Assembly: GCF_037042905.1 (NCBI RefSeq)
Contig: NC_087250.1
Location: 11,038,001 to 11,102,000, forward strand
Length of the DNA: 64,000 nt
Direction of reading: 5' to 3'
DNA from: Lytechinus pictus
Lineage: Eukaryota
Part shown: positions 1-64,000 of the stretch, one piece after another
How the letters are laid out: each line of letters begins with the position of its first letter
Numbering within the stretch: position 1 is the first letter of the stretch
The notes under the pieces: generated by a model
Database searches by the model: none
What the model saw: only the letters and a program-made list of their open reading frames with translations
What the model was told of the DNA's origin: nothing
Made by a program: the position numbers and the translations under genes

Positions 1-893
1 GCTGGGGCTACTTTTCCATGGTCTCCTATCATAACATTGCTAAAATGTCATGTGGCGTGTGATACATGTACGTCTAAAACTAAACAAAACCCAAGAATCA
101 GACCGAGTCCAGTGTCTTGATGTGTGCACAATGTGACTGTTACTTCTTTCATATGTTAACAGTTATTTAATAACAATGCATTCATCACGTGCCCGAAGAC
201 GCCAAATTCAAGTTTCTTGCCTTTCATACACAACTACGCCACGTACGACTGTACGCTTTCTATTACGTAGTGCATTCAGGTATACGTATACGGCGTTTTC
301 ATTTGAACAAATTCACTCGGCCTACATAACTCACATAATTTCCTAACTTAAGAACCATATTTCAGCATGCCACATGGCTTAAATGATAACATAACTAATA
401 AACCTAAAGATAAACAAATAATACTCACGTCATTGGGCTCGTATCACCAAATTAAAGAAATTTAACAAAAACTATGGGCAAGCGACACGCTTCCCATGAC
501 CAGACAAAATAGCAATACGCCCTCAATCGGTAAATTTAAATCTAAAAAAAAAAACGATTTACAAGATGAAACTAAAACAGTTTCACAACAATTTGAGACA
601 TTCCAAAAATTTCATCCTGTAGGCGACATGTAATACACTACTCAAAAAAAGTTAAGGGCCACTTTTTAAAACGTACATAAAGATTTTATACAAGGTGTTT
701 TATTTCTGGAAATACCTCAGTACAACTGTCCTAAATGTCCTTAAACACGCTGTAATCTATTTCACGCATGGGTGGTTTCAGTTGTTGCACAATGTCTCTC
801 GCATCACTGCACATCCTGAAAAGTGGGCCCCGAGGGGTATCAGCTACCGACATGAAGTGGTAAAAACGAATGTCTGAGTGTCTTTCAGGCAGT

Positions 894-1660
894 TCAGTAA
901 CGAGTGTGACCACCTCCTGCAGCAATAACGGCTTCACAGCGCTGTCTCATGGAGCTGATGAGGCGATTGATGTCTCTGACGTCCAGTGCATCCCATGCAG
1001 CCTCCAGAGCCACACCAAGCTGCTGCAGTCCAAGTGGATGGGCTTCGAGCTGCTCGAGACTCCTCCCCATCATGTCCCAGACGTGCTCTATCAGGTTTAA
1101 GTCCGGGGACCTCGCTGGCCACTCCATACGCTCAATCCCCTGGCCCTCAAGGAACTCGGTCACCACCCTAGCTCGGTGGGCACGGGCATTGTCATCCATG
1201 AAAATGATGTTTTGTCCCACATTTTCTGCAAATGGCACCACTATAGGTTCAAGGACCTCATCCCTGTACCTCACTCCTGTCATTGCTCCCCCTGGGACCA
1301 CGTAGAGACGAGTACGGTTGGCGTAGGTGATGCCTCCCCACACCATGACGCTGCCTCCCCCATAACGGTCATGTTCTGCAATACAGGGGTCTGCAAATCT
1401 CTCTCCTGGTCGCCTCCAGACTCTCGAACGTCCATCATTGTGGTCAAGGGAAAATCTGCTCTCATCTGTGAACAGAACTCTACGCCATTGCTGTCTGGTC
1501 CATCTGACATGCTCCCGGGCCCAGTTGAGACGAATTCTTCTGTGAGCAGGGGTGAGTGGGACACACTGAGCTGGCCGTCTGGCATGCATATTGGCTCTGT
1601 GAAGTCGGTTACGGATTGTTTGAGTGGAAACAATCACTCCAGTTGCTGCAGCGAAGTCAT
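894..1660 (-). pseudogene. Inverted duplicate of the 3' three-quarters of the Tc1 transposase (catalytic domain, lacking the first ~87 codons)
   Basis: ORF 894..1667 on the minus strand matches the plus-strand copy from DFAAATG onward except RFSL vs RSSL. Its listed start is a TTG created by the junction. Confidence 0.9.
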
Positions 1661-2689
1661 ATGCCAAGACACCACCTAAGTGAAACAGATGTAGCCAGAG
1701 CCCTAGGGATGCTGGAAGCTGGCCTCAGTCAGCGAAGAGTAGCCAGAATGATGGGCGTGTAACACAGTGTCATTAGCAGAGCAAATCAAAGACACCGAGA
1801 GACAGGGCTATACTCCGAGAGACCCCGCAGTGGCCGACCAGTTTCGACAACCCCTAGAGATGATCGCTACTTGACGAATCTCAACCTCCGCAACCGCTTT
1901 CACAGTGCACGCCGCCTCAACAATGACTTCGCTGCAGCAACTGGAGTGATTGTTTCCACTCAAACAATCCGTAACCGACTTCACAGAGCCAATATGCATG
2001 CCAGACGGCCAGCTCAGTGTGTCCCACTCACCCCTGCTCACAGAAGAATTCGTCTCAACTGGGCCCGGGAGCATGTCAGATGGACCAGACAGCAATGGCG
2101 TAGAGTTCTGTTCACAGATGAGAGCAGATCTTCCCTTGACCACAATGATGGACGTTCGAGAGTCTGGAGGCGACCAGGAGAGAGATTTGCAGACCCCTGT
2201 ATTGCAGAACATGACCGTTATGGGGGAGGCAGCGTCATGGTGTGGGGAGGCATCACCTACGCCAACCGTACTCGTCTCTACGTGGTCCCAGGGGGAGCAA
2301 TGACAGGAGTGAGGTACAGGGATGAGGTCCTTGAACCTATAGTGGTGCCATTTGCAGAAAATGTGGGACAAAACATCATTTTCATGGATGACAATGCCCG
2401 TGCCCACCGAGCTAGGGTGGTGACCGAGTTCCTTGAGGGCCAGGGGATTGAGCGTATGGAGTGGCCAGCGAGGTCCCCGGACTTAAACCTGATAGAGCAC
2501 GTCTGGGACATGATGGGGAGGAGTCTCGAGCAGCTCGAAGCCCATCCACTTGGACTGCAGCAGCTGGGTGTGGCTCTGGAGGCTGCATGGGATGCACTGG
2601 ACGTCAGAGACATCAATCGCCTCATCAGCTCCATGAGACAGCGCTGTGAAGCCGTTATTGCTGCAGGAGGTGGTCACACTCGTTACTGA
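1661..2689 (+). pseudogene. Tc1-like transposase, 342 codons, with an in-frame premature TAA at codon 34 (1760-1762)
   Basis: The ATG at 1661 reads MPRHHLSETDVARALGMLEAGLSQRRVARMMGV*HSVISRANQRHRETG...RPRSGRP and continues in frame into ORF 1871..2689. It has an N-terminal HTH-like region, a GRP motif, and the catalytic motifs TDES, MDDNA and SPDLNLIEH, with 34 residues between the second D and the E. Confidence 0.93.
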
Positions 2690-3221
2690 ACTGCCTGAAA
2701 GACACTCAGACATTCGTTTTTACCACTTCATGTCGGTAGCTGATACCCCTCGGGGCCCACTTTTCAGGATGTGCAGTGATGCGAGAGATATTGTGCAACA
2801 ACTGAAACCACCCATGCGTGAAATTGATTACAGCGTGTTTAAGGACATTTAGGACAGTTGTACTGAGGTATTTCCAGAAATAAAACACCTTGTATAAAAT
2901 CTTTATGTACGTTTTAAAAAGTGGTCCTTAACTTTTTTTGAGTAGTGTATTTCAAAAGTTTTACTTCAAATTATTGGGTGTTTTTTTTCTTTCATAAGGA
3001 CATAAAGCGGTATACTACTCAAGTGATATTTAGATAAGTGCCCTAGGGAGATAGGTACTTAAGAGAAAACAACAAATCCTTGATAATTAGGTTCATGGCC
3101 TATGAAAATGTTGTCTTTGCCCCTTGTCATAATTTACTTACCCAGTTGCCAATTTGAAATCTATATGGTCTTTATGGGAGTCTAAATTCTAAAGCAGCCA
3201 TAACTTTGTTATTGCTTGTCT

Positions 3222-3685
3222 GAGGCTGTTCTCATTACGCTTTCTAAAACTAGTTTACTGGAAACAGATTCAGGAAACCACTTTGGAAGATCGCTTTGCT
3301 AGCGATCCCACTTGATCACACGAAAGTGGTTTTCAAAATCACTTCACGTAAAGCGCTCTTGTTGCTATGGAAACGCTCTCAGTGGCGTGACACGTTTCGC
3401 GCGAAATTCGAAACCGCAGCATAGGCATTCTACACCTGTCGTGTGGAGTAGCGTGCTCAAAATGTGCGAAGATTGCTTCCCGAAGAACGGTTGTGTCCTC
3501 ACTTACGCTAAAACCAGTTTAACGAGGCAAAGCGATCTTGAAAACTACATCGCGAGGTGGTTTTCCAAACTGGTTTGGAAGATCGCTTCCAAGACCGCTT
3601 TGACCGTTCTCACTACGTGTTAAACTAGTTTCCACTAAACTAGTTTCCAGTAAACTAGTTTAAGGAACGTAGTGAGAACAGCCTC
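3222..3685. mobile_element. Non-autonomous MITE, PIF/Harbinger-like
   Basis: TIRs are GAGGCTGTTCTCA(T/C)TACG..AAACTAGTTTACTGGAAAC at the left and its reverse complement ending TGAGAACAGCCTC at the right. A 3-bp direct repeat TCT flanks it (3219-3221 and 3686-3688). The superfamily call is inferred from TSD length. Confidence 0.7.
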
Positions 3686-3984
3686 TCTGATTTCCTTCAA
3701 AACTTTCACTATTCTGCTTTAGTGTTCTCCTTTCCAACACAACATTTGATAACTAAGGGTGGATTCTCCTTGAAGACGTGAAATAATGAAAAGTAGAATG
3801 CATTTACAAGCCATCATGATCTCATGGCTCTATTTCGTATGTTAAAGTTAATAAACGAGGGGTTTCGCATTAATCGCGCTAAGAGGCCTTTACAAAATAA
3901 AGATCTATAGACAATTCAATAATTTTTCTTTTCTTTTACGCTTAGAGGATTTCGTACAAAGCAAGGGTTTTTCGGTATAATATA

Positions 3985-4969
3985 CAGTGCGTATCAAGAA
4001 AAAGTTTACACTTTGAAAAAGCCCTAAGAATAAAAAAAAATACAACATGTGGGTAGTTTTTTCACATTTATTATTGGGTTTGGGTCTAATCTACCCAATG
4101 AAAGTAAAGGTTTCGACAGAGTGTTACATTTGAGTGAGCACTGTCCATTTTTGTAAAGCTCGCAGAAATCTGTTTGCGCAGAAATGCTCGTTCTCACGCT
4201 GTGTCAAGGGGAAAGGGCGAAATCAAACTTACCCTACAAAGCATTTCTCATACATTTCCTTTGCACTTTTAGTCAATTGAAATCAAACGGATACATTCAA
4301 GCATTTTGTAACAATTTTGTCACCCAAATTGAAATTTCAACACTTAGTAAGCACAGTATTTACCCTTTTTGTGCCAGCTGGATCTGAGGGCATAAACTGA
4401 ATCTGAACAAAATTTTATTTCAGACATCTCCAGCATTTTCACTAAGTTTTCATCATTTAAAGTGGGTTTATATTTCATTTTTCATTTAATACTTGTTTCT
4501 CCACACTTTTCCCAAGCTTGACAATGATTAAAAAATGAAAATCAAGTCGAAGCCATTTCAAGCAAATCATAGCTCAGTGTAAAGCAAATATCATCACGAT
4601 GGCCTCGGTGTGTGGGGGAGTGTGGGTGGGGCGCAATGCACTCTTTGAAGTGTTTTGGGCAAGCAAACAAGTTAAAAAGGTAAACGATATCTTTAAATCT
4701 ATTTTACTAACTAAATTCCATGTGTTATTTATGATTAATGTCTACTTTTATTCGCATAACTACTTCAAAGTTCTGCGCAAATCATTTTTCACTAACTTTT
4801 CAAAAGCAAGTGGTGCTCACTCAAGCGGAAATATTTTTCGACAGTTATATCGTCATTTGCTTAAATGGACCTGTACCAATATTAAAATGTGGAAAAATCT
4901 TCAGAATATTACGAATTTATGATTTTACAGGATTTGTTTGAACTTTTGAACTTTGTTTGATACGCACTG
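3985..4969. mobile_element. Non-autonomous Tc1/mariner-type element
   Basis: Structure is TA|CAGTGCGTATCAA...AAAGTT ... AACTTT...TTGATACGCACTG|TA, with a TA TSD and CAGTG ends. No transposase ORF is present. Confidence 0.85.
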
Positions 4970-5056
4970 TAGAGTGATCACTAATTGAATACAAAATCCG
5001 AGATTCTAGATTCTTCTTTGTGTATTCAAAATTATAAATAAATATATCATTCTCCA

Positions 5057-5900
5057 GGGCCTTTGATACGATAGATCATGATATTATCTTACACAAACTA
5101 TCCTATTATGGTATAAGATGAAATGCCTTGGAGTGGTTCAGGAATTACCTGACAGAACACAATACTTTTTTTGTTAATGGGTGCGAATCTTACTCGGAAA
5201 ATAGAACATGTGGTGCACCACAGGAATCACTCCTCGCCCCCTATTATTAATATTGTTTATAAACGACTTCCATACATCTTCAAAACTATTATCTTTTTAT
5301 TTTGTTCGCTGACGGCTCCCATATATGTTACTCCCATCGTGACCCGACTGCCTTACTTAATGTAATAAATGCTGAATTGGATAGAGGCTAATAAACCCTC
5401 CGAACATAAAGAAGACCAATTACATGTTTTCTAGTAACTCAATGCAAACACTTCGTGGTGACATAAACAATAATGGAGTTAATATTGACTGTGTCCATTT
5501 AACAAAACTTTCTCGGGATAATTACGACAATAAACTATCATAGAAAACGATATTCGTCGTAGAGGGGTCTCTAGAAACATTGGTGTCATAAATGAATTAA
5601 GGACTTTCATACCACACAATACTTTTAATCCTCTACTCAACCCTAGCCCCCCCCCCCTTTTTTTTTTAATTATGGAGATTTCATTTGGGGGAAATTCACA
5701 AATAATTCAATCAAGTAGGTTTTTGTTGCTTAAAAAACGAGCTGTCAGGATAACTGAAAATGCCAATTACCGTTCTCATACTAACCCGTTGTTTAAAGAA
5801 TAAAATACTAAAAGTACACGATCTCTACCTTTTTAAACCTTGGAACTTTTATGTGCCTGTTAAAAAAAAAACCTCTGCCATTACTTCACTCTTCACCAAA
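5057..5900 (+). pseudogene. Highly decayed CR1/L2-group LINE reverse-transcriptase fragment
   Basis: Frameshifted motifs are recognisable: AFDTIDHDI (from ~5059), GAPQES-L-PLL (a GVPQGSILGPLLF derivative, ~5211) and LFADG (a YADD-like box, ~5300). Boundaries are approximate. Confidence 0.65.
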
Positions 5901-6619
5901 AACACTGACATTCATACATATCCTACAAAACAAGCTATTCAAAATCAATATCACCCTCCTCGAAGAAGAACGACACTTGCACAAAAAAACCTTAATTTAT
6001 ACAGGTCCTTAATACTGGAATCAGCGGCGTAACTATGGAGGGGGGGGGCACGTGCCCTCCCACCATCGGCTGGCCCCAAAAAATGGCGGGAAGAGAAAAA
6101 GACGGAGAAAGGTAAACGCAGTGGGAAAAAAAAGAAATTATGGTACATTATAATATGCTATATCATATATATTATGTTATGATTCAGAAGAAATATCTTT
6201 TCATAACTTTATGAAACATAATTTGCTCAGGGCATGTGTGATCTGTGCTATAGACCTGGGCCCGTATTCCATAAACGAGATAAGCATGCTTAAGTCAAAA
6301 ATCTAAGCATTTTGTCTTATTTTCTGTCTAAGATAAAATTCTTAGCCAAAACGCGTATTCCATAAAGAATTGGCTAAGAATTTTGTCTTAGAATTTGGCT
6401 AAGAGGTTTTGCGCGACTAAGACAGATATAGGATGAATGGCTAAGTAACTTTTCGTAAAACTGCAGATTCTGTATTTCATAAATACAACATGGCTAAGAA
6501 TTTAGCCCTAACTTTAAGACAGTTGTGAGCTGTCTTATTTGTTATAGTTTCAAGGCAATTTCAGCCAACAAAATTTTAGAATTTATACCTATATTGCATT
6601 TCGAGCTCCTACCTCATTT

Positions 6620-7190
6620 TTTAAACCGATTTTCATGAAATTTGGAACACACATTAGTCTTAAGGTAAGGAGGTGGAATATTTTTTTCTTTTTTTTCTTT
6701 TTCAGAAATTGTGTTGCCATGGTAACAATATATTATGGCCCAAACTTTGCCGTTTAAAATACTTCATTAGTTTTATACCAATTCTCATGAAAGTTGGCTC
6801 ACACATTGGATTTGAGGAAAAGATGTGCAAGCCACATTTTTGCATGTGTCGGAAAATGTGTTGCCATGGTAACGGTATATTATGGCAAAAATTATGTATA
6901 AATCTCGCTGCTCCAACTATTTCTCTAGTTTTTAACCAATTTTCATGAAATGTGGCACAAACAATAGTCTTGATGTGCAAAACATATTTTATGCCTATAT
7001 AAAAAATTGTGTTGCCATGGTAACGAATAAAATACCAAAAATAAATGAAAATCTTGTGATTGAATTACTTTATCAGTTTTCAACTGGTCTATTCTCCTAA
7101 AAATTTGGCATACACATTAGTCTTGAGTTGAAGATGTCTAAGACATATTTTTGCCTGTATCAAAAATCGTGTTGCCATGGTAACAACATA
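6620..7190 (+). repeat. ~150-bp diverged tandem repeat (core GTGTTGCCATGGTAAC), 4 copies here and resuming at ~56248-56420
   Basis: The core occurs at about 6711, 6858, 7009 and 7169, and again at ~56385 after the intervening insertion. Confidence 0.8.
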
Positions 7191-7680
7191 CAGTGCCGGC
7201 CGCGGGAAACGTCACAGTGCCCCCTAGGGCGAACGCGGTAGCCCGTAGCGGACATTTGAGGGGAGCGGACGAGGGAAGACGCCCGCGTCCGCTCCCCTAG
7301 GACATGAGTGCCCTAGGGGAGCGCCCGAGGATAGTGCCCGCGTCTATCCTAGGGTGTTACCCTAGGATGTTCGACCGTGCATTCTTGGTCGAAAGAGGTC
7401 TGATTTGACACATTCGTTCAAGACTGCATGTGATTTTTATCTCATATCAAGCATAAGTTTTCGATAATTATCGTGGATAAAATCTGTTATGAAAATTACA
7501 AAGTTTTGGGTTGATAACTGGGATTTTAGGCTTTTCACCGAATTACTTATTGTGTTCGATTACACACTGGCACCAGCGTAAAGGGTCCTTTCCTATACAT
7601 GTATATGAATATTCTCCCGTGGTGTCCGTTATTTCATTCACTGACATGGTTAGTCGTGATCGTAAATGAGTTTCTGACAA

Positions 7681-8590
7681 ATGAAGAAGATGATGATTTT
7701 GATGTTGATGAAGATGATGATGATAATGATGGTGATAATGATGATGATGTTGATTATGATGATGGTGATGATTATGATGGTGGTGATGGTGATGATGATG
7801 ATGGTGATGGTAATCGTGGTGATGATGATGATTATGAAGATGGTGATGATGATGATTATGAAGATGATAATGATGGTGATGATGGAGATGATGATAATGA
7901 TGAAGATGATAATGATAATTATGATGATGGTGATAATGATGATGATGGAGATGATGATAATGATTGTGATGATGATGATGATGTTGATTATGATGATGGT
8001 GATGGTGGTGATCGTGGTGATGATGATGATTATGAAGATGGTGATGATGATAATTATGAAGATGACAATGATCGTGATGATGGTAGTCATGGTGATGATT
8101 ATTATGAAGATGATAATGATGGTGATGATGGAGAGGATGATAATGATGGTGATAATGATGAAGATGATAATGATGGTGATGATAATGATAATTATGATGA
8201 TGATGATGGTGATGAATATGATGATGAAGATGATGGTGATGATGAAAATGATGATACTGATGATGAAGATGAAGATAATGATGAAGATGATGATGATGAT
8301 TATGATAATGGTGATGATGGAGATGATGATAATGATGATGATGGTGATGATTATGAAGATGATGAAGATGATGATTATGAAATAAGATGATGATTATGAA
8401 ATAAGATGATGATAATGATGGCGATAATGATGATGATGATTATGATAAAGATGACGATTGTAATGATATTGATGATCATGATCATGATGATAATGATAAT
8501 AATGATGATGATGATGATGATGATAGTAATAAAAATGATAATATAATGATATAAACATTTATAACAATGGTGGCGATGATGATGATGATC
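7681..8590 (+). repeat. Imperfect (GAT)n trinucleotide microsatellite, ~900 bp
   Basis: Seen directly. It generates the Asp-rich, Met-rich and Ile-rich ORFs in three frames. Confidence 0.95.
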
Positions 8591-10759
8591 ACTGGTGTAG
8601 CCAAGAATTTTCAATAGGGGGGGGGGGGGGGCAAGGCGAGGCTGTGGATGGGGGCATCTCCCGGCCACAGTAGGGAGATTTATTTTAATATGTGCATGAT
8701 TATTTTCTGTTCTGCACATCAAAATTCTATATTTTAGGAGAACTTATATGAGCAGTGGCATACTTATATTTTGTGTTCATTTCACATGGTAGGGATCGGT
8801 AAGTTATGTCAAGTGGACTCAATTAAAAAAAACAAAATTTAATTCACTTTAAAAACCAAGTTTCCACTTTAAAGTCGCAAGCATCTAGCATTCTAGGGTT
8901 GTCTGCAATGCTCGAAAGTTTTTTTTCGTTACTGTCATTTGAATTAGTCCATTCTATCACTGAATTATTATATTTCATGGACAATTAACTTCCATTCAAA
9001 TCCTTTCTCTTCTCTTTTTCTTTCTTTTTTCTTTTATATACCCGGTTCATTCTCAATACGCGGGACTAAAGGGCGTGTCGCTCACTTGACGATATTCCCT
9101 TCATATCAACACAAGATGGCGTTTTTATTTGACAGGGTAATAAATTAATATGAACCCTTTGTCGCTTTCTGTTAAGATGCAAATATATCGCAGAAATGGG
9201 CCGGATTTGTTCATACATCAACAGAATACATACTAAGGGTAAAAAAGGAATACATATATATAAGATTTGCTTCAGTTAAATGACAACTAGAATGATTTGA
9301 AACTTGGTGCTTACTTAACAAGAATAAACATTTACATGTACATATATGTGAATGCTGAAAATACAAAAAAAAAATGATTGTCAGAACTCCGATGTAAACT
9401 ATTTGCTAAAGCTGGTTGAAATATCTTCCTGTCATGGTGTTCCGATGTTATATGGTATTTGATAAGATGCTAGCTGCACGATATTAAAAAAAATGCGTTT
9501 AAAACGATGTCGCTCACTTGAAATTTCATGAAATATATGATTTTTAGGAGTACCAACGGAAAATAATTTTTATAAAATCAATGATAAAAGCTACAGCGCT
9601 GAAAACTTGGGAATAGCGAAAATATACATTTCTACAACCTTTCCATTTTGAATTAGGCATGAAAAATAATTATTCTGCCTGATATAGCAATTTTTTTAAT
9701 GAAGCAGAATTTGCTTTTTCGCCCAAACTATACTCAGATTTTGGCAGAATGAACATAAGTAGGACAAAGGATCTTTTGTTGGTAATCAGCCAGCGAGGAC
9801 AAACGAATAAAAGTGAGTTTAATTTTGTCAGAAAGAATAAAAAAACTTAATTTTGGGTTTGAAACTCGCTCTTATTCGTTCAAAAATAAAAAAAATTGGT
9901 CGAAAGTGTGCGTCATTTTGCGTGTTAAAATCGCATAGAAGGTGCTCAATATGCAAGTGAAAGAGGAAGAAAGAATCAAGACTCCTTTCTCAAACCAGTC
10001 TTGTCGCTCAATCATTTACGAAAGAGCATTAGTTCACGCCCGAAGTGTGTACAAAGCAGTGCAAAGTGTGTACAAAACACGTGCGCGGGTTAGAATGGAC
10101 TTTGGACCTTGCCCCGACACATGTTCTCCCATTGACAATGCACGGGTCCCCGGTCTTCGATCTTCGTTTTCCAAACCCGTTGTTGGGTGTCTGGAAAACG
10201 AAGACCGAAGACCGGGGATCGCATTCGTTTAGCTAAGATACCACTTATAAATGTCATTATGAAGGCCTCTATTATTCAGCTCAAATTCAAGAATATTCTG
10301 ATCTAGAATACATTAATGTCATTAATTGGCTGATAATATCATGTTAATTGCTTGTGTCAATAAATAGTATAGTTAGACCAGTTGAAGCGGGATAGGTCTC
10401 CCAGTTTACACCACTATTCCACTGAGACAATTAACAAACTCCAGTAATCAATCAGACCAGTTTCAAATTTCCAGTTAAAGGTTAACTCTAGACCAGTAAT
10501 TTCAGACCAGTTTAATTCTTAACTGGTCCAGTAAAGTGAACTCGACCAGTTAGACCAGTATGCCGTTTTTCCATTTTCCAGAATTACATTCTGTGAACTG
10601 GTTTTTCCTTCTTAATTGGCTGACATTAATTTGCAATTTTACTACCATTGACATAACGCATGTCCCCGGTCTTCGTTTTCCAAACCTGTTGTTGAGTGTC
10701 TGGAAAACGAAGACCGAAGACCGGGGATCGCGTCAATTCGTCTAGCTAAGATAGGCCTA

Positions 10760-13700
10760 TAATATTCAGCACCAGTTTAAGAATATTCTGATCTTGGATA
10801 CGTCATCAGCTATGATTGGCTGCGGACAAGTTATGGTTATTTGTGTGAATATCGTAATCAGCTAGGGCATGATTAATAAGGATAGATGACAATTATAATG
10901 TACATATTTCACCCACGGAATTCAGCCATTGCAATTCCGAAAACTGTCATAAAACTGAAAACTTGCATACAATACACCTCATACTGCGCAATCACGTACA
11001 GGCAGACTCAACTCAACTGGCGTTTGCAACTATTTTACTACCAGTGACATTACGCATGTCCCCGGTCTTCGGTCTTCGTTTTCCAAACCTGTTGTTGGGT
11101 GTCTGGAAAACGAAGACAGAAGACCGGGGATTGCGTATTCGTCTAGCTAAGATAGGCCTATAATATTCAGCTCCAGTTTAAGAATATTCTGATCTTGGAT
11201 ACGTCATCAGCTATGATTGGCTGCGGATAAGTTATGGTTATTTGTGTGAACATCGTTATCAGCTAGGGCATGATATTAAGGATAACGTACATATTTCACC
11301 CACGGAATTCAGCCATTGCAATTCTGAAAACTGTCATAAAACTGAAAACTTGCATACAATACACCTCATACTGCGCAATCACGTACAAGCAGACTCAACT
11401 CAACTGGCGTTTGCAACTATTTTACTACCATTGACATTACGCATGTCCCCGGTCTTCGGTCTTCGTTTTCCAAACCTGTTGTTGGGTGTCTGGAAAACAA
11501 AGACAGAAGACCGGGGATTGCGTATTCGTCTAGCTAAGATAGGCCTATAATATTCAGCTCCAGTTTAAGAATATTCTGATCTTGGATACGTCATCAGCTA
11601 TGATTGGCTGCGGATAAGTTATGGTTATTTGTGTGAATATCGTAATCAGCTAGGGCATGATTAATAAGGATAGATAACAATTATAATGTACATATTTCAC
11701 CCACGGAATTCAGCCATTGCAATTCTGAAAAATGTCATAAAACTGAAAACTTGCATACAATACACCCCATACTGCGCAATCACGTACAAGCAGACTCAAC
11801 TCAACCGGCGTTTGCAACTTTTTTACTACCATTGACATTACGCATGTCCCCGGTCTTCGGTCTTCGTTTTCCAAACCTGTTGTTGGGTGTCTGGAAAACG
11901 AAGACAGAAGACCGGGGATTGCGTATTCGTCTAGCTAAGATAGGCCTATAATATTTAGCCCCAGTTTAAGAATATTCTGATCTTGGATACGTCATCAGCT
12001 ATGATTGGCTGCGGATAAGTTATGGTTATTTGTGTGAATATCGTTATCAGCTAGGGCATGATATTAAGGATAACGTACATATTTCACCCACGGAATTCAG
12101 CCATTGCAATTCCGAAAACTGTCATAAAACTGAAAACTTGCATACAATACACCTCATACTGCGCAATCACGTACAAGCAGACTCAACTCAACTAGCGTTT
12201 GCAACTATTTTACTACCATTGACATTACGCATGTCCCCGGTCTTCGGTCTTCGTTTTCCAAACCTGTTGTTGGGTGTCTGGAAAACGAAGACAGAAGACC
12301 GGGGATTGCGTATTCGTCTAGCTAAGATAGGCCTATAATATTCAGCTCCAGTTTAAGAATATTCTGATCTTGGATACGTCATCAGCTATGATTGGCTGCG
12401 GATAAGTTATGGTTATTTGTGTGAATATCGTAATCAGCTAGGGCATGATTAATAAGGATAGATAACAATTATAATGTACATATTTCACCCACGGAATTCA
12501 GCCATTGCAATTCTGAAAACTGTCATAAAACTGAAAACTTGCATACAATACACCCCATACTGCGCAATCACGTACAAGCAGACTCAACTCAACCGGCGTT
12601 TGCAACTTTTTTACTACCATTGACATTACGCATGTCCCCGGTCTTCGGTCTTCGTTTTCCAAACCTGTTGTTGGGTGTCTGGAAAACGAAGACAGAAGAC
12701 CGGGGATTGCGTATTCGTCTAGCTAAGATAGGCCTATAATATTTAGCCCCAGTTTAAGAATAATCTGATCTTGGATACGTCATCAGCTATGATTGGCTGC
12801 GGACAAGTTATGGTTATTTGTGTGAATATCGTTATCAGCTAGGGCATGATATTAAGGATAACGTACATATTTCACCCACGGAATTCAGCCATTGCAATTC
12901 CGAAAACTGTCATAAAACTGAAAACTTGCATACAATACACCTCATACTGCGCAATCACGTACAAGCAGACTCAACTCAACTGGCGTTTGCAACTATTTTA
13001 CTACCATTGACATTACACATGTCCCCGGTCTTCGGTCTTCGTTTTCCAAACCTGTTGTTGAGTGTCTGGAAAACGAAGACAGAAGACCGGGGATTGCGTA
13101 TTCGTCTAGCTAAGATAGGCCTATAATATTCAGCTCCAGTTTAAGAATATTCTGATCTTGGATACGTCATCAGCTATGATTGGCTGCGGATAAGTTATGG
13201 TTATTTGTGTGAATATCGTAATCAGCTAGGGCATGATTAATAAGGATAGATAACAATTATAATGTACATATTTCACCCACGGAATTCAGCCATTGCAATT
13301 CTGAAAACTGTCATAAAACTGAAAACTTGCATACAATACACCCCATACTGCGCAATCACGTACAAGCAGACTCAACTCAACTGGCGTTTGCAACTTTTTT
13401 ACTACCATTGACATTACGCATGTCCCCGGTCTTCGGTCTTCGTTTTCCAAACCTGTTGTTGGGTGTCTGGAAAACGAAGACAGAAGACCGGGGATTGCGT
13501 ATTCGTCTAGCTAAGAGAAGGCCTATAATATTCAGCTCCAGTTTAAGAATATTCTGATCTTGGATACGTCATCAGCTATGATTGGCTGCGGATAAGTTAT
13601 GGTTATTTGTGTGAATATCGTAATCAGCTAGGGCATGATATTAAGGATAACGTACATATTTCACCCACGGAATTCAGCCATTGCAATTCTGAAAACTGTC

Positions 13701-16700
13701 ATAAAACTGAAAACTTGCATACAATACACCCCATACTGCGCAATCACGTACAAGCAGACTCAACTCAACTGGCGTTTGCAACTATTTTACTACCATTGAC
13801 ATTACGCATGTCCCCGGTCTTCGGTCTTCGTTTTCCAAACCTGTTGTTGGGTGTCTGGAAAACGAAGACAGAAGACCGGGGATTGCGTATTCGTCTAGCT
13901 AAGATAGGCCTATAATATTTAGCTCCAGTTTAAGAATATTCTGATCTTGGATACGTCATCAGCTATGATTGGCTGCGGATAACTTATGGTTATTTGTGTG
14001 AATATCGTTATCAGCTAGGGCATGATATTAAGGATAACGTACATATTTCACCCACGGAATTCAGCCATTGCAATTCCGAAAACTGTCATAAAACTGAAAA
14101 CTTGCATACAATACACCTCATACTGCGCAATCACGTACAAGCAGACTCAACTCAACTGGCGTTTGCAACTATTTTACTACCATTGACATTACGCATGTCC
14201 CCGGTCTTCGGTCTTCGTTTTCCAAACCTGTTGTTGAGTGTCTGGAAAACGAAGACAGAAGACCGGGGATTGCGTATTCGTCTAGCTAAGATAGGCCTAT
14301 AATATTCAGCTCCAGTTTAAGAATATTCTGATCTTGGATACGTCATCAGCTATGATTGGCTGCGGATAAGTTATGGTTATTTGTGTGAATATCGTAATCA
14401 GCTAGGGCATGATTAATAAGGATAGATAACAATTATAATGTACATATTTCACCCACGGAATTCAGCCATTGCAATTCTGAAAACTGTCATAAAACTGAAA
14501 ACTTGCATACAATACACCCCATACTGCGCAATCACGTACAAGCAGACTCAACTCAACTGGCGTTTGCAACTTTTTTACTACCATTGACATTACGCATGTC
14601 CCCGGTCTTCGGTCTTCGTTTTCCAAACCTGTTGTTGGGTGTCTGGAAAACGAAGACAGAAGACCGGGGATTGCGTATTCGTCTAGCTAAGAGAAGGCCT
14701 ATAATATTCAGCTCCAGTTTAAGAATATTCTGATCTTGGATACGTCATCAGCTATGATTGGCTGCGGATAAGTTATGGTTATTTGTGTGAATATCGTAAT
14801 CAGCTAGGGCATGATATTAAGGATAACGTACATATTTCACCCACGGAATTCAGCCATTGCAATTCTGAAAACTGTCATAAAACTGAAAACTTGCATACAA
14901 TACACCCCATACTGCGCAATCACGTACAAGCAGACTCAACTCAACTGGCGTTTGCAACTATTTTACTACCATTGACATTACGCATGTCCCCGGTCTTCGG
15001 TCTTCGTTTTCCAAACCTGTTGTTGGGTGTCTGGAAAACGAAGACAGAAGACCGGGGATTGCGTATTCGTCTAGCTAAGATAGGCCTATAATATTTAGCT
15101 CCAGTTTAAGAATATTCTGATCTTGGATACGTCATCAGCTATGATTGGCTGCGGATAACTTATGGTTATTTGTGTGAATATCGTTATCAGCTAGGGCATG
15201 ATATTAAGGATAACGTACATATTTCACCCACGGAATTCAGCCATTGCAATTCCGAAAACTGTCATAAAACTGAAAACTTGCATACAATACACCTCATACT
15301 GCGCAATCACGTACAAGCAGACTCAACTCAACTGGCGTTTGCAACTATTTTACTACCATTGACATTACACATGTCCCCGGTCTTCGGTCTTCGTTTTCCA
15401 AACCTGTTGTTGGGTGTCTGGAAAACGAAGAGAGAAGACCGGGGATTGCGTATTCGTCTAGCTAAGATAGGCCTATAATATTCAGCTCCAGTTTAAGAAT
15501 ATTCTGATCTTGGATAAGTCATTAGCTATGATTGGCTGCGGATAAGTTATGGTTATTTGTGTGAATATCGTAATCAGCTAGGGCATGATTAATAAGGATA
15601 GATAACAATTATAATGTACATATTTCACCCACGGAATTCAGCCATTGCAATTCTGAAAACTGTCATAAAACTGAAAACTTGCATACAATACACCCCATAC
15701 TGCGCAATCACGTACAAGCAGACTCAACTCAACCGGCGTTTGCAACTTTTTTACTACCATTGACATTACGCATGTCCCCGGTCTTCGGTCTTCGTTTTCC
15801 AAACCTGTTGTTGGGTGTCTGGAAAACGAAGACAGAAGACCGGGAATTGCGTATTCGTCTAGCTAAGATAGGCCTATAATATTCAGCTCCAGTTTAAGAA
15901 TATTCTGATCTTGGATACGTCATCAGCTATGATTGGCTGCGGATAAGTTATGGTTATTTGTGTGAATATCGTAATCAGCTAGGGCATGATTAATAAGGAT
16001 AGATAACAATTATAATGTACATATTTCACCCACGGAATTCAGCCATTGCAATTCTGAAAACTGTCATGAAACTGAAAACTTGCATACAATACACCCCATA
16101 CTGCGCAATCACGTACAAGCAGACTCAACTCAACCGGCGTTTGCAACTTTTTTACTACCATTGACATTACGCATGTCCCCGGTCTTCGGTCTTCGTTTTC
16201 CAAACCTGTTGTTGGGTGTCTGGAAAACAAAGACAGAAGACCGGGGATTGCGTATTCGTCTAGCTAAGATAGGCCTATAATATTTAGCCCCAGTTTAAGA
16301 ATATTCTGATCTTGGATACGTCATCAGCTATGATTGGCTGCGGATAAGTTATGGTTATTTGTGTGAATATCGTTATCAGCTAGGGCATGATATTAAGGAT
16401 AAAGTACATATTTCACCCACGGAATTCAGCCATTGCAATTCTGAAAACTGTCATAAAACTGAAAACTTGCATACAATACACCTCATACTGCGCAATCACG
16501 TACAAGCAGACTCAACTCAACTGGCGTTTGCAACTATTTTACTACCATTGACATTACGCTTGTCCCCGGTCTTCGGTCTTCGTTTTCCAAACCCGTTGTT
16601 GGGTGTCTGGAAAACGAAGACAGAAGACCGGGGATTGCGTATTCGTCTAGCTAAGAGAAGGCCTATAATATTCAGCTCCAGTTTAAGAATATTCTGATCT

Positions 16701-19700
16701 TGGATACGTCATCAGCTATGATTGGCTGCGGATAAGTTATGGTTATTTGTGTGAATATCGTTATCAGCTAGGGCATGATATTAAGGATAACGTACATATT
16801 TCACCCACGGAATTCAGCCATTGCAATTCCGAAAACTGTCATAAAACTGAAAACTTGCATACAATACACCTCATACTGCGCAATCACGTATAAGCAGACT
16901 CAACTCAACTGGCGTTTGCAACTATTTTACTACCATTGACATTACGCATGTCCCCGTTCTTCGGTCTTCGTTTTCCAAACCTGTTGTTGGGTGTCTGGAA
17001 AACGAATACAGAAGACCGGGGATTGCGTATTCGTCTAGCTAAGATAGGCCTATAATATTCAGCTCCAGTTTAAGAATATTCTGATCTTGGATAAGTCATT
17101 AGCTATGGTTGGCTGCGGATAAGTTATGGTTATTTGTGTGAATATCGTAATCAGCTAGGGCATGATTAATAAGGATAGATAGCAATTATAATGTACATAT
17201 TTCACCCACGGAATTCAGCCATTGCAATTCTGAAAAATGTCATAAAACTGAAAACTTGCATACAATACACCCCATACTGCGCAATCACGTACAAGCAGAC
17301 TCAACTCAACCGGCGTTTGCAACTTTTTTACTACCATTGACATTACGCATGTCCCCGGTCTTCGGTCTTCGTTTTCCAAACCTGTTGTTGGGTGTCTGGA
17401 AAACGAAGACAGAAGACCGGGGATTGCGTATTCGTCTAGCTAAGATAGGCCTATAATATTTAGCCCCAGTTTAAGAATAATCTGATCTTGGATACGTCAT
17501 CAGCTATGATTGGCTGCGGATAAGTTATGGTTATTTGTGTGAATATCGTTATCAGCTAGGGCATGATATTAAGAATAACGTACATATTTCACCCACGGAA
17601 TTCAGCCATTGCAATTCTGAAAACTGTCATAAAACTGAAAACTTGCATACAATACACCTCATACTGCGCAATCACGTACAAGCAGACTCAACTCAACTGG
17701 CGTTTGCAACTATTTTACTACCATTGACATTACGCATGTCCCCGGTCTTCGGTCTTCGTTTTCCAAACCCGTTGTTGGGTGTCTGGAAAACGAAGACAGA
17801 AGACCGGGGATTGCGTATTCGTCTAGCTAAGAGAAGGCCTATAATATTCAGCTCCAGTTTAAGAATATTCTGATCTTGGATACGTCATCAGCTATGATTG
17901 GCTGCGGATAAGTTATGGTTATTTGTGTGAATATCGTTATCAGCTAGGGCATGATATTAAGGATAACGTACATATTTCACCCACGGAATTCAGCCATTGC
18001 AATTCTGAAAACTGTCATAAAACTGAAAACTTGCATACAATACACCCCATACTGCGCAATCACGTACAAGCAGACTCAACTCAACTGGCGTTTGCAACTA
18101 TTTTACTACCATTGACATTACGCATGTCCCCGGTCTTCGGTCTTCGTTTTCAAAACCTGTTGTTGGGTGTCTGGAAAACGAAGACAGAAGACCGGGGATT
18201 GCGTATTCGTCTAGCTAAGATAGGCCTATAATATTTAGCTCCAGTTTAAGAATATTCTGATCTTGGATACGTCATCAGCTATGATTGGCTGCGGATAAGT
18301 TATGGTTATTTGTGTGAATATCGTTATCAGCTAGGGCATGATATTAAGGATAACGTACATATTTCACCCACGGAATTCAGCCATTGCAATTCCGAAAACT
18401 GTCATAAAACTGAAAACTTGCATACAATACACCTCATACTGCGCAATCACGTATAAGCAGACTCAACTCAACTGGCGTTTGCAACTATTTTACTACCATT
18501 GACATTACGCATGTCCCCGTTCTTCGGTCTTCGTTTTCCAAACCTGTTGTTGGGTGTCTGGAAAACGAAGACAGAAGACCGGGGATTGCGTATTCGTCTA
18601 GCTAAGATAGGCCTATAATATTCAGCTCCAGTTTAAGAATATTCTGATCTTGGATAAGTCATTAGCTATGGTTGGCTGCGGATAAGTTATGGTTATTTGT
18701 GTGAATATCGTAATCAGCTAGGGCATGATTAATAAGGATAGATAGCAATTATAATGTACATATTTCACCCACGGAATTCAGCCATTGCAATTCTGAAAAA
18801 TGTCATAAAACTGAAAACTTGCATACAATACACCCCATACTGCGCAATCACGTACAAGCAGACTCAACTCAACCGGCGTTTGCAACTTTTTTACTACCAT
18901 TGACATTACGCATGTCCCCGGTCTTCGGTCTTCGTTTTCCAAACCTGTTGTTGGGTGTCTGGAAAACGAAGACAGAAGACCGGGGATTGCGTATTCGTCT
19001 AGCTAAGATAGGCCTATAATATTTAGCCCCAGTTTAAGAATAATCTGATCTTGAATACGTCATCAGCTATGATTGGCTGCGGATAAGTTATGGTTATTTG
19101 TGTGAATATCGTTATCAGCTAGGGCATGATATTAAGGATAACGTACATTTTTCACCCACGGAATTCAGCCATTGCAATTCTGAAAACTGTCATAAAACTG
19201 AAAACTTGCATACAATACACCCCATACTGCGCAATCACGTACAAGCAGACTTAACTCAACTGGCGTTTGCAACTATTTTACTACCATTGACATTACGCAT
19301 GTCCCCGGTCTTCGGTCTTCGTTTTCCAAACCTGTTGTTGGGTGTCTGGAAAACGAAGACAGAAGACCGGGGATTGCGTATTCGTCTAGCTAAGATAGGC
19401 CTATAATATTTAGCTCCAGTTTAAGAATATTCTGATCTTGGATACGTCATCAGCTATGATTGGCTGCGGATAACTTATGGTTATTTGTGTGAATATCGTT
19501 ATCAGCTAGGGCATGATATTAAGGATAACGTACATATTTCACCCACGGAATTCAGCCATTGCAATTCTGAAAACTGTCATAAAACTGAAAACTTGCATAC
19601 AATACACCCCATACTGCGCAATCACGTACAAGCAGACTCAACTCAACTGGCGTTTGCAACTATTTTACTACCATTGACATTACGCATGTCCCCGGTCTTC

Positions 19701-22700
19701 GGTCTTCGTTTTCAAAACCTGTTGTTGGGTGTCTGGAAAACGAAGACAGAAGACCGGGGATTGCGTATTCGTCTAGCTAAGATAGGCCTATAATATTTAG
19801 CTCCAGTTTAAGAATATTCTGATCTTGGATACGTCATCAGCTATGATTGGCTGCGGATAAGTTATGGTTATTTGTGTGAATATCGTTATCAGCTAGGGCA
19901 TGATATTAAGGATAACGTACATATTTCACCCACGGAATTCAGCCATTGCAATTCCGAAAACTGTCATAAAACTGAAAACTTGCATACAATACACCTCATA
20001 CTGCGCAATCACGTATAAGCAGACTCAACTCAACTGGCGTTTGCAACTATTTTACTACCATTGACATTACGCATGTCCCCGTTCTTCGGTCTTCGTTTTC
20101 CAAACCTGTTGTTGGGTGTCTGGAAAACGAAGACAGAAGACCGGGGATTGCGTATTCGTCTAGCTAAGATAGGCCTATAATATTCAGCTCCAGTTTAAGA
20201 ATATTCTGATCTTGGATAAGTCATTAGCTATGGTTGGCTGCGGATAAGTTATGGTTATTTGTGTGAATATCGTAATCAGCTAGGGCATGATTAATAAGGA
20301 TAGATAGCAATTATAATGTACATATTTCACCCACGGAATTCAGCCATTGCAATTCTGAAAAATGTCATAAAACTGAAAACTTGCATACAATACACCCCAT
20401 ACTGCGCAATCACGTACAAGCAGACTCAACTCAACCGGCGTTTGCAACTTTTTTACTACCATTGACATTACGCATGTCCCCGGTCTTCGGTCTTCGTTTT
20501 CCAAACCTGTTGTTGGGTGTCTGGAAAACGAAGACAGAAGACCGGGGATTGCGTATTCGTCTAGCTAAGATAGGCCTATAATATTTAGCCCCAGTTTAAG
20601 AATAATCTGATCTTGAATACGTCATCAGCTATGATTGGCTGCGGATAAGTTATGGTTATTTGTGTGAATATCGTTATCAGCTAGGGCATGATATTAAGGA
20701 TAACGTACATTTTTCACCCACGGAATTCAGCCATTGCAATTCTGAAAACTGTCATAAAACTGAAAACTTGCATACAATACACCCCATACTGCGCAATCAC
20801 GTACAAGCAGACTTAACTCAACTGGCGTTTGCAACTATTTTACTACCATTGACATTACGCATGTCCCCGGTCTTCGGTCTTCGTTTTCCAAACCTGTTGT
20901 TGGGTGTCTGGAAAACGAAGACAGAAGACCGGGGATTGCGTATTCGTCTAGCTAAGATAGGCCTATAATATTTAGCTCCAGTTTAAGAATATTCTGATCT
21001 TGGATACGTCATCAGCTATGATTGGCTGCGGATAACTTATGGTTATTTGTGTGAATATCGTTATCAGCTAGGGCATGATATTAAGGATAACGTACATATT
21101 TCACCCACGGAATTCAGCCATTGCAATTCCGAAAACTATGAAAACTTGCATACAATACACCTCATACTGCGCAATCACGTACAAGCAGACTCAACTCAAC
21201 TGGCGTTTGCAACTATTTTACTACCATTGACATTACGCATGTCCCCGTTCTTCGGTCTTCGTTTTCCAAACCTGTTGTTGGGTGTCTGGAAAACGAAGAC
21301 AGAAGACCGGGGATTGCGTATTCGTCTAGCTAAGATAGGCCTATAATATTCAGCTCCAGTTTAAGAATATTCTGATCTTGGATAAGTCATTAGCTATGAT
21401 TGGCTGCGGATAAGTTATGGTTATTTGTGTGAATATCGTAATCAGCTAGGGCATGATTAATAAGGATAGATAACAATTATAATGTACATATTTCACCCAC
21501 GGAATTCAGCCATTGCAATTCTGAAAACTGTCATAAAACTGAAAACTTGCATACAATACACCCCATACTGCGCAATCACGTACAAGCAGACTCAACTCAA
21601 CCGGCGTTTGCAACTTTTTTACTACCATTGACATTACGTATGTCCCCGGTCTTCGGTCTTCGTTTTCCAAACCTGTTGTTGGGTGTCTGGAAAACGAAGA
21701 CAGAAGACCGGGGATTGCGTATTCGTCTAGCTAAGATAGGCCTATAATATTTAGCCCCAGTTTAAGAATAATCTGATCTTGGATACGTCATCAGCTATGA
21801 TTGGCTGCGGATAAGTTATGGTTATTTGTGTGAATATCGTTATCAGCTAGGGCATGATATTAAGGATAACGTACATATTTCACCCACGGAATTCAGCCAT
21901 TGCAATTCCGAAAACTGTCATAAAACTGAAAACTTGCATACAATACACCTCATACTGCGCAATCACGTACAAGCAGACTCAACTCAACTGGCGTTTGCAA
22001 CTATTTTACTACCATTGACATTACGCATGTCCCCGGTCTTCGGTCTTCGTTTTCCAAACCTGTTGTTGGGTGTCTGGAAAACGAAGACAGAAGACCGGGG
22101 ATTGCGTATTCGTCTAGCTAAGATAGGCCTATAATATTCAGCTCCAGTTTAAGAATATTCTGATCTTGGATACGTCATCAGCTATGATTGGCTGCGGATA
22201 AGTTATGGTTATTTGTGTGAATATCGTAATCAGCTAGGGCATGATTAATAAGGATAGATAACAATTATAATGTACATATTTCACCCACGGAATTCAGCCA
22301 TTGCAATTCTGAAAACTGTCATAAAACTGAAAACTTGCATACAATACACCCCATACTGCGCAATCACGTACAAGCAGACTCAACTCAACCGGCGTTTGCA
22401 ACTTTTTTACTACCATTGACATTACGCATGTCCCCGGTCTTCGGTCTTCGTTTTCCAAACCTGTTGTTGGGTGTCTGGAAAACGAAGACAGAAGACCGGG
22501 AATTGCGTATTCGTCTAGCTAAGATAGGCCTATAATATTCAGCTCCAGTTTAAGAATATTCTGATCTTGGATACGTCATCAGCTATGATTGGCTGCGGAT
22601 AAGTTATGGTTATTTGTGTGAATATCGTAATCAGCTAGGGCATGATTAATAAGGATAGATAACAATTATAATGTACATATTTCACCCACGGAATTCAGCC

Positions 22701-25700
22701 ATTGCAATTCTGAAAACTGTCATGAAACTGAAAACTTGCATACAATACACCCCATACTGCGCAATCACGTACAAGCAGACTCAACTCAACCGGCGTTTGC
22801 AACTTTTTTACTACCATTGACATTACGCATGTCCCCGGTCTTCGGTCTTCGTTTTCCAAACCTGTTGTTGGGTGTCTGGAAAACAAAGACAGAAGACCGG
22901 GGATTGCGTATTCGTCTAGCTAAGATAGGCCTATAATATTTAGCCCCAGTTTAAGAATATTCTGATCTTGGATACGTCATCAGCTATGATTGGCTGCGGA
23001 TAAGTTATGGTTATTTGTGTGAATATCGTTATCAGCTAGGGCATGATATTAAGGATAAAGTACATATTTCACCCACGGAATTCAGCCATTGCAATTCTGA
23101 AAACTGTCATAAAACTGAAAACTTGCATACAATACACCTCATACTGCGCAATCACGTACAAGCAGACTCAACTCAACTGGCGTTTGCAACTATTTTACTA
23201 CCATTGACATTACGCTTGTCCCCGGTCTTCGGTCTTCGTTTTCCAAACCCGTTGTTGGGTGTCTGGAAAACGAAGACAGAAGACCGGGGATTGCGTATTC
23301 GTCTAGCTAAGAGAAGGCCTATAATATTCAGCTCCAGTTTAAGAATATTCTGATCTTGGATACGTCATCAGCTATGATTGGCTGCGGATAAGTTATGGTT
23401 ATTTGTGTGAATATCGTTATCAGCTAGGGCATGATATTAAGGATAACGTACATATTTCACCCACGGAATTCAGCCATTGCAATTCCGAAAACTGTCATAA
23501 AACTGAAAACTTGCATACAATACACCTCATACTGCGCAATCACGTATAAGCAGACTCAACTCAACTGGCGTTTGCAACTATTTTACTACCATTGACATTA
23601 CGCATGTCCCCGTTCTTCGGTCTTCGTTTTCCAAACCTGTTGTTGGGTGTCTGGAAAACGAAGACAGAAGACCGGGGATTGCGTATTCGTCTAGCTAAGA
23701 TAGGCCTATAATATTCAGCTCCAGTTTAAGAATATTCTGATCTTGGATAAGTCATTAGCTATGGTTGGCTGCGGATAAGTTATGGTTATTTGTGTGAATA
23801 TCGTAATCAGCTAGGGCATGATTAATAAGGATAGATAGCAATTATAATGTACATATTTCACCCACGGAATTCAGCCATTGCAATTCTGAAAAATGTCATA
23901 AAACTGAAAACTTGCATACAATACACCCCATACTGCGCAATCACGTACAAGCAGACTCAACTCAACCGGCGTTTGCAACTTTTTTACTACCATTGACATT
24001 ACGCATGTCCCCGGTCTTCGGTCTTCGTTTTCCAAACCTGTTGTTGGGTGTCTGGAAAACGAAGACAGAAGACCGGGGATTGCGTATTCGTCTAGCTAAG
24101 ATAGGCCTATAATATTTAGCCCCAGTTTAAGAATAATCTGATCTTGGATACGTCATCAGCTATGATTGGCTGCGGATAAGTTATGGTTATTTGTGTGAAT
24201 ATCGTTATCAGCTAGGGCATGATATTAAGAATAACGTACATATTTCACCCACGGAATTCAGCCATTGCAATTCTGAAAACTGTCATAAAACTGAAAACTT
24301 GCATACAATACACCTCATACTGCGCAATCACGTACAAGCAGACTCAACTCAACTGGCGTTTGCAACTATTTTACTACCATTGACATTACGCATGTCCCCG
24401 GTCTTCGGTCTTCGTTTTCCAAACCCGTTGTTGGGTGTCTGGAAAACGAAGACAGAAGACCGGGGATTGCGTATTCGTCTAGCTAAGAGAAGGCCTATAA
24501 TATTCAGCTCCAGTTTAAGAATATTCTGATCTTGGATACGTCATCAGCTATGATTGGCTGCGGATAAGTTATGGTTATTTGTGTGAATATCGTTATCAGC
24601 TAGGGCATGATATTAAGGATAACGTACATATTTCACCCACGGAATTCAGCCATTGCAATTCTGAAAACTGTCATAAAACTGAAAACTTGCATACAATACA
24701 CCCCATACTGCGCAATCACGTACAAGCAGACTCAACTCAACTGGCGTTTGCAACTATTTTACTACCATTGACATTACGCATGTCCCCGGTCTTCGGTCTT
24801 CGTTTTCAAAACCTGTTGTTGGGTGTCTGGAAAACGAAGACAGAAGACCGGGGATTGCGTATTCGTCTAGCTAAGATAGGCCTATAATATTTAGCTCCAG
24901 TTTAAGAATATTCTGATCTTGGATACGTCATCAGCTATGATTGGCTGCGGATAAGTTATGGTTATTTGTGTGAATATCGTTATCAGCTAGGGCATGATAT
25001 TAAGGATAACGTACATATTTCACCCACGGAATTCAGCCATTGCAATTCCGAAAACTGTCATAAAACTGAAAACTTGCATACAATACACCTCATACTGCGC
25101 AATCACGTATAAGCAGACTCAACTCAACTGGCGTTTGCAACTATTTTACTACCATTGACATTACGCATGTCCCCGTTCTTCGGTCTTCGTTTTCCAAACC
25201 TGTTGTTGGGTGTCTGGAAAACGAAGACAGAAGACCGGGGATTGCGTATTCGTCTAGCTAAGATAGGCCTATAATATTCAGCTCCAGTTTAAGAATATTC
25301 TGATCTTGGATAAGTCATTAGCTATGGTTGGCTGCGGATAAGTTATGGTTATTTGTGTGAATATCGTAATCAGCTAGGGCATGATTAATAAGGATAGATA
25401 GCAATTATAATGTACATATTTCACCCACGGAATTCAGCCATTGCAATTCTGAAAAATGTCATAAAACTGAAAACTTGCATACAATACACCCCATACTGCG
25501 CAATCACGTACAAGCAGACTCAACTCAACCGGCGTTTGCAACTTTTTTACTACCATTGACATTACGCATGTCCCCGGTCTTCGGTCTTCGTTTTCCAAAC
25601 CTGTTGTTGGGTGTCTGGAAAACGAAGACAGAAGACCGGGGATTGCGTATTCGTCTAGCTAAGATAGGCCTATAATATTTAGCCCCAGTTTAAGAATAAT

Positions 25701-28700
25701 CTGATCTTGAATACGTCATCAGCTATGATTGGCTGCGGATAAGTTATGGTTATTTGTGTGAATATCGTTATCAGCTAGGGCATGATATTAAGGATAACGT
25801 ACATTTTTCACCCACGGAATTCAGCCATTGCAATTCTGAAAACTGTCATAAAACTGAAAACTTGCATACAATACACCCCATACTGCGCAATCACGTACAA
25901 GCAGACTTAACTCAACTGGCGTTTGCAACTATTTTACTACCATTGACATTACGCATGTCCCCGGTCTTCGGTCTTCGTTTTCCAAACCTGTTGTTGGGTG
26001 TCTGGAAAACGAAGACAGAAGACCGGGGATTGCGTATTCGTCTAGCTAAGATAGGCCTATAATATTTAGCTCCAGTTTAAGAATATTCTGATCTTGGATA
26101 CGTCATCAGCTATGATTGGCTGCGGATAACTTATGGTTATTTGTGTGAATATCGTTATCAGCTAGGGCATGATATTAAGGATAACGTACATATTTCACCC
26201 ACGGAATTCAGCCATTGCAATTCTGAAAACTGTCATAAAACTGAAAACTTGCATACAATACACCCCATACTGCGCAATCACGTACAAGCAGACTCAACTC
26301 AACTGGCGTTTGCAACTATTTTACTACCATTGACATTACGCATGTCCCCGGTCTTCGGTCTTCGTTTTCAAAACCTGTTGTTGGGTGTCTGGAAAACGAA
26401 GACAGAAGACCGGGGATTGCGTATTCGTCTAGCTAAGATAGGCCTATAATATTTAGCTCCAGTTTAAGAATATTCTGATCTTGGATACGTCATCAGCTAT
26501 GATTGGCTGCGGATAAGTTATGGTTATTTGTGTGAATATCGTTATCAGCTAGGGCATGATATTAAGGATAACGTACATATTTCACCCACGGAATTCAGCC
26601 ATTGCAATTCCGAAAACTGTCATAAAACTGAAAACTTGCATACAATACACCTCATACTGCGCAATCACGTATAAGCAGACTCAACTCAACTGGCGTTTGC
26701 AACTATTTTACTACCATTGACATTACGCATGTCCCCGTTCTTCGGTCTTCGTTTTCCAAACCTGTTGTTGGGTGTCTGGAAAACGAAGACAGAAGACCGG
26801 GGATTGCGTATTCGTCTAGCTAAGATAGGCCTATAATATTCAGCTCCAGTTTAAGAATATTCTGATCTTGGATAAGTCATTAGCTATGGTTGGCTGCGGA
26901 TAAGTTATGGTTATTTGTGTGAATATCGTAATCAGCTAGGGCATGATTAATAAGGATAGATAGCAATTATAATGTACATATTTCACCCACGGAATTCAGC
27001 CATTGCAATTCTGAAAAATGTCATAAAACTGAAAACTTGCATACAATACACCCCATACTGCGCAATCACGTACAAGCAGACTCAACTCAACCGGCGTTTG
27101 CAACTTTTTTACTACCATTGACATTACGCATGTCCCCGGTCTTCGGTCTTCGTTTTCCAAACCTGTTGTTGGGTGTCTGGAAAACGAAGACAGAAGACCG
27201 GGGATTGCGTATTCGTCTAGCTAAGATAGGCCTATAATATTTAGCCCCAGTTTAAGAATAATCTGATCTTGAATACGTCATCAGCTATGATTGGCTGCGG
27301 ATAAGTTATGGTTATTTGTGTGAATATCGTTATCAGCTAGGGCATGATATTAAGGATAACGTACATTTTTCACCCACGGAATTCAGCCATTGCAATTCTG
27401 AAAACTGTCATAAAACTGAAAACTTGCATACAATACACCCCATACTGCGCAATCACGTACAAGCAGACTTAACTCAACTGGCGTTTGCAACTATTTTACT
27501 ACCATTGACATTACGCATGTCCCCGGTCTTCGGTCTTCGTTTTCCAAACCTGTTGTTGGGTGTCTGGAAAACGAAGACAGAAGACCGGGGATTGCGTATT
27601 CGTCTAGCTAAGATAGGCCTATAATATTTAGCTCCAGTTTAAGAATATTCTGATCTTGGATACGTCATCAGCTATGATTGGCTGCGGATAACTTATGGTT
27701 ATTTGTGTGAGTATCGTTATCAGCTAGGGCATGATATTAAGGATAACGTACATATTTCACCCACGGAATTCAGCCATTGCAATTCCGAAAACTATGAAAA
27801 CTTGCATACAATACACCTCATACTGCGCAATCACGTACAAGCAGACTCAACTCAACTGGCGTTTGCAACTATTTTACTACCATTGACATTACGCATGTCC
27901 CCGTTCTTCGGTCTTCGTTTTCCAAACCTGTTGTTGGGTGTCTGGAAAACGAAGACAGAAGACCGGGGATTGCGTATTCGTCTAGCTAAGATAGGCCTAT
28001 AATATTCAGCTCCAGTTTAAGAATATTCTGATCTTGGATAAGTCATTAGCTATGATTGGCTGCGGATAAGTTATGGTTATTTGTGTGAATATCGTAATCA
28101 GCTAGGGCATGATTAATAAGGATAGATAACAATTATAATGTACATATTTCACCCACGGAATTCAGCCATTGCAATTCTGAAAACTGTCATAAAACTGAAA
28201 ACTTGCATACAATACACCCCATACTGCGCAATCACGTACAAGCAGACTCAACTCAACCGGCGTTTGCAACTTTTTTACTACCATTGACATTACGTATGTC
28301 CCCGGTCTTCGGTCTTCGTTTTCCAAACCTGTTGTTGGGTGTCTGGAAAACGAAGACAGAAGACCGGGGATTGCGTATTCGTCTAGCTAAGATAGGCCTA
28401 TAATATTTAGCCCCAGTTTAAGAATAATCTGATCTTGGATACGTCATCAGCTATGATTGGCTGCGGATAAGTTATGGTTATTTGTGTGAATATCGTTATC
28501 AGCTAGGGCATGATATTAAGGATAACGTACATATTTCACCCACGGAATTCAGCCATTGCAATTCCGAAAACTGTCATAAAACTGAAAACTTGCATACAAT
28601 ACACCTCATACTGCGCAATCACGTACAAGCAGACTCAACTCAACTGGCGTTTGCAACTATTTTACTACCATTGACATTACGCATGTCCCCGGTCTTCGGT

Positions 28701-31700
28701 CTTCGTTTTCCAAACCTGTTGTTGGGTGTCTGGAAAACGAAGACAGAAGACCGGGGATTGCGTATTCGTCTAGCTAAGATAGGCCTATAATATTCAGCTC
28801 CAGTTTAAGAATATTCTGATCTTGGATACGTCATCAGCTATGATTGGCTGCGGATAAGTTATGGTTATTTGTGTGAATATCGTAATCAGCTAGGGCATGA
28901 TTAATAAGGATAGATAACAATTATAATGTACATATTTCACCCACGGAATTCAGCCATTGCAATTCTGAAAACTGTCATAAAACTGAAAACTTGCATACAA
29001 TACACCCCATACTGCGCAATCACGTACAAGCAGACTCAACTCAACCGGCGTTTGCAACTTTTTTACTACCATTGACATTACGCATGTCCCCGGTCTTCGG
29101 TCTTCGTTTTCCAAACCTGTTGTTGGGTGTCTGGAAAACGAAGACAGAAGACCGGGGATTGCGTATTCGTCTAGCTAAGATAGGCCTATAATATTCAGCT
29201 CCAGTTTAAGAATATTCTGATCTTGGATACGTCATCAGCTATGATTGGCTGCGGATAAGTTATGGTTATTTGTGTGAATATCGTTATCAGCTAGGGCATG
29301 ATATTAAGGATAACGTACATATTTCACCCACGGAATTCAGCCGTTGCAATTCTGAAAACTGTCATAAAACTGAAAACTTGCATACAATACACCTCATACT
29401 GCGCAATCACGTACAAGCAGACTCAACTCAACTGGCGTTTGCAACTATTTTACTACCATTGACATTACGCATGTCCCCGGTCTTCGGTCTTCGTTTTCCA
29501 AACCTGTTGTTGGGTGTCTGGAAAACGAAGACAGAAGACCGGGGATTGCGTATTCGTCTAGCTAAGAGAAGGCCTATAATATTCAGCTCCAGTTTAAGAA
29601 TATTCTGATCTTGGATACGTCATCAGCTATGATTGGCTGCGGATAAGTTATGGTTATTTGTGTGAATATCGTAATCAGCTAGGGCATGATTAATAAGGAT
29701 AGATAACAATTATAATGTACATATTTCACCCACGGAATTCAGCCATTGCAATTCTGAAAACTTGCATACAATACACCCCATACTGCGCAATCACGTACAA
29801 GCAGACTCAACTCAACTGGCGTTTGCAACTTTTTTACTACCATTGACATTACGCATGTCCCCGGTCTTCGGTCTTCGTTTTCCAAACCTGTTGTTGGGTG
29901 TCTGGAAAACGAAGACAGAAGACCGGGGATTGCGTATTCGTCTAGCTAAGATAGGCCTATAATATTTAGCTCCAGTTTAAGAATATTCTGATCTTGGATA
30001 CGTCATCAGCTATGATTGGCTGCGGATAACTTATGGTTATTTGTGTGAATATCGTTATCAGCTAGGGCATGATATTAAGGATAACGTACATATTTCACCC
30101 ACGGAATTCAGCCATTGCAATTCCGAAAACTGTCATAAAACTGAAAACTTGCATACAATACACCTCATACTGCGCAATCACGTACAAGCAGACTCAACTC
30201 AACTGGCGTTTGCAACTATTTTACTACCATTGACATTACGCATGTCCCCGTTCTTCGGTCTTCGTTTTCCAAACCTGTTGTTGGGTGTCTGGAAAACGAA
30301 AACAGAAGACCGGGGATTGCGTATTCGTCTAGCTAAGATAGGCCTATAATATTCAGCTCCAGTTTAAGAATATTCTGATCTTGGATAAGTCATTAGCTAT
30401 GATTGGCTGCGGATAAGTTATGGTTATTTGTGTGAATATCGTAATCAGCTAGGGCATGATTAATAAGGATAGATAACAATTATAATGTACATATTTCACC
30501 CACGGAATTCAGCCATTGCAATTCTGAAAACTGTCATAAAACTGAAAACTTGCATACAATACACCCCATACTGCGCAATCACGTACAAGCAGACTCAACT
30601 CAACCGGCGTTTGCAACTTTTTTACTACCATTGACATTACGCATGTCCCCGGTCTTCGGTCTTCGTTTTCCAAACCTGTTGTTGGGTGTCTGGAAAACGA
30701 AGACAGAAGACCGGGGATTGCGTATTCGTCTAGCTAAGATAGGCCTATAATATTTAGCCCCAGTTTAAGAATATTCTGATCTTGGATACGTCATCAGCTA
30801 TGATTGGCTGCGGATAAGTTATGGTTATTTGTGTGAATATCGTTATCAGCTAGGGCATGATATTAAGGATAACGTACATATTTCACCCACGGAATTCAGC
30901 CATTGCAATTCCGAAAACTGTCATAAAACTGAAAACTTGCATACAATACACCTCATACTGCGCAATCACGTACAAGCAGACTCAACTCAACTAGCGTTTG
31001 CAACTATTTTACTACCATTGACATTACGCATGTCCCCGGTCTTCGGTCTTCGTTTTCCATACCTGTTGTTGGGTGTCTGGAAAACGAAGACAGAAGACCG
31101 GGGATTGCGTATTCGTCTAGCTAAGATAGGCCTATAATATTCAGCTCCAGTTTAAGAATAATCTGATCTTGGATACGTCATCAGCTATGATTGGCTGCGG
31201 ATAAGTTATGGTTATTTGTGTGAATATCGTAATCAGCTAGGGCATGATTAATAAGGATAGATAACAATTATAATGTACATATTTCACCCACGGAATTCAG
31301 CCATTGCAATTCTGAAAACTGTCATAAAACTGAAAACTTGCATACAATACACCCCATACTGCGCAATCACGTACAAGCAGACTCAACTCAACCGGCGTTT
31401 GCAACTTTTTTACTACCATTGACATTACGCATGTCCCCGGTCTTCGGTCTTCGTTTTCCAAACCTGTTGTTGGGTGTCTGGAAAACGAAGACAGAAGACC
31501 GGGGATTGCGTATTCGTCTAGCTAAGAGAAGGCCTATAATATTCAGCTCCAGTTTAAGAATATTCTGATCTTGGATACGTCATCAGCTATGATTGGCTGC
31601 GGATAAGTTATGGTTATTTGTGTGAATATCGTAATCAGCTAGGGCATGATTAATAATGATAGATAACAATTATAATGTACATATTTCACCCACGGAATTC

Positions 31701-34700
31701 AGCCATTGCAATTCTGAAAACTGTCATAAAACTGAAAACTTGCATACAATACACCCCATACTGCGCAATCACGTACAAGCAGACTCAACTCAACTGGCGT
31801 TTGCAACTTTTTTACTACCATTGACATTACGCATGTCCCCGGTCTTCGGTCTTCGTTTTCCAAACCTGTTGTTGGGTGTCTGGAAAACGAAGACAGAAGA
31901 CCGGGGATTGCGTATTCGTCTAGCTAAGATAGGCCTATAATATTTAGCCCCAGTTTAAGAATATTCTGATCTTGGATACGTCATCAGCTATGATTGGCTG
32001 CGGATAAGTTATGGTTATTTGTGTGAATATCGTTATCAGCTAGGGCATGATATTAAGGATAACGTACATATTTCACCCACGGAATTCAGCCATTGCAATT
32101 CCGAAAACTGTCATAAAACTGAAAACTTGCATACAATACACCCCATACTGCGCAATCACGTACAAGCAGACTCAACTCAACCGGCGTTTGCAACTTTTTT
32201 ACTACCATTGACATTACGCATGTCCCCGGTCTTCGGTCTTCGTTTTCCAAACCTGTTGTTGGGTGTCTGGAAAACGAAGACAGAAGACCGGGGATTGCGT
32301 ATTCGTCTAGCTAAGAGAAGGCCTATAATATTCAGCTCCAGTTTAAGAATATTCTGATCTTGGATACGTCATCAGCTATGATTGGCTGCGGATAAGTTAT
32401 GGTTATTTGTGTGAATATCGTAATCAGCTAGGGCATGATTAATAAGGATAGATAACAATTATAATGTACATATTTCACCCACGGAATTCAGCCATTGCAA
32501 TTCTGAAAACTGTCATAAAACTGAAAACTTGCATACAATACACCCCATACTGCGCAATCACGTACAAGCAGACTCAACTCAACCGGCGTTTGCAACTTTT
32601 TTACTACCATTGACATTACGCATGTCCCCGGTCTTCGGTCTTCGTTTTCCAAACCTGTTGTTGGGTGTCTGGAAAACGAAGACAGAAGACCGGGGATTGC
32701 GTATTCGTCTAGCTAAGAGAAGGCCTATAATATTCAGCTCCAGTTTAAGAATATTCTGATCTTGGATACGTCATCAGCTATGATTGGCTGCGGATAAGTT
32801 ATGGTTATTTGTGTGAATATCGTAATCAGCTAGGGCATGATTAATAAGGATAGATAACAATTATAATGTACATATTTCACCCACGGAATTCAGCCATTGC
32901 AATTCTGAAAACTGTCATAAAACTGAAAACTTGCATACAATACACCCCATACTGCGCAATCACGTACAAGCAGACTCAACTCAACTGGCGTTTGCAACTT
33001 TTTTACTACCATTGACATTACGCATGTCCCCGGTCTTCGGTCTTCGTTTTCCAAACCTGTTGTTGGGTGTCTGGAAAACGAAGACAGAAGACCGGGGATT
33101 GCGTATTCGTCTAGCTAAGATAGGCCTATAATATTTAGCTCCAGTTTAAGAATATTCTGATCTTGGATACGTCATCAGCTATGATTGGCTGCGGATAACT
33201 TATGGTTATTTGTGTGAATATCGTTATCAGCTAGGGCATGATATTAAGGATAACGTACATATTTCACCCACGGAATTCAGCCATTGCAATTCCGAAAACT
33301 GTCATAAAACTGAAAACTTGCATACAATACACCTCATACTGCGCAATCACGTACAAGCAGACTCAACTCAACTGGCGTTTGCAACTATTTTACTACCATT
33401 GACATTACGCATGTCCCCGTTCTTCGGTCTTCGTTTTCCAAACCTGTTGTTGGGTGTCTGGAAAACGAAGACAGAAGACCGGGGATTGCGTATTCGTCTA
33501 GCTAAGATAGGCCTATAATATTCAGCTCCAGTTTAAGAATATTCTGATCTTGGATAAGTCATTAGCTATGATTGGCTGCGGATAAGTTATGGTTATTTGT
33601 GTGAATATCGTAATCAGCTAGGGCATGATTAATAAGGATAGATAACAATTATAATGTACATATTTCACCCACGGAATTCAGCCATTGCAATTCTGAAAAC
33701 TGTCATGAAACTGAAAACTTGCATACAATACACCCCATACTGCGCAATCACGTACAAGCAGACTCAACTCAACCGGCGTTTGCAACTTTTTTACTACCAT
33801 TGACATTACGCATGTCCCCGGTCTTCGGTCTTCGTTTTCCAAACCTGTTGTTGGGTGTCTGGAAAACGAAGACAGAAGACCGGGGATTGCGTATTCGTCT
33901 AGCTAAGATAGGCCTATAATATTTAGCCCCAGTTTAAGAATATTCTGATCTTGGATACGTCATCAGCTATGATTGGCTGCGGATAAGTTATGGTTATTTG
34001 TGTGAATATCGTTATCAGCTAGGGCATGATATTAAGGATAACGTACATATTTCACCCACGGAATTCAGCCATTGCAATTCCGAAAACTGTCATAAAACTG
34101 AAAACTTGCATACAATACACCTCATACTGCGCAATCACGTACAAGCAGACTCAACTCAACTAGCGTTTGCAACTATTTTACTACCATTGACATTACGCAT
34201 GTCCCCGGTCTTCGGTCTTCGTTTTCCATACCTGTTGTTGGGTGTCTGGAAAACGAAGACAGAAGACCGGGGATTGCGTATTCGTCTAGCTAAGATAGGC
34301 CTATAATATTCAGCTCCAGTTTAAGAATAATCTGATCTTGGATACGTCATCAGCTATGATTGGCTGCGGATAAGTTATGGTTATTTGTGTGAATATCGTA
34401 ATCAGCTAGGGCATGATTAATAAGGATAGATAACAATTATAATGTACATATTTCACCCACGGAATTCAGCCATTGCAATTCTGAAAACTGTCATAAAACT
34501 GAAAACTTGCATACAATACACCCCATACTGCGCAATCACGTACAAGCAGACTCAACTCAACCGGCGTTTGCAACTTTTTTACTACCATTGACATTACGCA
34601 TGTCCCCGGTCTTCGGTCTTCGTTTTCCAAACCTGTTGTTGGGTGTCTGGAAAACGAAGACAGAAGGCCGGGGATTGCGTATTCGTCTAGCTAAGATAGG

Positions 34701-37700
34701 CCTATAATATTTAGCCCCAGTTTAAGAATAATCTGATCTTGGATACGTCATCAGCTATGATTGGCTGCGGATAAGTTATGGTTATTTGTGTGAATATCGT
34801 TATCAGCTAGGGCATGATATTAAGGATAACGTACATATTTCACCCACGGAATTCAGCCATTGCAATTCCGAAAACTGTCATAAAACTGAAAACTTGCATA
34901 CAATACACCTCATACTGCGCAATCACGTACAAGCAGACTCAACTCAACTGGCGTTTGCAACTATTTTACTACCATTGACATTACGCATGTCCCCGGTCTT
35001 CGGTCTTCGTTTTCCAAACCTGTTGTTGGGTGTCTGGAAAACGAAGACAGAAGACCGGGGATTGCGTATTCGTCTAGCTAAGATAGGCCTATAATATTCA
35101 GCTCCAGTTTAAGAATATTCTGATCTTGGATACGTCATCAGCTATGATTGGCTGCGGATAAGTTATGGTTATTTGTGTGAATATCGTAATCAGCTAGGGC
35201 ATGATTAATAAGGATAGATAACAATTATAATGTACATATTTCACCCACGGAATTCAGCCATTGCAATTCTGAAAACTGTCATAAAACTGAAAACTTGCAT
35301 ACAATACACCCCATACTGCGCAATCACGTACAAGCAGACTCAACTCAACCGGCGTTTGCAACTTTTTTACTACCATTGACATTACGCATGTCCCCGGTCT
35401 TCGGTCTTCGTTTTCCAAACCTGTTGTTGGGTGTCTGGAAAACGAAGACAGAAGACCGGGGATTGCGTATTCGTCTAGCTAAGATAGGTCTATAATATTC
35501 AGCTCCAGTTTTAGAATATTCTGATCTTGGATACGTCATCAGCTATGATTGGCTGCGGATAAGTTATGGTTATTTGTGTGAATATCGTTATCAGCTAGGG
35601 CATGATATTAAGGATAACGTACATATTTCACCCACGGAATTCAGCCGTTGCAATTCTGAAAACTGTCATAAAACTGAAAACTTGCATACAATACACCTCA
35701 TACTGCGCAATCACGTACAAGCAGACTCAACTCAACTGGCGTTTGCAACTATTTTACTACCATTGACATTACGCATGTCCCCGGTCTTCGGTCTTCGTTT
35801 TCCAAACCTGTTGTTGGGTATCTGGAAAACGAAGACAGAAGACCGGGGATTGCGTATTCGTCTAGCTAAGAGAAGGCCTATAATATTCAGCTCCAGTTTA
35901 AGAATATTCTGATCTTGGATACGTCATCAGCTATGATTGGCTGCGGATAAGTTATGGTTATTTGTGTGAATATCGTAATCAGCTAGGGCATGATTAATAA
36001 GGATAGATAACAATTATAATGTACATATTTCACCCACGGAATTCAGCCATTGCAATTCTGAAAACTGTCATAAAACTGAAAACTTGCATACAATACACCC
36101 CATACTGCGCAACCACGTACAAGCAGACTCAACTCAACTGGCGTTTGCAACTATTTTACTACCATTGACATTACGCATGTCCCCGGTCTTCGGTCTTCGT
36201 TTTCCAAACCTGTTGTTGGGTGTCTGGAAAACGAAGACAGAAGACCGGGGATTGCGTATTCGTCTAGCTAAGATAGGCCTATAATATTTAGCCCCATTTT
36301 AAGAATATTCTGATCTTGGATACGTCATCAGCTATGATTGGCTGCGGATAACTTATGGTTATTTGTGTGAATATCGTTATCAGCTAGGGCATGATATTAA
36401 GGATAACGTACATATTTTACCAACGGAATTCAGCCATTGCAATTCCGAAAACTGTCATAAAACTGAAAACTTGCATACAATACACCTCATACTGCGCAAT
36501 CACGTACAAGCAGACTCAACTCAACTGGCGTTTGCAACTATTTTACTACCATTGACATTACGCATGTCCCCGTTCTTCGGTCTTCGTTTTCCAAACCTGT
36601 TGTTGGGTGTCTAGAAAACGAAGACAGAAGACCGGGGATTGCGTATTCGTCTAGCTAAGATAGGCCTATAATATTCAGCTCCAGTTTAAGAATATTCTGA
36701 TCTTGGATACGTCATCAGCTATGATTGGCTGCGGATAAGTTATGGTTATTTGTGTGAATATCGTAATCAGCTAGGGCATGATTAATAAGGATAGATAACA
36801 ATTATAATGTACATATTTCACCCACGGAATTCAGCCATTGCAATTCTGAAAACTGTCATAAAACTGAAAACTTGCATACAATACACCCCATACTGCGCAA
36901 TCACGTACAAGCAGACTCAACTCAACCGGCGTTTGCAACTTTTTTACTACCATTGACATTACGCATGTCCCCGGTCTTCGGTCTTCGTTTTCCAAACCTG
37001 TTGTTGGGTGTCTGGAAAACGAAGACAGAAGACCGGGGATTGCGTATTCGTCTAGCTAAGATAGGCCTATAATATTCAGCTCCAGTTTAAGAATATTCTG
37101 ATCTTGGATACGTCATCAGCTATGATTGGCTGCGGATAAGTTATGGTTATTTGTGTGAATATCGTTATCAGCTAGGGCATGATATTAAGGATAACGTACA
37201 TATTTCACCCACGGAATTCAGCCGTTGCAATTCTGAAAACTGTCATAAAACTGAAAACTTGCATACAATACACCTCATACTGCGCAATCACGTACAAGCA
37301 GACTCAACTCAACTGGCGTTTGCAACTATTTTACTACCATTGACATTACGCATGTCCCCGGTCTTCGGTCTTCGTTTTCCAAACCTGTTGTTGGGTGTCT
37401 GGAAAACGAAGACAGAAGACCGGGGATTGCGTATTCGTCTAGCTAAGAGAATGCCTATAATATTCAGCTCCAGTTTAAGAATATTCTGATCTTGGATACG
37501 TCATCAGCTATGATTGGCTGCGGATAAGTTATGGTTATTTGTGTGAATATCGTAATCAGCTAGTGCATGATTAATAAGGATAGATAACAATTATAATGTA
37601 CATATTTCACCCACGGAATTCAGCCATTGCAATTCTGAAAACTGTCATAAAACTGAAAACTTGCATACAATACACCCCATACTGCGCAATCACGTACAAG

Positions 37701-39920
37701 CAGACTCAACTCAACTGGCGTTTGCAACTATTTTACTACCATTGACATTACGCATGTCCCCGGTCTTCGGTCTTCGTTTTCCAAACCTGTTGTTGGGTGT
37801 CTGGAAAACGAAGACAGAAGACCGGGGATTGCGTATTCGTCTAGCTAAGATAGGCCTATAATATTTAGCCCCAGTTTAAGAATATTCTGATCTTGGATAC
37901 GTCATCAGCTATGATTGGCTGCGGATAACTTATGGTTATTTGTGTGAATATCGTTATCAGCTAGGGCATGATATTAAGGATAACGTACATATTTTACCAA
38001 CGGAATTCAGCCATTGCAATTCCGAAAACTGTCATGAAACTGAAAACTTGCATACAATACACCTCATACTGCGCAATCACGTACAAGCAGACTCAACTCA
38101 ACTGGCGTTTGCAACTATTTTACTACCATTGACATTACGCATGTCCCCGGTCTTCGGTCTTCGTTTTCCAAACCTGTTGTTGGGTGTCTGGAAAACGAAG
38201 ACAGAAGACCGGGGATTGCGTATTCGTCTAGCTAAGAGAAGGCCTATAATATTCAGCTCCAGTTTAAGAATATTCTGATCTTGGATACGTCATCAGCTAT
38301 GATTGGCTGCGGATAACTTATGGTTATTTGTGTGAATATCGTTATCAGCTAGGGCATGATATTAAGGATAACGTACATATTTTACCAACGGAATTCAGCC
38401 ATTGCAATTCCGAAAACTGTCATGAAACTGAAAACTTGCATACAATACACCTCATACTGCGCAATCACGTACAAGCAGACTCAACTCAACTGGCGTTTGC
38501 AACTATTTTACTACCATTGACATTACGCATGTCCCCGGTCTTCGGTCTTCGTTTTCCAAACCTGTTGTTGGGTGTCTGGAAAACGAAGACAGAAGACCGG
38601 GGATTGCGTATTCGTCTAGCTAAGAGAAGGCCTATAATATTCAGCTCCAGTTTAAGAATATTCTGATCTTGGATACGTCATCAGCTATGATTGGCTGCGG
38701 ATAAGTTATGGTTATTTGTGTGAATATCGTAATCAGCTAGGGCATGATTAATAAGGATAGATAACAATTATAATGTACATATTTCACCCACGGAATTCAG
38801 CCATTGCAATTCTGAAAACTGTCATAAAACTGAAAACTTGCATACAATACACCCCATACTGCGCAATCACGTACAAGCAGACTCAACTCAACTGGCGTTT
38901 GCAACTATTTTACTACCATTGACATTACGCATGTCCCCGGTCTTCGGTCTTCGTTTTCCAAACCTGTTGTTGGGTGTCTGGAAAACGAAGACAGAAGACC
39001 GGGGATTGCGTATTCGTCTAGCTAAGATAGGCCTATAATATTTAGCCCCAGTTTAAGAATATTCTGATCTTGGATACGTCATCAGCTATGATTGGCTGCG
39101 GATAACTTATGGTTATTTGTGTGAATATCGTTATCAGCTAGGGCATGATATTAAGGATAACGTACATATTTTACCAACGGAATTCAGCCATTGCAATTCC
39201 GAAAACTGTCATAAAACTGAAAACTTGCATACAATACACCTCATACTGCGCAATCACGTACAAGCAGACTCAACTCAACTGGCGTTTGCAACTATTTTAC
39301 TACCATTGACATTACGCATGTCCCCGTTCTTCGGTCTTCGTTTTCCAAACCTGTTGTTGGGTGTCTGGAAAACGAAGACAGAAGACCGGGGATTGCGTAT
39401 TCGTCTAGCTAAGATAGGCCTATAATATTCAGCTCCAGTTTAAGAATATTCTGATCTTGGATAAGTCATTAGCTATGATTGGCTGCGGATAAGTTATGGT
39501 TATTTGTGTGAATATCGTTATCAGCTAGGGCATGATTAATAAGGATAGATAACAATTATAATGTACATATTTCACCCACGGAATTCAGCCATTGCAATTC
39601 TGAAAACTGTCATAAAACTGAAAACTTGCATACAATACACCCCATACTGCGCAATCACGTACAAGCAGACTCAACTCAACTGGCGTTTGCAACTATTTTA
39701 CTACTATTGACATTACGCATGTCCCCGGTCTTCGGTCTTCGTTTTCCAAACCTGTTGTTGGGTGTCTGGAAAACGAAGACAGAAAACCGGGGATTGCGTA
39801 TTCGTCTAGCTAAGATAGGCCTTTAATATTCAGCACCAGTTCAAGAATATTCTGATCTTGGATACGTCATCAGCTATGATTGGCTGCCGAAAAGTTATGG
39901 TTATTTGTGTGAATATCGTT
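10760..39920 (+). repeat. Satellite array of ~74 monomers, 387 bp (short) and 401 bp (long), with higher-order repeats
   Basis: Recurrent ORF ends are spaced 387/388 and 401/402 bp apart. Long monomers read GCATGATTAATAAGGATAGATAACAATTATAATGTAC and short ones GCATGATATTAAGGATAACGTAC. Monomers otherwise differ by only a few SNVs or indels. Confidence 0.98.
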
Positions 39921-40155
39921 CACATCCAAGATGACGAGATACGATATCTCGCCAAGTCGACTTATAAAAGGTCATAGATGTCGACATGGCATAATTAAGT
40001 TTCTCGCCAAGTCGATGGCAATTAAAACATGTAAAAGGGATGGTCCTGGCTGAAAATATTTATATCTTAATACATAGAGTAGAATTCACTGAGCAATGTG
40101 CCGAAATTTTTTTCAATCGGATAACAAGTAAACAGTTATTGAAGTTTAAAGTTTA

Positions 40156-41557
40156 CCCAGGACCAAAATCCAGTTGAAACCAATTGAAACCAATAGGGAA
40201 ATTGAAACAACTGGAACCAATTGAAACCAGTTGCCAACTGGTTCCAGTTACAACCAATTGGGCAACTGGAACCAGTTGGCAATTGGTTTCAATTGGTTCC
40301 AGTTGAAAACAATTTCCCTATTAAAACCAGTCGAATCCAATTGGAGGTAACTGGTTTCAATTGGTTCTAGTTGAAACCAATTGGAGGCAACTGGTTTCAA
40401 CTGGAACCAGTTGAAACTAATTGGTTTCCAACTGGATCCAATTGGAACTTCCAGTTGGAATGACTTAATTAGTTACAAATTAATTAGATTTTGCACTAAC
40501 TATTGCTCATGCCAACAAAGAAGCAGTGCTATATGTCTATAATACCAATGTAAAGGGCATTGATAAGTAGACTTTCATAATGTATATATACTGCATGAAA
40601 GATCTTCAAATATATGTATTTGATGTAATTTGGTAACAGTTAGTGGTGTACTAATTATCTTATAATCTGTTTTAATTATAATCTATGACATTTATGAACA
40701 TGGTTTTCACTGCTAAGCATTCTAAACACTTATCTGAAACAAGTATGGTACTTGAAATAGAAAATAATTAAATAGATACATTTTAAATGATGATGAATCA
40801 CATAAAACATTAATCTGTGCACACTGGCAGATAATATGCAAATTAACTGGTTTCAATTGGAACCAGTTGGGTAACTGGAAAATTTCCAATTGGAAACCAA
40901 TTGGAAGTCATTTCCAGTTACCCAACTGGATCCAGTTAGGATTTCCAGTTACCCAACTGGTTCCAGTTAGGATTTCCAGTTACCCAACTGGTTCCAGTTA
41001 GGATTTCCAGTTACCCAACTGGTTCCAGTTAGGATTTCCAGTTACCCAACTGGTTCTAGTTAGAAATCATTTCCAGTTGGAAGTAATTTCCAGTTACCCT
41101 ACTGGTTCCAGTTAGGATTTCCAGTTACCCAACTGGTTCCAGTTAGGATTTCCAGTTACCCAACTGGTTCCAGTTAGAAATCATTTCCAGTTGGAAGTCA
41201 TTTCCAGTTACCCAACTGGTTCCAGTTAGGATTTCCAGTTACCCAACTGGTTCCAGTTAGAAATCATTTCCAGTTGGAAGTCATTTCCAGTTACCCAACT
41301 GGTTCCAGTTAGGATTTCCAGTTACCCAACTGGTTCCAGTTAGAAATCATTTCCAGTTGGAAGTCATTTCCAGTTATTACCCAACTGGTTCCAGTTAGGA
41401 TTTCCAGTTGCCCAACGGGATCCAGTTAGGATTTCCAGTTGCCCAACTGGTTTTAACTGGAAATTGTTATATTCCAGTTAAAACCAATTGAAACCAATTG
41501 AAACCAATTGAAACCAGTTGGAAATCCAACTGGTTTCAATTGGATTTTGGTCCTGGG
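40156..41557. mobile_element. Non-autonomous TIR element with CCC...GGG ends and a 2-bp TA TSD (CMC/EnSpm-like), rich in CCAGTT/AACTGG subterminal repeats
   Basis: Structure is TA|CCCAGGACCAAAATCCA(G/A)TTGAAACCA ... TGGTTTCAATTGGATTTTGGTCCTGGG|TA. Confidence 0.85.
40910..41455 (+). repeat. 31-bp minisatellite (TTCCAGTTACCCAACTGGTTCCAGTTAGGAT) with longer variants
   Basis: Direct tandem copies are visible. Each unit contains the small hairpin CCAGTT-ACCC-AACTGG. Confidence 0.9.
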
Positions 41558-42127
41558 TAGCAATATATTGTTAAAACAGTCGTCGTGAATATTCATTAGG
41601 TGGGCTGATTATGTCACATCTCCACTCTCCGTTTCCCTATGTTATTATATATAATCATAATTTTTACATTATTTCATATTTGTGCTAATAATATGTATCC
41701 CTTATAATGAAATAAGTTGCAGCAATAAATATTTAATGCACTAAATCAGTTGCCAATCCAATTTTTCTACTTTTTTGTTCTTGGATGAAAACATTTGAAT
41801 AAACCTAATTTCATATAATAAAATATCGGACCCGCGGACTATCGGACCCGCGGTCTATCGGACCCGCGGTCTATCGGGCTGTAACCGTAGTCCTCGGGTC
41901 CGATAGTCCGCGGTGTGTGTAAAATTATGGTCAGGATATAGTGAGATCCAATGACATCAAGAGGTCAAAAGGCCAATGATACGAGTCCATGGGGTTCTAT
42001 AACGATGACCCAAAGGACAATCGCCCCCTGACATCTACTTCAAGGAAAATATTATCCCCATATTTTTATCGTCAGGGACTGTTACCCCCCCCCCCCCCCC
42101 CCGGAAATTTACCCTCTAGACGCCATA

Positions 42128-42790
42128 CGGAGCCTCTAAAATGCCATCGACTTGACGACATGGCGAGATAGTTTATCTTGCCATGTCGACTAAATAAGCT
42201 TATTATGTCCGCATGGCGCGATACGTTATCCTACCACTTATAAAAAGTTATATGTCAACATGGCGAGATATTTTATCTTGCCAAGTCGACTTAAATAAGT
42301 TACATGTCAACATAGCGATATATCGGGATTCTCGCCGGGACTTGTACACTTCATATCTCGCCATGTGGACATATAGACTTGACAAGATAGAATATATCGT
42401 TATGTCGAAATAATAAGCGTATTAATTACTTAGGCGGCGGAAGCGGGGGGGGACCTTTCCCCCCTAAATTTGAGGTGGGGGACGGTCCCCCCTAGATTTT
42501 TAGTTGAGAACCTTTTTTTTTGCTTTTCTATTTGTTTTCTACGTCCCCCCCTAAATTGAGGTGGACCCCCCCTAAAATCTTTTTGTCCCCCCCCCCTAAT
42601 TTTGGTTGATAACCTTTTTTTTTCTTGTCAAAAAATTTTGGTGGTCCTTCTTATAAATTTTGGTTGACTTGCTTGTCAAATTTTTTACCTGTGTCCATCC
42701 CAAAATTTCAGGTGGACCCCCCTAATTTTTTTTGCCTTCCGCCGCCAATGATTAATTAAGACATGGCAAGATGGCATTTTCAAGGCTCCG
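42128..42790. mobile_element. TA-TSD MITE with internal GGCGAGATA/GTCGAC repeats
   Basis: Structure is TA|CGGAGCCTCTAAAATGCCATC ... GATGGCATTTTCAAGGCTCCG|TA. Confidence 0.85.
42429..42750. mobile_element. Small hAT-like MITE with 8-bp TSD ATTAATTA
   Basis: Structure is ATTAATTA|CTTAGGCGGCGGAAG ... CTTCCGCCGCCAATG|ATTAATTA. Confidence 0.85.
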
Positions 42791-42939
42791 TACTAGGGGT
42801 AATTATCCGGGGTAATTGTCTGGAGGTTTAATTTCCGGGGGGGGGTATCAGTCCCCGGCGGTAAAAATATGGGGATAATATTTTCCTTGAAGTAGTTGTC
42901 AGGGGGTGATTGCCCTAATTGGGTTATTGTTATAGAACC

Positions 42940-45900
42940 CAGGCGCGGATCCAGGATTTCGTGGGGAAGGGGGGGGGGGCAAATTTGACCTGATTTTTGG
43001 CGCCCATATGTGTACTCTTCGAAAAATAGCGCCCACTCCCTCCCGGGAAGGCTAAATTAAGTGCCTTAAATGGATTTTGAATTATCTTATAATCACATTT
43101 AAAAAAATAAAGACCACTTTTTCATGTGTTCTTAAAAAAAAAATCCATAAATATATAATGTAATATCAATGGGAGCGCGAAGCACGAGTGATTTTTTTTT
43201 TTTTTTTTTTTTTTTTTTGGGGGGGGGGGGTTCAATTTGGTTCTTCTAACCAGAGTAGGCCCTACTAGAATATTGTGTGAACGGGAGCTGTAGTTTCTGT
43301 ACTGTTGTGTTAGAATACCCTTCAATAATATTAATGATAACCTCTTGGGAATAATGCAATCTCGAAGCAATCGACTAATTCTCCTCATCAGTGGCGTATT
43401 TATTCAGCATGGGTGCACGGGGGGGGGGGGGTGGCGAGGGCACCAAGTTAAAAAAAATAAATGAAATGGGGGGGGGTAGACGTCAAAGAAAATCTGAGAT
43501 TTCATTCTTAAAAACAAATTGAGGTATCTCACAAGGCCTAAATAAATAATGAGAACGCGAAGCGCGATCTTTTTTTAAATAGATTTTTCATGTATTATAT
43601 CCTGAAAGCCTAAGTCAGGGGCGGACCCAGCTTCCGCCAATAGGGTGAGGGGCCATTTTTTCACCCATATTTTTCCCGATCGGCCGCTCAAAGTTGATTT
43701 TTTTTTGTTTCTTTGAAGGGGTTGTCCCAGTGCCGTAATGAGCCAACAATTTCGAGGGGGCTCGATATGGTGTATCGCATAAAATTAATAAGAAGTTGCC
43801 AGTGAGCGAAGCGAGCAAGCAAATATCCTGACATTTTTATTACAAAAATACAAGGTTGTGATAGATTTTGACATAATATTTGGAAAATAATATTATATTT
43901 CATCCTAATCCCTTTCCTTTTCTCTCTATTTTTTCTTAGTCTTGATTCTCTCTATTTTTTTAACAGTCATTTCCTAGCTTTATTTTATAAGCAACATAAA
44001 TCTCTTAAGCCCTATGTAATCTAAAAATGAAATTTCATGTATTTTGTCCTGAAAATTGAACATTTTGGGCAATGTTTGTGAACCTGAACAGGACGCGTAT
44101 GTAACTAGATAATTACCACGAGCGCGAAGCGCGAGCAGAAATGTTAAATATTCGTTCTAGCCTGGTCGAAAAGGGACCAGTTAAGGATGTTTTGCAGTTA
44201 GCCATTAAGACGATACACATTTCAACGATTAAATAATGCGAGCGCGAAGCGAGAGCTGAACATTTTTGATATTCCAACCTAAAAATATGATATTTCAAAT
44301 CCCCCAATGGGACATTCGATTCATGTTTGTCAATCATGAAAAAGGATGGGTAATTTTTGTTATCTCCCTACAATAATAATGGGAGCGCAAAGCGCGAGCT
44401 GAACATTTTTGATATTCCAACCTAAAAAGATGAGATTTCAAACCCCCCAATGGGACATTCGATTCATGTTTGTCAATCATGAAAAAGGATGGGTAATTTT
44501 TGTTATCTCCCTACAATAATAATGCGAGCGCAAAGCGCGAGCAGAACATTTTGGATATTCTGATTTGAAACTGGATAATTTTAGCACGTTTTGAATAAGA
44601 TCAAGCTTTGTATCTCAAAAAACATGCGTGCACGTGTTTTAGAGTTAGACAGAATCCTGGCAATCTGAATACATTTCATTCTTCATCATAAAAATCAATA
44701 ATGCGAGCGCAGAGCCCGAGCTGAAAATAATATTTGAAATTCCGATATGAAAAGGGTCAATTTAAGCACTGTTTACAGCACTGTGTATATAGGGAAATTT
44801 GATAGCACTATATAAATAATGCGAGCGCGAAGCGGGAGCTGATATTTTATTATTTATTTGACCTAGGATCGAGACATTTTAGGCCTAAGGACATTTTGTC
44901 ATCATATAAGAATGATGACTATCTTCTATTTTTTTTCCTAAAACTTGTTGATATTTATTTCTGAAAAAGGGACAATTTAGTTATTATGAATTCATACAAA
45001 TCTTATTTCATATTTATTAATCTGTTAAGCCTAATGAGTGTGTGAAATTTGTTGACAGTGCATGAGGCCTGAAAACTGGATATTTTAAGTATTTTTGTAA
45101 TCATAAATAGGATTCATTGGTTGATATATTTTTAGCAAATAATGCGAGCGCAAATTGCGATCCGGAATTTTTTAATGGGGGGATTTAAGTAGTTTGTTAT
45201 AGAATTAATATATAGGTATACATAACTCACCAATCAAAATGCGAGCGCGTAGCGCTAGCTCATAGGCCTTTATTATTTTTTTTTACAATCGAGGCACCTG
45301 AAAAGGTATATTTAGAGAATCTTATATGAAATATAAAAAGACAATAGGTAGGCCTACTTGGCAAATAGTGCGAGCGCACAAAATGTTGCAAATGTTGATT
45401 CAAACCATAAAACGGACATTTTCCAGAGCACTTAAAAACATAAATTGGTAAATAAAACAAAATAATGAAAGGTCAATGTCCGAGCTGATTTTTTTTTGTA
45501 TATTGATATCAAAACTTGATATTTTAAACTACATATCAGCCTATTGAGCAAGATATGTATCTCATTGAACAGGCAATGCGAGCGCGATGCGCGAGCGAAA
45601 CTTTAATATAGTGACATTAAATATTTTTAAAAATTGTTTTCCAAGTCTTCTCCTGACCTTATTTTATTCACTCGTCTTCCTCCTTTTATGTTTTGTCTTT
45701 TTTTTCTCCTTTCTTTCCCCCTTTTTTTCTTTCCCCATTTTTCACAATTTATTTGCTCTGTCAATAGGGGGGGAGGTTGCCCTCGTGCCGCCTCAATCCG
45801 CCTATGTTAGTAGTTGTTATGATGAACACGATGCATATCTATTAAGAAATGAATGCGACCGCGAAGCGCTAGCTGAAAACTTTTATAATGATGAAATGAA

Positions 45901-47587
45901 AAATACATTTTCAGTTGTCAGGTTGGAATATCAAATATTTTTAGCTTGTGCTTCTCGTTCGCATAAAAAACTGTAAGGTCGGGATGCGTATATAACTAAA
46001 CAATGTATTGATGCCAGCGCGAAGCGCGAGCTAAATTTTTTATATGCTGACTTAAGAAGGACTAAGGTATAATTCCTATTCTAATTGCTTGTCCTTTTTC
46101 TCTTCCTTTTTTCTGTTTCTTACCCCTTTTTTGCGCCACCATGGGGGGGGGGGGCAAAATATTTGCCCCCTGGATCGGCTTATGTATGTTGACTTGAAAA
46201 ACACTAACACTTACATGTGGGATTGAAGCAGAGGATGAATACCTCGTTAATCAAATATTGCGAGCGCGTAGCGCGAGCTGAATTTGATAATAACCCTTTT
46301 TTGTGACCCTGAACAGTGTATCTTTCTCGCTAAACAGACTTAAAACTCGAAAACATTGTTTTTCCTGTTATCGTAAAAACGGGATATTTTAATTCAGCCG
46401 CATTAATTTAAGTTTTTTGGGCAGGACATATGTTTCACTATTAAAGTTCAAGGTCAATTTGGCGCCCTCGGTTGAACATAAACTTGGCGCCCCCATGTGA
46501 AATATAACTTTGTCCTCCCTCCCCCTCTCTGAAACATGTATTTGACGCATTATGGTCAAAATTCAAATTAGCGCTCCCCAAGTTCGAACATCAATTTGGT
46601 GCCCCGCTAGATCGAACATCAATTCAGCGCCCCATAGTTCGAACGTCATTTTGGCGCCATCAAATCGACGTCCAGGTCAACATCTCCCTCTTCCGTTTCC
46701 CATCTCCTTTTCTTTCTTTTTTCTTTCTCTTATCCTCATTCCCCTTCCTTCCTTTTTCTTTCTTTCTCTATTTCTTTCCCCCTCTTCTTTTCCCCCTTTT
46801 CTTCTCTTTCCCCCGATCTTTTCTTTCCCCCTTATCTTCTCTTTTTCTGTCTTTTCTTTCCCTCTTTTCCTCTCTCTCTTTTCTCGCTTTTCCTCTCTTC
46901 CCCCTTACTCTCTCTTTTTTCTTCTCTTTTCCTCTCTTCTTCTCTCTCTCTCTTTTCTTATCTTTCTTCCCATCTTCCTCTCTCCTTAAATATTATTCTC
47001 TTCCTCTTTTTTTCTTCTTCTTTTCCCCCTTTTCCTTATTATGTTCTTTTCTTTCTTTTCCCTCTTCCACTTTTTTCTCTTTCCCCCTTTACCTCTCCCT
47101 TTTTCTTTTTCTTTTTCTTTCCTTTCCCTCTTTTTTCTCTTTTAATTTTTTTTTCTTCTCTCCCTCCCCTTCCTCCCTCTCTCTCTCTATCTTCTCTACT
47201 TTTCCCCTCTTCCTCTCTCTCTCTTTTTTCTTATCTTTCTTCCCATCTTCCTCTCTATTTAAATATTCTTCTATTCCTTCCTCTTTTTTTTCTTCTTTTT
47301 CCTCCTTTTCCTTTCTCCTTTCTTTTCTTCTTTTCCTTTTCCCTCCTCTTTTTTTACTCTTCTTTCCCCTTTTCATCTCCATTTTTTTCTTTGTCTTTCC
47401 TTTCCCCTTTTTCTTATCTTTTTTCTTCTCTTCCTTTCTCCTTCTTACTCTCTTTTCTATTCTCTTCTTTTCCCATCTTCCTTTTTTTTTATTCTCTCCC
47501 TTTTCCCCTCTTCCCCCCTCTTTTTTGAGCTGGGGGTGGGGGGGGGGTGAGGTAGTTCCCCCTCGGTCCCCCATGGATCCGCACCTG
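42940..47587. mobile_element. hAT-like non-autonomous element with 8-bp TSD ATAGAACC, containing further unresolved nested ends (43388, 43616, 43728, 45806)
   Basis: Structure is ATAGAACC|CAGGCGCGGATCCA ... TGGATCCGCACCTG|ATAGAACC. Confidence 0.88.
46680..47525 (+). repeat. Polypyrimidine (C/T) low-complexity tract, ~850 bp
   Basis: The tract is almost exclusively C/T and produces the F/S/L-rich and K/E/R-rich spurious ORFs. Confidence 0.92.
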
Positions 47588-48443
47588 ATAGAACCCATGG
47601 CTTCGTATCATTTGACCTTTGGACCTCTCGATGACATTTGATATATCTGATCATAATTTTACACACACTGCGGACTATCGGACCCGCGGTCTATCGGACC
47701 CGCGGACTATCGGACCCGCGGTCTATCGGACCCGCGCTCTATCGGGATGTCCCCATTCATTAAGCTATACATGCTTTCAGCCCAGACCATCCCTTTAAAG
47801 GCTCCGTATAAAATAAACCTAATTGTAATAGAAAGCAATGTCATCGACCTAAGACAGGTGGCAAGCGTGCCTTTGTAGAATGCTGTTGCCGGTATGCGAT
47901 GTTTTCTATACGGTCGGCGCACATGAAACACAATTGCGTCGCTTGTATACTACTTTGCGGTTAAACCCGAGACGTTCCCACGCGTACATTTCGAGGGCAA
48001 CAATTCAGTACGCGTTTGGAAGAAAATTACCCTGTTTACACGTGCATCGGCTTTTGGTTCAGAATTGGCTTTTGGTCTATCTTGCACCGCAGAATCGGCT
48101 TACCCTCTTTGGGAATCGACGGGCGGACGACATTTGGATCTCTTAGTCTCGCCTTCACCTCTTGCGGGCGAGACAAACAATGAGAAAGAGAAGGAAGAAA
48201 GGAGAAAGGAAAAGGGCCAATAATTGGAATGATCAAACAAATCTAATCATCTTGAAATAGGGCCTACTAATAAACAAGTGAGAAAGGGGTTAGAAATAAA
48301 GAGATGGCAAAGTGGAACGGAAATTTTAGGCGGGAAAGGGAAGGAAGAGAGGCCAAAATAAACGGGATGCGAAAATGCTAACATGAAATCGGAATAGAAA
48401 ACAGAAAAAACAAGAGGGGAAAAGAAAGAAATTGAGAACACAA

Positions 48444-49767
48444 CAGCTAGTGGCGTAGCTACGGGGGGGGGGGGGGGGGGGGGGCTGGGAGCCCCCCCCC
48501 CCCCCCTGAGATTTGGTGTGCCCCCATCAGGTGCCCCGCCTGGAAAAAAATTGGTAGAGCAAAAAAAAAAAAGGGAGAAAGAAGAAAAGAAAAAGAAGAA
48601 GAAAGACAGAAGAAAAAAGAAGAGGAAAATAAGAGGAGGGAGACAAATGAATGAAATAATGTGAGGGAAAGACTTGCCAAAAAGAAACAATTCTTTCATG
48701 TTACTATAAAAAATCTTTGCTTGCGCTTCGCGCCAGAATTGGCTGTTCGATGAGATTCATATTTTGCTCAATAGGCTGATATGGAGCAAGTTTTGAAGTC
48801 ATTATACAAAACATAATTAGCTCGGACATCGAGCTTTCAATATTTTTTTCATTTACAAATTTAAGTGCTCTGTAAAATGTCAGTTTTATTGTCTACATAT
48901 CAGCATTTTTTTTTTTAAGCTCACGCTGCGTGGTCACATTGTTTGATTTGCCAAGTTCCTATTGTCTACATGTATTCCATAATGTTCCATTAAAGAAATA
49001 TATTCAGAATGCCCAGATTCTAGGTCTAAATCTAAAACATGCGCGATAGCATGCATGTTCTTTATTTAAAATCTACTTGAATTATCCAGTTTCACATCAG
49101 AATATAAATAATTGTCTGCTCGCGCTTTACGATAGCATAATTAATGATACCCAATTAACTATATCCTATTTATGATTTACAAAATATGAATAGTGTCCCG
49201 CTTTTAGGTCTAAAATCTCAATTTTTTCCTCTTGCGCTTCGCGCTCGCATCCATTGTTTCGTTACATACCTATCCCATTTATTGATACAAAAAGCGCTTA
49301 GAATTACCATTCTTTTAGGTCGGAATGTAAAAAAAAATGCATTATTGAAATATATACCATCTTCGTAGGTACCTATATAAGTGCACTTAACAGGTCCCTT
49401 TTCGATAATGCTAGAAAAGTTAATAAAAATTTCTGCTCGCGCTTGGCGTTCGCAGTAACCATCTAGTTACATACGAATCTTGATCGGGATCACACATAAC
49501 ATTGCCCAGAATATTACATGAAAGTAACAAATAAAAAAAAATCGCTCGCGCTTCGCGCTCGCACTTTTTATAATGCTTATGAGATTATTTTATGTTTATG
49601 CTGTTTTATAAGAATATAACGAAGAAGTGACTGATCGGGAAAAATATAGGTAAAGATAATTTCGGGCCCTTGTGACAAGTACACACCGGATAAAAATGGT
49701 GCCCCCCCCTGACTCAAAGCAAGGACCCCCAGTGCCCCCCAGGAAAAAAATCCTAGCTACGCCACTG
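48444..49767. mobile_element. hAT-like non-autonomous element with 8-bp TSD GAACACAA
   Basis: Structure is GAACACAA|CAG(CTAG)TGGCGTAGCTA ... TAGCTACGCCACTG|GAACACAA. The left TIR appears to carry a 4-bp insertion. Confidence 0.75.
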
Positions 49768-51744
49768 GAACACAACCGGGATACCGAGGTTGAAAATAAA
49801 GAAAGGTAAGAAAGACTCGGCTGGTGTGTGGGTATGACGTGTATATAATAGCCTATTTTGATTTCACGCAACTAGCCGCAATCATAAGGGGACACAAATT
49901 AGTGAACTTCAAGATATCGCCCAACCACTGCCGATGTTCCTATCCAGGGGACAGACCGCTCTTCACACCATGATATGCAGCGGCGTAACAGGGATCGGTG
50001 GCCAGGGGCGGGGGGGGGGGGCGGGCAAGAGCAAAATATTTCCTGGTCACATTATATGGTATAAACAGGCGTAATGAGCCGACACTATTTTGAGAAGGCC
50101 AGATATTGTGCATCGGACAGAATTTATCTTTTAAAAAATGCGAGCGAGCAAAAATTTTGACCTTTTTAATACAGAAATCCAATTTTGTGATAGATTTTGA
50201 CATGATGTCCAGAGATTGATATTTCACTCTTCTCTCTTTGGATTCCTTTTTTGTCGTCTGTACGCGCACTGTGAACAGGATTCTTTGCGGCTGTAACGTG
50301 AAGAGTAAAAGAAAAAGAAAAAAAAACAGGGGTGGAGTATACCACATGTGCTAAAGAAAGCCGTTTTATATAAGTCCCGAGCGAAGCGAGCGAGAAAAAA
50401 ATCACCTTTTCATGAGAATTTAACTTTGAGCTATCATATCCTACACTTTTCCTCTGCTTTTTTTTGTGTTTTTGTTTGTACAACTTTTTGGGCCCATGGC
50501 CCAACACTTCGTTACGCAGTGATGTGCGGTTGGGGTCCGGGGCGGAGCCCCCTGAAAAATTCTTGATATCAAAGCCATTTAAACCTCGCAGATTGCCGCT
50601 ATTTTAATCAAATCGCATTCTACATAGACTATAGCTTTTACACAACACATTTATTCAACCCAGTTGCGTAATGAACCAAATTTTTATAGGGCAAAGCATA
50701 CCAACGTGGGAAAAAAATTGTAAAAAGTCGCTAGCGTGCAAAGCGAGCTGGAAAAAAATTGCCTATTGAAATTAAATTCTAATTATGTGATATATTTTCC
50801 ATTATATTCAGCAAATAACACATTTCATTGTCCATTCATTTCATTATACTTTGTCTCCTATAATTTTCTTTTTTTCCCTCTTGGGTGTGGAACACCCCCC
50901 CCCCCCGCCTGTATGCCATTGATTGAACATTGTTGAACGGGGGTAGGTATATAGCCATTTGAAGGTTATAAATGCTGAAGAGCCCATACTGCGTGGGGTC
51001 TGGGACAAAGGCCCGGTAGCTTATTTGCATAAAATCTAGCAAGCTTATAACACAATGTTGTATGCAGACCATCTTTCTTCCCGCTCTTTTCAATCATCGG
51101 TAGCCCGGTCGTGTTATTATTTTTTTCTTGTCCCTTTTTCCCTTGTATTTTTTTCCAATTTAGCTTTTGATTAATTACGTTCTACCTTCGTTTCCCGCTC
51201 TTCATACCATTTTGTTATCTTTTAAATTATTTCCCACCGTGATATTGCATTACATAGGCCTATTTCGGAATGATGTGTTCTTTCTCAAATGTTCTTCTTT
51301 CGTATATTTTCCCGCTTTCCTTTTTTTTCCATTAAAAAAAAAGTTTTTTTCTTCGTTTTTTTTCTCAATTTTCCCTTTCCTTTTCCTCCTTTCCTTTTCC
51401 CATTTCCTTCCCCATTTCCCTGTCTTTCTTTCCCCCTCCCTTTTTTCTTTTTCCCGTTTTTCTTAATTACGCCACTGATGATAATGACCGGGAATTTTCT
51501 GGCTCTCGTCCCCCCCCCCCTCCCCTGGCCACCGAACGCTGCTACGCCCCTGATTCTATGTAAGCATCTATTAATTGCATGCATTTTTCAGTTTGAAAAT
51601 TTGTTTTCTTTAAAAACGATATGACAATTTCATGGAATATTGTATCCACGTATATCGGTTGTTTTAAGGTCTGTTTATCAGCCAGCACGAAGAAAACGAA
51701 GTACAATTGCACGGAAACGTGTCCATAGCACGCTATATGTGGTA

Positions 51745-54110
51745 ATTAGCTTGACGAATGAAATCCCCGGTCTTCTGTCTTCGTTTTCCAGACACCCAAC
51801 AACAGGTTTGGAAAACGAAGACCGAAGACCGGGGACATGCGTAATGTCAATAGTAGTAAAATAGTTGCAAACGCCAGTTGAGTTGAGTCTGCTTGTACGT
51901 GATTGCGCAGTATAGGGTGTATTGTATGCAAGTTTTCAGTTTTATGACAGTTTTCAGAATTGCAATGGCTGAATTCCGTGGGTGAAATATGTACATTATA
52001 ATTGTTATCTATCCTTATTAATCATGCCCTAGCTGATAACGATATTCACACAAATAACCATAACTTATCCGCAGCCAATCATAGCTGATGACGTATCCAA
52101 GATCAGAATATTCTTAAACTGGAGCTGAATATTATAGGCCTATCTTAGCTAGACGAATACGCAATCCCCGGTCTTCTGTCTTCGTTTTCCAGACACCCAA
52201 CAACAGGTTTGGAAAACGAAGACCGAAGACCGGGACATGCGTAATGTCAATGGTAGTAAAATAGTTGCAAACGCCAGTTGAGTTGAGTCTGCCTGTACGT
52301 GATTGCGCAGTATGAGGTGTATTGTATGCAAGTTTTCAGTTTTATGACAGTTTTCGGAATTGCAATGGCTGAATTCCGTGGGTGAAATATGTACGTTATC
52401 CTTAATATCATGCCCTAGCTGATAACGATATTCTAACAAATAACCATAACTTATCCGCAGCCAATCATAGCTGATGACGTATCCAAGATCAGAATATTCT
52501 TAAACTGGAGCTAAATATTATAGGCCTATCTTAGCTAGACGAATACGCAATCCCCGGTCTTCTGTCTTCGTTTTCCAGACACCCAAAAAAGGTTTGGAAA
52601 ACGAAGACCGAAGACCGGGGACATGCGTAATGTCAATGGTAGTAAAATAGTTGCAAACGCCAGTTGAGTTGAGTCTGCTTGTACGTGATTGCGCAGTATG
52701 GGGTGTATTGTATGCAAGTTTTCAGTTTTATGACAGTTTTCAGAATTGCAATGGCTGAATTCCGTGGGTGAAATATGTCCATTATAATTGTTATTTATCC
52801 TTATTAATCATGCCCTAGCTGATAACGATATTCACACAAATAACCATAACTTATCCGCAGCCAATCATAGCTTATGACGTATCCAAGATCGGAATATCCT
52901 TGTACTGGTGCTGAATATTATAGGCCTATCTTAGCTAGACGAATACGCAATCCCCGGTCTTCTGTCTTCGTTTTCCAGACACCCAACAACAGGTTTGGAA
53001 AACGAAGACCGAAGACCGGGACATGCGTAATGTCAATGGTAGTAAAATAGTTGCAAACGCCAGTTGAGTTGAGTCTGCCTGTACGTGATTGCGCAGTATG
53101 AGGTGTATTGTATGCAAGTTTTCAGTTTTATGACAGTTTTCGGAATTGCAATGGCTGAATTCCGTGGGTGAAATATGTACGTTATCCTTAATATCATGCC
53201 CTAGCTGATAACGATATTCTAACAAATAACCATAACTTATCCGCAGCCAATCATAGCTGATGACGTATCCAAGATCAGAATATTCTTAAACTGGAGCTAA
53301 ATATTATAGGCCTATCTTAGCTAGACGAATACGCAATCCCCGGTCTTCTGTCTTCGTTTTCCAGACACCCAACAACAGGTTTGGAAAACGAAGACCGAAG
53401 ACCGGGGACATGCGTAATGTCAATGGTAGTAAAATAGTTGCAAACGCCAGTTGAGTTGAGTCTGCTTGTACGTGATTGCGCAGTATGGGGTGTATTGTAT
53501 GCAAGTTTTCAGTTTTATGACAGTTTTCAGAATTGCAATGGCTGAATTCCGTGGGTGAAATATGTCCATTATAATTGTTATTTATCCTTATTAATCATGC
53601 CCTAGCTGATAACGATATTCACACAAATAACCATAACTTATCCGCAGCCAATCATAGCTTATGACGTATCCAAGATCGGAATATCCTTGTACTGGTGCTG
53701 AATATTATAGGCCTATCTTAGCTAGACGAATACGCAATCCCCGGTCTTCTGTCTTCGTTTTCCAGACACCCAACAACAGGTTTGGAAAACGAAGACCGAA
53801 GACCGGGGACATGCGTAATGTCAATGGTAGTAAAATAGTTGCAAACGCCAGTTGAGTTGAGTCTGCTTGTACGTGATTGCGCAGTATGGGGTGTATTGTA
53901 TGCAAGTTTTCAGTTTTATGACAGTTTTCAGAATTGCAATGGCTGAATTCCGTGGGTGAAATATGTACGCTATCCTTAATATCATGTCCTAGCTGATAAC
54001 GATATTCACACAAATAACCATAACTTATCCGCAGCCAATCATAGCTGATGACGTATCCAAGATCAGAATATTCTTGAACTGGTGCTGAATATTATAGGCC
54101 TATCTTAGCT
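51745..54110 (-). repeat. Inverted short array (~6 monomers) of the same satellite
   Basis: Reverse-complement monomers alternate long and short, with palindromes at about 51765, 52165, 52552, 52952, 53338 and 53739. Confidence 0.97.
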
Positions 54111-56529
54111 AGACGAATTGACGCGATCCCCGGTCTTCTGTCTTCGTTCTCCAGACACCCAACAACAGGTTGGGAAAACGAAGACCGAAGACCGGGGACA
54201 TGCGTTATGTCAATGGTAGTAAAATTGCAAATTAATGTCAGCCAATTAAGAAGGAAAAACCAGTTCACAGAATGTAATTCTTGAAAATGGAAAAACGGCA
54301 TACTGGTCTAACTGGTCGAGTTCACTTTACTGGACCAGTTAAGAATTAAACTGGTCTGAAATTACTGGCCTAGAGTTAACCTTTAACTGGAAATTTGAAA
54401 CTGGTCTGATTGATTACTGGAGTTTGTTACTTGTCTCAGTGGAATAGTGGTGTAAACTGGGAGACCTATCCCGCTTCAACTGGTCTAACTATACTAATTA
54501 TTGACACAAGCAATTAACATGACTTCATTATCAGCCAATTAATGACATTAATGTATTCTAGATCAGAATATTCTTGAATTTGAGCTGAATAATAGAGGCC
54601 TTCATAATGACATTTATAAGTGGTATCTTAGCTAAACGAATGCGATCCCCGGTCTTCGGTCTTCGTTTTCCAGACACCCAACAACGGGTTTGGAAAACGA
54701 AGATCGAAGACCGGGGACCCGTGCATTGTCAATGGGAGAACATGTGTCGGGGCAAGGTCCAAAGTCCATTCTAACCCGCGCACGTGTTTTGTATACACTT
54801 TGCACTGCTTTGTACACACTGGGCGTGAACCACAAACGCTTTCACACGAGTGTGATATGAGTCCCCGGTCTTCGGTCTTCGGTCTTCGTTTTCCAGACAC
54901 CCCTAGTATTCGTTTTCACGTACCTTTCATTCCATTTATTAGGGTTTTATCAACCATGTCAACGAATTGACGATCCCAATATTGACCGCATGTTTGTTTT
55001 AACATGAGAATTCGCAAATGCCCTTGATATTCATAATTCTGTTTTATTTTAAGTTTGTCATTAATGTTTGTTAACATTCACTCTGCTAATAACTTGTCAA
55101 TTTTGATTTACAAAAAAAAATCAAGTCTGCTTACTGATGTCCTTTGTCTATTTTAATTATTTTTTGTTGTTGATATGCCTTTCTTTCTTTTTTCCTGATT
55201 CCACCCTGTGCACCCCGTTAAAACTCAAGGAAGAATGTTTCAAATGTTTTCTAGTTCTTACACCGTTCATAATAAGGAGATGGGATTAGGTGTAAAGTTA
55301 ACGCTGAAGGGAGAGGAATGGGTACGTATGGAGAGAGAGAAAAAAACTTATCACAAAAGATAAAGAATTGATCTCCATGACATTAAATCACAATTGCGTC
55401 CTATTTTTTTAACAAGTTTGTATGATACATGTATGCCTCCCACGTAAGGCGTAAGGAAAAAAGTTTACCTAATGCATCAAATTAGATTAATTGATTAGAT
55501 TCATTGCGGTAAATGAAAAACAATAAATTCGATGTTCCAGCCAGGGTGACCAGATTTCACAAAATTTAATACGGGACAATCGACAAAGCACTATGTACCA
55601 TCGGATCGACCGAGCCAGGCCAAAAATCAACAAGAAGGCTACACAATGTTAGACTTGTTAACAAAATATATTAAGAAAGGGGAAGGGATGGTGAGCGGAA
55701 GAAACAAAAGAGAAAAAAATGAGGAAACAAGAAATGAGTTGCGAGGAAAGAAAAAAAAATAAGGAGAGAAAAGAGAAAAGTAAGAAAAATGGAGGAAAAG
55801 AGAAAGAAAGAAAGAAAAGGAATTCCTTCATTATTTGAAAGAAACAAAGACAAAAGAAAACATGAAGGAAGCAAGGAATGAAGAAAGGAAAGAAGGAATA
55901 AGGGAAAAGAATTAAAAGGGAAAACAGAAATTAAAAAATGAAAGAAAAGAAAACAAATAACATCTAAAAAAAAAAAATCTAGAATAGATTCTGATCACGC
56001 TAGTTTAAAAATATAATGGTCTATCACAACATAACCAAAGTACATGCACATGTATACATAATGCAATGTACGTACCCTAGGGTACCCGAGGATAAGTGCG
56101 GGCACGGCCAATATTATATAGCACGCAGGAAACTGCGGGCGCGGCTAAAACCCTAGGGGGCTCCCCTTGAATACCCTCGGTTAGACGCAAAAGCCCCCTA
56201 GGGTGTTTGCGTGCTCGGGCGTGACGTTTCCTGCGGCCGGCACTGTATTATTTAACGAAAATAAGGTGAAAATCTTGTAGTTTGTATTCCTTCATCTCTT
56301 TTCAACTAATGCTCATGAAATTTGGCACACACATCAGTCTTGAGTTGAAAATGTGCGAGAATATTTTTGTTTGTATCAGAAATCGTGTTGCCAAGGTAAC
56401 AACATATCATACGCCAAAATAAGATTAAGACAGTGGTCAATGCTAACTTTTGTTTGGCTACATAGAAAACGACATGTAGCTGTGGGCTTCGTTATCGTTT
56501 TTAATTTTAGGGTGGGGGGGGGGGGGGCT

Positions 56530-57815
56530 AGACCTCTAGATCTCAAACTACAGCCCCTAGCTTTAGATGTTAGCCAAAGATCAAGATCCTTCAGTCCTAG
56601 AAATAATCCAATGCTATATCCCTAGCTTACTTCCTTTTTCAGGCCTAATGTTAGATGAATAGATCTAGACTAGCCTACATTTACTATTTTTTTGAACTAG
56701 AATCAATATTTTGATCGAGTCTACAAGTTTCTACTCTAGATCTCGACCTATTACTTAGATTGATATAGTTCTACTTCTAGATCTAGATAGGGTCTAACTT
56801 TTAGTCTTAGTCATTTAGTCTAGATCTAGGCCTACGTTAGAGATTCTAGATCAAACAGTAGACTAGTCTGACTAGATCAGCCAACGTTAGGGCTACCGGC
56901 TAGGCTAGAAAAAGAATCTGGAATGAATAGAAGAAAGCATAGCCATACTAGGCTAGGCCGCCTAACTTGTTAGATCTTAACTAAATTTTTATATAAATCT
57001 AGGCCCCAGTCTAGACTGAGCTGTTGGTCTAGGTTTTACTTTAGGCCTGTTTTGTAGAAACCTAGATCTAAACAAACTCCCCAAAATGTATAAAATAAAA
57101 ACTCCTCCAAACAAACAGATGGACCTAAAAAAGAAGTACCGGTAGATCTAACTTAGTTAGATCTAACTTTTTACATAGATGTCTAGGTCAGGATTAGATC
57201 TAAGTTTAGGCGTAGTTGGCAAGCAATGCATAGCGATATGTCTAGCACTGTAGACAGGAATAACCGTCGTTTCTGGGGATTTATTTAAAAGTTTCTGACA
57301 TTTACTGTCATGTCACATTGGTGAGATTAGGGTCTAGGCCAACGTAATGTTAGACTGTCGAGTGTCTTACTCGTAGTTTAGCAGAAAACCCAAAATACAG
57401 TCGGAGACTGAAGCTTTTGGTCTAACTCTAACTAAGTTAGATAGTCCTACATGTAAATATATCCCTGTCCTAAGGCTAAGTAAGGCTAAGCCAGGCTTAG
57501 ACTTAGTCCCAAATGTTGTTCTAGGCCTAGACCAATACTATTTAGGTCTAGATCTATGCACTATATGTAGCTTCAGTCTCGGTTGCTCCACTATGGCATC
57601 CCACTAGACTAACAATAACATTGTAACAAAGTTACGTTACTTTTGCAAATTGCAGCCTTCATGAAAGTAAAAAAGTCAAAACAATGTTCAATTCTCCTCA
57701 AAACAGACGGATATTTTATAGATCTTGGGCCTAGGCTAGATCTAGGCCTAATGCTAGACCCAAGACTAGTCTCAAAAGTTACAAAAGTTTTCCCTTAGGG
57801 GGCCTAGGTCTACTT
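56530..57815. repeat. CTAG/TCTAGA/AGATCT/TAGGCCTA-rich cryptically simple region
   Basis: Dozens of short palindromic words occur here without a fixed period. Confidence 0.75.
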
Positions 57816-58446
57816 AAACTGAAGTTAAAGTAAACTGTCGAGAGGAATATATAGTTTATATTTTGACAAACAAATAACAATGCATGAAAAGTAATAAATG
57901 GGACTGATGCACAAAAAAACTGTGCAAGTCATTCGGTTTGGGATTGAAATGTTTTGGTAATTAACAAAATATAGATAATTTTAATAAAAAGTTCTTACCA
58001 TATATGGGTGACAAATGCTCTTCTCTTAGTACAATAGTTGTAATTAGTTTCAATTAAATCCAAAGTTTTAAGAAAAAAACAACTTCAGTGACATTTTTGC
58101 AAGTTTGTTGCAGTCACCCCTGCAGCAATTTATTATTGAGAAGGTCGCTGAAAGTCATAGAATTTGAGACTTTGGCTTAGCCATATCGCCTGACTTGAGA
58201 CAAATGTCTTAAAGTTTATAGAATATCGTTAGGGAAGATTTCTTAGACAAGCAAAATGCTAAGACAAATTGCTAAGACTTAAGCAAAAGGCTTATCTTGT
58301 TTATGGAATACGGGCCGAGGTACTTGCATTGTCCGTTTAACGATATATAAGATCCTGTTGTACTAAAACATCCCGTTTTCAAGTCAATATGCACCAAATA
58401 TGTTTCCTCGAACTTCGAGTTAGTATCGTTTTATTTAGTGACAAAA

Positions 58447-61240
58447 AATAATAATAATAAAGATAAAACATTGTATTTATATAGCGCTTAATACATGGTG
58501 TTTCTAAGCGCTTTACAAAAACAATTAAGTAGTATACATTAATATAATTGAACATTTAGTAAACAAGAAAGGAAATGTAAAGTGTAAAGTATTATCATAT
58601 TACAAATTAGGTAAGAAACGGCCTAATCAAGTTGGTAAATACAAAATAATAATAATAATAAAAGTAGTGACCATGATGACGGTTATTAATTAAGTAGTTC
58701 GAATACAATAAATTAAACAAAATTAATTATCAGAAATCCAATGACATATAATGTTCGAATAGTAAAGCAGTGCAATAGCTGTACATAAACAAACAAGAAA
58801 GAAAGGAACATTCGTTTGATATTGACAAGATTAAACTCAAAACTTAAATGAAGAATTGTGAAGGTAAGTTTTGAGGGAAGCTTTGAATGATTCGAATAAT
58901 GGGGCATCCCTCAATTCTATGGGAAGGTCATTCCAAAATTTTGGAGCAACAACACTAAATGCTCAGTTCCCATGCTTTGTCCGAGCTCTTGGTCCTTGGG
59001 CTAGTTGCAGATGAAGATGTGTGGAAGATCGGAGTCGTATGGATGTTGTCGGGATCCTAGGTGGGAGAAGGTCGCTAATATAAAAAGGGGCTTGACCATC
59101 TTGCGTTGTGTAAGTTATAATCAAGAGTTAGAAGATGATACGTGCAGAGACAGGAAGCCAGTGAAGAGAACGAAGGATAAGGGTGATGTTGTCGTGCTTT
59201 CTGGAACGAGTTACAAGCACCTCTAAACCTGAAGAAGACACGTAGAACCTTAGTTTTAGGGTCATTAAATTGAAGATTGTTCTATAGTGACCAGTCCTTA
59301 ACCTCTGCCTCCACAAATTGCATTGCTGCAATTTGTGGAGGCCAACGTTATGTTCGTCAAGTCTGATGACAGCATAAAACTGAGTGTCATCTGCGTACAT
59401 GATGTGCTTGACTCCTTTATGCGTGCTAATGACCTGCGATAGTGGACCGGTGTACAGTGCAAACGCCAAAGGACCAATGACAGAGCCCTGATGGATTCCC
59501 TTGTTGTTAACTTTGACCCTCTGTCTCCGATTTTCTAAGTTGGAAACCAGCCACTGTTGACCAACACCCTTGATACCATATTAACTTCAAGGATGGAGAT
59601 CAGATTTCCATGGTGACGGTCAATAGTATCAAAGGCAGTACCGTTATCTAGTAGAACCAATATCGCCTCATAACCCTTGAAGACAGCCAGTAAGAGATCG
59701 TTCGTTACTTTCACGAGCGTTCTAAGTTGTTTCCGTTGAGTGGAACGAACGATAGCCCGACTGCAAGGGAAACAAACACTTATTTTCTAGATACGCTTTC
59801 AACTGGAAGCTCGCAACTCGTTCAAGAACTTTTGCAAGGAACATTTGGTTTGACACAGGTCTATAGTTCCGAAGATCATTAGGATCTCAGCCACGTTTCT
59901 TCAGCAGGGGAACTACTTGGGCGACCTTGAAGCTGTCAGGAAGACTCCCAGAAGACAGCGATACGTTTACGGTGGAAGTGATAACTGGCAACCCATACAA
60001 CCCATACAACGCTTGACCAACCATGTTGGAAGAGGATCCAGCTTACAATATTTCGAACTCATGGCACCAATCACTTTTCTGACCTGGTTTCAGATACTGG
60101 TTCAAACGAAGAAAACTCACTATCACATCAGGGAATTTCCCCTAATTGACATTGAGTTGGGTCAAATCCTTTAATAATTTTAGGAATTTTCCTCTCGAAG
60201 AACTCACCAAGGTCATTTGCTAGTGACTCATCTGAATCCTGATTGGGAAGCACAGAAACTCGATCCGGGCAAGACAGCTTTTGGACAAACTTGAAAAGTT
60301 GTATTGTGTCACACTCTACAACTTCAGCTGACAGAAACTGTGTTGTTTGACACTGCACGGCGTTTTACTCGCTTAGCCTGACGAATGGAGTCGGTTAACC
60401 AAGGAGCCCGTGACCTTAAGGACACAACAGATGATTTAATTGGTGTGTGCTTATCCAATAGTTCCTACATCACATTGTACTGTAGAACTATTTCGGAAGA
60501 ACAAGATGAGAGCGAAGATGTAAGAGAAGATGCCAGAATGTCCAACCTGAATGAGTCCATAATGATATCACGAAACTTCCTGCAAGTGACAAGCTTCTTG
60601 GTGGCGGGCAGGTGTTCTAACCTAAAAGTGCACCATATACAGTCATGATCAGAAGGGAGACCCCTGATGAAATCAATCACAAGGACTACTTCGTCGACCC
60701 TTCTGGTTATCAGCAGATCTAGCGTATGCCCCGCTCTATGTGCGGAAGACATAACATGTTGTCGGAAACCGGCCTCATCCAAGGTATTGAGGAAAGTGGT
60801 AGCATATTTATCGTTGCGGTCATCTACATGTATGATGAAGTCACCAACCAACAGTGGAATTTTTTCAACTATTGCTACTGATTCCATAAGTGACGAAAAA
60901 TCCTTCAAGAACAAAACAAAATTAGTTTGTTCTTTGATGATGGAGATGGTCTGTAGATGGCAAAGATATGAAACACCAATGCATCATTAGACCGAATGGT
61001 GAAGTCCATCAACTCGAATGACTGAAAGTTGCTGAAGTCTTGAAGACTCACTTTGACCGTGGAACGATGGATGATGCAGATGCCTCCACCAGAACTTGTC
61101 GTACGAGGTTTGTGCACTATATCGTAATCATTAGGAGTCGTCCTAATGTCGGCAAGAGTATGATAGAGTATGATTATCCCGATGATCGCCCTTAAGCTAC
61201 GATTCGGTGACGATGAACACATCAAAGTCATTATCAATTA
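58447..61240 (-). mobile_element. Decayed L2-like LINE (APE endonuclease plus RT, many frameshifts and stops) with a (TTA)n 3' tail
   Basis: Minus-strand motifs include GGGICIIHR/IYRP (60905-61237), LVGDF..HVD, GHTLDLLITR and SDHDCI (60465-60914), and MYADDTQFY and LRSLHWLPVSARI (59128-59469). The 3' end is AAGCGCTTAGA...AAGCGCTATATAAAT...(TTA)n at ~58447-58513. Confidence 0.88.
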
Positions 61241-61574
61241 TAAGATCACAAATACTAGTTGTCTTGTTATTCATAGATCTGGCATTCCAATGGCCTATTT
61301 GAACTTTACTCCTAGAAGAACATTTCATATGAGGAGGGGTTCCAGTGAGTTGTATGAGTCCATAAGTATGAGGTCATAGGTCACGTTACGACGGACGTAT
61401 ACTTCATTTATAGCTCGCGAATTTCATCGATTTTTAGGACTAAAGGAAATTAGAATCAATCATTATCTCGGAACTATCATACTTCTAAAGGTGTAAAGAA
61501 AGCACATTTGTGTCTTTTATTTACTGGAAATCTCTACATCACCGGATCTTTTTGGATTTCATTTTGCCATAATC

Positions 61575-62787
61575 ATGACCGACATGTCGTATGTAGATAT
61601 GGCCACACCCCGACGTAGCGCCACGTATGAACGTAATGGCCCGAAGCCGGTCTTCATTGCAGCACGGGACATTCCATCAGCAAGAACTCCCTTAACAGGT
61701 GAGGACCTATACTGTTGCCTTATAAAATGTGTAAAACCCGAGCATATAGCCGGTATCCAGCGAATTGGTTCATTGTGGCGCTTATACCTAACTGAGCATG
61801 ATGAACGAGTGAAAGTGATTGTGAACGGCTTGTTTCTGCGCGGTGTGACTGTGTCTGTACATGATACGAACCCCTTTACAAAAGCCAGAGATGAACTTAT
61901 GACAAGGGTCTTGGTCAAAGATGTACCCCCTCAGTGGGAGATGACCTTATAAGAGCAACTTTGGAAGGGATGAAGTGTAACATAAGAGGAGAGATCATCC
62001 GACAGCAGCTCCGCGTCGGTGGATAGCTAACGTGCTGTCTGAATGGGGACCGCGTCGTTTACATAGACCCCCCCAGCAAGCCCCTCCCCAGATTTCTAGT
62101 CATTGCTAATGTGTTTCGTGCTAGAGCATTTCATGTCGGCCAGCCAGAACGAGAATCAGGAACAGCGATCTGTTCAAAGTGCTTGGAAAGCGGTCATCAT
62201 GCGTCTACTTGTAAAAACCCAGTAAAATGTCGTTCATGTAAACAAACGGGGCACCTGAGCCACAGCTGCCCCGCGAAGGCGTCTTCGAGCCATGGCAACG
62301 AAGACAATAGCGCCCAACCATCGACGAGCAGCCAACTGATGAGTCAACTCACTCAACTGAGTACCCCCGGCGTGAATCAAGTACGATGTTACGTCATTCG
62401 GCAAGGGTTCCCCATGATGACGTCAGCACAGTTGGGAGAAAGACACGTCAATTCGGCATTTCGGATTTCTTGAGACCAAAAGATACCACTGCTACTGGCC
62501 CTGCTACTGGCGTTGCCAACGATTCTGCTACCGGTTCTACTCCTGTGGAACATGTTTCGCGTCAAAGATCGAGCGATGTCGAATACGCTTCTCATCGCAG
62601 TACAACGCGTGATGATGGAGAAGATGAATTCACAAGTTGCTACTCGACTTCAAGCGACGACGAGAAATCACCACTATCACCGGAAACTCCAACTCCAGAC
62701 AGGCAAAAACATGGAAAAACATCTACGAAAAGGAAATTGAAAGGAAAGAAAACAAGCAAAAAAGCAGAGTGCAAAGGAAAACACTAA
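61575..62787 (+). pseudogene. Tx1/L1-clade LINE ORF1 (nucleic-acid-binding protein with two CCHC zinc knuckles), disrupted
   Basis: ORF pieces 61575-61952, 62111-62473 and 62386-62787 are joined by frameshifts and a TAG near 62023. The knuckles are CSKCLESGHHASTC and CRSCKQTGHLSHSC, followed by a basic C-terminus. Confidence 0.8.
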
Positions 62788-62869
62788 GTTGTAAGCGAAC
62801 AACGAATGAAATGGAAAAGTATAAGTCGATCATGAAATGGAAGAAATCAATTCAAAATCAACAAAATCA

Positions 62870-64000
62870 ATGAATGATGACTCGATTTCTCTTCACCTTA
62901 TATCCCTGAATGTGAGAGGAATGCGGGATAAAAGGAAAAGAAGCAAAATTATATCGTAGCTTCGTGCACAAAAGACAGATATTGCTTGTTTACAAGAAAC
63001 TTACTGGACGAAAGAACTTGAACACGAGATTTCATCACAATGGAATGGTGCATGTTTTTTTAGTAATGGGTCTAACCACTCCAAAGGGGTTGCAATATTA
63101 TTAAGAAAGAAATTACCTCTAGAAATTGTAAACGTCTATGCCAGAAATGATGGAAGGACCGTTGCTCTTAAATTAATGTATAACAATTGTTGTTATTTAT
63201 TATTGAATGTTTATGCGCCAACAAAGTATTCTGATAAAGTCATATTTTTTAAAAACCTACTCCATTGGTTTAACGAAATTAAGAAACCTGGAGATATATT
63301 AATTTGTGGAGGTGATTGGAATACTACACAAACTTATTTAGATTCTCGTGGCACATCTCGAGTCTATAAACCACCCAATCATTTCAAGAAATTCATTCAA
63401 AAAAATGTATTGGTTGATGTTTGGAGGAAATTATATCCCACGAAGAAACAATTTACTTGGCGACAGAGGTTTTTGGTGTCTATTCTAGATTAGATTACTG
63501 GCTAATTTCAACAACACTATATCCTTCAATGTACAGCACTGATATACGCCCAGCACTTAAATGTGATCATAATGCCATTTCGCTAAAGTTGAATTTGAGT
63601 GGTATTGGGAAAGGCAAAGGTTATTGGAAAGTAAATAATTCACACTTACTAGAACAAGATTTTATAATCTGTATTAAACATGTGATTAATAAAGTAAAAA
63701 TGGAATTCATGAATGAAAGTCCACAGCTTATATGGGAAATGTGTAAAATTAAAATAAAAGAGGTCACTGTGAAATATTCTAAACAAAAACAAGAAGAAAG
63801 AAAATGTTATTATACAAAGTTACAAGATGATCTCAATAAACAGAGTGGAAAGGCTGATAAAAATCCAAACAAGAAATAAATTGATAAGTTAGAAACAATC
63901 AGAAATGAATTAGATAAACTTTACACATATAAGTGCAAAGGTGCGTATATTAGAGCTAGGGAGAAATGGATGGAGTCTGGCGAAAAGTCGTCCAAGTATT
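62870..64000 (+). pseudogene. Tx1/L1-clade LINE ORF2 N-terminus (APE endonuclease), disrupted and truncated by the window end
   Basis: The ATG at 62870 reads ...ISLNVRG..., with a TAG at 62957, then CLQETY, SKGVAIL, LNVYAP, GGDWN and DVWR. A frameshift near 63470 is followed by SRLDYWL, DHNAI and YWKVNNS, a stop at 63877, and GAYIRAREKWMESGEKSSKY. Confidence 0.9.

Follow-up and report, generated by a model that had tools for sequence, protein, structure and literature searches.

How does a Tc1 transposon come to carry the same terminal repeat at both of its ends, and what could such a copy do to the family from which it arose? The question is raised by an element on the Lytechinus pictus contig NC_087250.1 (assembly GCF_037042905.1). 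We analyzed a stretch of 64,000 nucleotides of this contig (positions 11,038,001 to 11,102,000 of the forward strand), here called the window, and all positions below are counted from its first letter. The DNA around the element is rich in repeats, with a 29-kb satellite and LINE fragments inside the window, and no host-gene domains were detected among the 18 long open reading frames scanned in it. A sequence-only reading had previously described the element as a Tc1 copy folded back on itself. We confirm that the element is a real rearranged Tc1 copy of 2312 bp with the hairpin structure described in that reading.

Architecture of the hairpin

The inverted repeat consists of two arms of 1032 nt each (629–1660 and 1923–2954), which are 99% complementary and are separated by 262 nt. 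The arms differ by six substitutions (631/2952, 658/2925, 758/2825, 794/2789, 1017/2566 and 1453/2130) and by no indels, and five of the six substitutions lie within the element proper (636–1660 and 1923–2947, 1025 nt). A 1-kb inverted repeat with six substitutions cannot have arisen by chance. The element begins with CACTACT at position 636, ends with AGTAGTG at position 2947 and is flanked by TA on both sides (634–635 and 2948–2949).

Comparison of the repeats shows that the left arm (636–1660, minus strand) repeats the last 1025 bp of the element in inverted orientation and contains, on the minus strand, transposase codons 88–342, the 3′UTR and the right-end terminal inverted repeat (TIR). 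The loop (1661–1922, plus strand) holds codons 1–87 together with the first base of codon 88, that is, the N-terminal helix-turn-helix region. The right arm (1923–2947, plus strand) follows the loop without a break, just as it does in the ordinary element, and again contains codons 88–342, the 3′UTR and the right-end TIR. Within positions 400–3200 a letter search finds a single AATAAA on each strand. The plus-strand signal is located at 2879–2884; the minus-strand signal at 699–704 is the element's own poly(A) signal, present there as part of the inverted arm.

Thus, the main statements of the sequence-only reading hold. It had proposed that an inverted duplicate of the last 1025 bp stands in place of the 5′ end, that right-end TIRs with TA are found at both ends, that about five mismatches separate the arms inside the element, that a strand reaches an AATAAA only late in the second of its arms and that the reading frame is stopped at codon 34. 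What is new is that the repeat extends 7 nt beyond the transposon ends into the flanks. The left flank TGTAATA (629–635) and the right flank TATTTCA (2948–2954) are complementary at 6 of 7 positions.

On folding, the element reaches a minimum free energy of −2271 kcal/mol with 1022 arm-to-arm pairs. The perfect duplex runs are 22, 99, 35, 222, 435 and 207 bp long.

The transposase gene

Loop and right arm together form a complete DD34E Tc1 transposase gene which is broken by one private TAA only. The gene (1661–2689, plus strand) comprises 342 codons, starts with the ATG at 1661 and closes with TGA at 2687–2689. Its translation matches the profiles HTH_Tnp_Tc3_2 (PF01498, E = 1.2e-18) and DDE_3 (PF13358, E = 1.3e-17), both above the curated cut-offs. 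The catalytic triad consists of D153, D244 and E279, with 90 and 34 residues between them (DD34E), the positions being picked from the translation and not from a structural alignment. Intact proteins of 342 aa and 98% identity begin with MPRHHLSE and therefore support the ATG at 1661 as the start codon. The commonest length among the best 120 relatives is likewise 342 aa (33 of 120). By its domains, its catalytic triad and its TIRs with flanking TA, the element belongs to the Tc1-like DD34E group of the Tc1/mariner superfamily; the presence of matching TIRs is trivial here as both termini are the right end. The stop at codon 34 is a TAA (1760–1762, plus strand). All four public runs have C at position 1761, which gives TCA (Ser), and the stop is thus private to the hairpin copy.

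The ordinary element and the breakpoint

Contigs of the ordinary element were obtained from the runs X1, X4 and X8 (1498 nt each) and from X15 (986 nt). All of them match the window from 1661 onward. Upstream of this position they carry unrelated bases, namely 215 in the three 1498-nt contigs and at least 255 in X15. The ordinary upstream sequence, known from its last 30 letters, ends with ...CAACAGCA, unlike the window, in which ...GAAGTCAT precedes the break at 1660/1661 and ATGCCAAGA follows. Since the ordinary contigs of all four runs match from 1661 and diverge upstream, the fold-back junction AGTCAT/ATGCCA (1655–1666, plus strand), which is absent from the ordinary element, lies exactly at the A of the ATG, where it had been placed before. 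These contigs are best explained by an ordinary form of about 1.5 kb that belongs to a young multi-copy DD34E Tc1 family. In the hairpin copy the first 215–219 bp or so of this form, comprising the left TIR and the 5′UTR, would be replaced.

The sequence-only reading had also asked for a comparison with an ordinary family copy in order to detect microhomology at the ATG. There is none. The novel junction is blunt with respect to the ordinary element, and no base is shared on either side. The junction forms CATATG, an NdeI site; since TIR and 3′UTR are part of the arms, we treat this as a coincidence.

Over the 1283-nt match between the window and an ordinary contig there are exactly five differences, at positions 1761, 1884, 2130, 2490 and 2789. 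The loop alone shows the changes at 1761 and 1884, and the right arm alone those at 2130 (F157S) and 2789. Both arms have the change at 2490 (P277L), which must therefore be older than the duplication. The left arm has private substitutions at 658, 758 and 1017. Most simply, arms and loop gathered point mutations after the duplication, among them the codon-34 stop; this is the best explanation of the pattern.

These substitutions bear on the question whether the hairpin is an artefact of the assembly or the library, caused either by a chimeric fold-back read or by two copies that were joined wrongly. Inverted chimeras occur in long-read and in amplified libraries, and the junction and the unique flanks are not covered by the contigs of the four public runs. 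However, when compared with the family consensus, the arms have separate changes, three on the left and two on the right, and no indels. The earlier argument that the arm mismatches speak against an assembly echo is thereby strengthened. Furthermore, the inverted copy halts at the transposon end and not at a read end, with unique flanks on both sides, the loop of 262 nt is asymmetric, and the positions brought together at the junction are not homologous, in contrast to what a mis-join based on overlap would produce. We therefore regard an artefact as highly improbable.

Search for further copies and transcripts

No second copy of the hairpin is present in the 64-kb window. A contig across 1660/1661 was found in none of the four public runs, which possibly do not stem from the species of the window, and contigs cannot prove absence. 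Neither did any of the four runs contain a contig over the unique flank at 2982–3095. The runs assemble the repeated part only, and the missing junction contig says nothing on the locus. Two of the runs, X1 and X15, are RNA or possibly RNA; their contigs cover the Tc1 family and none of them crosses 1660/1661.

We also searched for the junction at the protein level, using residues 1–40 of the minus-strand open reading frame 897–1724. Among 5.8 billion proteins none of 11 candidates (four of them scored) contained the junction peptide, a weak test as the search covered cluster representatives of 151–483 aa. The four scored candidates are ordinary transposases which match solely behind the junction.

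An exact 31-nt pattern of the loop start gave no match in metagenome contigs. Protein-guided searches returned 17 loci from metagenome contigs, all with at most 49% identity and hence outside the family, one distant locus from prokaryote genome contigs (35% identity) and no locus from viral contigs. By self-comparison, none of these 18 metagenome and prokaryote loci has a transposase gene covered by arms of kb scale. In P0002 the longest contig measures 2314 nt and is thus close in length to the hairpin of 2312 nt. This lead was dropped, the contigs of the same clusters ranging from 1382 to 2592 nt.

One contig of run X15 has 28 loose letters before base 2350 which, judged by eye, match the reverse complement of the 3′UTR. 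This suggests a second, shorter derivative of the Tc1 family with two right ends. Judging by this junction at 2350, the route to two right ends may act repeatedly in the family.

The possible second junction is also of interest for the idea that the hairpin is itself a mobile, non-autonomous element. It would then have formed elsewhere and would have been inserted at TA by a family transposase that recognizes two right-end TIRs, as a large fold-back element founding a MITE-like lineage. The TIR termini are intact at both ends with TA on both sides, and fold-back or long-TIR derivatives of Tc1/mariner elements are known, for example CeleTc1/Tc7 (PMC3814204). Yet formation in place predicts the TA flanks equally well. 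The flanks are no proof of mobility because gap repair of an ordinary insertion at the donor site leaves the same flanks. The single copy in the window, the junction peptide missing from the candidates and the junction contig missing from the four runs, each a weak test, speak against a mobile form. We consider a mobile hairpin doubtful.

Origin of the hairpin

We suggest, with moderate confidence, that the element is a two-right-ends derivative which arose by synthesis-dependent strand annealing (SDSA) during gap repair of an excised ordinary copy, followed by blunt end joining, and which is now most probably inert. The formation could have proceeded in the following steps. Excision of the ordinary copy would have left a gap that was repaired from a sister copy. 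The strand growing from the left flank would have changed templates inside the terminal inverted repeat, continued on the right end of the sister copy and extended inward as far as 1923. The strand from the right flank would have copied inward to 1661. Two tails of the same sense cannot anneal, so that they would have been filled in and joined blunt by end joining to give CAT/ATG. The TA flanks would then be those of the original insertion and the position of the junction exactly at the ATG would be a coincidence.

A comparable route has been put forward for Goblin, a Tc1/mariner derivative of Ozma in which both sides stem from the right subterminal region (PMC3814204). Its origin is explained by a new left TIR that switched onto the right TIR during SDSA with subsequent end joining, and the authors extend this route to long-TIR and hairpin MITEs (PMC3814204).

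Some observations count against our proposal. The junction has no microhomology and the final joining step is an assumption. Both breakpoints, if placed on the ordinary element, share the context CA/ATG (AGCA/ATGCC and AACA/ATGAC, 7 of 9 positions). We tried by hand several other joins which might yield CAT/ATG: priming by fold-back, an overlap of 2 nt (AT), an overlap of CA/TG and pairing between the two CATTG tails; each of them needs an extra base.

A further point is the complementarity of the flanks. Beyond the TA the repeat reaches 5 nt into the flanks with 4 of 5 positions complementary, for which we estimate a chance of about 2% at the local AT content. Copying of the right flank in situ would account for this better than gap repair, unless the family prefers a palindromic AT-rich target. 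The hairpin could stem from a replication error in place, by fork stalling and template switching or by a fold-back inversion. The right arm and 7 nt of the right flank would have been copied in inverted orientation and would have replaced the 5′ end and possibly some of the left flank. Such a copy, however, must halt just 7 nt past the transposon end, which is itself a coincidence, and replication-based switches usually have some microhomology, whereas the junction at 1660/1661 has none. Moreover, Tc1-like elements are known to favour AT-rich, partly palindromic targets, and a preference for palindromic AT-rich targets is reported for Sleeping Beauty (PMC4877112). We give a replication error little credence.

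Possible function of the hairpin

If the hairpin arose by gap repair, as we propose, the present element is most probably a derivative confined to a single locus in repeat-rich DNA and devoid of its own promoter region; its inertness is assumed. Read-through of the locus would give an RNA that folds back into a duplex of about 1 kb, uninterrupted over stretches of up to 435 bp, and such an RNA would be a plausible Dicer substrate.

The element could also be a silencer of the Mu killer type, and the sequence-only reading had seen in it a mobile, promoterless 'killer' or a source of endo-siRNAs. The searches for copies and transcripts lend this idea no support, but their power was low. A polyadenylated hairpin RNA, made by read-through or driven by the TIRs, would be processed by Dicer into siRNAs which repress the intact Tc1 members. 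The structure has much of what such a silencer needs. The arms span codons 88–342 and hence the whole DDE domain on both strands, the perfect duplex runs to hundreds of base pairs, and neither strand meets an AATAAA before the end of its second arm. The family looks alive, with intact 342-aa reading frames at 98% identity, and its contigs are present in oligo-dT RNA libraries. There are precedents in Mu killer (PMC3440606), in the convergent transcription from the inverted repeats of Sleeping Beauty (PMC3343047) and in the Ac/Ds composite insertions which yield dsRNA and siRNAs (bioRxiv 10.1101/2020.01.07.897926). On the other hand, no transcript of the locus was found among the contigs of the four runs, although contigs cannot prove absence. 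The 5′ region, which is expected to hold the family promoter, is missing, and no neighbour gene that could supply read-through was found among the 18 long open reading frames. In addition, the arms decay at about the rate of the loop without a sign of constraint, the counts being too small for a test. A silencing function therefore appears unlikely to us.

The most far-reaching version would be a natural killer locus for Tc1 in a marine invertebrate. Faulty repair in an active family would have created the hairpin and its stem of about 1 kb; polyadenylated dsRNA would then be made from the two right ends, which face inward, or by read-through, and the siRNAs would shut the family down. We hold this full sequence of events to be quite improbable. 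If it were true, the birth of a fold-back MITE and the onset of silencing would be joined in one event. Were the hairpin transcribed, it would parallel Mu killer of maize in an animal and would be relevant to the first recognition of a newly invading DNA transposon by its host. Five positions tell the two arms apart, and therefore this question of host recognition can be addressed with small-RNA data of the source species. If the element is a repair accident only, it is a clean and datable example of an early stage, in which the parent family is recognizable and every substitution can be traced either to one of the arms or to the source copy.

Comparison with known systems

With its two right ends and unequal arms the element illustrates the proposed origin of long-TIR and fold-back MITEs of the Tc1/mariner superfamily. 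In the titles and abstracts consulted, no natural kb-scale transposase-gene hairpin of an animal Tc1/mariner element is described. As in fold-back elements, both ends are derived from one parental end in inverted orientation: the left arm is the reverse complement of 1923–2947 and the ordinary 5′ region is absent. Fold-back elements lack transposase coding capacity, whereas the hairpin contains the full frame of 342 codons with one private stop at codon 34.

Goblin from Aedes aegypti, the MITE derived from Ozma, belongs to the same superfamily, and both sides of its internal junction likewise come from the right end of the parent, inverted and of unequal lengths (PMC3814204). It differs in being miniature, non-coding and multi-copy and in having microhomology at its breakpoints (PMC3814204). 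The Lytechinus hairpin, in contrast, has 1-kb arms and a whole transposase frame, its junction is blunt, and a single locus of it is known. CeleTc1/Tc7 and PALTA of C. elegans are also non-autonomous, with long inverted arms, Tc1-type termini and TA flanks (PMC3814204). These elements are short, their arms are not recognizable copies of a transposase gene, and they form repeated families whose mobility has been shown or inferred.

Mu killer of maize, in which part of a transposase gene is duplicated in inverted orientation, carries one terminal repeat twice (PMC3440606), and the hairpin likewise is an inverted duplication that includes transposase coding sequence, with codons 88–342 on both strands. 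Both are without a promoter of their own, and for Mu killer read-through into a long hairpin RNA has been proposed. Mu killer, however, is a plant element of the Mutator superfamily and acts through plant siRNA pathways, and its transcription, its siRNAs and the heritable silencing have been demonstrated. The Ac/Ds composite insertions are plant members of the hAT superfamily and stem from sister-chromatid transposition with re-replication; they are accompanied by flanking duplications and their function has been demonstrated (bioRxiv 10.1101/2020.01.07.897926). Like the Lytechinus element as we interpret it, they are inverted duplications of fractured copies that result from aberrant transposon activity, and they can be transcribed into dsRNA (bioRxiv 10.1101/2020.01.07.897926).

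Results

The hairpin element, a rearranged Tc1 copy, is bounded by the transposon termini CACTACT at position 636 and AGTAGTG at 2947, each flanked by TA. Its arms belong to an inverted repeat of 1032 nt (629–1660 and 1923–2954; 99% complementary) with a spacer of 262 nt. A base-by-base comparison of the arms gave six substitutions and no indels (631/2952, 658/2925, 758/2825, 794/2789, 1017/2566 and 1453/2130). The repeat overruns the transposon ends by 7 nt (TGTAATA versus TATTTCA, 6 of 7 complementary), a feature absent from the sequence-only reading. The fold-back junction at 1660|1661 reads GAAGTCAT|ATGCCAAGA. Within 400–3200 there is a sole AATAAA on the plus strand (2879) and a sole one on the minus strand (699). 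The arms, the ends with their TA, the junction at the ATG, the stop at codon 34 and the AATAAA positions had all been described correctly from the sequence alone. No other copy of the hairpin element is present within the 64-kb window.

The transposase frame comprises 342 codons on the plus strand, from the ATG at 1661 to the TGA at 2687–2689, with a single interruption, the TAA of codon 34 (1760–1762). Downstream of this stop the domains HTH_Tnp_Tc3_2 (E = 1.2e-18) and DDE_3 (E = 1.3e-17) are recognized, and the catalytic residues D153, D244 and E279 form a DD34E triad. Three protein clusters, P0001 and P0002 (each at 98% identity) and P0003 (89%), share the length of 342 aa and the N-terminus MPRHHLSE or MPRRHLSE, in support of the ATG at 1661 as the start codon of the family. 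The commonest length in the best 120 relatives is likewise 342 aa (33 proteins).

We screened public sequencing runs with window positions 400–3200. Part of this stretch is contained in 20 of the 24 listed runs and at least half of the sampled words in 16, with a maximum of 0.62; the labels are five coded organisms as well as marine and echinoderm metagenomes. Positions 1500–3200 were then compared with the contigs of four runs, X1, X4, X8 and the oligo-dT RNA run X15. A contig of 1498 nt in X1, X4 and X8 matches 1661–2943 with exactly five differences (1761, 1884, 2130, 2490 and 2789) and carries 215 additional letters off the window; in X4 and X8 the printed off-window end finishes ...CAACAGCA immediately before 1661. 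Likewise, a 986-nt contig of X15 matches from 1661 and has at least 255 additional off-window letters. The ordinary, unrearranged element is about 1.5 kb long. Its homology to the window begins exactly at the A of the ATG, as claimed for the fold-back junction; the structural interpretation of the sequence-only reading is supported and sharpened. Microhomology at the ATG, which that reading had proposed to look for in an ordinary family copy, is absent: the junction has no common letter on either side. In the ordinary form the two breakpoints share a context, AGCA|ATGCC (1657–1665) and AACA|ATGAC (1919–1927), identical in 7 of 9 letters including CA|ATG. This likeness was seen post hoc, and we regard it as chance that the junction falls on the ATG.

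When the arm mismatches are combined with the ordinary contig, the changes can be assigned. Those at 658, 758 and 1017 are confined to the left arm and those at 2130 (F157S) and 2789 to the right arm. Common to both arms, and therefore older than the duplication, is P277L at 2490, which lies two residues ahead of the catalytic E. Private to the loop are 1761 and 1884; the former makes the stop at codon 34, all four runs having C (TCA) at this position. The arms diverge at 5 of 1025 sites (0.49%), from which we infer an age of the rearrangement of roughly 10^5 to 10^6 years, a range hinging on the substitution rate.

Artefacts that could mimic such a structure are a read folded back on itself, a chimera formed in amplification and an overlap-based mis-join. 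Neither the junction nor the unique flank 2982–3095 is covered by a contig in any of the four runs, these being low-coverage contig sets in which only repeats are assembled. Several features argue against an artefact, however. Each arm has its own departures from the family consensus, all of them substitutions; the inverted copy stops at the transposon terminus inside unique flanks; the loop is asymmetric; and the junction links non-homologous positions.

Other instances of the hairpin form were sought in three ways, each giving a weak negative. The first 40 residues of the minus-strand open reading frame 897–1724, a junction-specific query, returned 11 candidates, of which the four scored were all ordinary transposases, matching only beyond the junction. 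Contig collections from metagenomes, prokaryote genomes and viruses, scanned by pattern and by protein, yielded no member of this Tc1 family, and none of 18 distant loci had kb-scale arms. Shorter inverted repeats were observed in metagenome contigs with distant IS630/Tc1 relatives: a 358-nt palindrome immediately upstream of the gene in L009 (144–499) and L010 (1856–2211), and a 164-nt inverted copy of the gene start in L005 (1903–2063 and 2663–2826).

An X15 contig has 28 off-window letters ahead of base 2350 which, by eye, match the reverse complement of the 3′UTR (820–830 and 853–862, some 21 nt being missing between the two), and AGTGGT flanks this junction on both sides. The depth is 116 on the 3′ side of 2350 versus 15 upstream, a difference that could also come from oligo-dT bias. 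Judged from the contig, this may be a second, shorter derivative of the same family with two right ends.

The Tc1 family seems to be alive, since intact open reading frames occur at 98% identity and X15 contigs pass the right end into two different flanks, although DNA carry-over is possible in this RNA run. The word share of the family (1661–2947) reaches at least 0.60 in marine metagenome runs as well as in runs that bear five different coded organism labels, and 0.54–0.55 in echinoderm metagenome runs; an NCBI protein of the sea spider Nymphon striatum falls into a 90% cluster with P0001. Close relatives could account for the spread over several labels, as could a recent horizontal transfer or cross-contamination.

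The setting looks repeat-rich and is probably heterochromatic, as satellite and LINE-type matches are found and none of 18 long open reading frames elsewhere in the window contains a host-gene domain. LINE-type (non-LTR) fragments with RVT_1, zf-CCHC zinc knuckle and Exo_endo_phos matches lie at 59131–59580 (minus), 62027–62470 (plus) and 62960–63490 (plus). A 387-bp satellite occupies 10636–39920 (74.6 copies, 94% match). The consensus of a second array at 51746–54225 (6.3 copies) is its reverse complement, so that the two arrays are mutually inverted. In the monomer, a 26-nt inverted repeat (25/26) with a spacer of about 18 nt can be made out by eye. Further repeats are an (ATG)n microsatellite at 7681–8524 (844 bp, 72% match), nested tandem repeats at 40910–41429 (periods 31, 83 and 114 nt), and a C/T-rich 90-nt repeat at 46741–46904 inside a stretch of skewed composition (46001–48000; GC skew -0.40, AT skew -0.43). 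The stretch 3096–3200 (pieces at 3110–3163) probably represents a short host-genome repeat of very high abundance: mean word depths for 3096–3152 and 3153–3200 were 72,257 and 10,895 in X1, 194 and 62 in X4, and zero in X8 and X15.

Discussion

An RNA of either strand of the element is predicted to form a stem in which 1022 pairs link the two arms (-2271 kcal/mol) and perfect duplex runs of 22, 99, 35, 222, 435 and 207 bp. The arms span codons 88–342, including the DDE domain, whereas the part that encodes the helix-turn-helix makes up the loop. Such an RNA could give rise to siRNAs against its own Tc1 family, in the manner of Mu killer (PMC3440606). Further precedents are dsRNA and siRNAs from Ac/Ds composite insertions (bioRxiv 10.1101/2020.01.07.897926), convergent transcription from the Sleeping Beauty inverted repeats (PMC3343047) and Drosophila hairpin-RNA loci (PMC10317233). 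The element, however, lacks the 5′ region proper to its family, and no neighbour visible in the window would provide read-through transcription; we consider a silencing role improbable. Alternatively, the paired element might be removed from such a transcript, a process known from human cells and from C. elegans (PMC11870413).

The element is probably an unusually large and young fold-back derivative, with two same ends, of a cut-and-paste transposon, generated by faulty gap repair; this kind is already known. We suggest the following steps. One strand would be copied inward from the right end as far as 1923 and the other inward as far as 1661. Then the two copied strands would be joined at 1660|1661. 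The blunt junction fits this model, in which the two tails are of one sense and so cannot anneal. Fold-back priming and several short-overlap models were also tried by hand, and none yields CAT|ATG without an extra base. The TA flanks would be those left by the original insertion, so that under gap repair they give no sign that the hairpin moved. Beyond the TA, 4 of 5 nt of the flanks are complementary, which we estimate at about 2% by chance given the local base composition. The right flank could have been copied in place, or the target could have been an AT-rich palindrome as reported for Sleeping Beauty (PMC4877112).

The anatomy is that of Goblin on a larger scale. Goblin derives from Ozma, a Tc1/mariner element of the mosquito, and both sides of its junction stem from the right subterminal region and are of unequal length (PMC3814204). 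In the model proposed for Goblin, synthesis of the new left TIR by synthesis-dependent strand annealing switches to the right TIR as template, and end joining follows; the same route is suggested there for long-TIR and whole-hairpin MITEs, the CeleTc1/Tc7 and PALTA families included (PMC3814204).

Follow-up and report, generated by a model that had tools for sequence, protein, structure and literature searches.

Background

That the tandem repeats of foldback elements can seed satellite DNA, as the first-pass annotation of the locus described here stated, is already published for Tetris (PMC4079207) and Rehavkus (PMC12581902), according to the sections of these sources considered here, to which all comparisons below are likewise limited. 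Tetris is a foldback transposon of Drosophila virilis (Dias et al. 2014, PMC4079207), with many dispersed copies and 8-9-bp target-site duplications; its repeats are AT-rich and approx. 220 bp long, and all three complete copies described in those sections lack a transposase. Diagnostic of Rehavkus, which is known from arthropods and annelids, are its PHD-finger transposase, its terminal inverted repeats (26-400 bp) and the 9 bp that it duplicates at the target site (PMC6446971); it holds 2-12 repeats in one Tribolium species, and a related repeat forms arrays as long as 80.5 kb in a sister species (PMC12581902). A third comparable system is represented by the macro-dyad arrays of TfSat01 and TfSat03 in Tribolium freemani, in which a few conserved junction types recur on many chromosomes (PMC12581902).

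The locus analyzed here lies in a stretch of Lytechinus pictus DNA of 64,000 nucleotides (hereafter the window). Like Tetris, it shows an outer domain, tandem repeats and a variable non-coding middle, its outer domain has a stretch in common with the repeat, and repeat number differs between the arms (in Tetris also between alleles, with in-element arrays of up to 66 copies; PMC4079207). Unlike the approx. 220-bp AT-rich repeats of Tetris, the repeats here are two alternating monomers of 401 and 387 bp with approx. 40% GC and a 90-nt hairpin in each, and neither a target-site duplication nor an inner domain common to both arms was found (PMC4079207). As with Rehavkus, a repeat that is low-copy in one setting is expanded, in the same or a related form, in another, but the contrast here lies within one putative element and there between species (PMC12581902), and the target-site duplication, terminal inverted repeats and PHD-finger transposase that define Rehavkus were not found at the locus (PMC6446971). 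Kilobase-long opposite sub-arrays of one satellite, unequal arms and dyad symmetry within monomers are shared with TfSat01 and TfSat03; in those arrays, however, orientation switches directly between truncated monomers, whereas 11.8 kb of unrelated sequence parts the arms here and a non-satellite lead-in stands at the outer end of each arm (PMC12581902).

Results and discussion

Two inverted copies of one unit lie approx. 12 kb apart in the window, and one of them is enlarged about twelve-fold. The main features are as follows.

10032-39920, + strand: arm A, 29,889 bp, lead-in followed by array
51746-54830, inverted: arm B, 3,085 bp (3,160 bp if its end is set at 54905)
39921-51745: centre between the arms, 11,825 bp
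10032-10635, + strand: left lead-in, the outer domain of arm A, 604 bp, inverted match to 54830-54226
54226-54830, - strand: right lead-in, the outer domain of arm B, 605 bp
10636-39920, + strand: array A, one partial outer, 73 whole and one truncated inner monomer (TRF, segmentation, nhmmer)
51746-54225, - strand: array B, one truncated inner, five whole and one partial outer monomer (TRF, nhmmer)
10122-10361, + strand: old diverged monomer in the left lead-in, monomer positions 51-268 (nhmmer E = 9e-45)

TRF resolved array A as 74.6 copies with a period of 387 (94% matches) and array B as 6.3 copies with a period of 386, the consensus of array B being the reverse complement of that of array A; BLAST aligned 10032-11353 with 54830-53501 as an inverted match (E = 0). 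Long inverted termini, consisting of the outer domain and the tandem repeats, are thus present by TRF, BLAST and nhmmer, and both the arm sizes (approx. 29.9 and 3.1 kb) and the copy-number contrast (approx. 74 vs 6 monomers) given in the first-pass annotation agree with our measurements. The two arms are copies of one lead-in plus array unit, alike at their outer and inner ends. As both carry the lead-in, a simple inversion inside one array was ruled out.

Alignment of the two lead-ins yielded 596 matches, six substitutions and two gap events (99% alike). An approx. 730-bp unique lead-in had been proposed for both arms; the sharing was confirmed, while the distance to the first partial monomer is only about 600 bp and the sequence is not wholly unique, since 10122-10361 is a diverged monomer. 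In the monomer tree, 0.28 changes per site separate this old monomer from those of the arrays, and it has a hairpin of its own (-35.7 kcal/mol, z -7.9). That the CCAGTT-rich part of the lead-in might be a copy of an element in the centre (40154-41559) was not supported, as the two match at only 66% (E = 0.004).

Monomers were numbered from outermost to innermost, and 82 were compared (A00-A74 and B00-B06). Long (401/402 bp) and short (387/388 bp) monomers alternate, and both types were found in each arm, as had been noted from the first reading. A monomer tree with 82 rows (80 monomers and two lead-in copies; 54 distinct) placed A and B monomers together in both types, indicating that the long-short dimer predates the split of the arms. 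Mean pairwise distances within one type were 1.3-1.7%. Every monomer has a strong hairpin of approx. 90 nt at monomer positions 67-156 (-31 to -39 kcal/mol, z -8 to -11), and none of 200 shuffles folded as well. Neither Rfam nor a tRNA search produced a match to the monomer, and Pfam found no family in two monomer open reading frames; judged on these searches, the monomer is no recognizable RNA or coding unit.

Variants at alignment columns 67, 148 and 153-154 are private to the two outermost monomers, A00 and B00 (two of 82 monomers each), and a C>T change at column 58 is private to the two innermost, A74 (39647) and B06 (51910), so that the single-nucleotide variant previously reported as common to the innermost monomers occurs in exactly two of 82. 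All six variants that are shared between the arms and not diagnostic of type are confined to A00, A01 and A74, i.e., to three edge monomers among the 75 of arm A. On the other hand, 35 substitution variants, located in the interior of arm A, occur in at least two A monomers and in no B monomer, and arm B has eight private variants.

Nested duplications of several monomers each make up the interior of arm A. Block duplications were detected in array A at shifts of 788, 1176, 1562, 1577, 6656 and 21968 bp, with mismatches of 0.2-1.1%, which is about or below the divergence between the lead-ins (1.0%). The youngest large one is located as follows.

14819-29304, + strand: block 14819-22648 of array A and its second copy, offset by 6656 bp (17 monomers)

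This 6656-bp duplication shows 19 mismatches and no indels over 7830 bp, with only two of the mismatches in 15524-22500. Array A is a satellite array in that 29.3 kb run head-to-tail with homogenized variants and repeated blocks of 2-17 monomers. The confinement of B-type variants to the edges of arm A, the 35 interior variants found only in A and the nested duplications together indicate that arm A expanded after the arms had separated and that arm B has changed little from the ancestral state, in line with the earlier view of a near-ancestral short arm and an expanded long one. Taken alone, the homology of the arms and the expansion of arm A are conclusions in which we have high confidence.

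The unit from which both arms descend consisted of a lead-in of approx. 600 bp, which included a single old monomer, and of a short array in which 401- and 387-bp monomers alternated, each with its hairpin; the ancestral arms had approx. 6-7 monomers. Arm A grew to approx. 75 monomers as blocks of between 2 and 17 or more monomers were duplicated in tandem time and again, and arm B underwent only one dimer duplication; unequal exchange, or slippage during replication, among out-of-register monomers may have driven this growth. The first steps involved dimers and the later ones blocks of as many as 17 monomers.

A locus of this kind could also be an assembly artefact in part, through a piece joined wrongly or in the wrong orientation or through over-expansion of an array, and such over-expansion could yield duplicates such as the core of the 6656-bp block (15524-22500), which differs from its copy at two positions in approx. 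7 kb. However, the window contains no N, the lead-ins differ by 1% and arm B has its eight private variants; with a chimeric fold-back read the arms would lie next to each other rather than on either side of an 11.8-kb unique spacer, and approx. 58 monomers remain even after one 6656-bp block is removed. We therefore regard an artefact as improbable. The sequences outside the two arms are mutually unrelated, which rules out that arm B is a misplaced second haplotype of arm A.

At their inner ends the arms differ: A74 reaches monomer position 273-282 or so, and B06 departs from the canonical monomer at approx. 165, right after the hairpin (67-156). The approx. 12 bases past the canonical end of B06 are a better fit to the old lead-in monomer than to the canonical monomer, which represents weak evidence. 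No inner domain common to both arms was found, and no inverted symmetry in the centre adjoins the arms. The following features were distinguished between them.

39921-51745: middle domain without a recognizable coding domain, a mosaic of other repeats
40154-41559: short element bounded by terminal inverted repeats, its interior occupied by 31-bp CCAGTT repeats
41992-42940: second short element, inverted ends of approx. 80-100 nt that are 89-91% complementary
43952-45765: left half of an old inverted pair, inverted match to 49649-48550
48550-49649: right half of the old inverted pair

The element at 40154-41559 has 33-nt inverted ends that are 94% complementary, with TA on both sides, and is probably a later insertion. 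The old inverted pair shows 62-70% identity under relaxed scoring (76-81% in its best blocks); inverted symmetry of the whole centre was rejected, as this pair was all that was found. Only approx. 2.4 kb of the centre are visibly bounded by inverted ends. A Pfam search of the open reading frames of at least 45 amino acids in the centre brought none of 103 to the cut-off, so that the centre has no recognizable transposase, as reported before, and the only transposase in the window is that of an unrelated Tc1 at 1763-2686. Using nhmmer, we found no monomer remnant in the 11,825 bp between the arms, where a macro-dyad array would switch orientation directly.

One hypothesis suggested by these differing inner ends, which separate copies might show, is that two independent head-to-head insertions of a single-orientation lead-in plus array unit occurred, through a Helitron-like or other array-carrying element. 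Both arms do start at the same lead-in base and have monomer types in common. Nevertheless, given the private variant common to the innermost monomers and the arm-B-type variants in A74, two insertions would need one short master; moreover, the inner ends have no common terminus and the outer end of the lead-in begins with GTTCAC, not with the TC with which Helitrons start. Two such insertions thus appear very improbable.

The outer boundaries are also unequal. Homology between the arms ends at 54830, and the right arm runs approx. 75 bp further out than the left, where it includes one more trace of the satellite.

54860-54902, - strand: extra monomer fragment, monomer positions 114-156 (nhmmer E = 1e-5), right side only

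The outer end had been set at 54905, a position that takes in this right-only fragment and lies beyond the shared homology. The left flank reads ...GAGCATTA at the homology boundary and the right flank CACAAACG... Given the extension on the right, the boundary is no clean pair of tips. Among 3850 boundary pairs at or near the boundaries, including 10032/54830 and 10032/54905, no target-site duplication was found; the longest direct match was 6 bp, approx. chance level, and lies inside the element.

We consider that the unit may be a non-autonomous DNA transposon of the foldback type, now dead and similar in build to Tetris or Rehavkus, a reading whose probability in our judgment comes close to even without reaching it. 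The layout, i.e., an outer domain, subterminal tandem repeats and a non-coding middle, is what points to a transposon, and other tandem-repeat-bearing inverted-repeat elements in the window also count for a transposon-like layout. If so, the left tip would have been lost and the middle filled by later insertions. Against this reading stand the missing target-site duplication, the unequal tips, the differing inner ends, the absence of a transposase from the centre and the size of the monomers (387-401 bp), which exceeds that of the Tetris repeat (approx. 220 bp). The first-pass annotation is thus supported in part, with its foldback-like transposon remaining a candidate reading.

The same boundaries would be compatible with a non-mobile inverted segmental duplication, in which the edge of a small satellite array (the lead-in and approx. 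six monomers) was copied in reverse nearby, for example through fold-back or template switching at hairpin-forming monomers, after which insertions enlarged the spacer and one copy expanded. The lack of a target-site duplication agrees with this, and the left boundary falls within satellite-derived sequence that continues on the right, as is expected of an arbitrary breakpoint. Every monomer offers a strong hairpin; array B ends directly after one, and the approx. 12 further bases that resemble the old lead-in monomer add weakly to the case. A Tc1 palindrome at 632-2951, with arms 99.5% alike, is present in the same window, and transposon-free inverted satellite sub-arrays are known in T. freemani (PMC12581902). 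However, those published sub-arrays switch orientation directly between truncated monomers (PMC12581902), whereas the 11.8-kb spacer here would require several later insertions, only approx. 2.4 kb of it being bounded by inverted ends. Each direction of copying also costs one extra event: if arm B is the copy, the additional 75 bp must since have disappeared on the left, and if arm A is the copy, A74 should have the inner sequence of B06, which it does not. Overall, a plain inverted duplication is a serious possibility, to which we assign a probability clearly short of even.

Searches beyond the locus gave no second copy of the lead-in or the monomer. Metagenome contigs contained neither a 24-nt motif of the lead-in nor a 45-nt pattern of the monomer, and a 27-nt monomer motif was absent from prokaryote genome and viral contigs; since animal genomes are not to be expected in such collections, the blank scans neither support nor reject mobility. 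Translations of a lead-in open reading frame (54632-54970) and a monomer open reading frame (16299-16697) had no match at E <= 0.001, and monomer sequence strings were found in no full-text paper. Among the sequencing runs listed, 20 contain part of 45001-55000; the best share of sampled words was 0.34 and all others were <= 0.23, which provides no evidence of abundance, presence in other species or expression, and no RNA run was among the listed runs sharing words with this region.

Conclusions

Overall, this locus clearly illustrates a mode of satellite DNA growth that is already known, and the principle of expansion is already published whichever reading holds; a plain inverted duplication would represent ordinary satellite dynamics. 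If the unit is a foldback element, the unexpanded and the expanded state of one tandem repeat stand side by side in a single element, with the starting state fixed by the shared edge variants. In Tetris and Rehavkus, as far as the sections considered describe them, this contrast emerges only when different copies, alleles or species are compared. It is rather unlikely, in our view, that the locus represents an undescribed foldback-type family in a non-insect animal, with approx. six repeats at one terminus and approx. 75 at the other. Were this true, the 90-nt hairpin would be the putative subterminal binding or fold-back unit of the element, and a single element would show how a satellite arose and supply the internal control as well. 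The nested duplications record both the order and the size of the steps, so that the locus is well suited to measurements of array growth.

Organization of the inverted structure

The window sequence was animal DNA with 0 N, and no tRNA or Rfam match was found in it. Two tandem arrays formed the core of the inverted structure:

Tandem arrays (TRF)
10636-39920, + strand: array A, 29.3 kb, period 387, 74.6 copies
51746-54225, inverted: array B, 2.5 kb, period 386, 6.3 copies; consensus is the reverse complement of that of array A

Together with their lead-ins (i.e., the outer, mostly non-array parts), these arrays make up arm A (29,889 bp) and arm B (3,085 bp), which lie on either side of a centre of 11,825 bp; these values agree with the arm sizes and monomer numbers of the first-pass annotation. 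BLAST aligned 10032-11353 with 54830-53501 in inverted orientation, and the lead-ins (10032-10635 and 54830-54226) showed 596 matches, 6 substitutions and 2 gap events (approx. 1.0% divergence). The lead-in, initially described as approx. 730 bp of unique sequence, is indeed common to both arms, but it is approx. 600 bp long and not wholly unique, as 10122-10361 in the left lead-in is an old monomer copy (monomer positions 51-268; nhmmer E = 9e-45), placed 0.28 changes per site away from the array monomers in the tree. This copy is followed by approx. 268 bp of CCAGTT-rich sequence and then by the array, which starts from monomer position ~40. An extra monomer fragment (54860-54902; monomer positions 114-156) is present on the right side only, beyond the shared boundary.

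The long (L; 401/402 bp) and short (S; 387/388 bp) monomer types proposed for both arms were recovered by segmentation; a 14-bp insert, along with a few linked substitutions, sets them apart. Every monomer carries a dyad of approx. 90 nt (monomer positions 67-156) that, as single-stranded DNA, folds with -31 to -39 kcal/mol (z -8 to -11; equaled by 0 of 200 shuffles). Monomer remnants were not detected in the centre or flanks (nhmmer), and monomer strings did not occur in the full-text literature searched.

Relationship between the two arms

The two arms are copies of one unit and match at both their outer and inner ends. Of all monomers, only the partial copies at the outermost positions (A00 and B00) carry variants in columns 67, 148 and 153-154 of the alignment. 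At the inner end, the previously noted SNV common to the innermost monomers was confirmed as a C>T change at column 58, present in 2 of 82 monomers, i.e., A74 (39647) and B06 (51910); A74 also carries variants at columns 191 and 198 that are otherwise found only in A00, B00, B01 and B03. Six variants that are not type-diagnostic are common to both arms and, within arm A, occur only in A00, A01 and A74 (3 of 75 monomers, all at an edge).

The suggested monomer phylogeny by arm placed monomers of both arms in the L clade (support 97; 32 from A, 3 from B) and in the S group (38 from A, 2 from B); the long-short dimer is therefore older than the separation of the arms. The types alternate strictly throughout arm B (SLSLSL) and, in arm A, towards its outer and its inner end; the interior of arm A is irregular. 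Placement of a second haplotype as arm B was excluded because the sequences outside the two arms are unrelated. An assembly artefact is unlikely, as a fold-back chimera would leave neither the 11.8-kb spacer nor the 1% divergence.

Growth of the long array

While 35 substitution variants occurred in at least 2 A monomers and in 0 B monomers, the 8 variants private to arm B all fell within the pairs B01/B03 and B02/B04 (99.5% twins), which amount to one dimer duplication. Arm A is made up of nested block duplications, and the six listed here combined represent about half of the arm:

Block duplications in arm A
14819-22648: shift 6656 bp, 19 mismatches
10980-13522: shift 21968 bp, 23 mismatches
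34295-36662: shift 1577 bp, 25 mismatches
32720-34715: shift 788 bp, 22 mismatches
12749-14696: shift 1176 bp, 13 mismatches
17834-19579: shift 1562 bp, 6 mismatches

Divergences of these blocks (0.2-1.1%) were not above the 1.0% found between the lead-ins. The A-only variants and these low divergences thus indicate growth of arm A at or after the split of the arms, with arm B near the starting state, and support the proposal that the unexpanded arm represents an internal control for array growth. Only 2 mismatches fall within the core (15524-22500) of the 6656-bp twin, which is either very young or an assembly over-expansion; minus this twin block, ~58 monomers would be left in arm A. In formal terms, arm B may instead have shrunk from a long array, but this alternative leaves unexplained that the derived variants of A73, its would-be partner, are absent from B05.

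Centre and neighboring repeats

The centre (39921-51745) is a mosaic of other repeats:

Repeats in the centre
40154-41559: element of 1.4 kb, 33-nt terminal inverted repeats (94% complementary), TA on both sides
41992-42940: element of 0.95 kb, inverted ends of approx. 80-100 nt
43952-45765 and 48550-49649: old inverted pair (62-81% identity) around CT-rich low-complexity sequence (46500-47640)

The interior of the first element consists of 31-bp CCAGTT/AACTGG tandem repeats (TRF), so that this small transposon-like unit has a tandem array of its own. The old inverted pair, with a 143-bp tandem duplication in its left half (44232-44560), may stem from two copies of a single old element, or may form the long termini of a different one. 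CT-rich centre sequence at 47108-47522 has an inverted look-alike (64-66%) just right of arm B (55663-55977), and this resemblance is probably compositional only.

The window flanks contain Tc1 transposase and LINE pieces:

Non-LTR retrotransposon pieces
59131-59580, - strand: reverse transcriptase
62027-62470, + strand: zinc knuckle
62960-63490, + strand: endonuclease/exonuclease/phosphatase domain

A palindromic Tc1 (632-2951), another inverted duplication within the window, has arms at 632-1660 and 1923-2951 (99.5% identical, 262-bp spacer) and the same Tc1 end at both outer tips. Its ORF at 1763-2686 corresponds to residues 35-342 of a 342-aa Tc1 transposase (98% to P0001). The palindrome is a truncated Tc1 copy joined head-to-head to its own 3' part, duplicated in inverted orientation. 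An (ATG)n microsatellite (844 bp, 72% matches; TRF) is located at 7681-8524. Tandem units of approx. 150 bp left of the structure (6591-7190) have an 80% relative in direct orientation on its right (56253-56406), probably as members of a dispersed repeat family.

Comparison with foldback transposons

As published (PMC4079207), the Drosophila virilis foldback transposon Tetris has an outer flanking domain with a stretch in common with the repeat, tandem repeats in unequal numbers with arrays of up to 66 copies, and a non-coding middle; the layout here is alike in all of these features. It likewise matches Rehavkus, for which PMC12581902 reports 2-12 repeats in one Tribolium species and arrays of a related repeat of up to 80.5 kb in its sister species. 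The structure may be a foldback-type element or a relic of one, which we propose tentatively. Against this reading, and as the first-pass annotation had stated, no transposase was recognizable in the centre, where none of the 103 ORFs with at least 45 aa reached a Pfam cut-off. Protein searches with translations of the lead-in and monomer ORFs found no further copies, and lead-in and monomer motifs had 0 matches in metagenome, prokaryote and viral contigs, which are not expected to hold animal DNA.

The ends of the arms likewise speak against a transposon. At the homology boundary (left ...GAGCATTA, right CACAAACG...), no target-site duplication was found; across 3850 boundary pairs, the longest direct match reached 6 bp, which is at chance level and inside the element. 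The right arm extends ~75 bp further outward than the left. The inner ends are also unlike (A74 reaches monomer position ~273-282 and B06 is canonical only up to ~165), and no inner domain common to both arms was found. A non-mobile inverted duplication of the array edge, which we consider possible with somewhat less confidence, would account both for the absent target-site duplication and for outer boundaries that are unequal, and is made plausible by the strong monomer hairpins and by the Tc1 palindrome (632-2951), a second inverted duplication in the window. It requires later insertions to fill the spacer of 11.8 kb and, with either arm as the source, one additional event. A further rival, in which an array-carrying unit inserted twice, separately and head-to-head, is improbable.

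Overall, the locus is real and easily read and represents a good case of array growth, a process already described in the literature, with the transposon nature of the structure an unproven candidate.

Follow-up and report, generated by a model that had tools for sequence, protein, structure and literature searches.

Anatomy of the element in the window

The window, by which we mean the whole 64,000-nucleotide stretch of Lytechinus pictus DNA analysed here (contig NC_087250.1, positions 11,038,001 to 11,102,000), contains two inverted arms built from the same tandem repeat on either side of a composite centre, together spanning the 44.9 kb of 10029-54902. The left-arm array (10637-39920, forward strand) has 74 complete monomers followed inward by a partial one and the right-arm array (51746-54225, reverse strand) has 6 complete monomers, likewise with a partial one on the inner side, both delimited with TRF and anchor-based splitting. 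TRF described the left array as a 387-bp repeat in 74.6 copies (10636-39920) and the right array as the reverse complement of that repeat, 386 bp in 6.3 copies (51746-54225), and anchor-based splitting recovered 75 monomer starts in the left array and 7 in the right one. Units are short (387/388 bp) or long (401/402 bp), with lengths of 378, 384 and 396 bp being rare. With arm sizes of 29.9 kb on the left and 3.2 kb for the inverted right arm, these measurements reproduce the ~74 versus ~6 monomers and the ~29.9- and ~3.1-kb arms of the initial annotation. Its description of the arms as inverted and composed of the same long and short monomer types is borne out by the shared unit lengths and by a minus-strand blastn alignment of 51746-54830 to 13113-10032 (94.4% over 3,134 bp). 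The single-nucleotide variant it had noticed on the innermost monomer was also recovered, as a C-to-T change present on both window arms and on 0 of 19 arms in 11 other copies.

In every monomer the terminal motif is present twice, in inverted orientation, and the two copies together form a hairpin with a ~30-bp stem. An example at 18127-18198 (forward strand) folds as DNA at -32.5 kcal/mol (z = -9.55), with 0 of 200 shuffles folding as well, and the right half of the hairpin begins with 21 nt identical to the element terminus. By analogy with other foldback elements, we interpret this hairpin/terminal motif as a putative transposase-binding site, in which case binding sites would be stacked along the arms, an idea already put forward for FB, Galileo, Tetris and Rehavkus.

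Outside each array lies a lead-in, the outer non-tandem part of the terminal inverted repeat (TIR). The right lead-in (54226-54902, reverse strand; 680 bp) has an intact family terminus, ending in ...CCAGACACCC at 54902, whereas the left lead-in (10029-10636, forward strand; 607 bp), placed by blastn and end alignment, is truncated and lacks its outermost 70 bp, aligning only to query positions 71-680 of the full L001 lead-in. The two are 98.35% identical over 607 bp, so that the shared lead-in proposed earlier is real, though its length of ~730 bp was too high. Nor is it wholly unique, because at ~10156-10230 the left lead-in contains the terminal motif once in its hairpin form. As to the element boundaries, the right end has the family terminus, at 54902, and the true left terminus would fall 70 bp further out than the left boundary.

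The loss of these outer 70 bp also explains why the window copy has no target site duplication (TSD): its right flank at 54903-54912 (no strand assigned), where one is expected, has no matching 8-10-mer in window positions 1-12000. The terminus pattern in the window (C6:11092837-11092873, minus strand) is one of 8 unpaired termini in the genome, and this copy is a truncated family member recognised by its sequence, with one terminus and no TSD around it. With the left terminus lost, it is probably immobile.

The centre, whose parts are all given on the forward strand, is a patchwork of family and foreign sequence. It begins with a 236-bp inner junction (39920-40155) that copies C3 and C7 have in common at the same place (C3 1-240 and C7 1-250 align to window-centre 1-236), followed by a minisatellite block of 31-, 83- and 114-bp units (40190-41560; TRF and copy alignments) that also occurs in copies C16 and C7 at other positions. 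A short fragment of the family's non-coding core (41558-41825), 98.5% identical to positions 4293-4561 of the C2a centre, then gives way to a nested, unrelated 5.9-kb non-coding repeat (41825-47755; repeat probe and TRF). This insert is flanked by arrays of one 16-bp unit (41824-41877 and 47670-47745), contains a CT-rich low-complexity stretch and has no Pfam match; a 4.6-kb probe of it gave 219 matches on many contigs at 87-98% identity. The main part of the conserved non-coding core follows at 47755-51874, with 96-98% identity to 8 other copies; in compact copies the core measures ~4.8 kb. In agreement with the initial annotation, which recognised no transposase in the centre, none was found by Pfam among its 18 ORFs of at least 70 aa, the sole match being DUF3720 below cut-off, and the shared 4.8-kb core (L011, 25 ORFs) likewise gave no Pfam match above cut-off. 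A 5.3-kb copy with a variant terminus (L028) was considered as an autonomous element and set aside, as it is a scrambled copy with none of its 6 ORFs above cut-off.

These features bear on whether the two arms have one origin. The left terminus and TSD are missing, and a single origin is argued only from internal features; the left flank is a low-copy repeat (4 copies) whose homology ends within 2 bp of the junction in 2 of them, as would fit a rearrangement breakpoint. The locus might on these grounds be read as two independent head-to-head insertions, or as an insertion beside a rearranged fragment, one of them 5'-truncated. We consider this very improbable, given that the innermost variant is private to the two window arms, that a single family core is present, joined to both arms by canonical junctions (like those of copies C3, C7, C13 and C2a), and that no further terminus lies within the window. 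These observations point instead to a single element.

A foldback family and its giant copies

Genome-wide, the terminus pattern occurs 34 times in forward and 34 times in reverse orientation, compared with 0 occurrences for the reversed control. The 68 termini resolve into 30 plus/minus pairs (1.3-75 kb) and 8 solo ends, and perfect TSDs flank all 13 pairs examined out of the 30, 9 bp long in 6 and 10 bp in 7, a count that leaves out copies C12, C20 and the window copy, where the internal hairpin motif had been taken for the end because the true outer end lay outside the piece analysed or is missing. The pairs and their TSDs establish that this is a genuine foldback-type transposon whose TIRs contain tandem repeats, and they contradict a purely single-orientation arrangement of lead-in and array, the pattern that the initial annotation had named as speaking against its own reading.

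Family members share one plan, in which a terminus (GGGTGTC...), a ~680-bp lead-in and a variable array of 387/401-bp monomers are mirrored around the 4.8-kb core. Lead-in copies are 96-99% identical; the smallest centre measures 164 bp (C19) and the largest 14.4 kb. Both hallmarks of the foldback class are present: TIRs of tandem subrepeats with variable length (75 versus 6 monomers here and 1-16 in the arms of 11 other copies, with arms counted or sampled in 12 of the 30 pairs), and a mostly non-coding middle domain (no Pfam family above cut-off in 18 + 31 ORFs). We describe the family as recently active.

Two giant copies of 62.9 kb (C5:27290437-27353361) and 74.9 kb (C4:3049977-3124902), each bounded by exact 9-bp TSDs, share the family termini and monomers; in the arm of the C4 giant the terminus is 95% identical to that of the family and the monomers (389-397 bp) ~92%. 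These giants, which are 99-100% identical wherever sampled, house the only two genomic copies of a predicted MULE/SWIM transposase gene (868-894 aa), and a 4-kb segment carrying it likewise has exactly 2 genomic copies, 99% identical. The ORF matches the Pfam MULE family with E = 4e-7 (30.7 bits, cut-off 27.6), and PF10551 (MULE) has 17 matches in the 811-Mb genome, 2 of them inside the giants. The frame is shorter in the C5 giant (723 aa versus 894). Cys/His-rich stretches without a domain assignment occur towards the C-terminus of the transposase. No cargo ORF of at least 120 aa was found in 10 kb of the C4 interior (3070000-3079999). Among 19 samples of 250 bp from C4, 0 of the 17 between 3058000 and 3116500 were monomer array, so the size of this giant does not derive from arm expansion.

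MULE transposases have a conserved D-D-E triad, a CxxH motif and a SWIM-type zinc finger, and counterparts of all three are invariant across 14 aligned homologues (D275, D344 and E477; C365/H368; a C665-C667-C676-H678 finger), an agreement at the level of sequence. Neighbours of the protein in the ESM Atlas are MULE/SWIM clusters, and among named sequences its nearest homologues are those of a sea cucumber and a coral, together with a EukProt entry. A PHD finger is typical of Rehavkus transposases; in the 894-aa frame Pfam shows MULE as the only domain at E <= 0.01, and this mark of the Rehavkus clade was not found. TSDs of Mutator elements measure 8-11 bp, typically 9, and those of the P superfamily 7-8 bp (7 bp in Galileo), the latter accompanied by a THAP-domain P transposase. 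The 9-10-bp TSDs of all 13 pairs examined fall within the Mutator range, and the only transposase found is the MULE gene lying between the shared termini of both giants. Together these support placing the family in the Mutator superfamily and not with P/Galileo, with the transposase apparently tied to the termini by position and by shared sequence.

More than one superfamily has given rise to foldback elements, including P with Galileo (PMC4079207, PMC3573991), and some 25 of the 75 kb of the C4 giant were read, leaving room for a hidden second transposase gene. The foldback could then belong to a different superfamily (P/Galileo-like, hAT or CACTA), and the MULE ORF would be nested cargo unrelated to it. 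We regard this as scarcely probable at all, as the TSDs fit Mutator and not a 7-8-bp duplication, and as the MULE gene has exactly two copies, both in giants, where an independent cargo would be expected to have copies elsewhere.

In-place growth of the left array by nested block duplications

The 74 full left-arm monomers comprise 45 distinct sequences, and 29 of the 74 exactly repeat another monomer. Exact monomer comparison revealed the most recent large duplication at 15749-29060 (forward strand), where a 17-monomer block occurs twice in tandem: L14-L30 (15749-22404) and L31-L47 (22405-29060) are 6,656 bp each and differ by 2 mismatches. Nested within the block are 4-monomer duplications (L20-22 = L24-26). 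The nearest neighbours of left-arm monomers are 99.82% identical within the arm, against 98.3% in the right arm and 98.55% in other copies, and on a monomer tree the left-arm label changes 7 times, whereas 200 shuffles gave 72 changes on average and never fewer than 60, a difference inflated by the kinship of tandem copies. Homogenisation is weaker at the edges of the array (99.16%) than in its interior (99.88%). The array thus grew in place by nested block duplications, the last of them of 17 monomers, and the central proposal of the initial annotation, that satellite DNA is arising in one arm of a foldback-like transposon, is supported by the 75 versus 6 monomers and by the left-arm-specific homogeneity. 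Its further suggestion that the unexpanded arm preserves a near-ancestral state holds in part: 6 monomers lie within the family range, and this arm is not frozen, having duplications of its own (R02 = R04 at 100%, R03 versus R05 at 99.7%).

Blocks of up to 6,656 bp that differ at 2 positions, together with so many exactly repeated monomers, raise the question of whether the true left arm is short and a near-identical array was over-expanded by the assembler, a near-perfect 6.7-kb tandem duplication being a place where assemblers can err; the length given here is that of the array as assembled. Of 10 public runs, all of them short assembled contigs, 4 were compared with 9000-10640 and none bridges 10031/10032; in the best-placed run, one contig ends at 9933 and the next begins at 10071, a result that is neutral as to the truncated junction and the array length. 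We nevertheless judge an assembly artefact to be improbable, since the array combines 45 distinct monomers with ordered nested duplications and less homogenised edges, and since another contig has a second long array, within an element that is intact and flanked by a TSD. Assemblers, moreover, collapse tandem arrays more often than they inflate them.

That second element, C22, is 43.4 kb long with a 10-bp TSD, and one of its arms contains an array of ~18 kb (~45-49 monomers), in which all 9 samples taken between 1452000 and 1468000 read as monomer. Arm expansion is thus recurrent, having occurred in both the window and C22 copies, and the intact state of C22 indicates that terminus loss is not needed for it. 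Both long arrays lie inside elements; the free long arrays and high copy number of an established satellite were not observed at the sites inspected, which cover the 100 listed of 527 genomic pattern matches to the monomer (315 + 212). A functional centromere-type satellite was also considered and set aside, there being only ~527 monomers scattered on at least 17 contigs. The highly homogenised 29-kb array of the window copy is a satellite in statu nascendi, still within its transposon.

On the strength of these observations we hold with good confidence that 10029-54902 is a single non-autonomous copy of a young foldback-type Mutator family whose left array expanded in place. In the history that we propose, family copies would have been moved in trans by the MULE/SWIM transposase of the two giants, and the window copy would first have inserted, its left terminus then losing the outer 70 bp. 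From the few monomers usual in the family, its left array would subsequently have expanded in place to 75, as blocks of 1, of 4 and, in the end, of 17 monomers were duplicated out of register again and again. These steps may have been driven by unequal sister-chromatid exchange or by a faulty restart of replication, promoted by the hairpins.

More tentatively, and with the odds against it, the giants may be the largest Mutator elements observed to be cut and pasted as one unit, with stacked hairpins enabling both the mobilisation of long DNA and the fragility of satellite-forming arms. If so, one sequence feature would lie behind giant-cargo transposition and satellite birth alike, and fragile hairpin arms would account for repeated array blow-up, to 75 and ~47 monomers in two independent copies.

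Comparison with known foldback systems

Galileo of Drosophila resembles the family in its long, internally repetitive TIRs and striking variation in arm length, and its tandem repeats are presumed to harbour additional transposase-binding sites (PMC3573991, PMC4079207). It belongs, however, to the P superfamily, whereas here TSDs of 9-10 bp are combined with a MULE transposase. The Tm1 Mutator/Foldback elements of root-knot nematodes (PMC3169594) and Drosophila FB share composite TIRs of unequal length at the two ends, TSDs of 8-10 bp (mostly 9) with truncated copies that lack them, and families that mix MITE-like, cargo-bearing and transposase-bearing members. Tm1 differs in having ~14-bp subrepeats and asymmetric termini, in contrast to the ~390-bp units with a long hairpin and the symmetric termini found here.

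Rehavkus of Tribolium (PMC12581902) is a foldback element with up to 50 repeats per terminus, whose TE-resident repeats give rise to long arrays of up to ~80 kb under concerted evolution. The host is another one, and the transposase here shows only the MULE domain by Pfam, without a PHD finger.

Another close parallel is Tetris, a foldback element from Drosophila virilis (Dias et al. 2014, PMC4079207). Its TIR consists of an outer domain, a variable tandem array (TIR-220) and a domain on the inner side, its middle domain is non-coding, its TSDs measure 8-10 bp, and its repeat and terminal domain have a stretch in common. Array expansion within the element seeds a satellite, with longer arrays being more homogeneous. 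Likened by description, the two differ in monomer size (~220 bp versus 387/401 bp here), in the lack of an autonomous Tetris copy in that account versus two transposase-bearing copies here, and in that the present repeat, of ~527 units, is confined to elements wherever inspected. For Tetris, Mutator membership was suggested from TSD size only.

The locus represents an early stage in the birth of a satellite from a foldback transposon, a kind already described in flies and beetles (Tetris, Rehavkus). Because its duplication history is readable (1, 4 and 17 monomers), the early growth rate and mechanism should be measurable with population long reads, and the link between putative binding hairpins and array instability becomes testable. 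The TSD-flanked autonomous copies of 63-75 kb, in turn, are informative about the quantity of DNA that a cut-and-paste transposase is able to move. Cases in which every stage is visible in a single genome are usually missing; here the series runs from an autonomous source through ~28 young non-autonomous copies to two independently expanded arms, and the window copy sets an expanded arm beside an unexpanded one within one element.

Architecture of the window copy

The initial annotation had proposed satellite DNA arising in one arm of a foldback-like element, with inverted tandem arms of ~74 and ~6 monomers, and this layout was recovered: Tandem Repeats Finder placed 74.6 copies of a 387-bp unit on the left (10636-39920) and 6.3 copies of its reverse complement on the right (51746-54225), with array lengths as assembled (public runs are contigs, none bridging even the left junction), and blastn aligned 51746-54830 to 13113-10032 on the minus strand at 94.4% over 3,134 bp. 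Splitting at a conserved anchor counted 75 left-arm and 7 right-arm monomer starts and returned the short (387/388 bp) and long (401/402 bp) types that the arms had been said to share, alongside rare forms of 378, 384 and 396 bp; long and short monomers differ by a ~14-bp indel and substitutions beside it. The shared innermost-monomer variant also held up, as a C to T change in the anchor that is present on both window arms and absent from 11 other copies (19 arms), as did the lack of a transposase in the centre, with nothing recognisable encoded by any copy having the window's 4.8-kb core. The lead-ins, the outer non-tandem parts of the terminal inverted repeats (TIRs), are 98.35% identical over 607 bp.

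From left to right, the copy comprises the left lead-in without its outer 70 bp (10029-10636), the left array (10637-39920), a 236-bp junction piece common to the copies on contigs C3 and C7 (39920-40155), a minisatellite block (40190-41560), a core fragment (41558-41825), a nested 5.9-kb repeat (41825-47755), the family core (47755-51874), the right array (51746-54225) and the right lead-in with its terminus intact (54226-54902). We read this sequence arrangement as probably one element whose left tip was lost later, because the private variant lies on both arms and a single core has canonical junctions on both sides. A target-site duplication (TSD) of this copy was not found, the right-flank 8-10-mer being absent from window positions 1-12000. 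The left flank (9200-10031) is a low-copy repeat with 4 copies, the 3 others at 91-96%; in 2 of these, homology stops at most 2 bp from the truncated lead-in junction.

The minisatellite block has 31-, 83- and 114-bp periods and a CCAGTT/AACTGG-rich unit; the C16 and C7 copies also contain it, either across the core from its position here or with a changed relative orientation. Non-coding and unrelated to the transposon family, the nested repeat of 5.9 kb has arrays of one 16-bp unit at both ends and is matched 219 times genome-wide. It has also inserted into the C3 copy (C3:68283740-68288132, a different site and the opposite orientation) and the C29 copy (C29:1138121-1142543), making three insertions into one low-copy transposon family. 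The setting is TE-rich, and no host gene was recognised in the window: head-to-head Tc1/mariner-type transposase frames with DDE_3 and HTH_Tnp_Tc3_2 domains lie at 894-1724 (-) and 1763-2689 (+) (276 and 308 aa), an imperfect (ATG)n microsatellite of ~840 bp (72% matches) at 7681-8524, and non-LTR retrotransposon remnants at 59128-59580 (-), a reverse-transcriptase fragment, and 62027-63493 (+), where a zinc-knuckle frame precedes one of AP-endonuclease type.

A dispersed family with giant copies

The window lies at C6:11038001-11102000 in a genome of 811 Mb and 368 contigs. Searching this genome with the lead-in recovered it in full length at least 27 times, at 96-99% identity, and aligning the outer flanks of copies located the family terminus (GGGTGTCTGG...) 70 bp beyond the window copy's left boundary. 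A 37-nt terminus-specific pattern matched 34 times forward and 34 times in reverse (reversed control, 0), which by our own pairing yields 30 plus/minus pairs spanning 1.3 to 74.8 kb and 8 solo termini, one being the window copy's right end (54902). Perfect direct repeats flank all 13 pairs (of the 30) with both ends read, 9 bp in 6 and 10 bp in 7; lead-in and array are thus not confined to single-orientation units, and the window structure is a member of a transposon family and no local oddity. The core is 96-98% conserved among 9 copies. A 26-kb element at C16:20129325-20155639, with one terminus pair and a 9-bp TSD, holds two cores (99.9% identity) and, in the order arm-core-arm-arm-core-arm, four arm arrays; it resembles an internal duplication or two fused elements.

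A genome-wide scan for Pfam MULE (PF10551) gave 17 hits, 2 of them inside the two largest terminus pairs, which have a private terminus variant in common: a frame of 894 aa in the C4:3050006-3124837 pair, matching above the curated cut-off, and one of 723 aa in the C5:27290466-27353296 pair. These giants (C4:3049977-3124902, 74.9 kb; C5:27290437-27353361, 62.9 kb) both end in exact termini, and each is flanked by a 9-bp TSD of its own. The C4 left arm opens with the family terminus (95%), after which come 389-397-bp monomers ~92% identical to window monomers, and a sample 2.4 kb from the right end of the element matches that arm at 100% in inverted orientation. The 4-kb segment around the C4 frame occurs exactly twice in the genome (99% identity); interior samples of C4 and C5 are 100% identical, one without any further genomic occurrence. 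By position and shared sequence, the MULE transposase thus appears linked to the family termini. Its residues D275, D344, E477 and C365/H368 and its CxC...CxH finger do not vary among 14 homologues, its ESM Atlas neighbours are MULE/SWIM clusters, and public data contain 50 homologues (best 73%), the few named ones being from sea cucumber, coral and a EukProt entry. Because of the MULE evidence in the giants and the 9-10-bp TSDs, we assign the family, a foldback type in architecture, to the Mutator superfamily.

The giants are 99-100% identical wherever sampled, their ~60-kb interior is mostly non-array, and coding content was not found in the 10 kb of it that was read. Part of the transposase 3' region occurs a second time at ~C4:3107500 (93%), and just upstream of the frame lies a ~480-bp palindromic repeat (C4:3096397-3096874; L029:98-575 in the extracted piece) that recurs very often in the genome at 85-87% identity (10,090 first-look candidates) and looks like an abundant MITE.

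Array growth and the monomer hairpin

Left-arm monomers find their best matches within their own arm (mean 99.82%, versus 98.3% in the right arm and 98.55% in other copies), and a tree built with 177 monomers (12 elements) shows 7 changes of the left-arm label, against a mean of 72 and a minimum of 60 in 200 shuffles, a contrast inflated by kinship among tandem monomers. The 74 full left-arm monomers reduce to 45 distinct sequences. Left-arm monomers L14-L30 (15749-22404) recur as L31-L47 (22405-29060), the two 6,656-bp blocks differing by 2 mismatches, and L20-22 equal L24-26 inside the block. Homogenisation is weaker in edge monomers (99.16%) than in the interior (99.88%), as is usual in arrays evolving by unequal exchange.

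Genome-wide, the monomer pattern has 527 matches, ~81 within the window copy, and 11 other copies carry 1-16 monomers per arm, the arms commonly unequal. Expansion is not unique to the window copy, because the C22 element (43.4 kb, termini intact, 10-bp TSD) has an arm of ~18 kb, or 45-49 monomers as judged from samples, all 9 between 1452000 and 1468000 being monomer and the one at 1470000 core. A 34-kb element at C6:19.4 Mb owes its size to causes other than arm expansion.

Each monomer carries the terminal motif twice, inverted, and folds as single-stranded DNA into a hairpin with a ~30-bp stem (-32.5 kcal/mol, z = -9.55, no equally stable fold among 200 shuffles); its right half begins with 21 nt identical to the element terminus, and the lead-in holds one further copy of the motif. 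Terminal-sequence repeats in Tetris and Galileo have been proposed as added transposase-binding sites (PMC4079207), and according to a Tribolium study that cites Liu and Wessler 2017, transposition is enhanced when repeats are more numerous (PMC12581902). By analogy, the monomer hairpin is a putative added transposase-binding site. In contig sets X2 and X6, labelled as another organism (B), word depth summed to 10^4-10^5 over the hairpin-bearing 200 bp (window 10045-10264) and to tens to hundreds over the neighbouring lead-in, contig depth not being copy number; a related hairpin-bearing repeat may be far more abundant there.

Relation to known foldback systems

The most unusual by-product of this work is the 63-75-kb autonomous copies, because no Mutator element of that size appears in the consulted part of a review of giant transposons, which puts Pack-MULEs at no more than 7 kb and records FB-flanked composite units of hundreds of kb in Drosophila (PMC6431247). 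The type of system is already known, and by likeness to Tetris, Rehavkus and Tm1 the L. pictus family is therefore a further member. The Tetris report (D. virilis) describes TIRs laid out on the same plan, TSDs of 8-10 bp, a middle without coding capacity and arrays that expand into a satellite, but no autonomous copy (PMC4079207), whereas the L. pictus family has two giants with a MULE frame. Rehavkus foldback elements of Tribolium carry as many as 50 repeats per terminus and form arrays reaching ~80 kb (PMC12581902), and Tm1 of Meloidogyne has the same Mutator/foldback link (PMC3169594); Galileo belongs to a different superfamily. What the L. pictus family offers beside these systems is an unusually complete series inside one genome.
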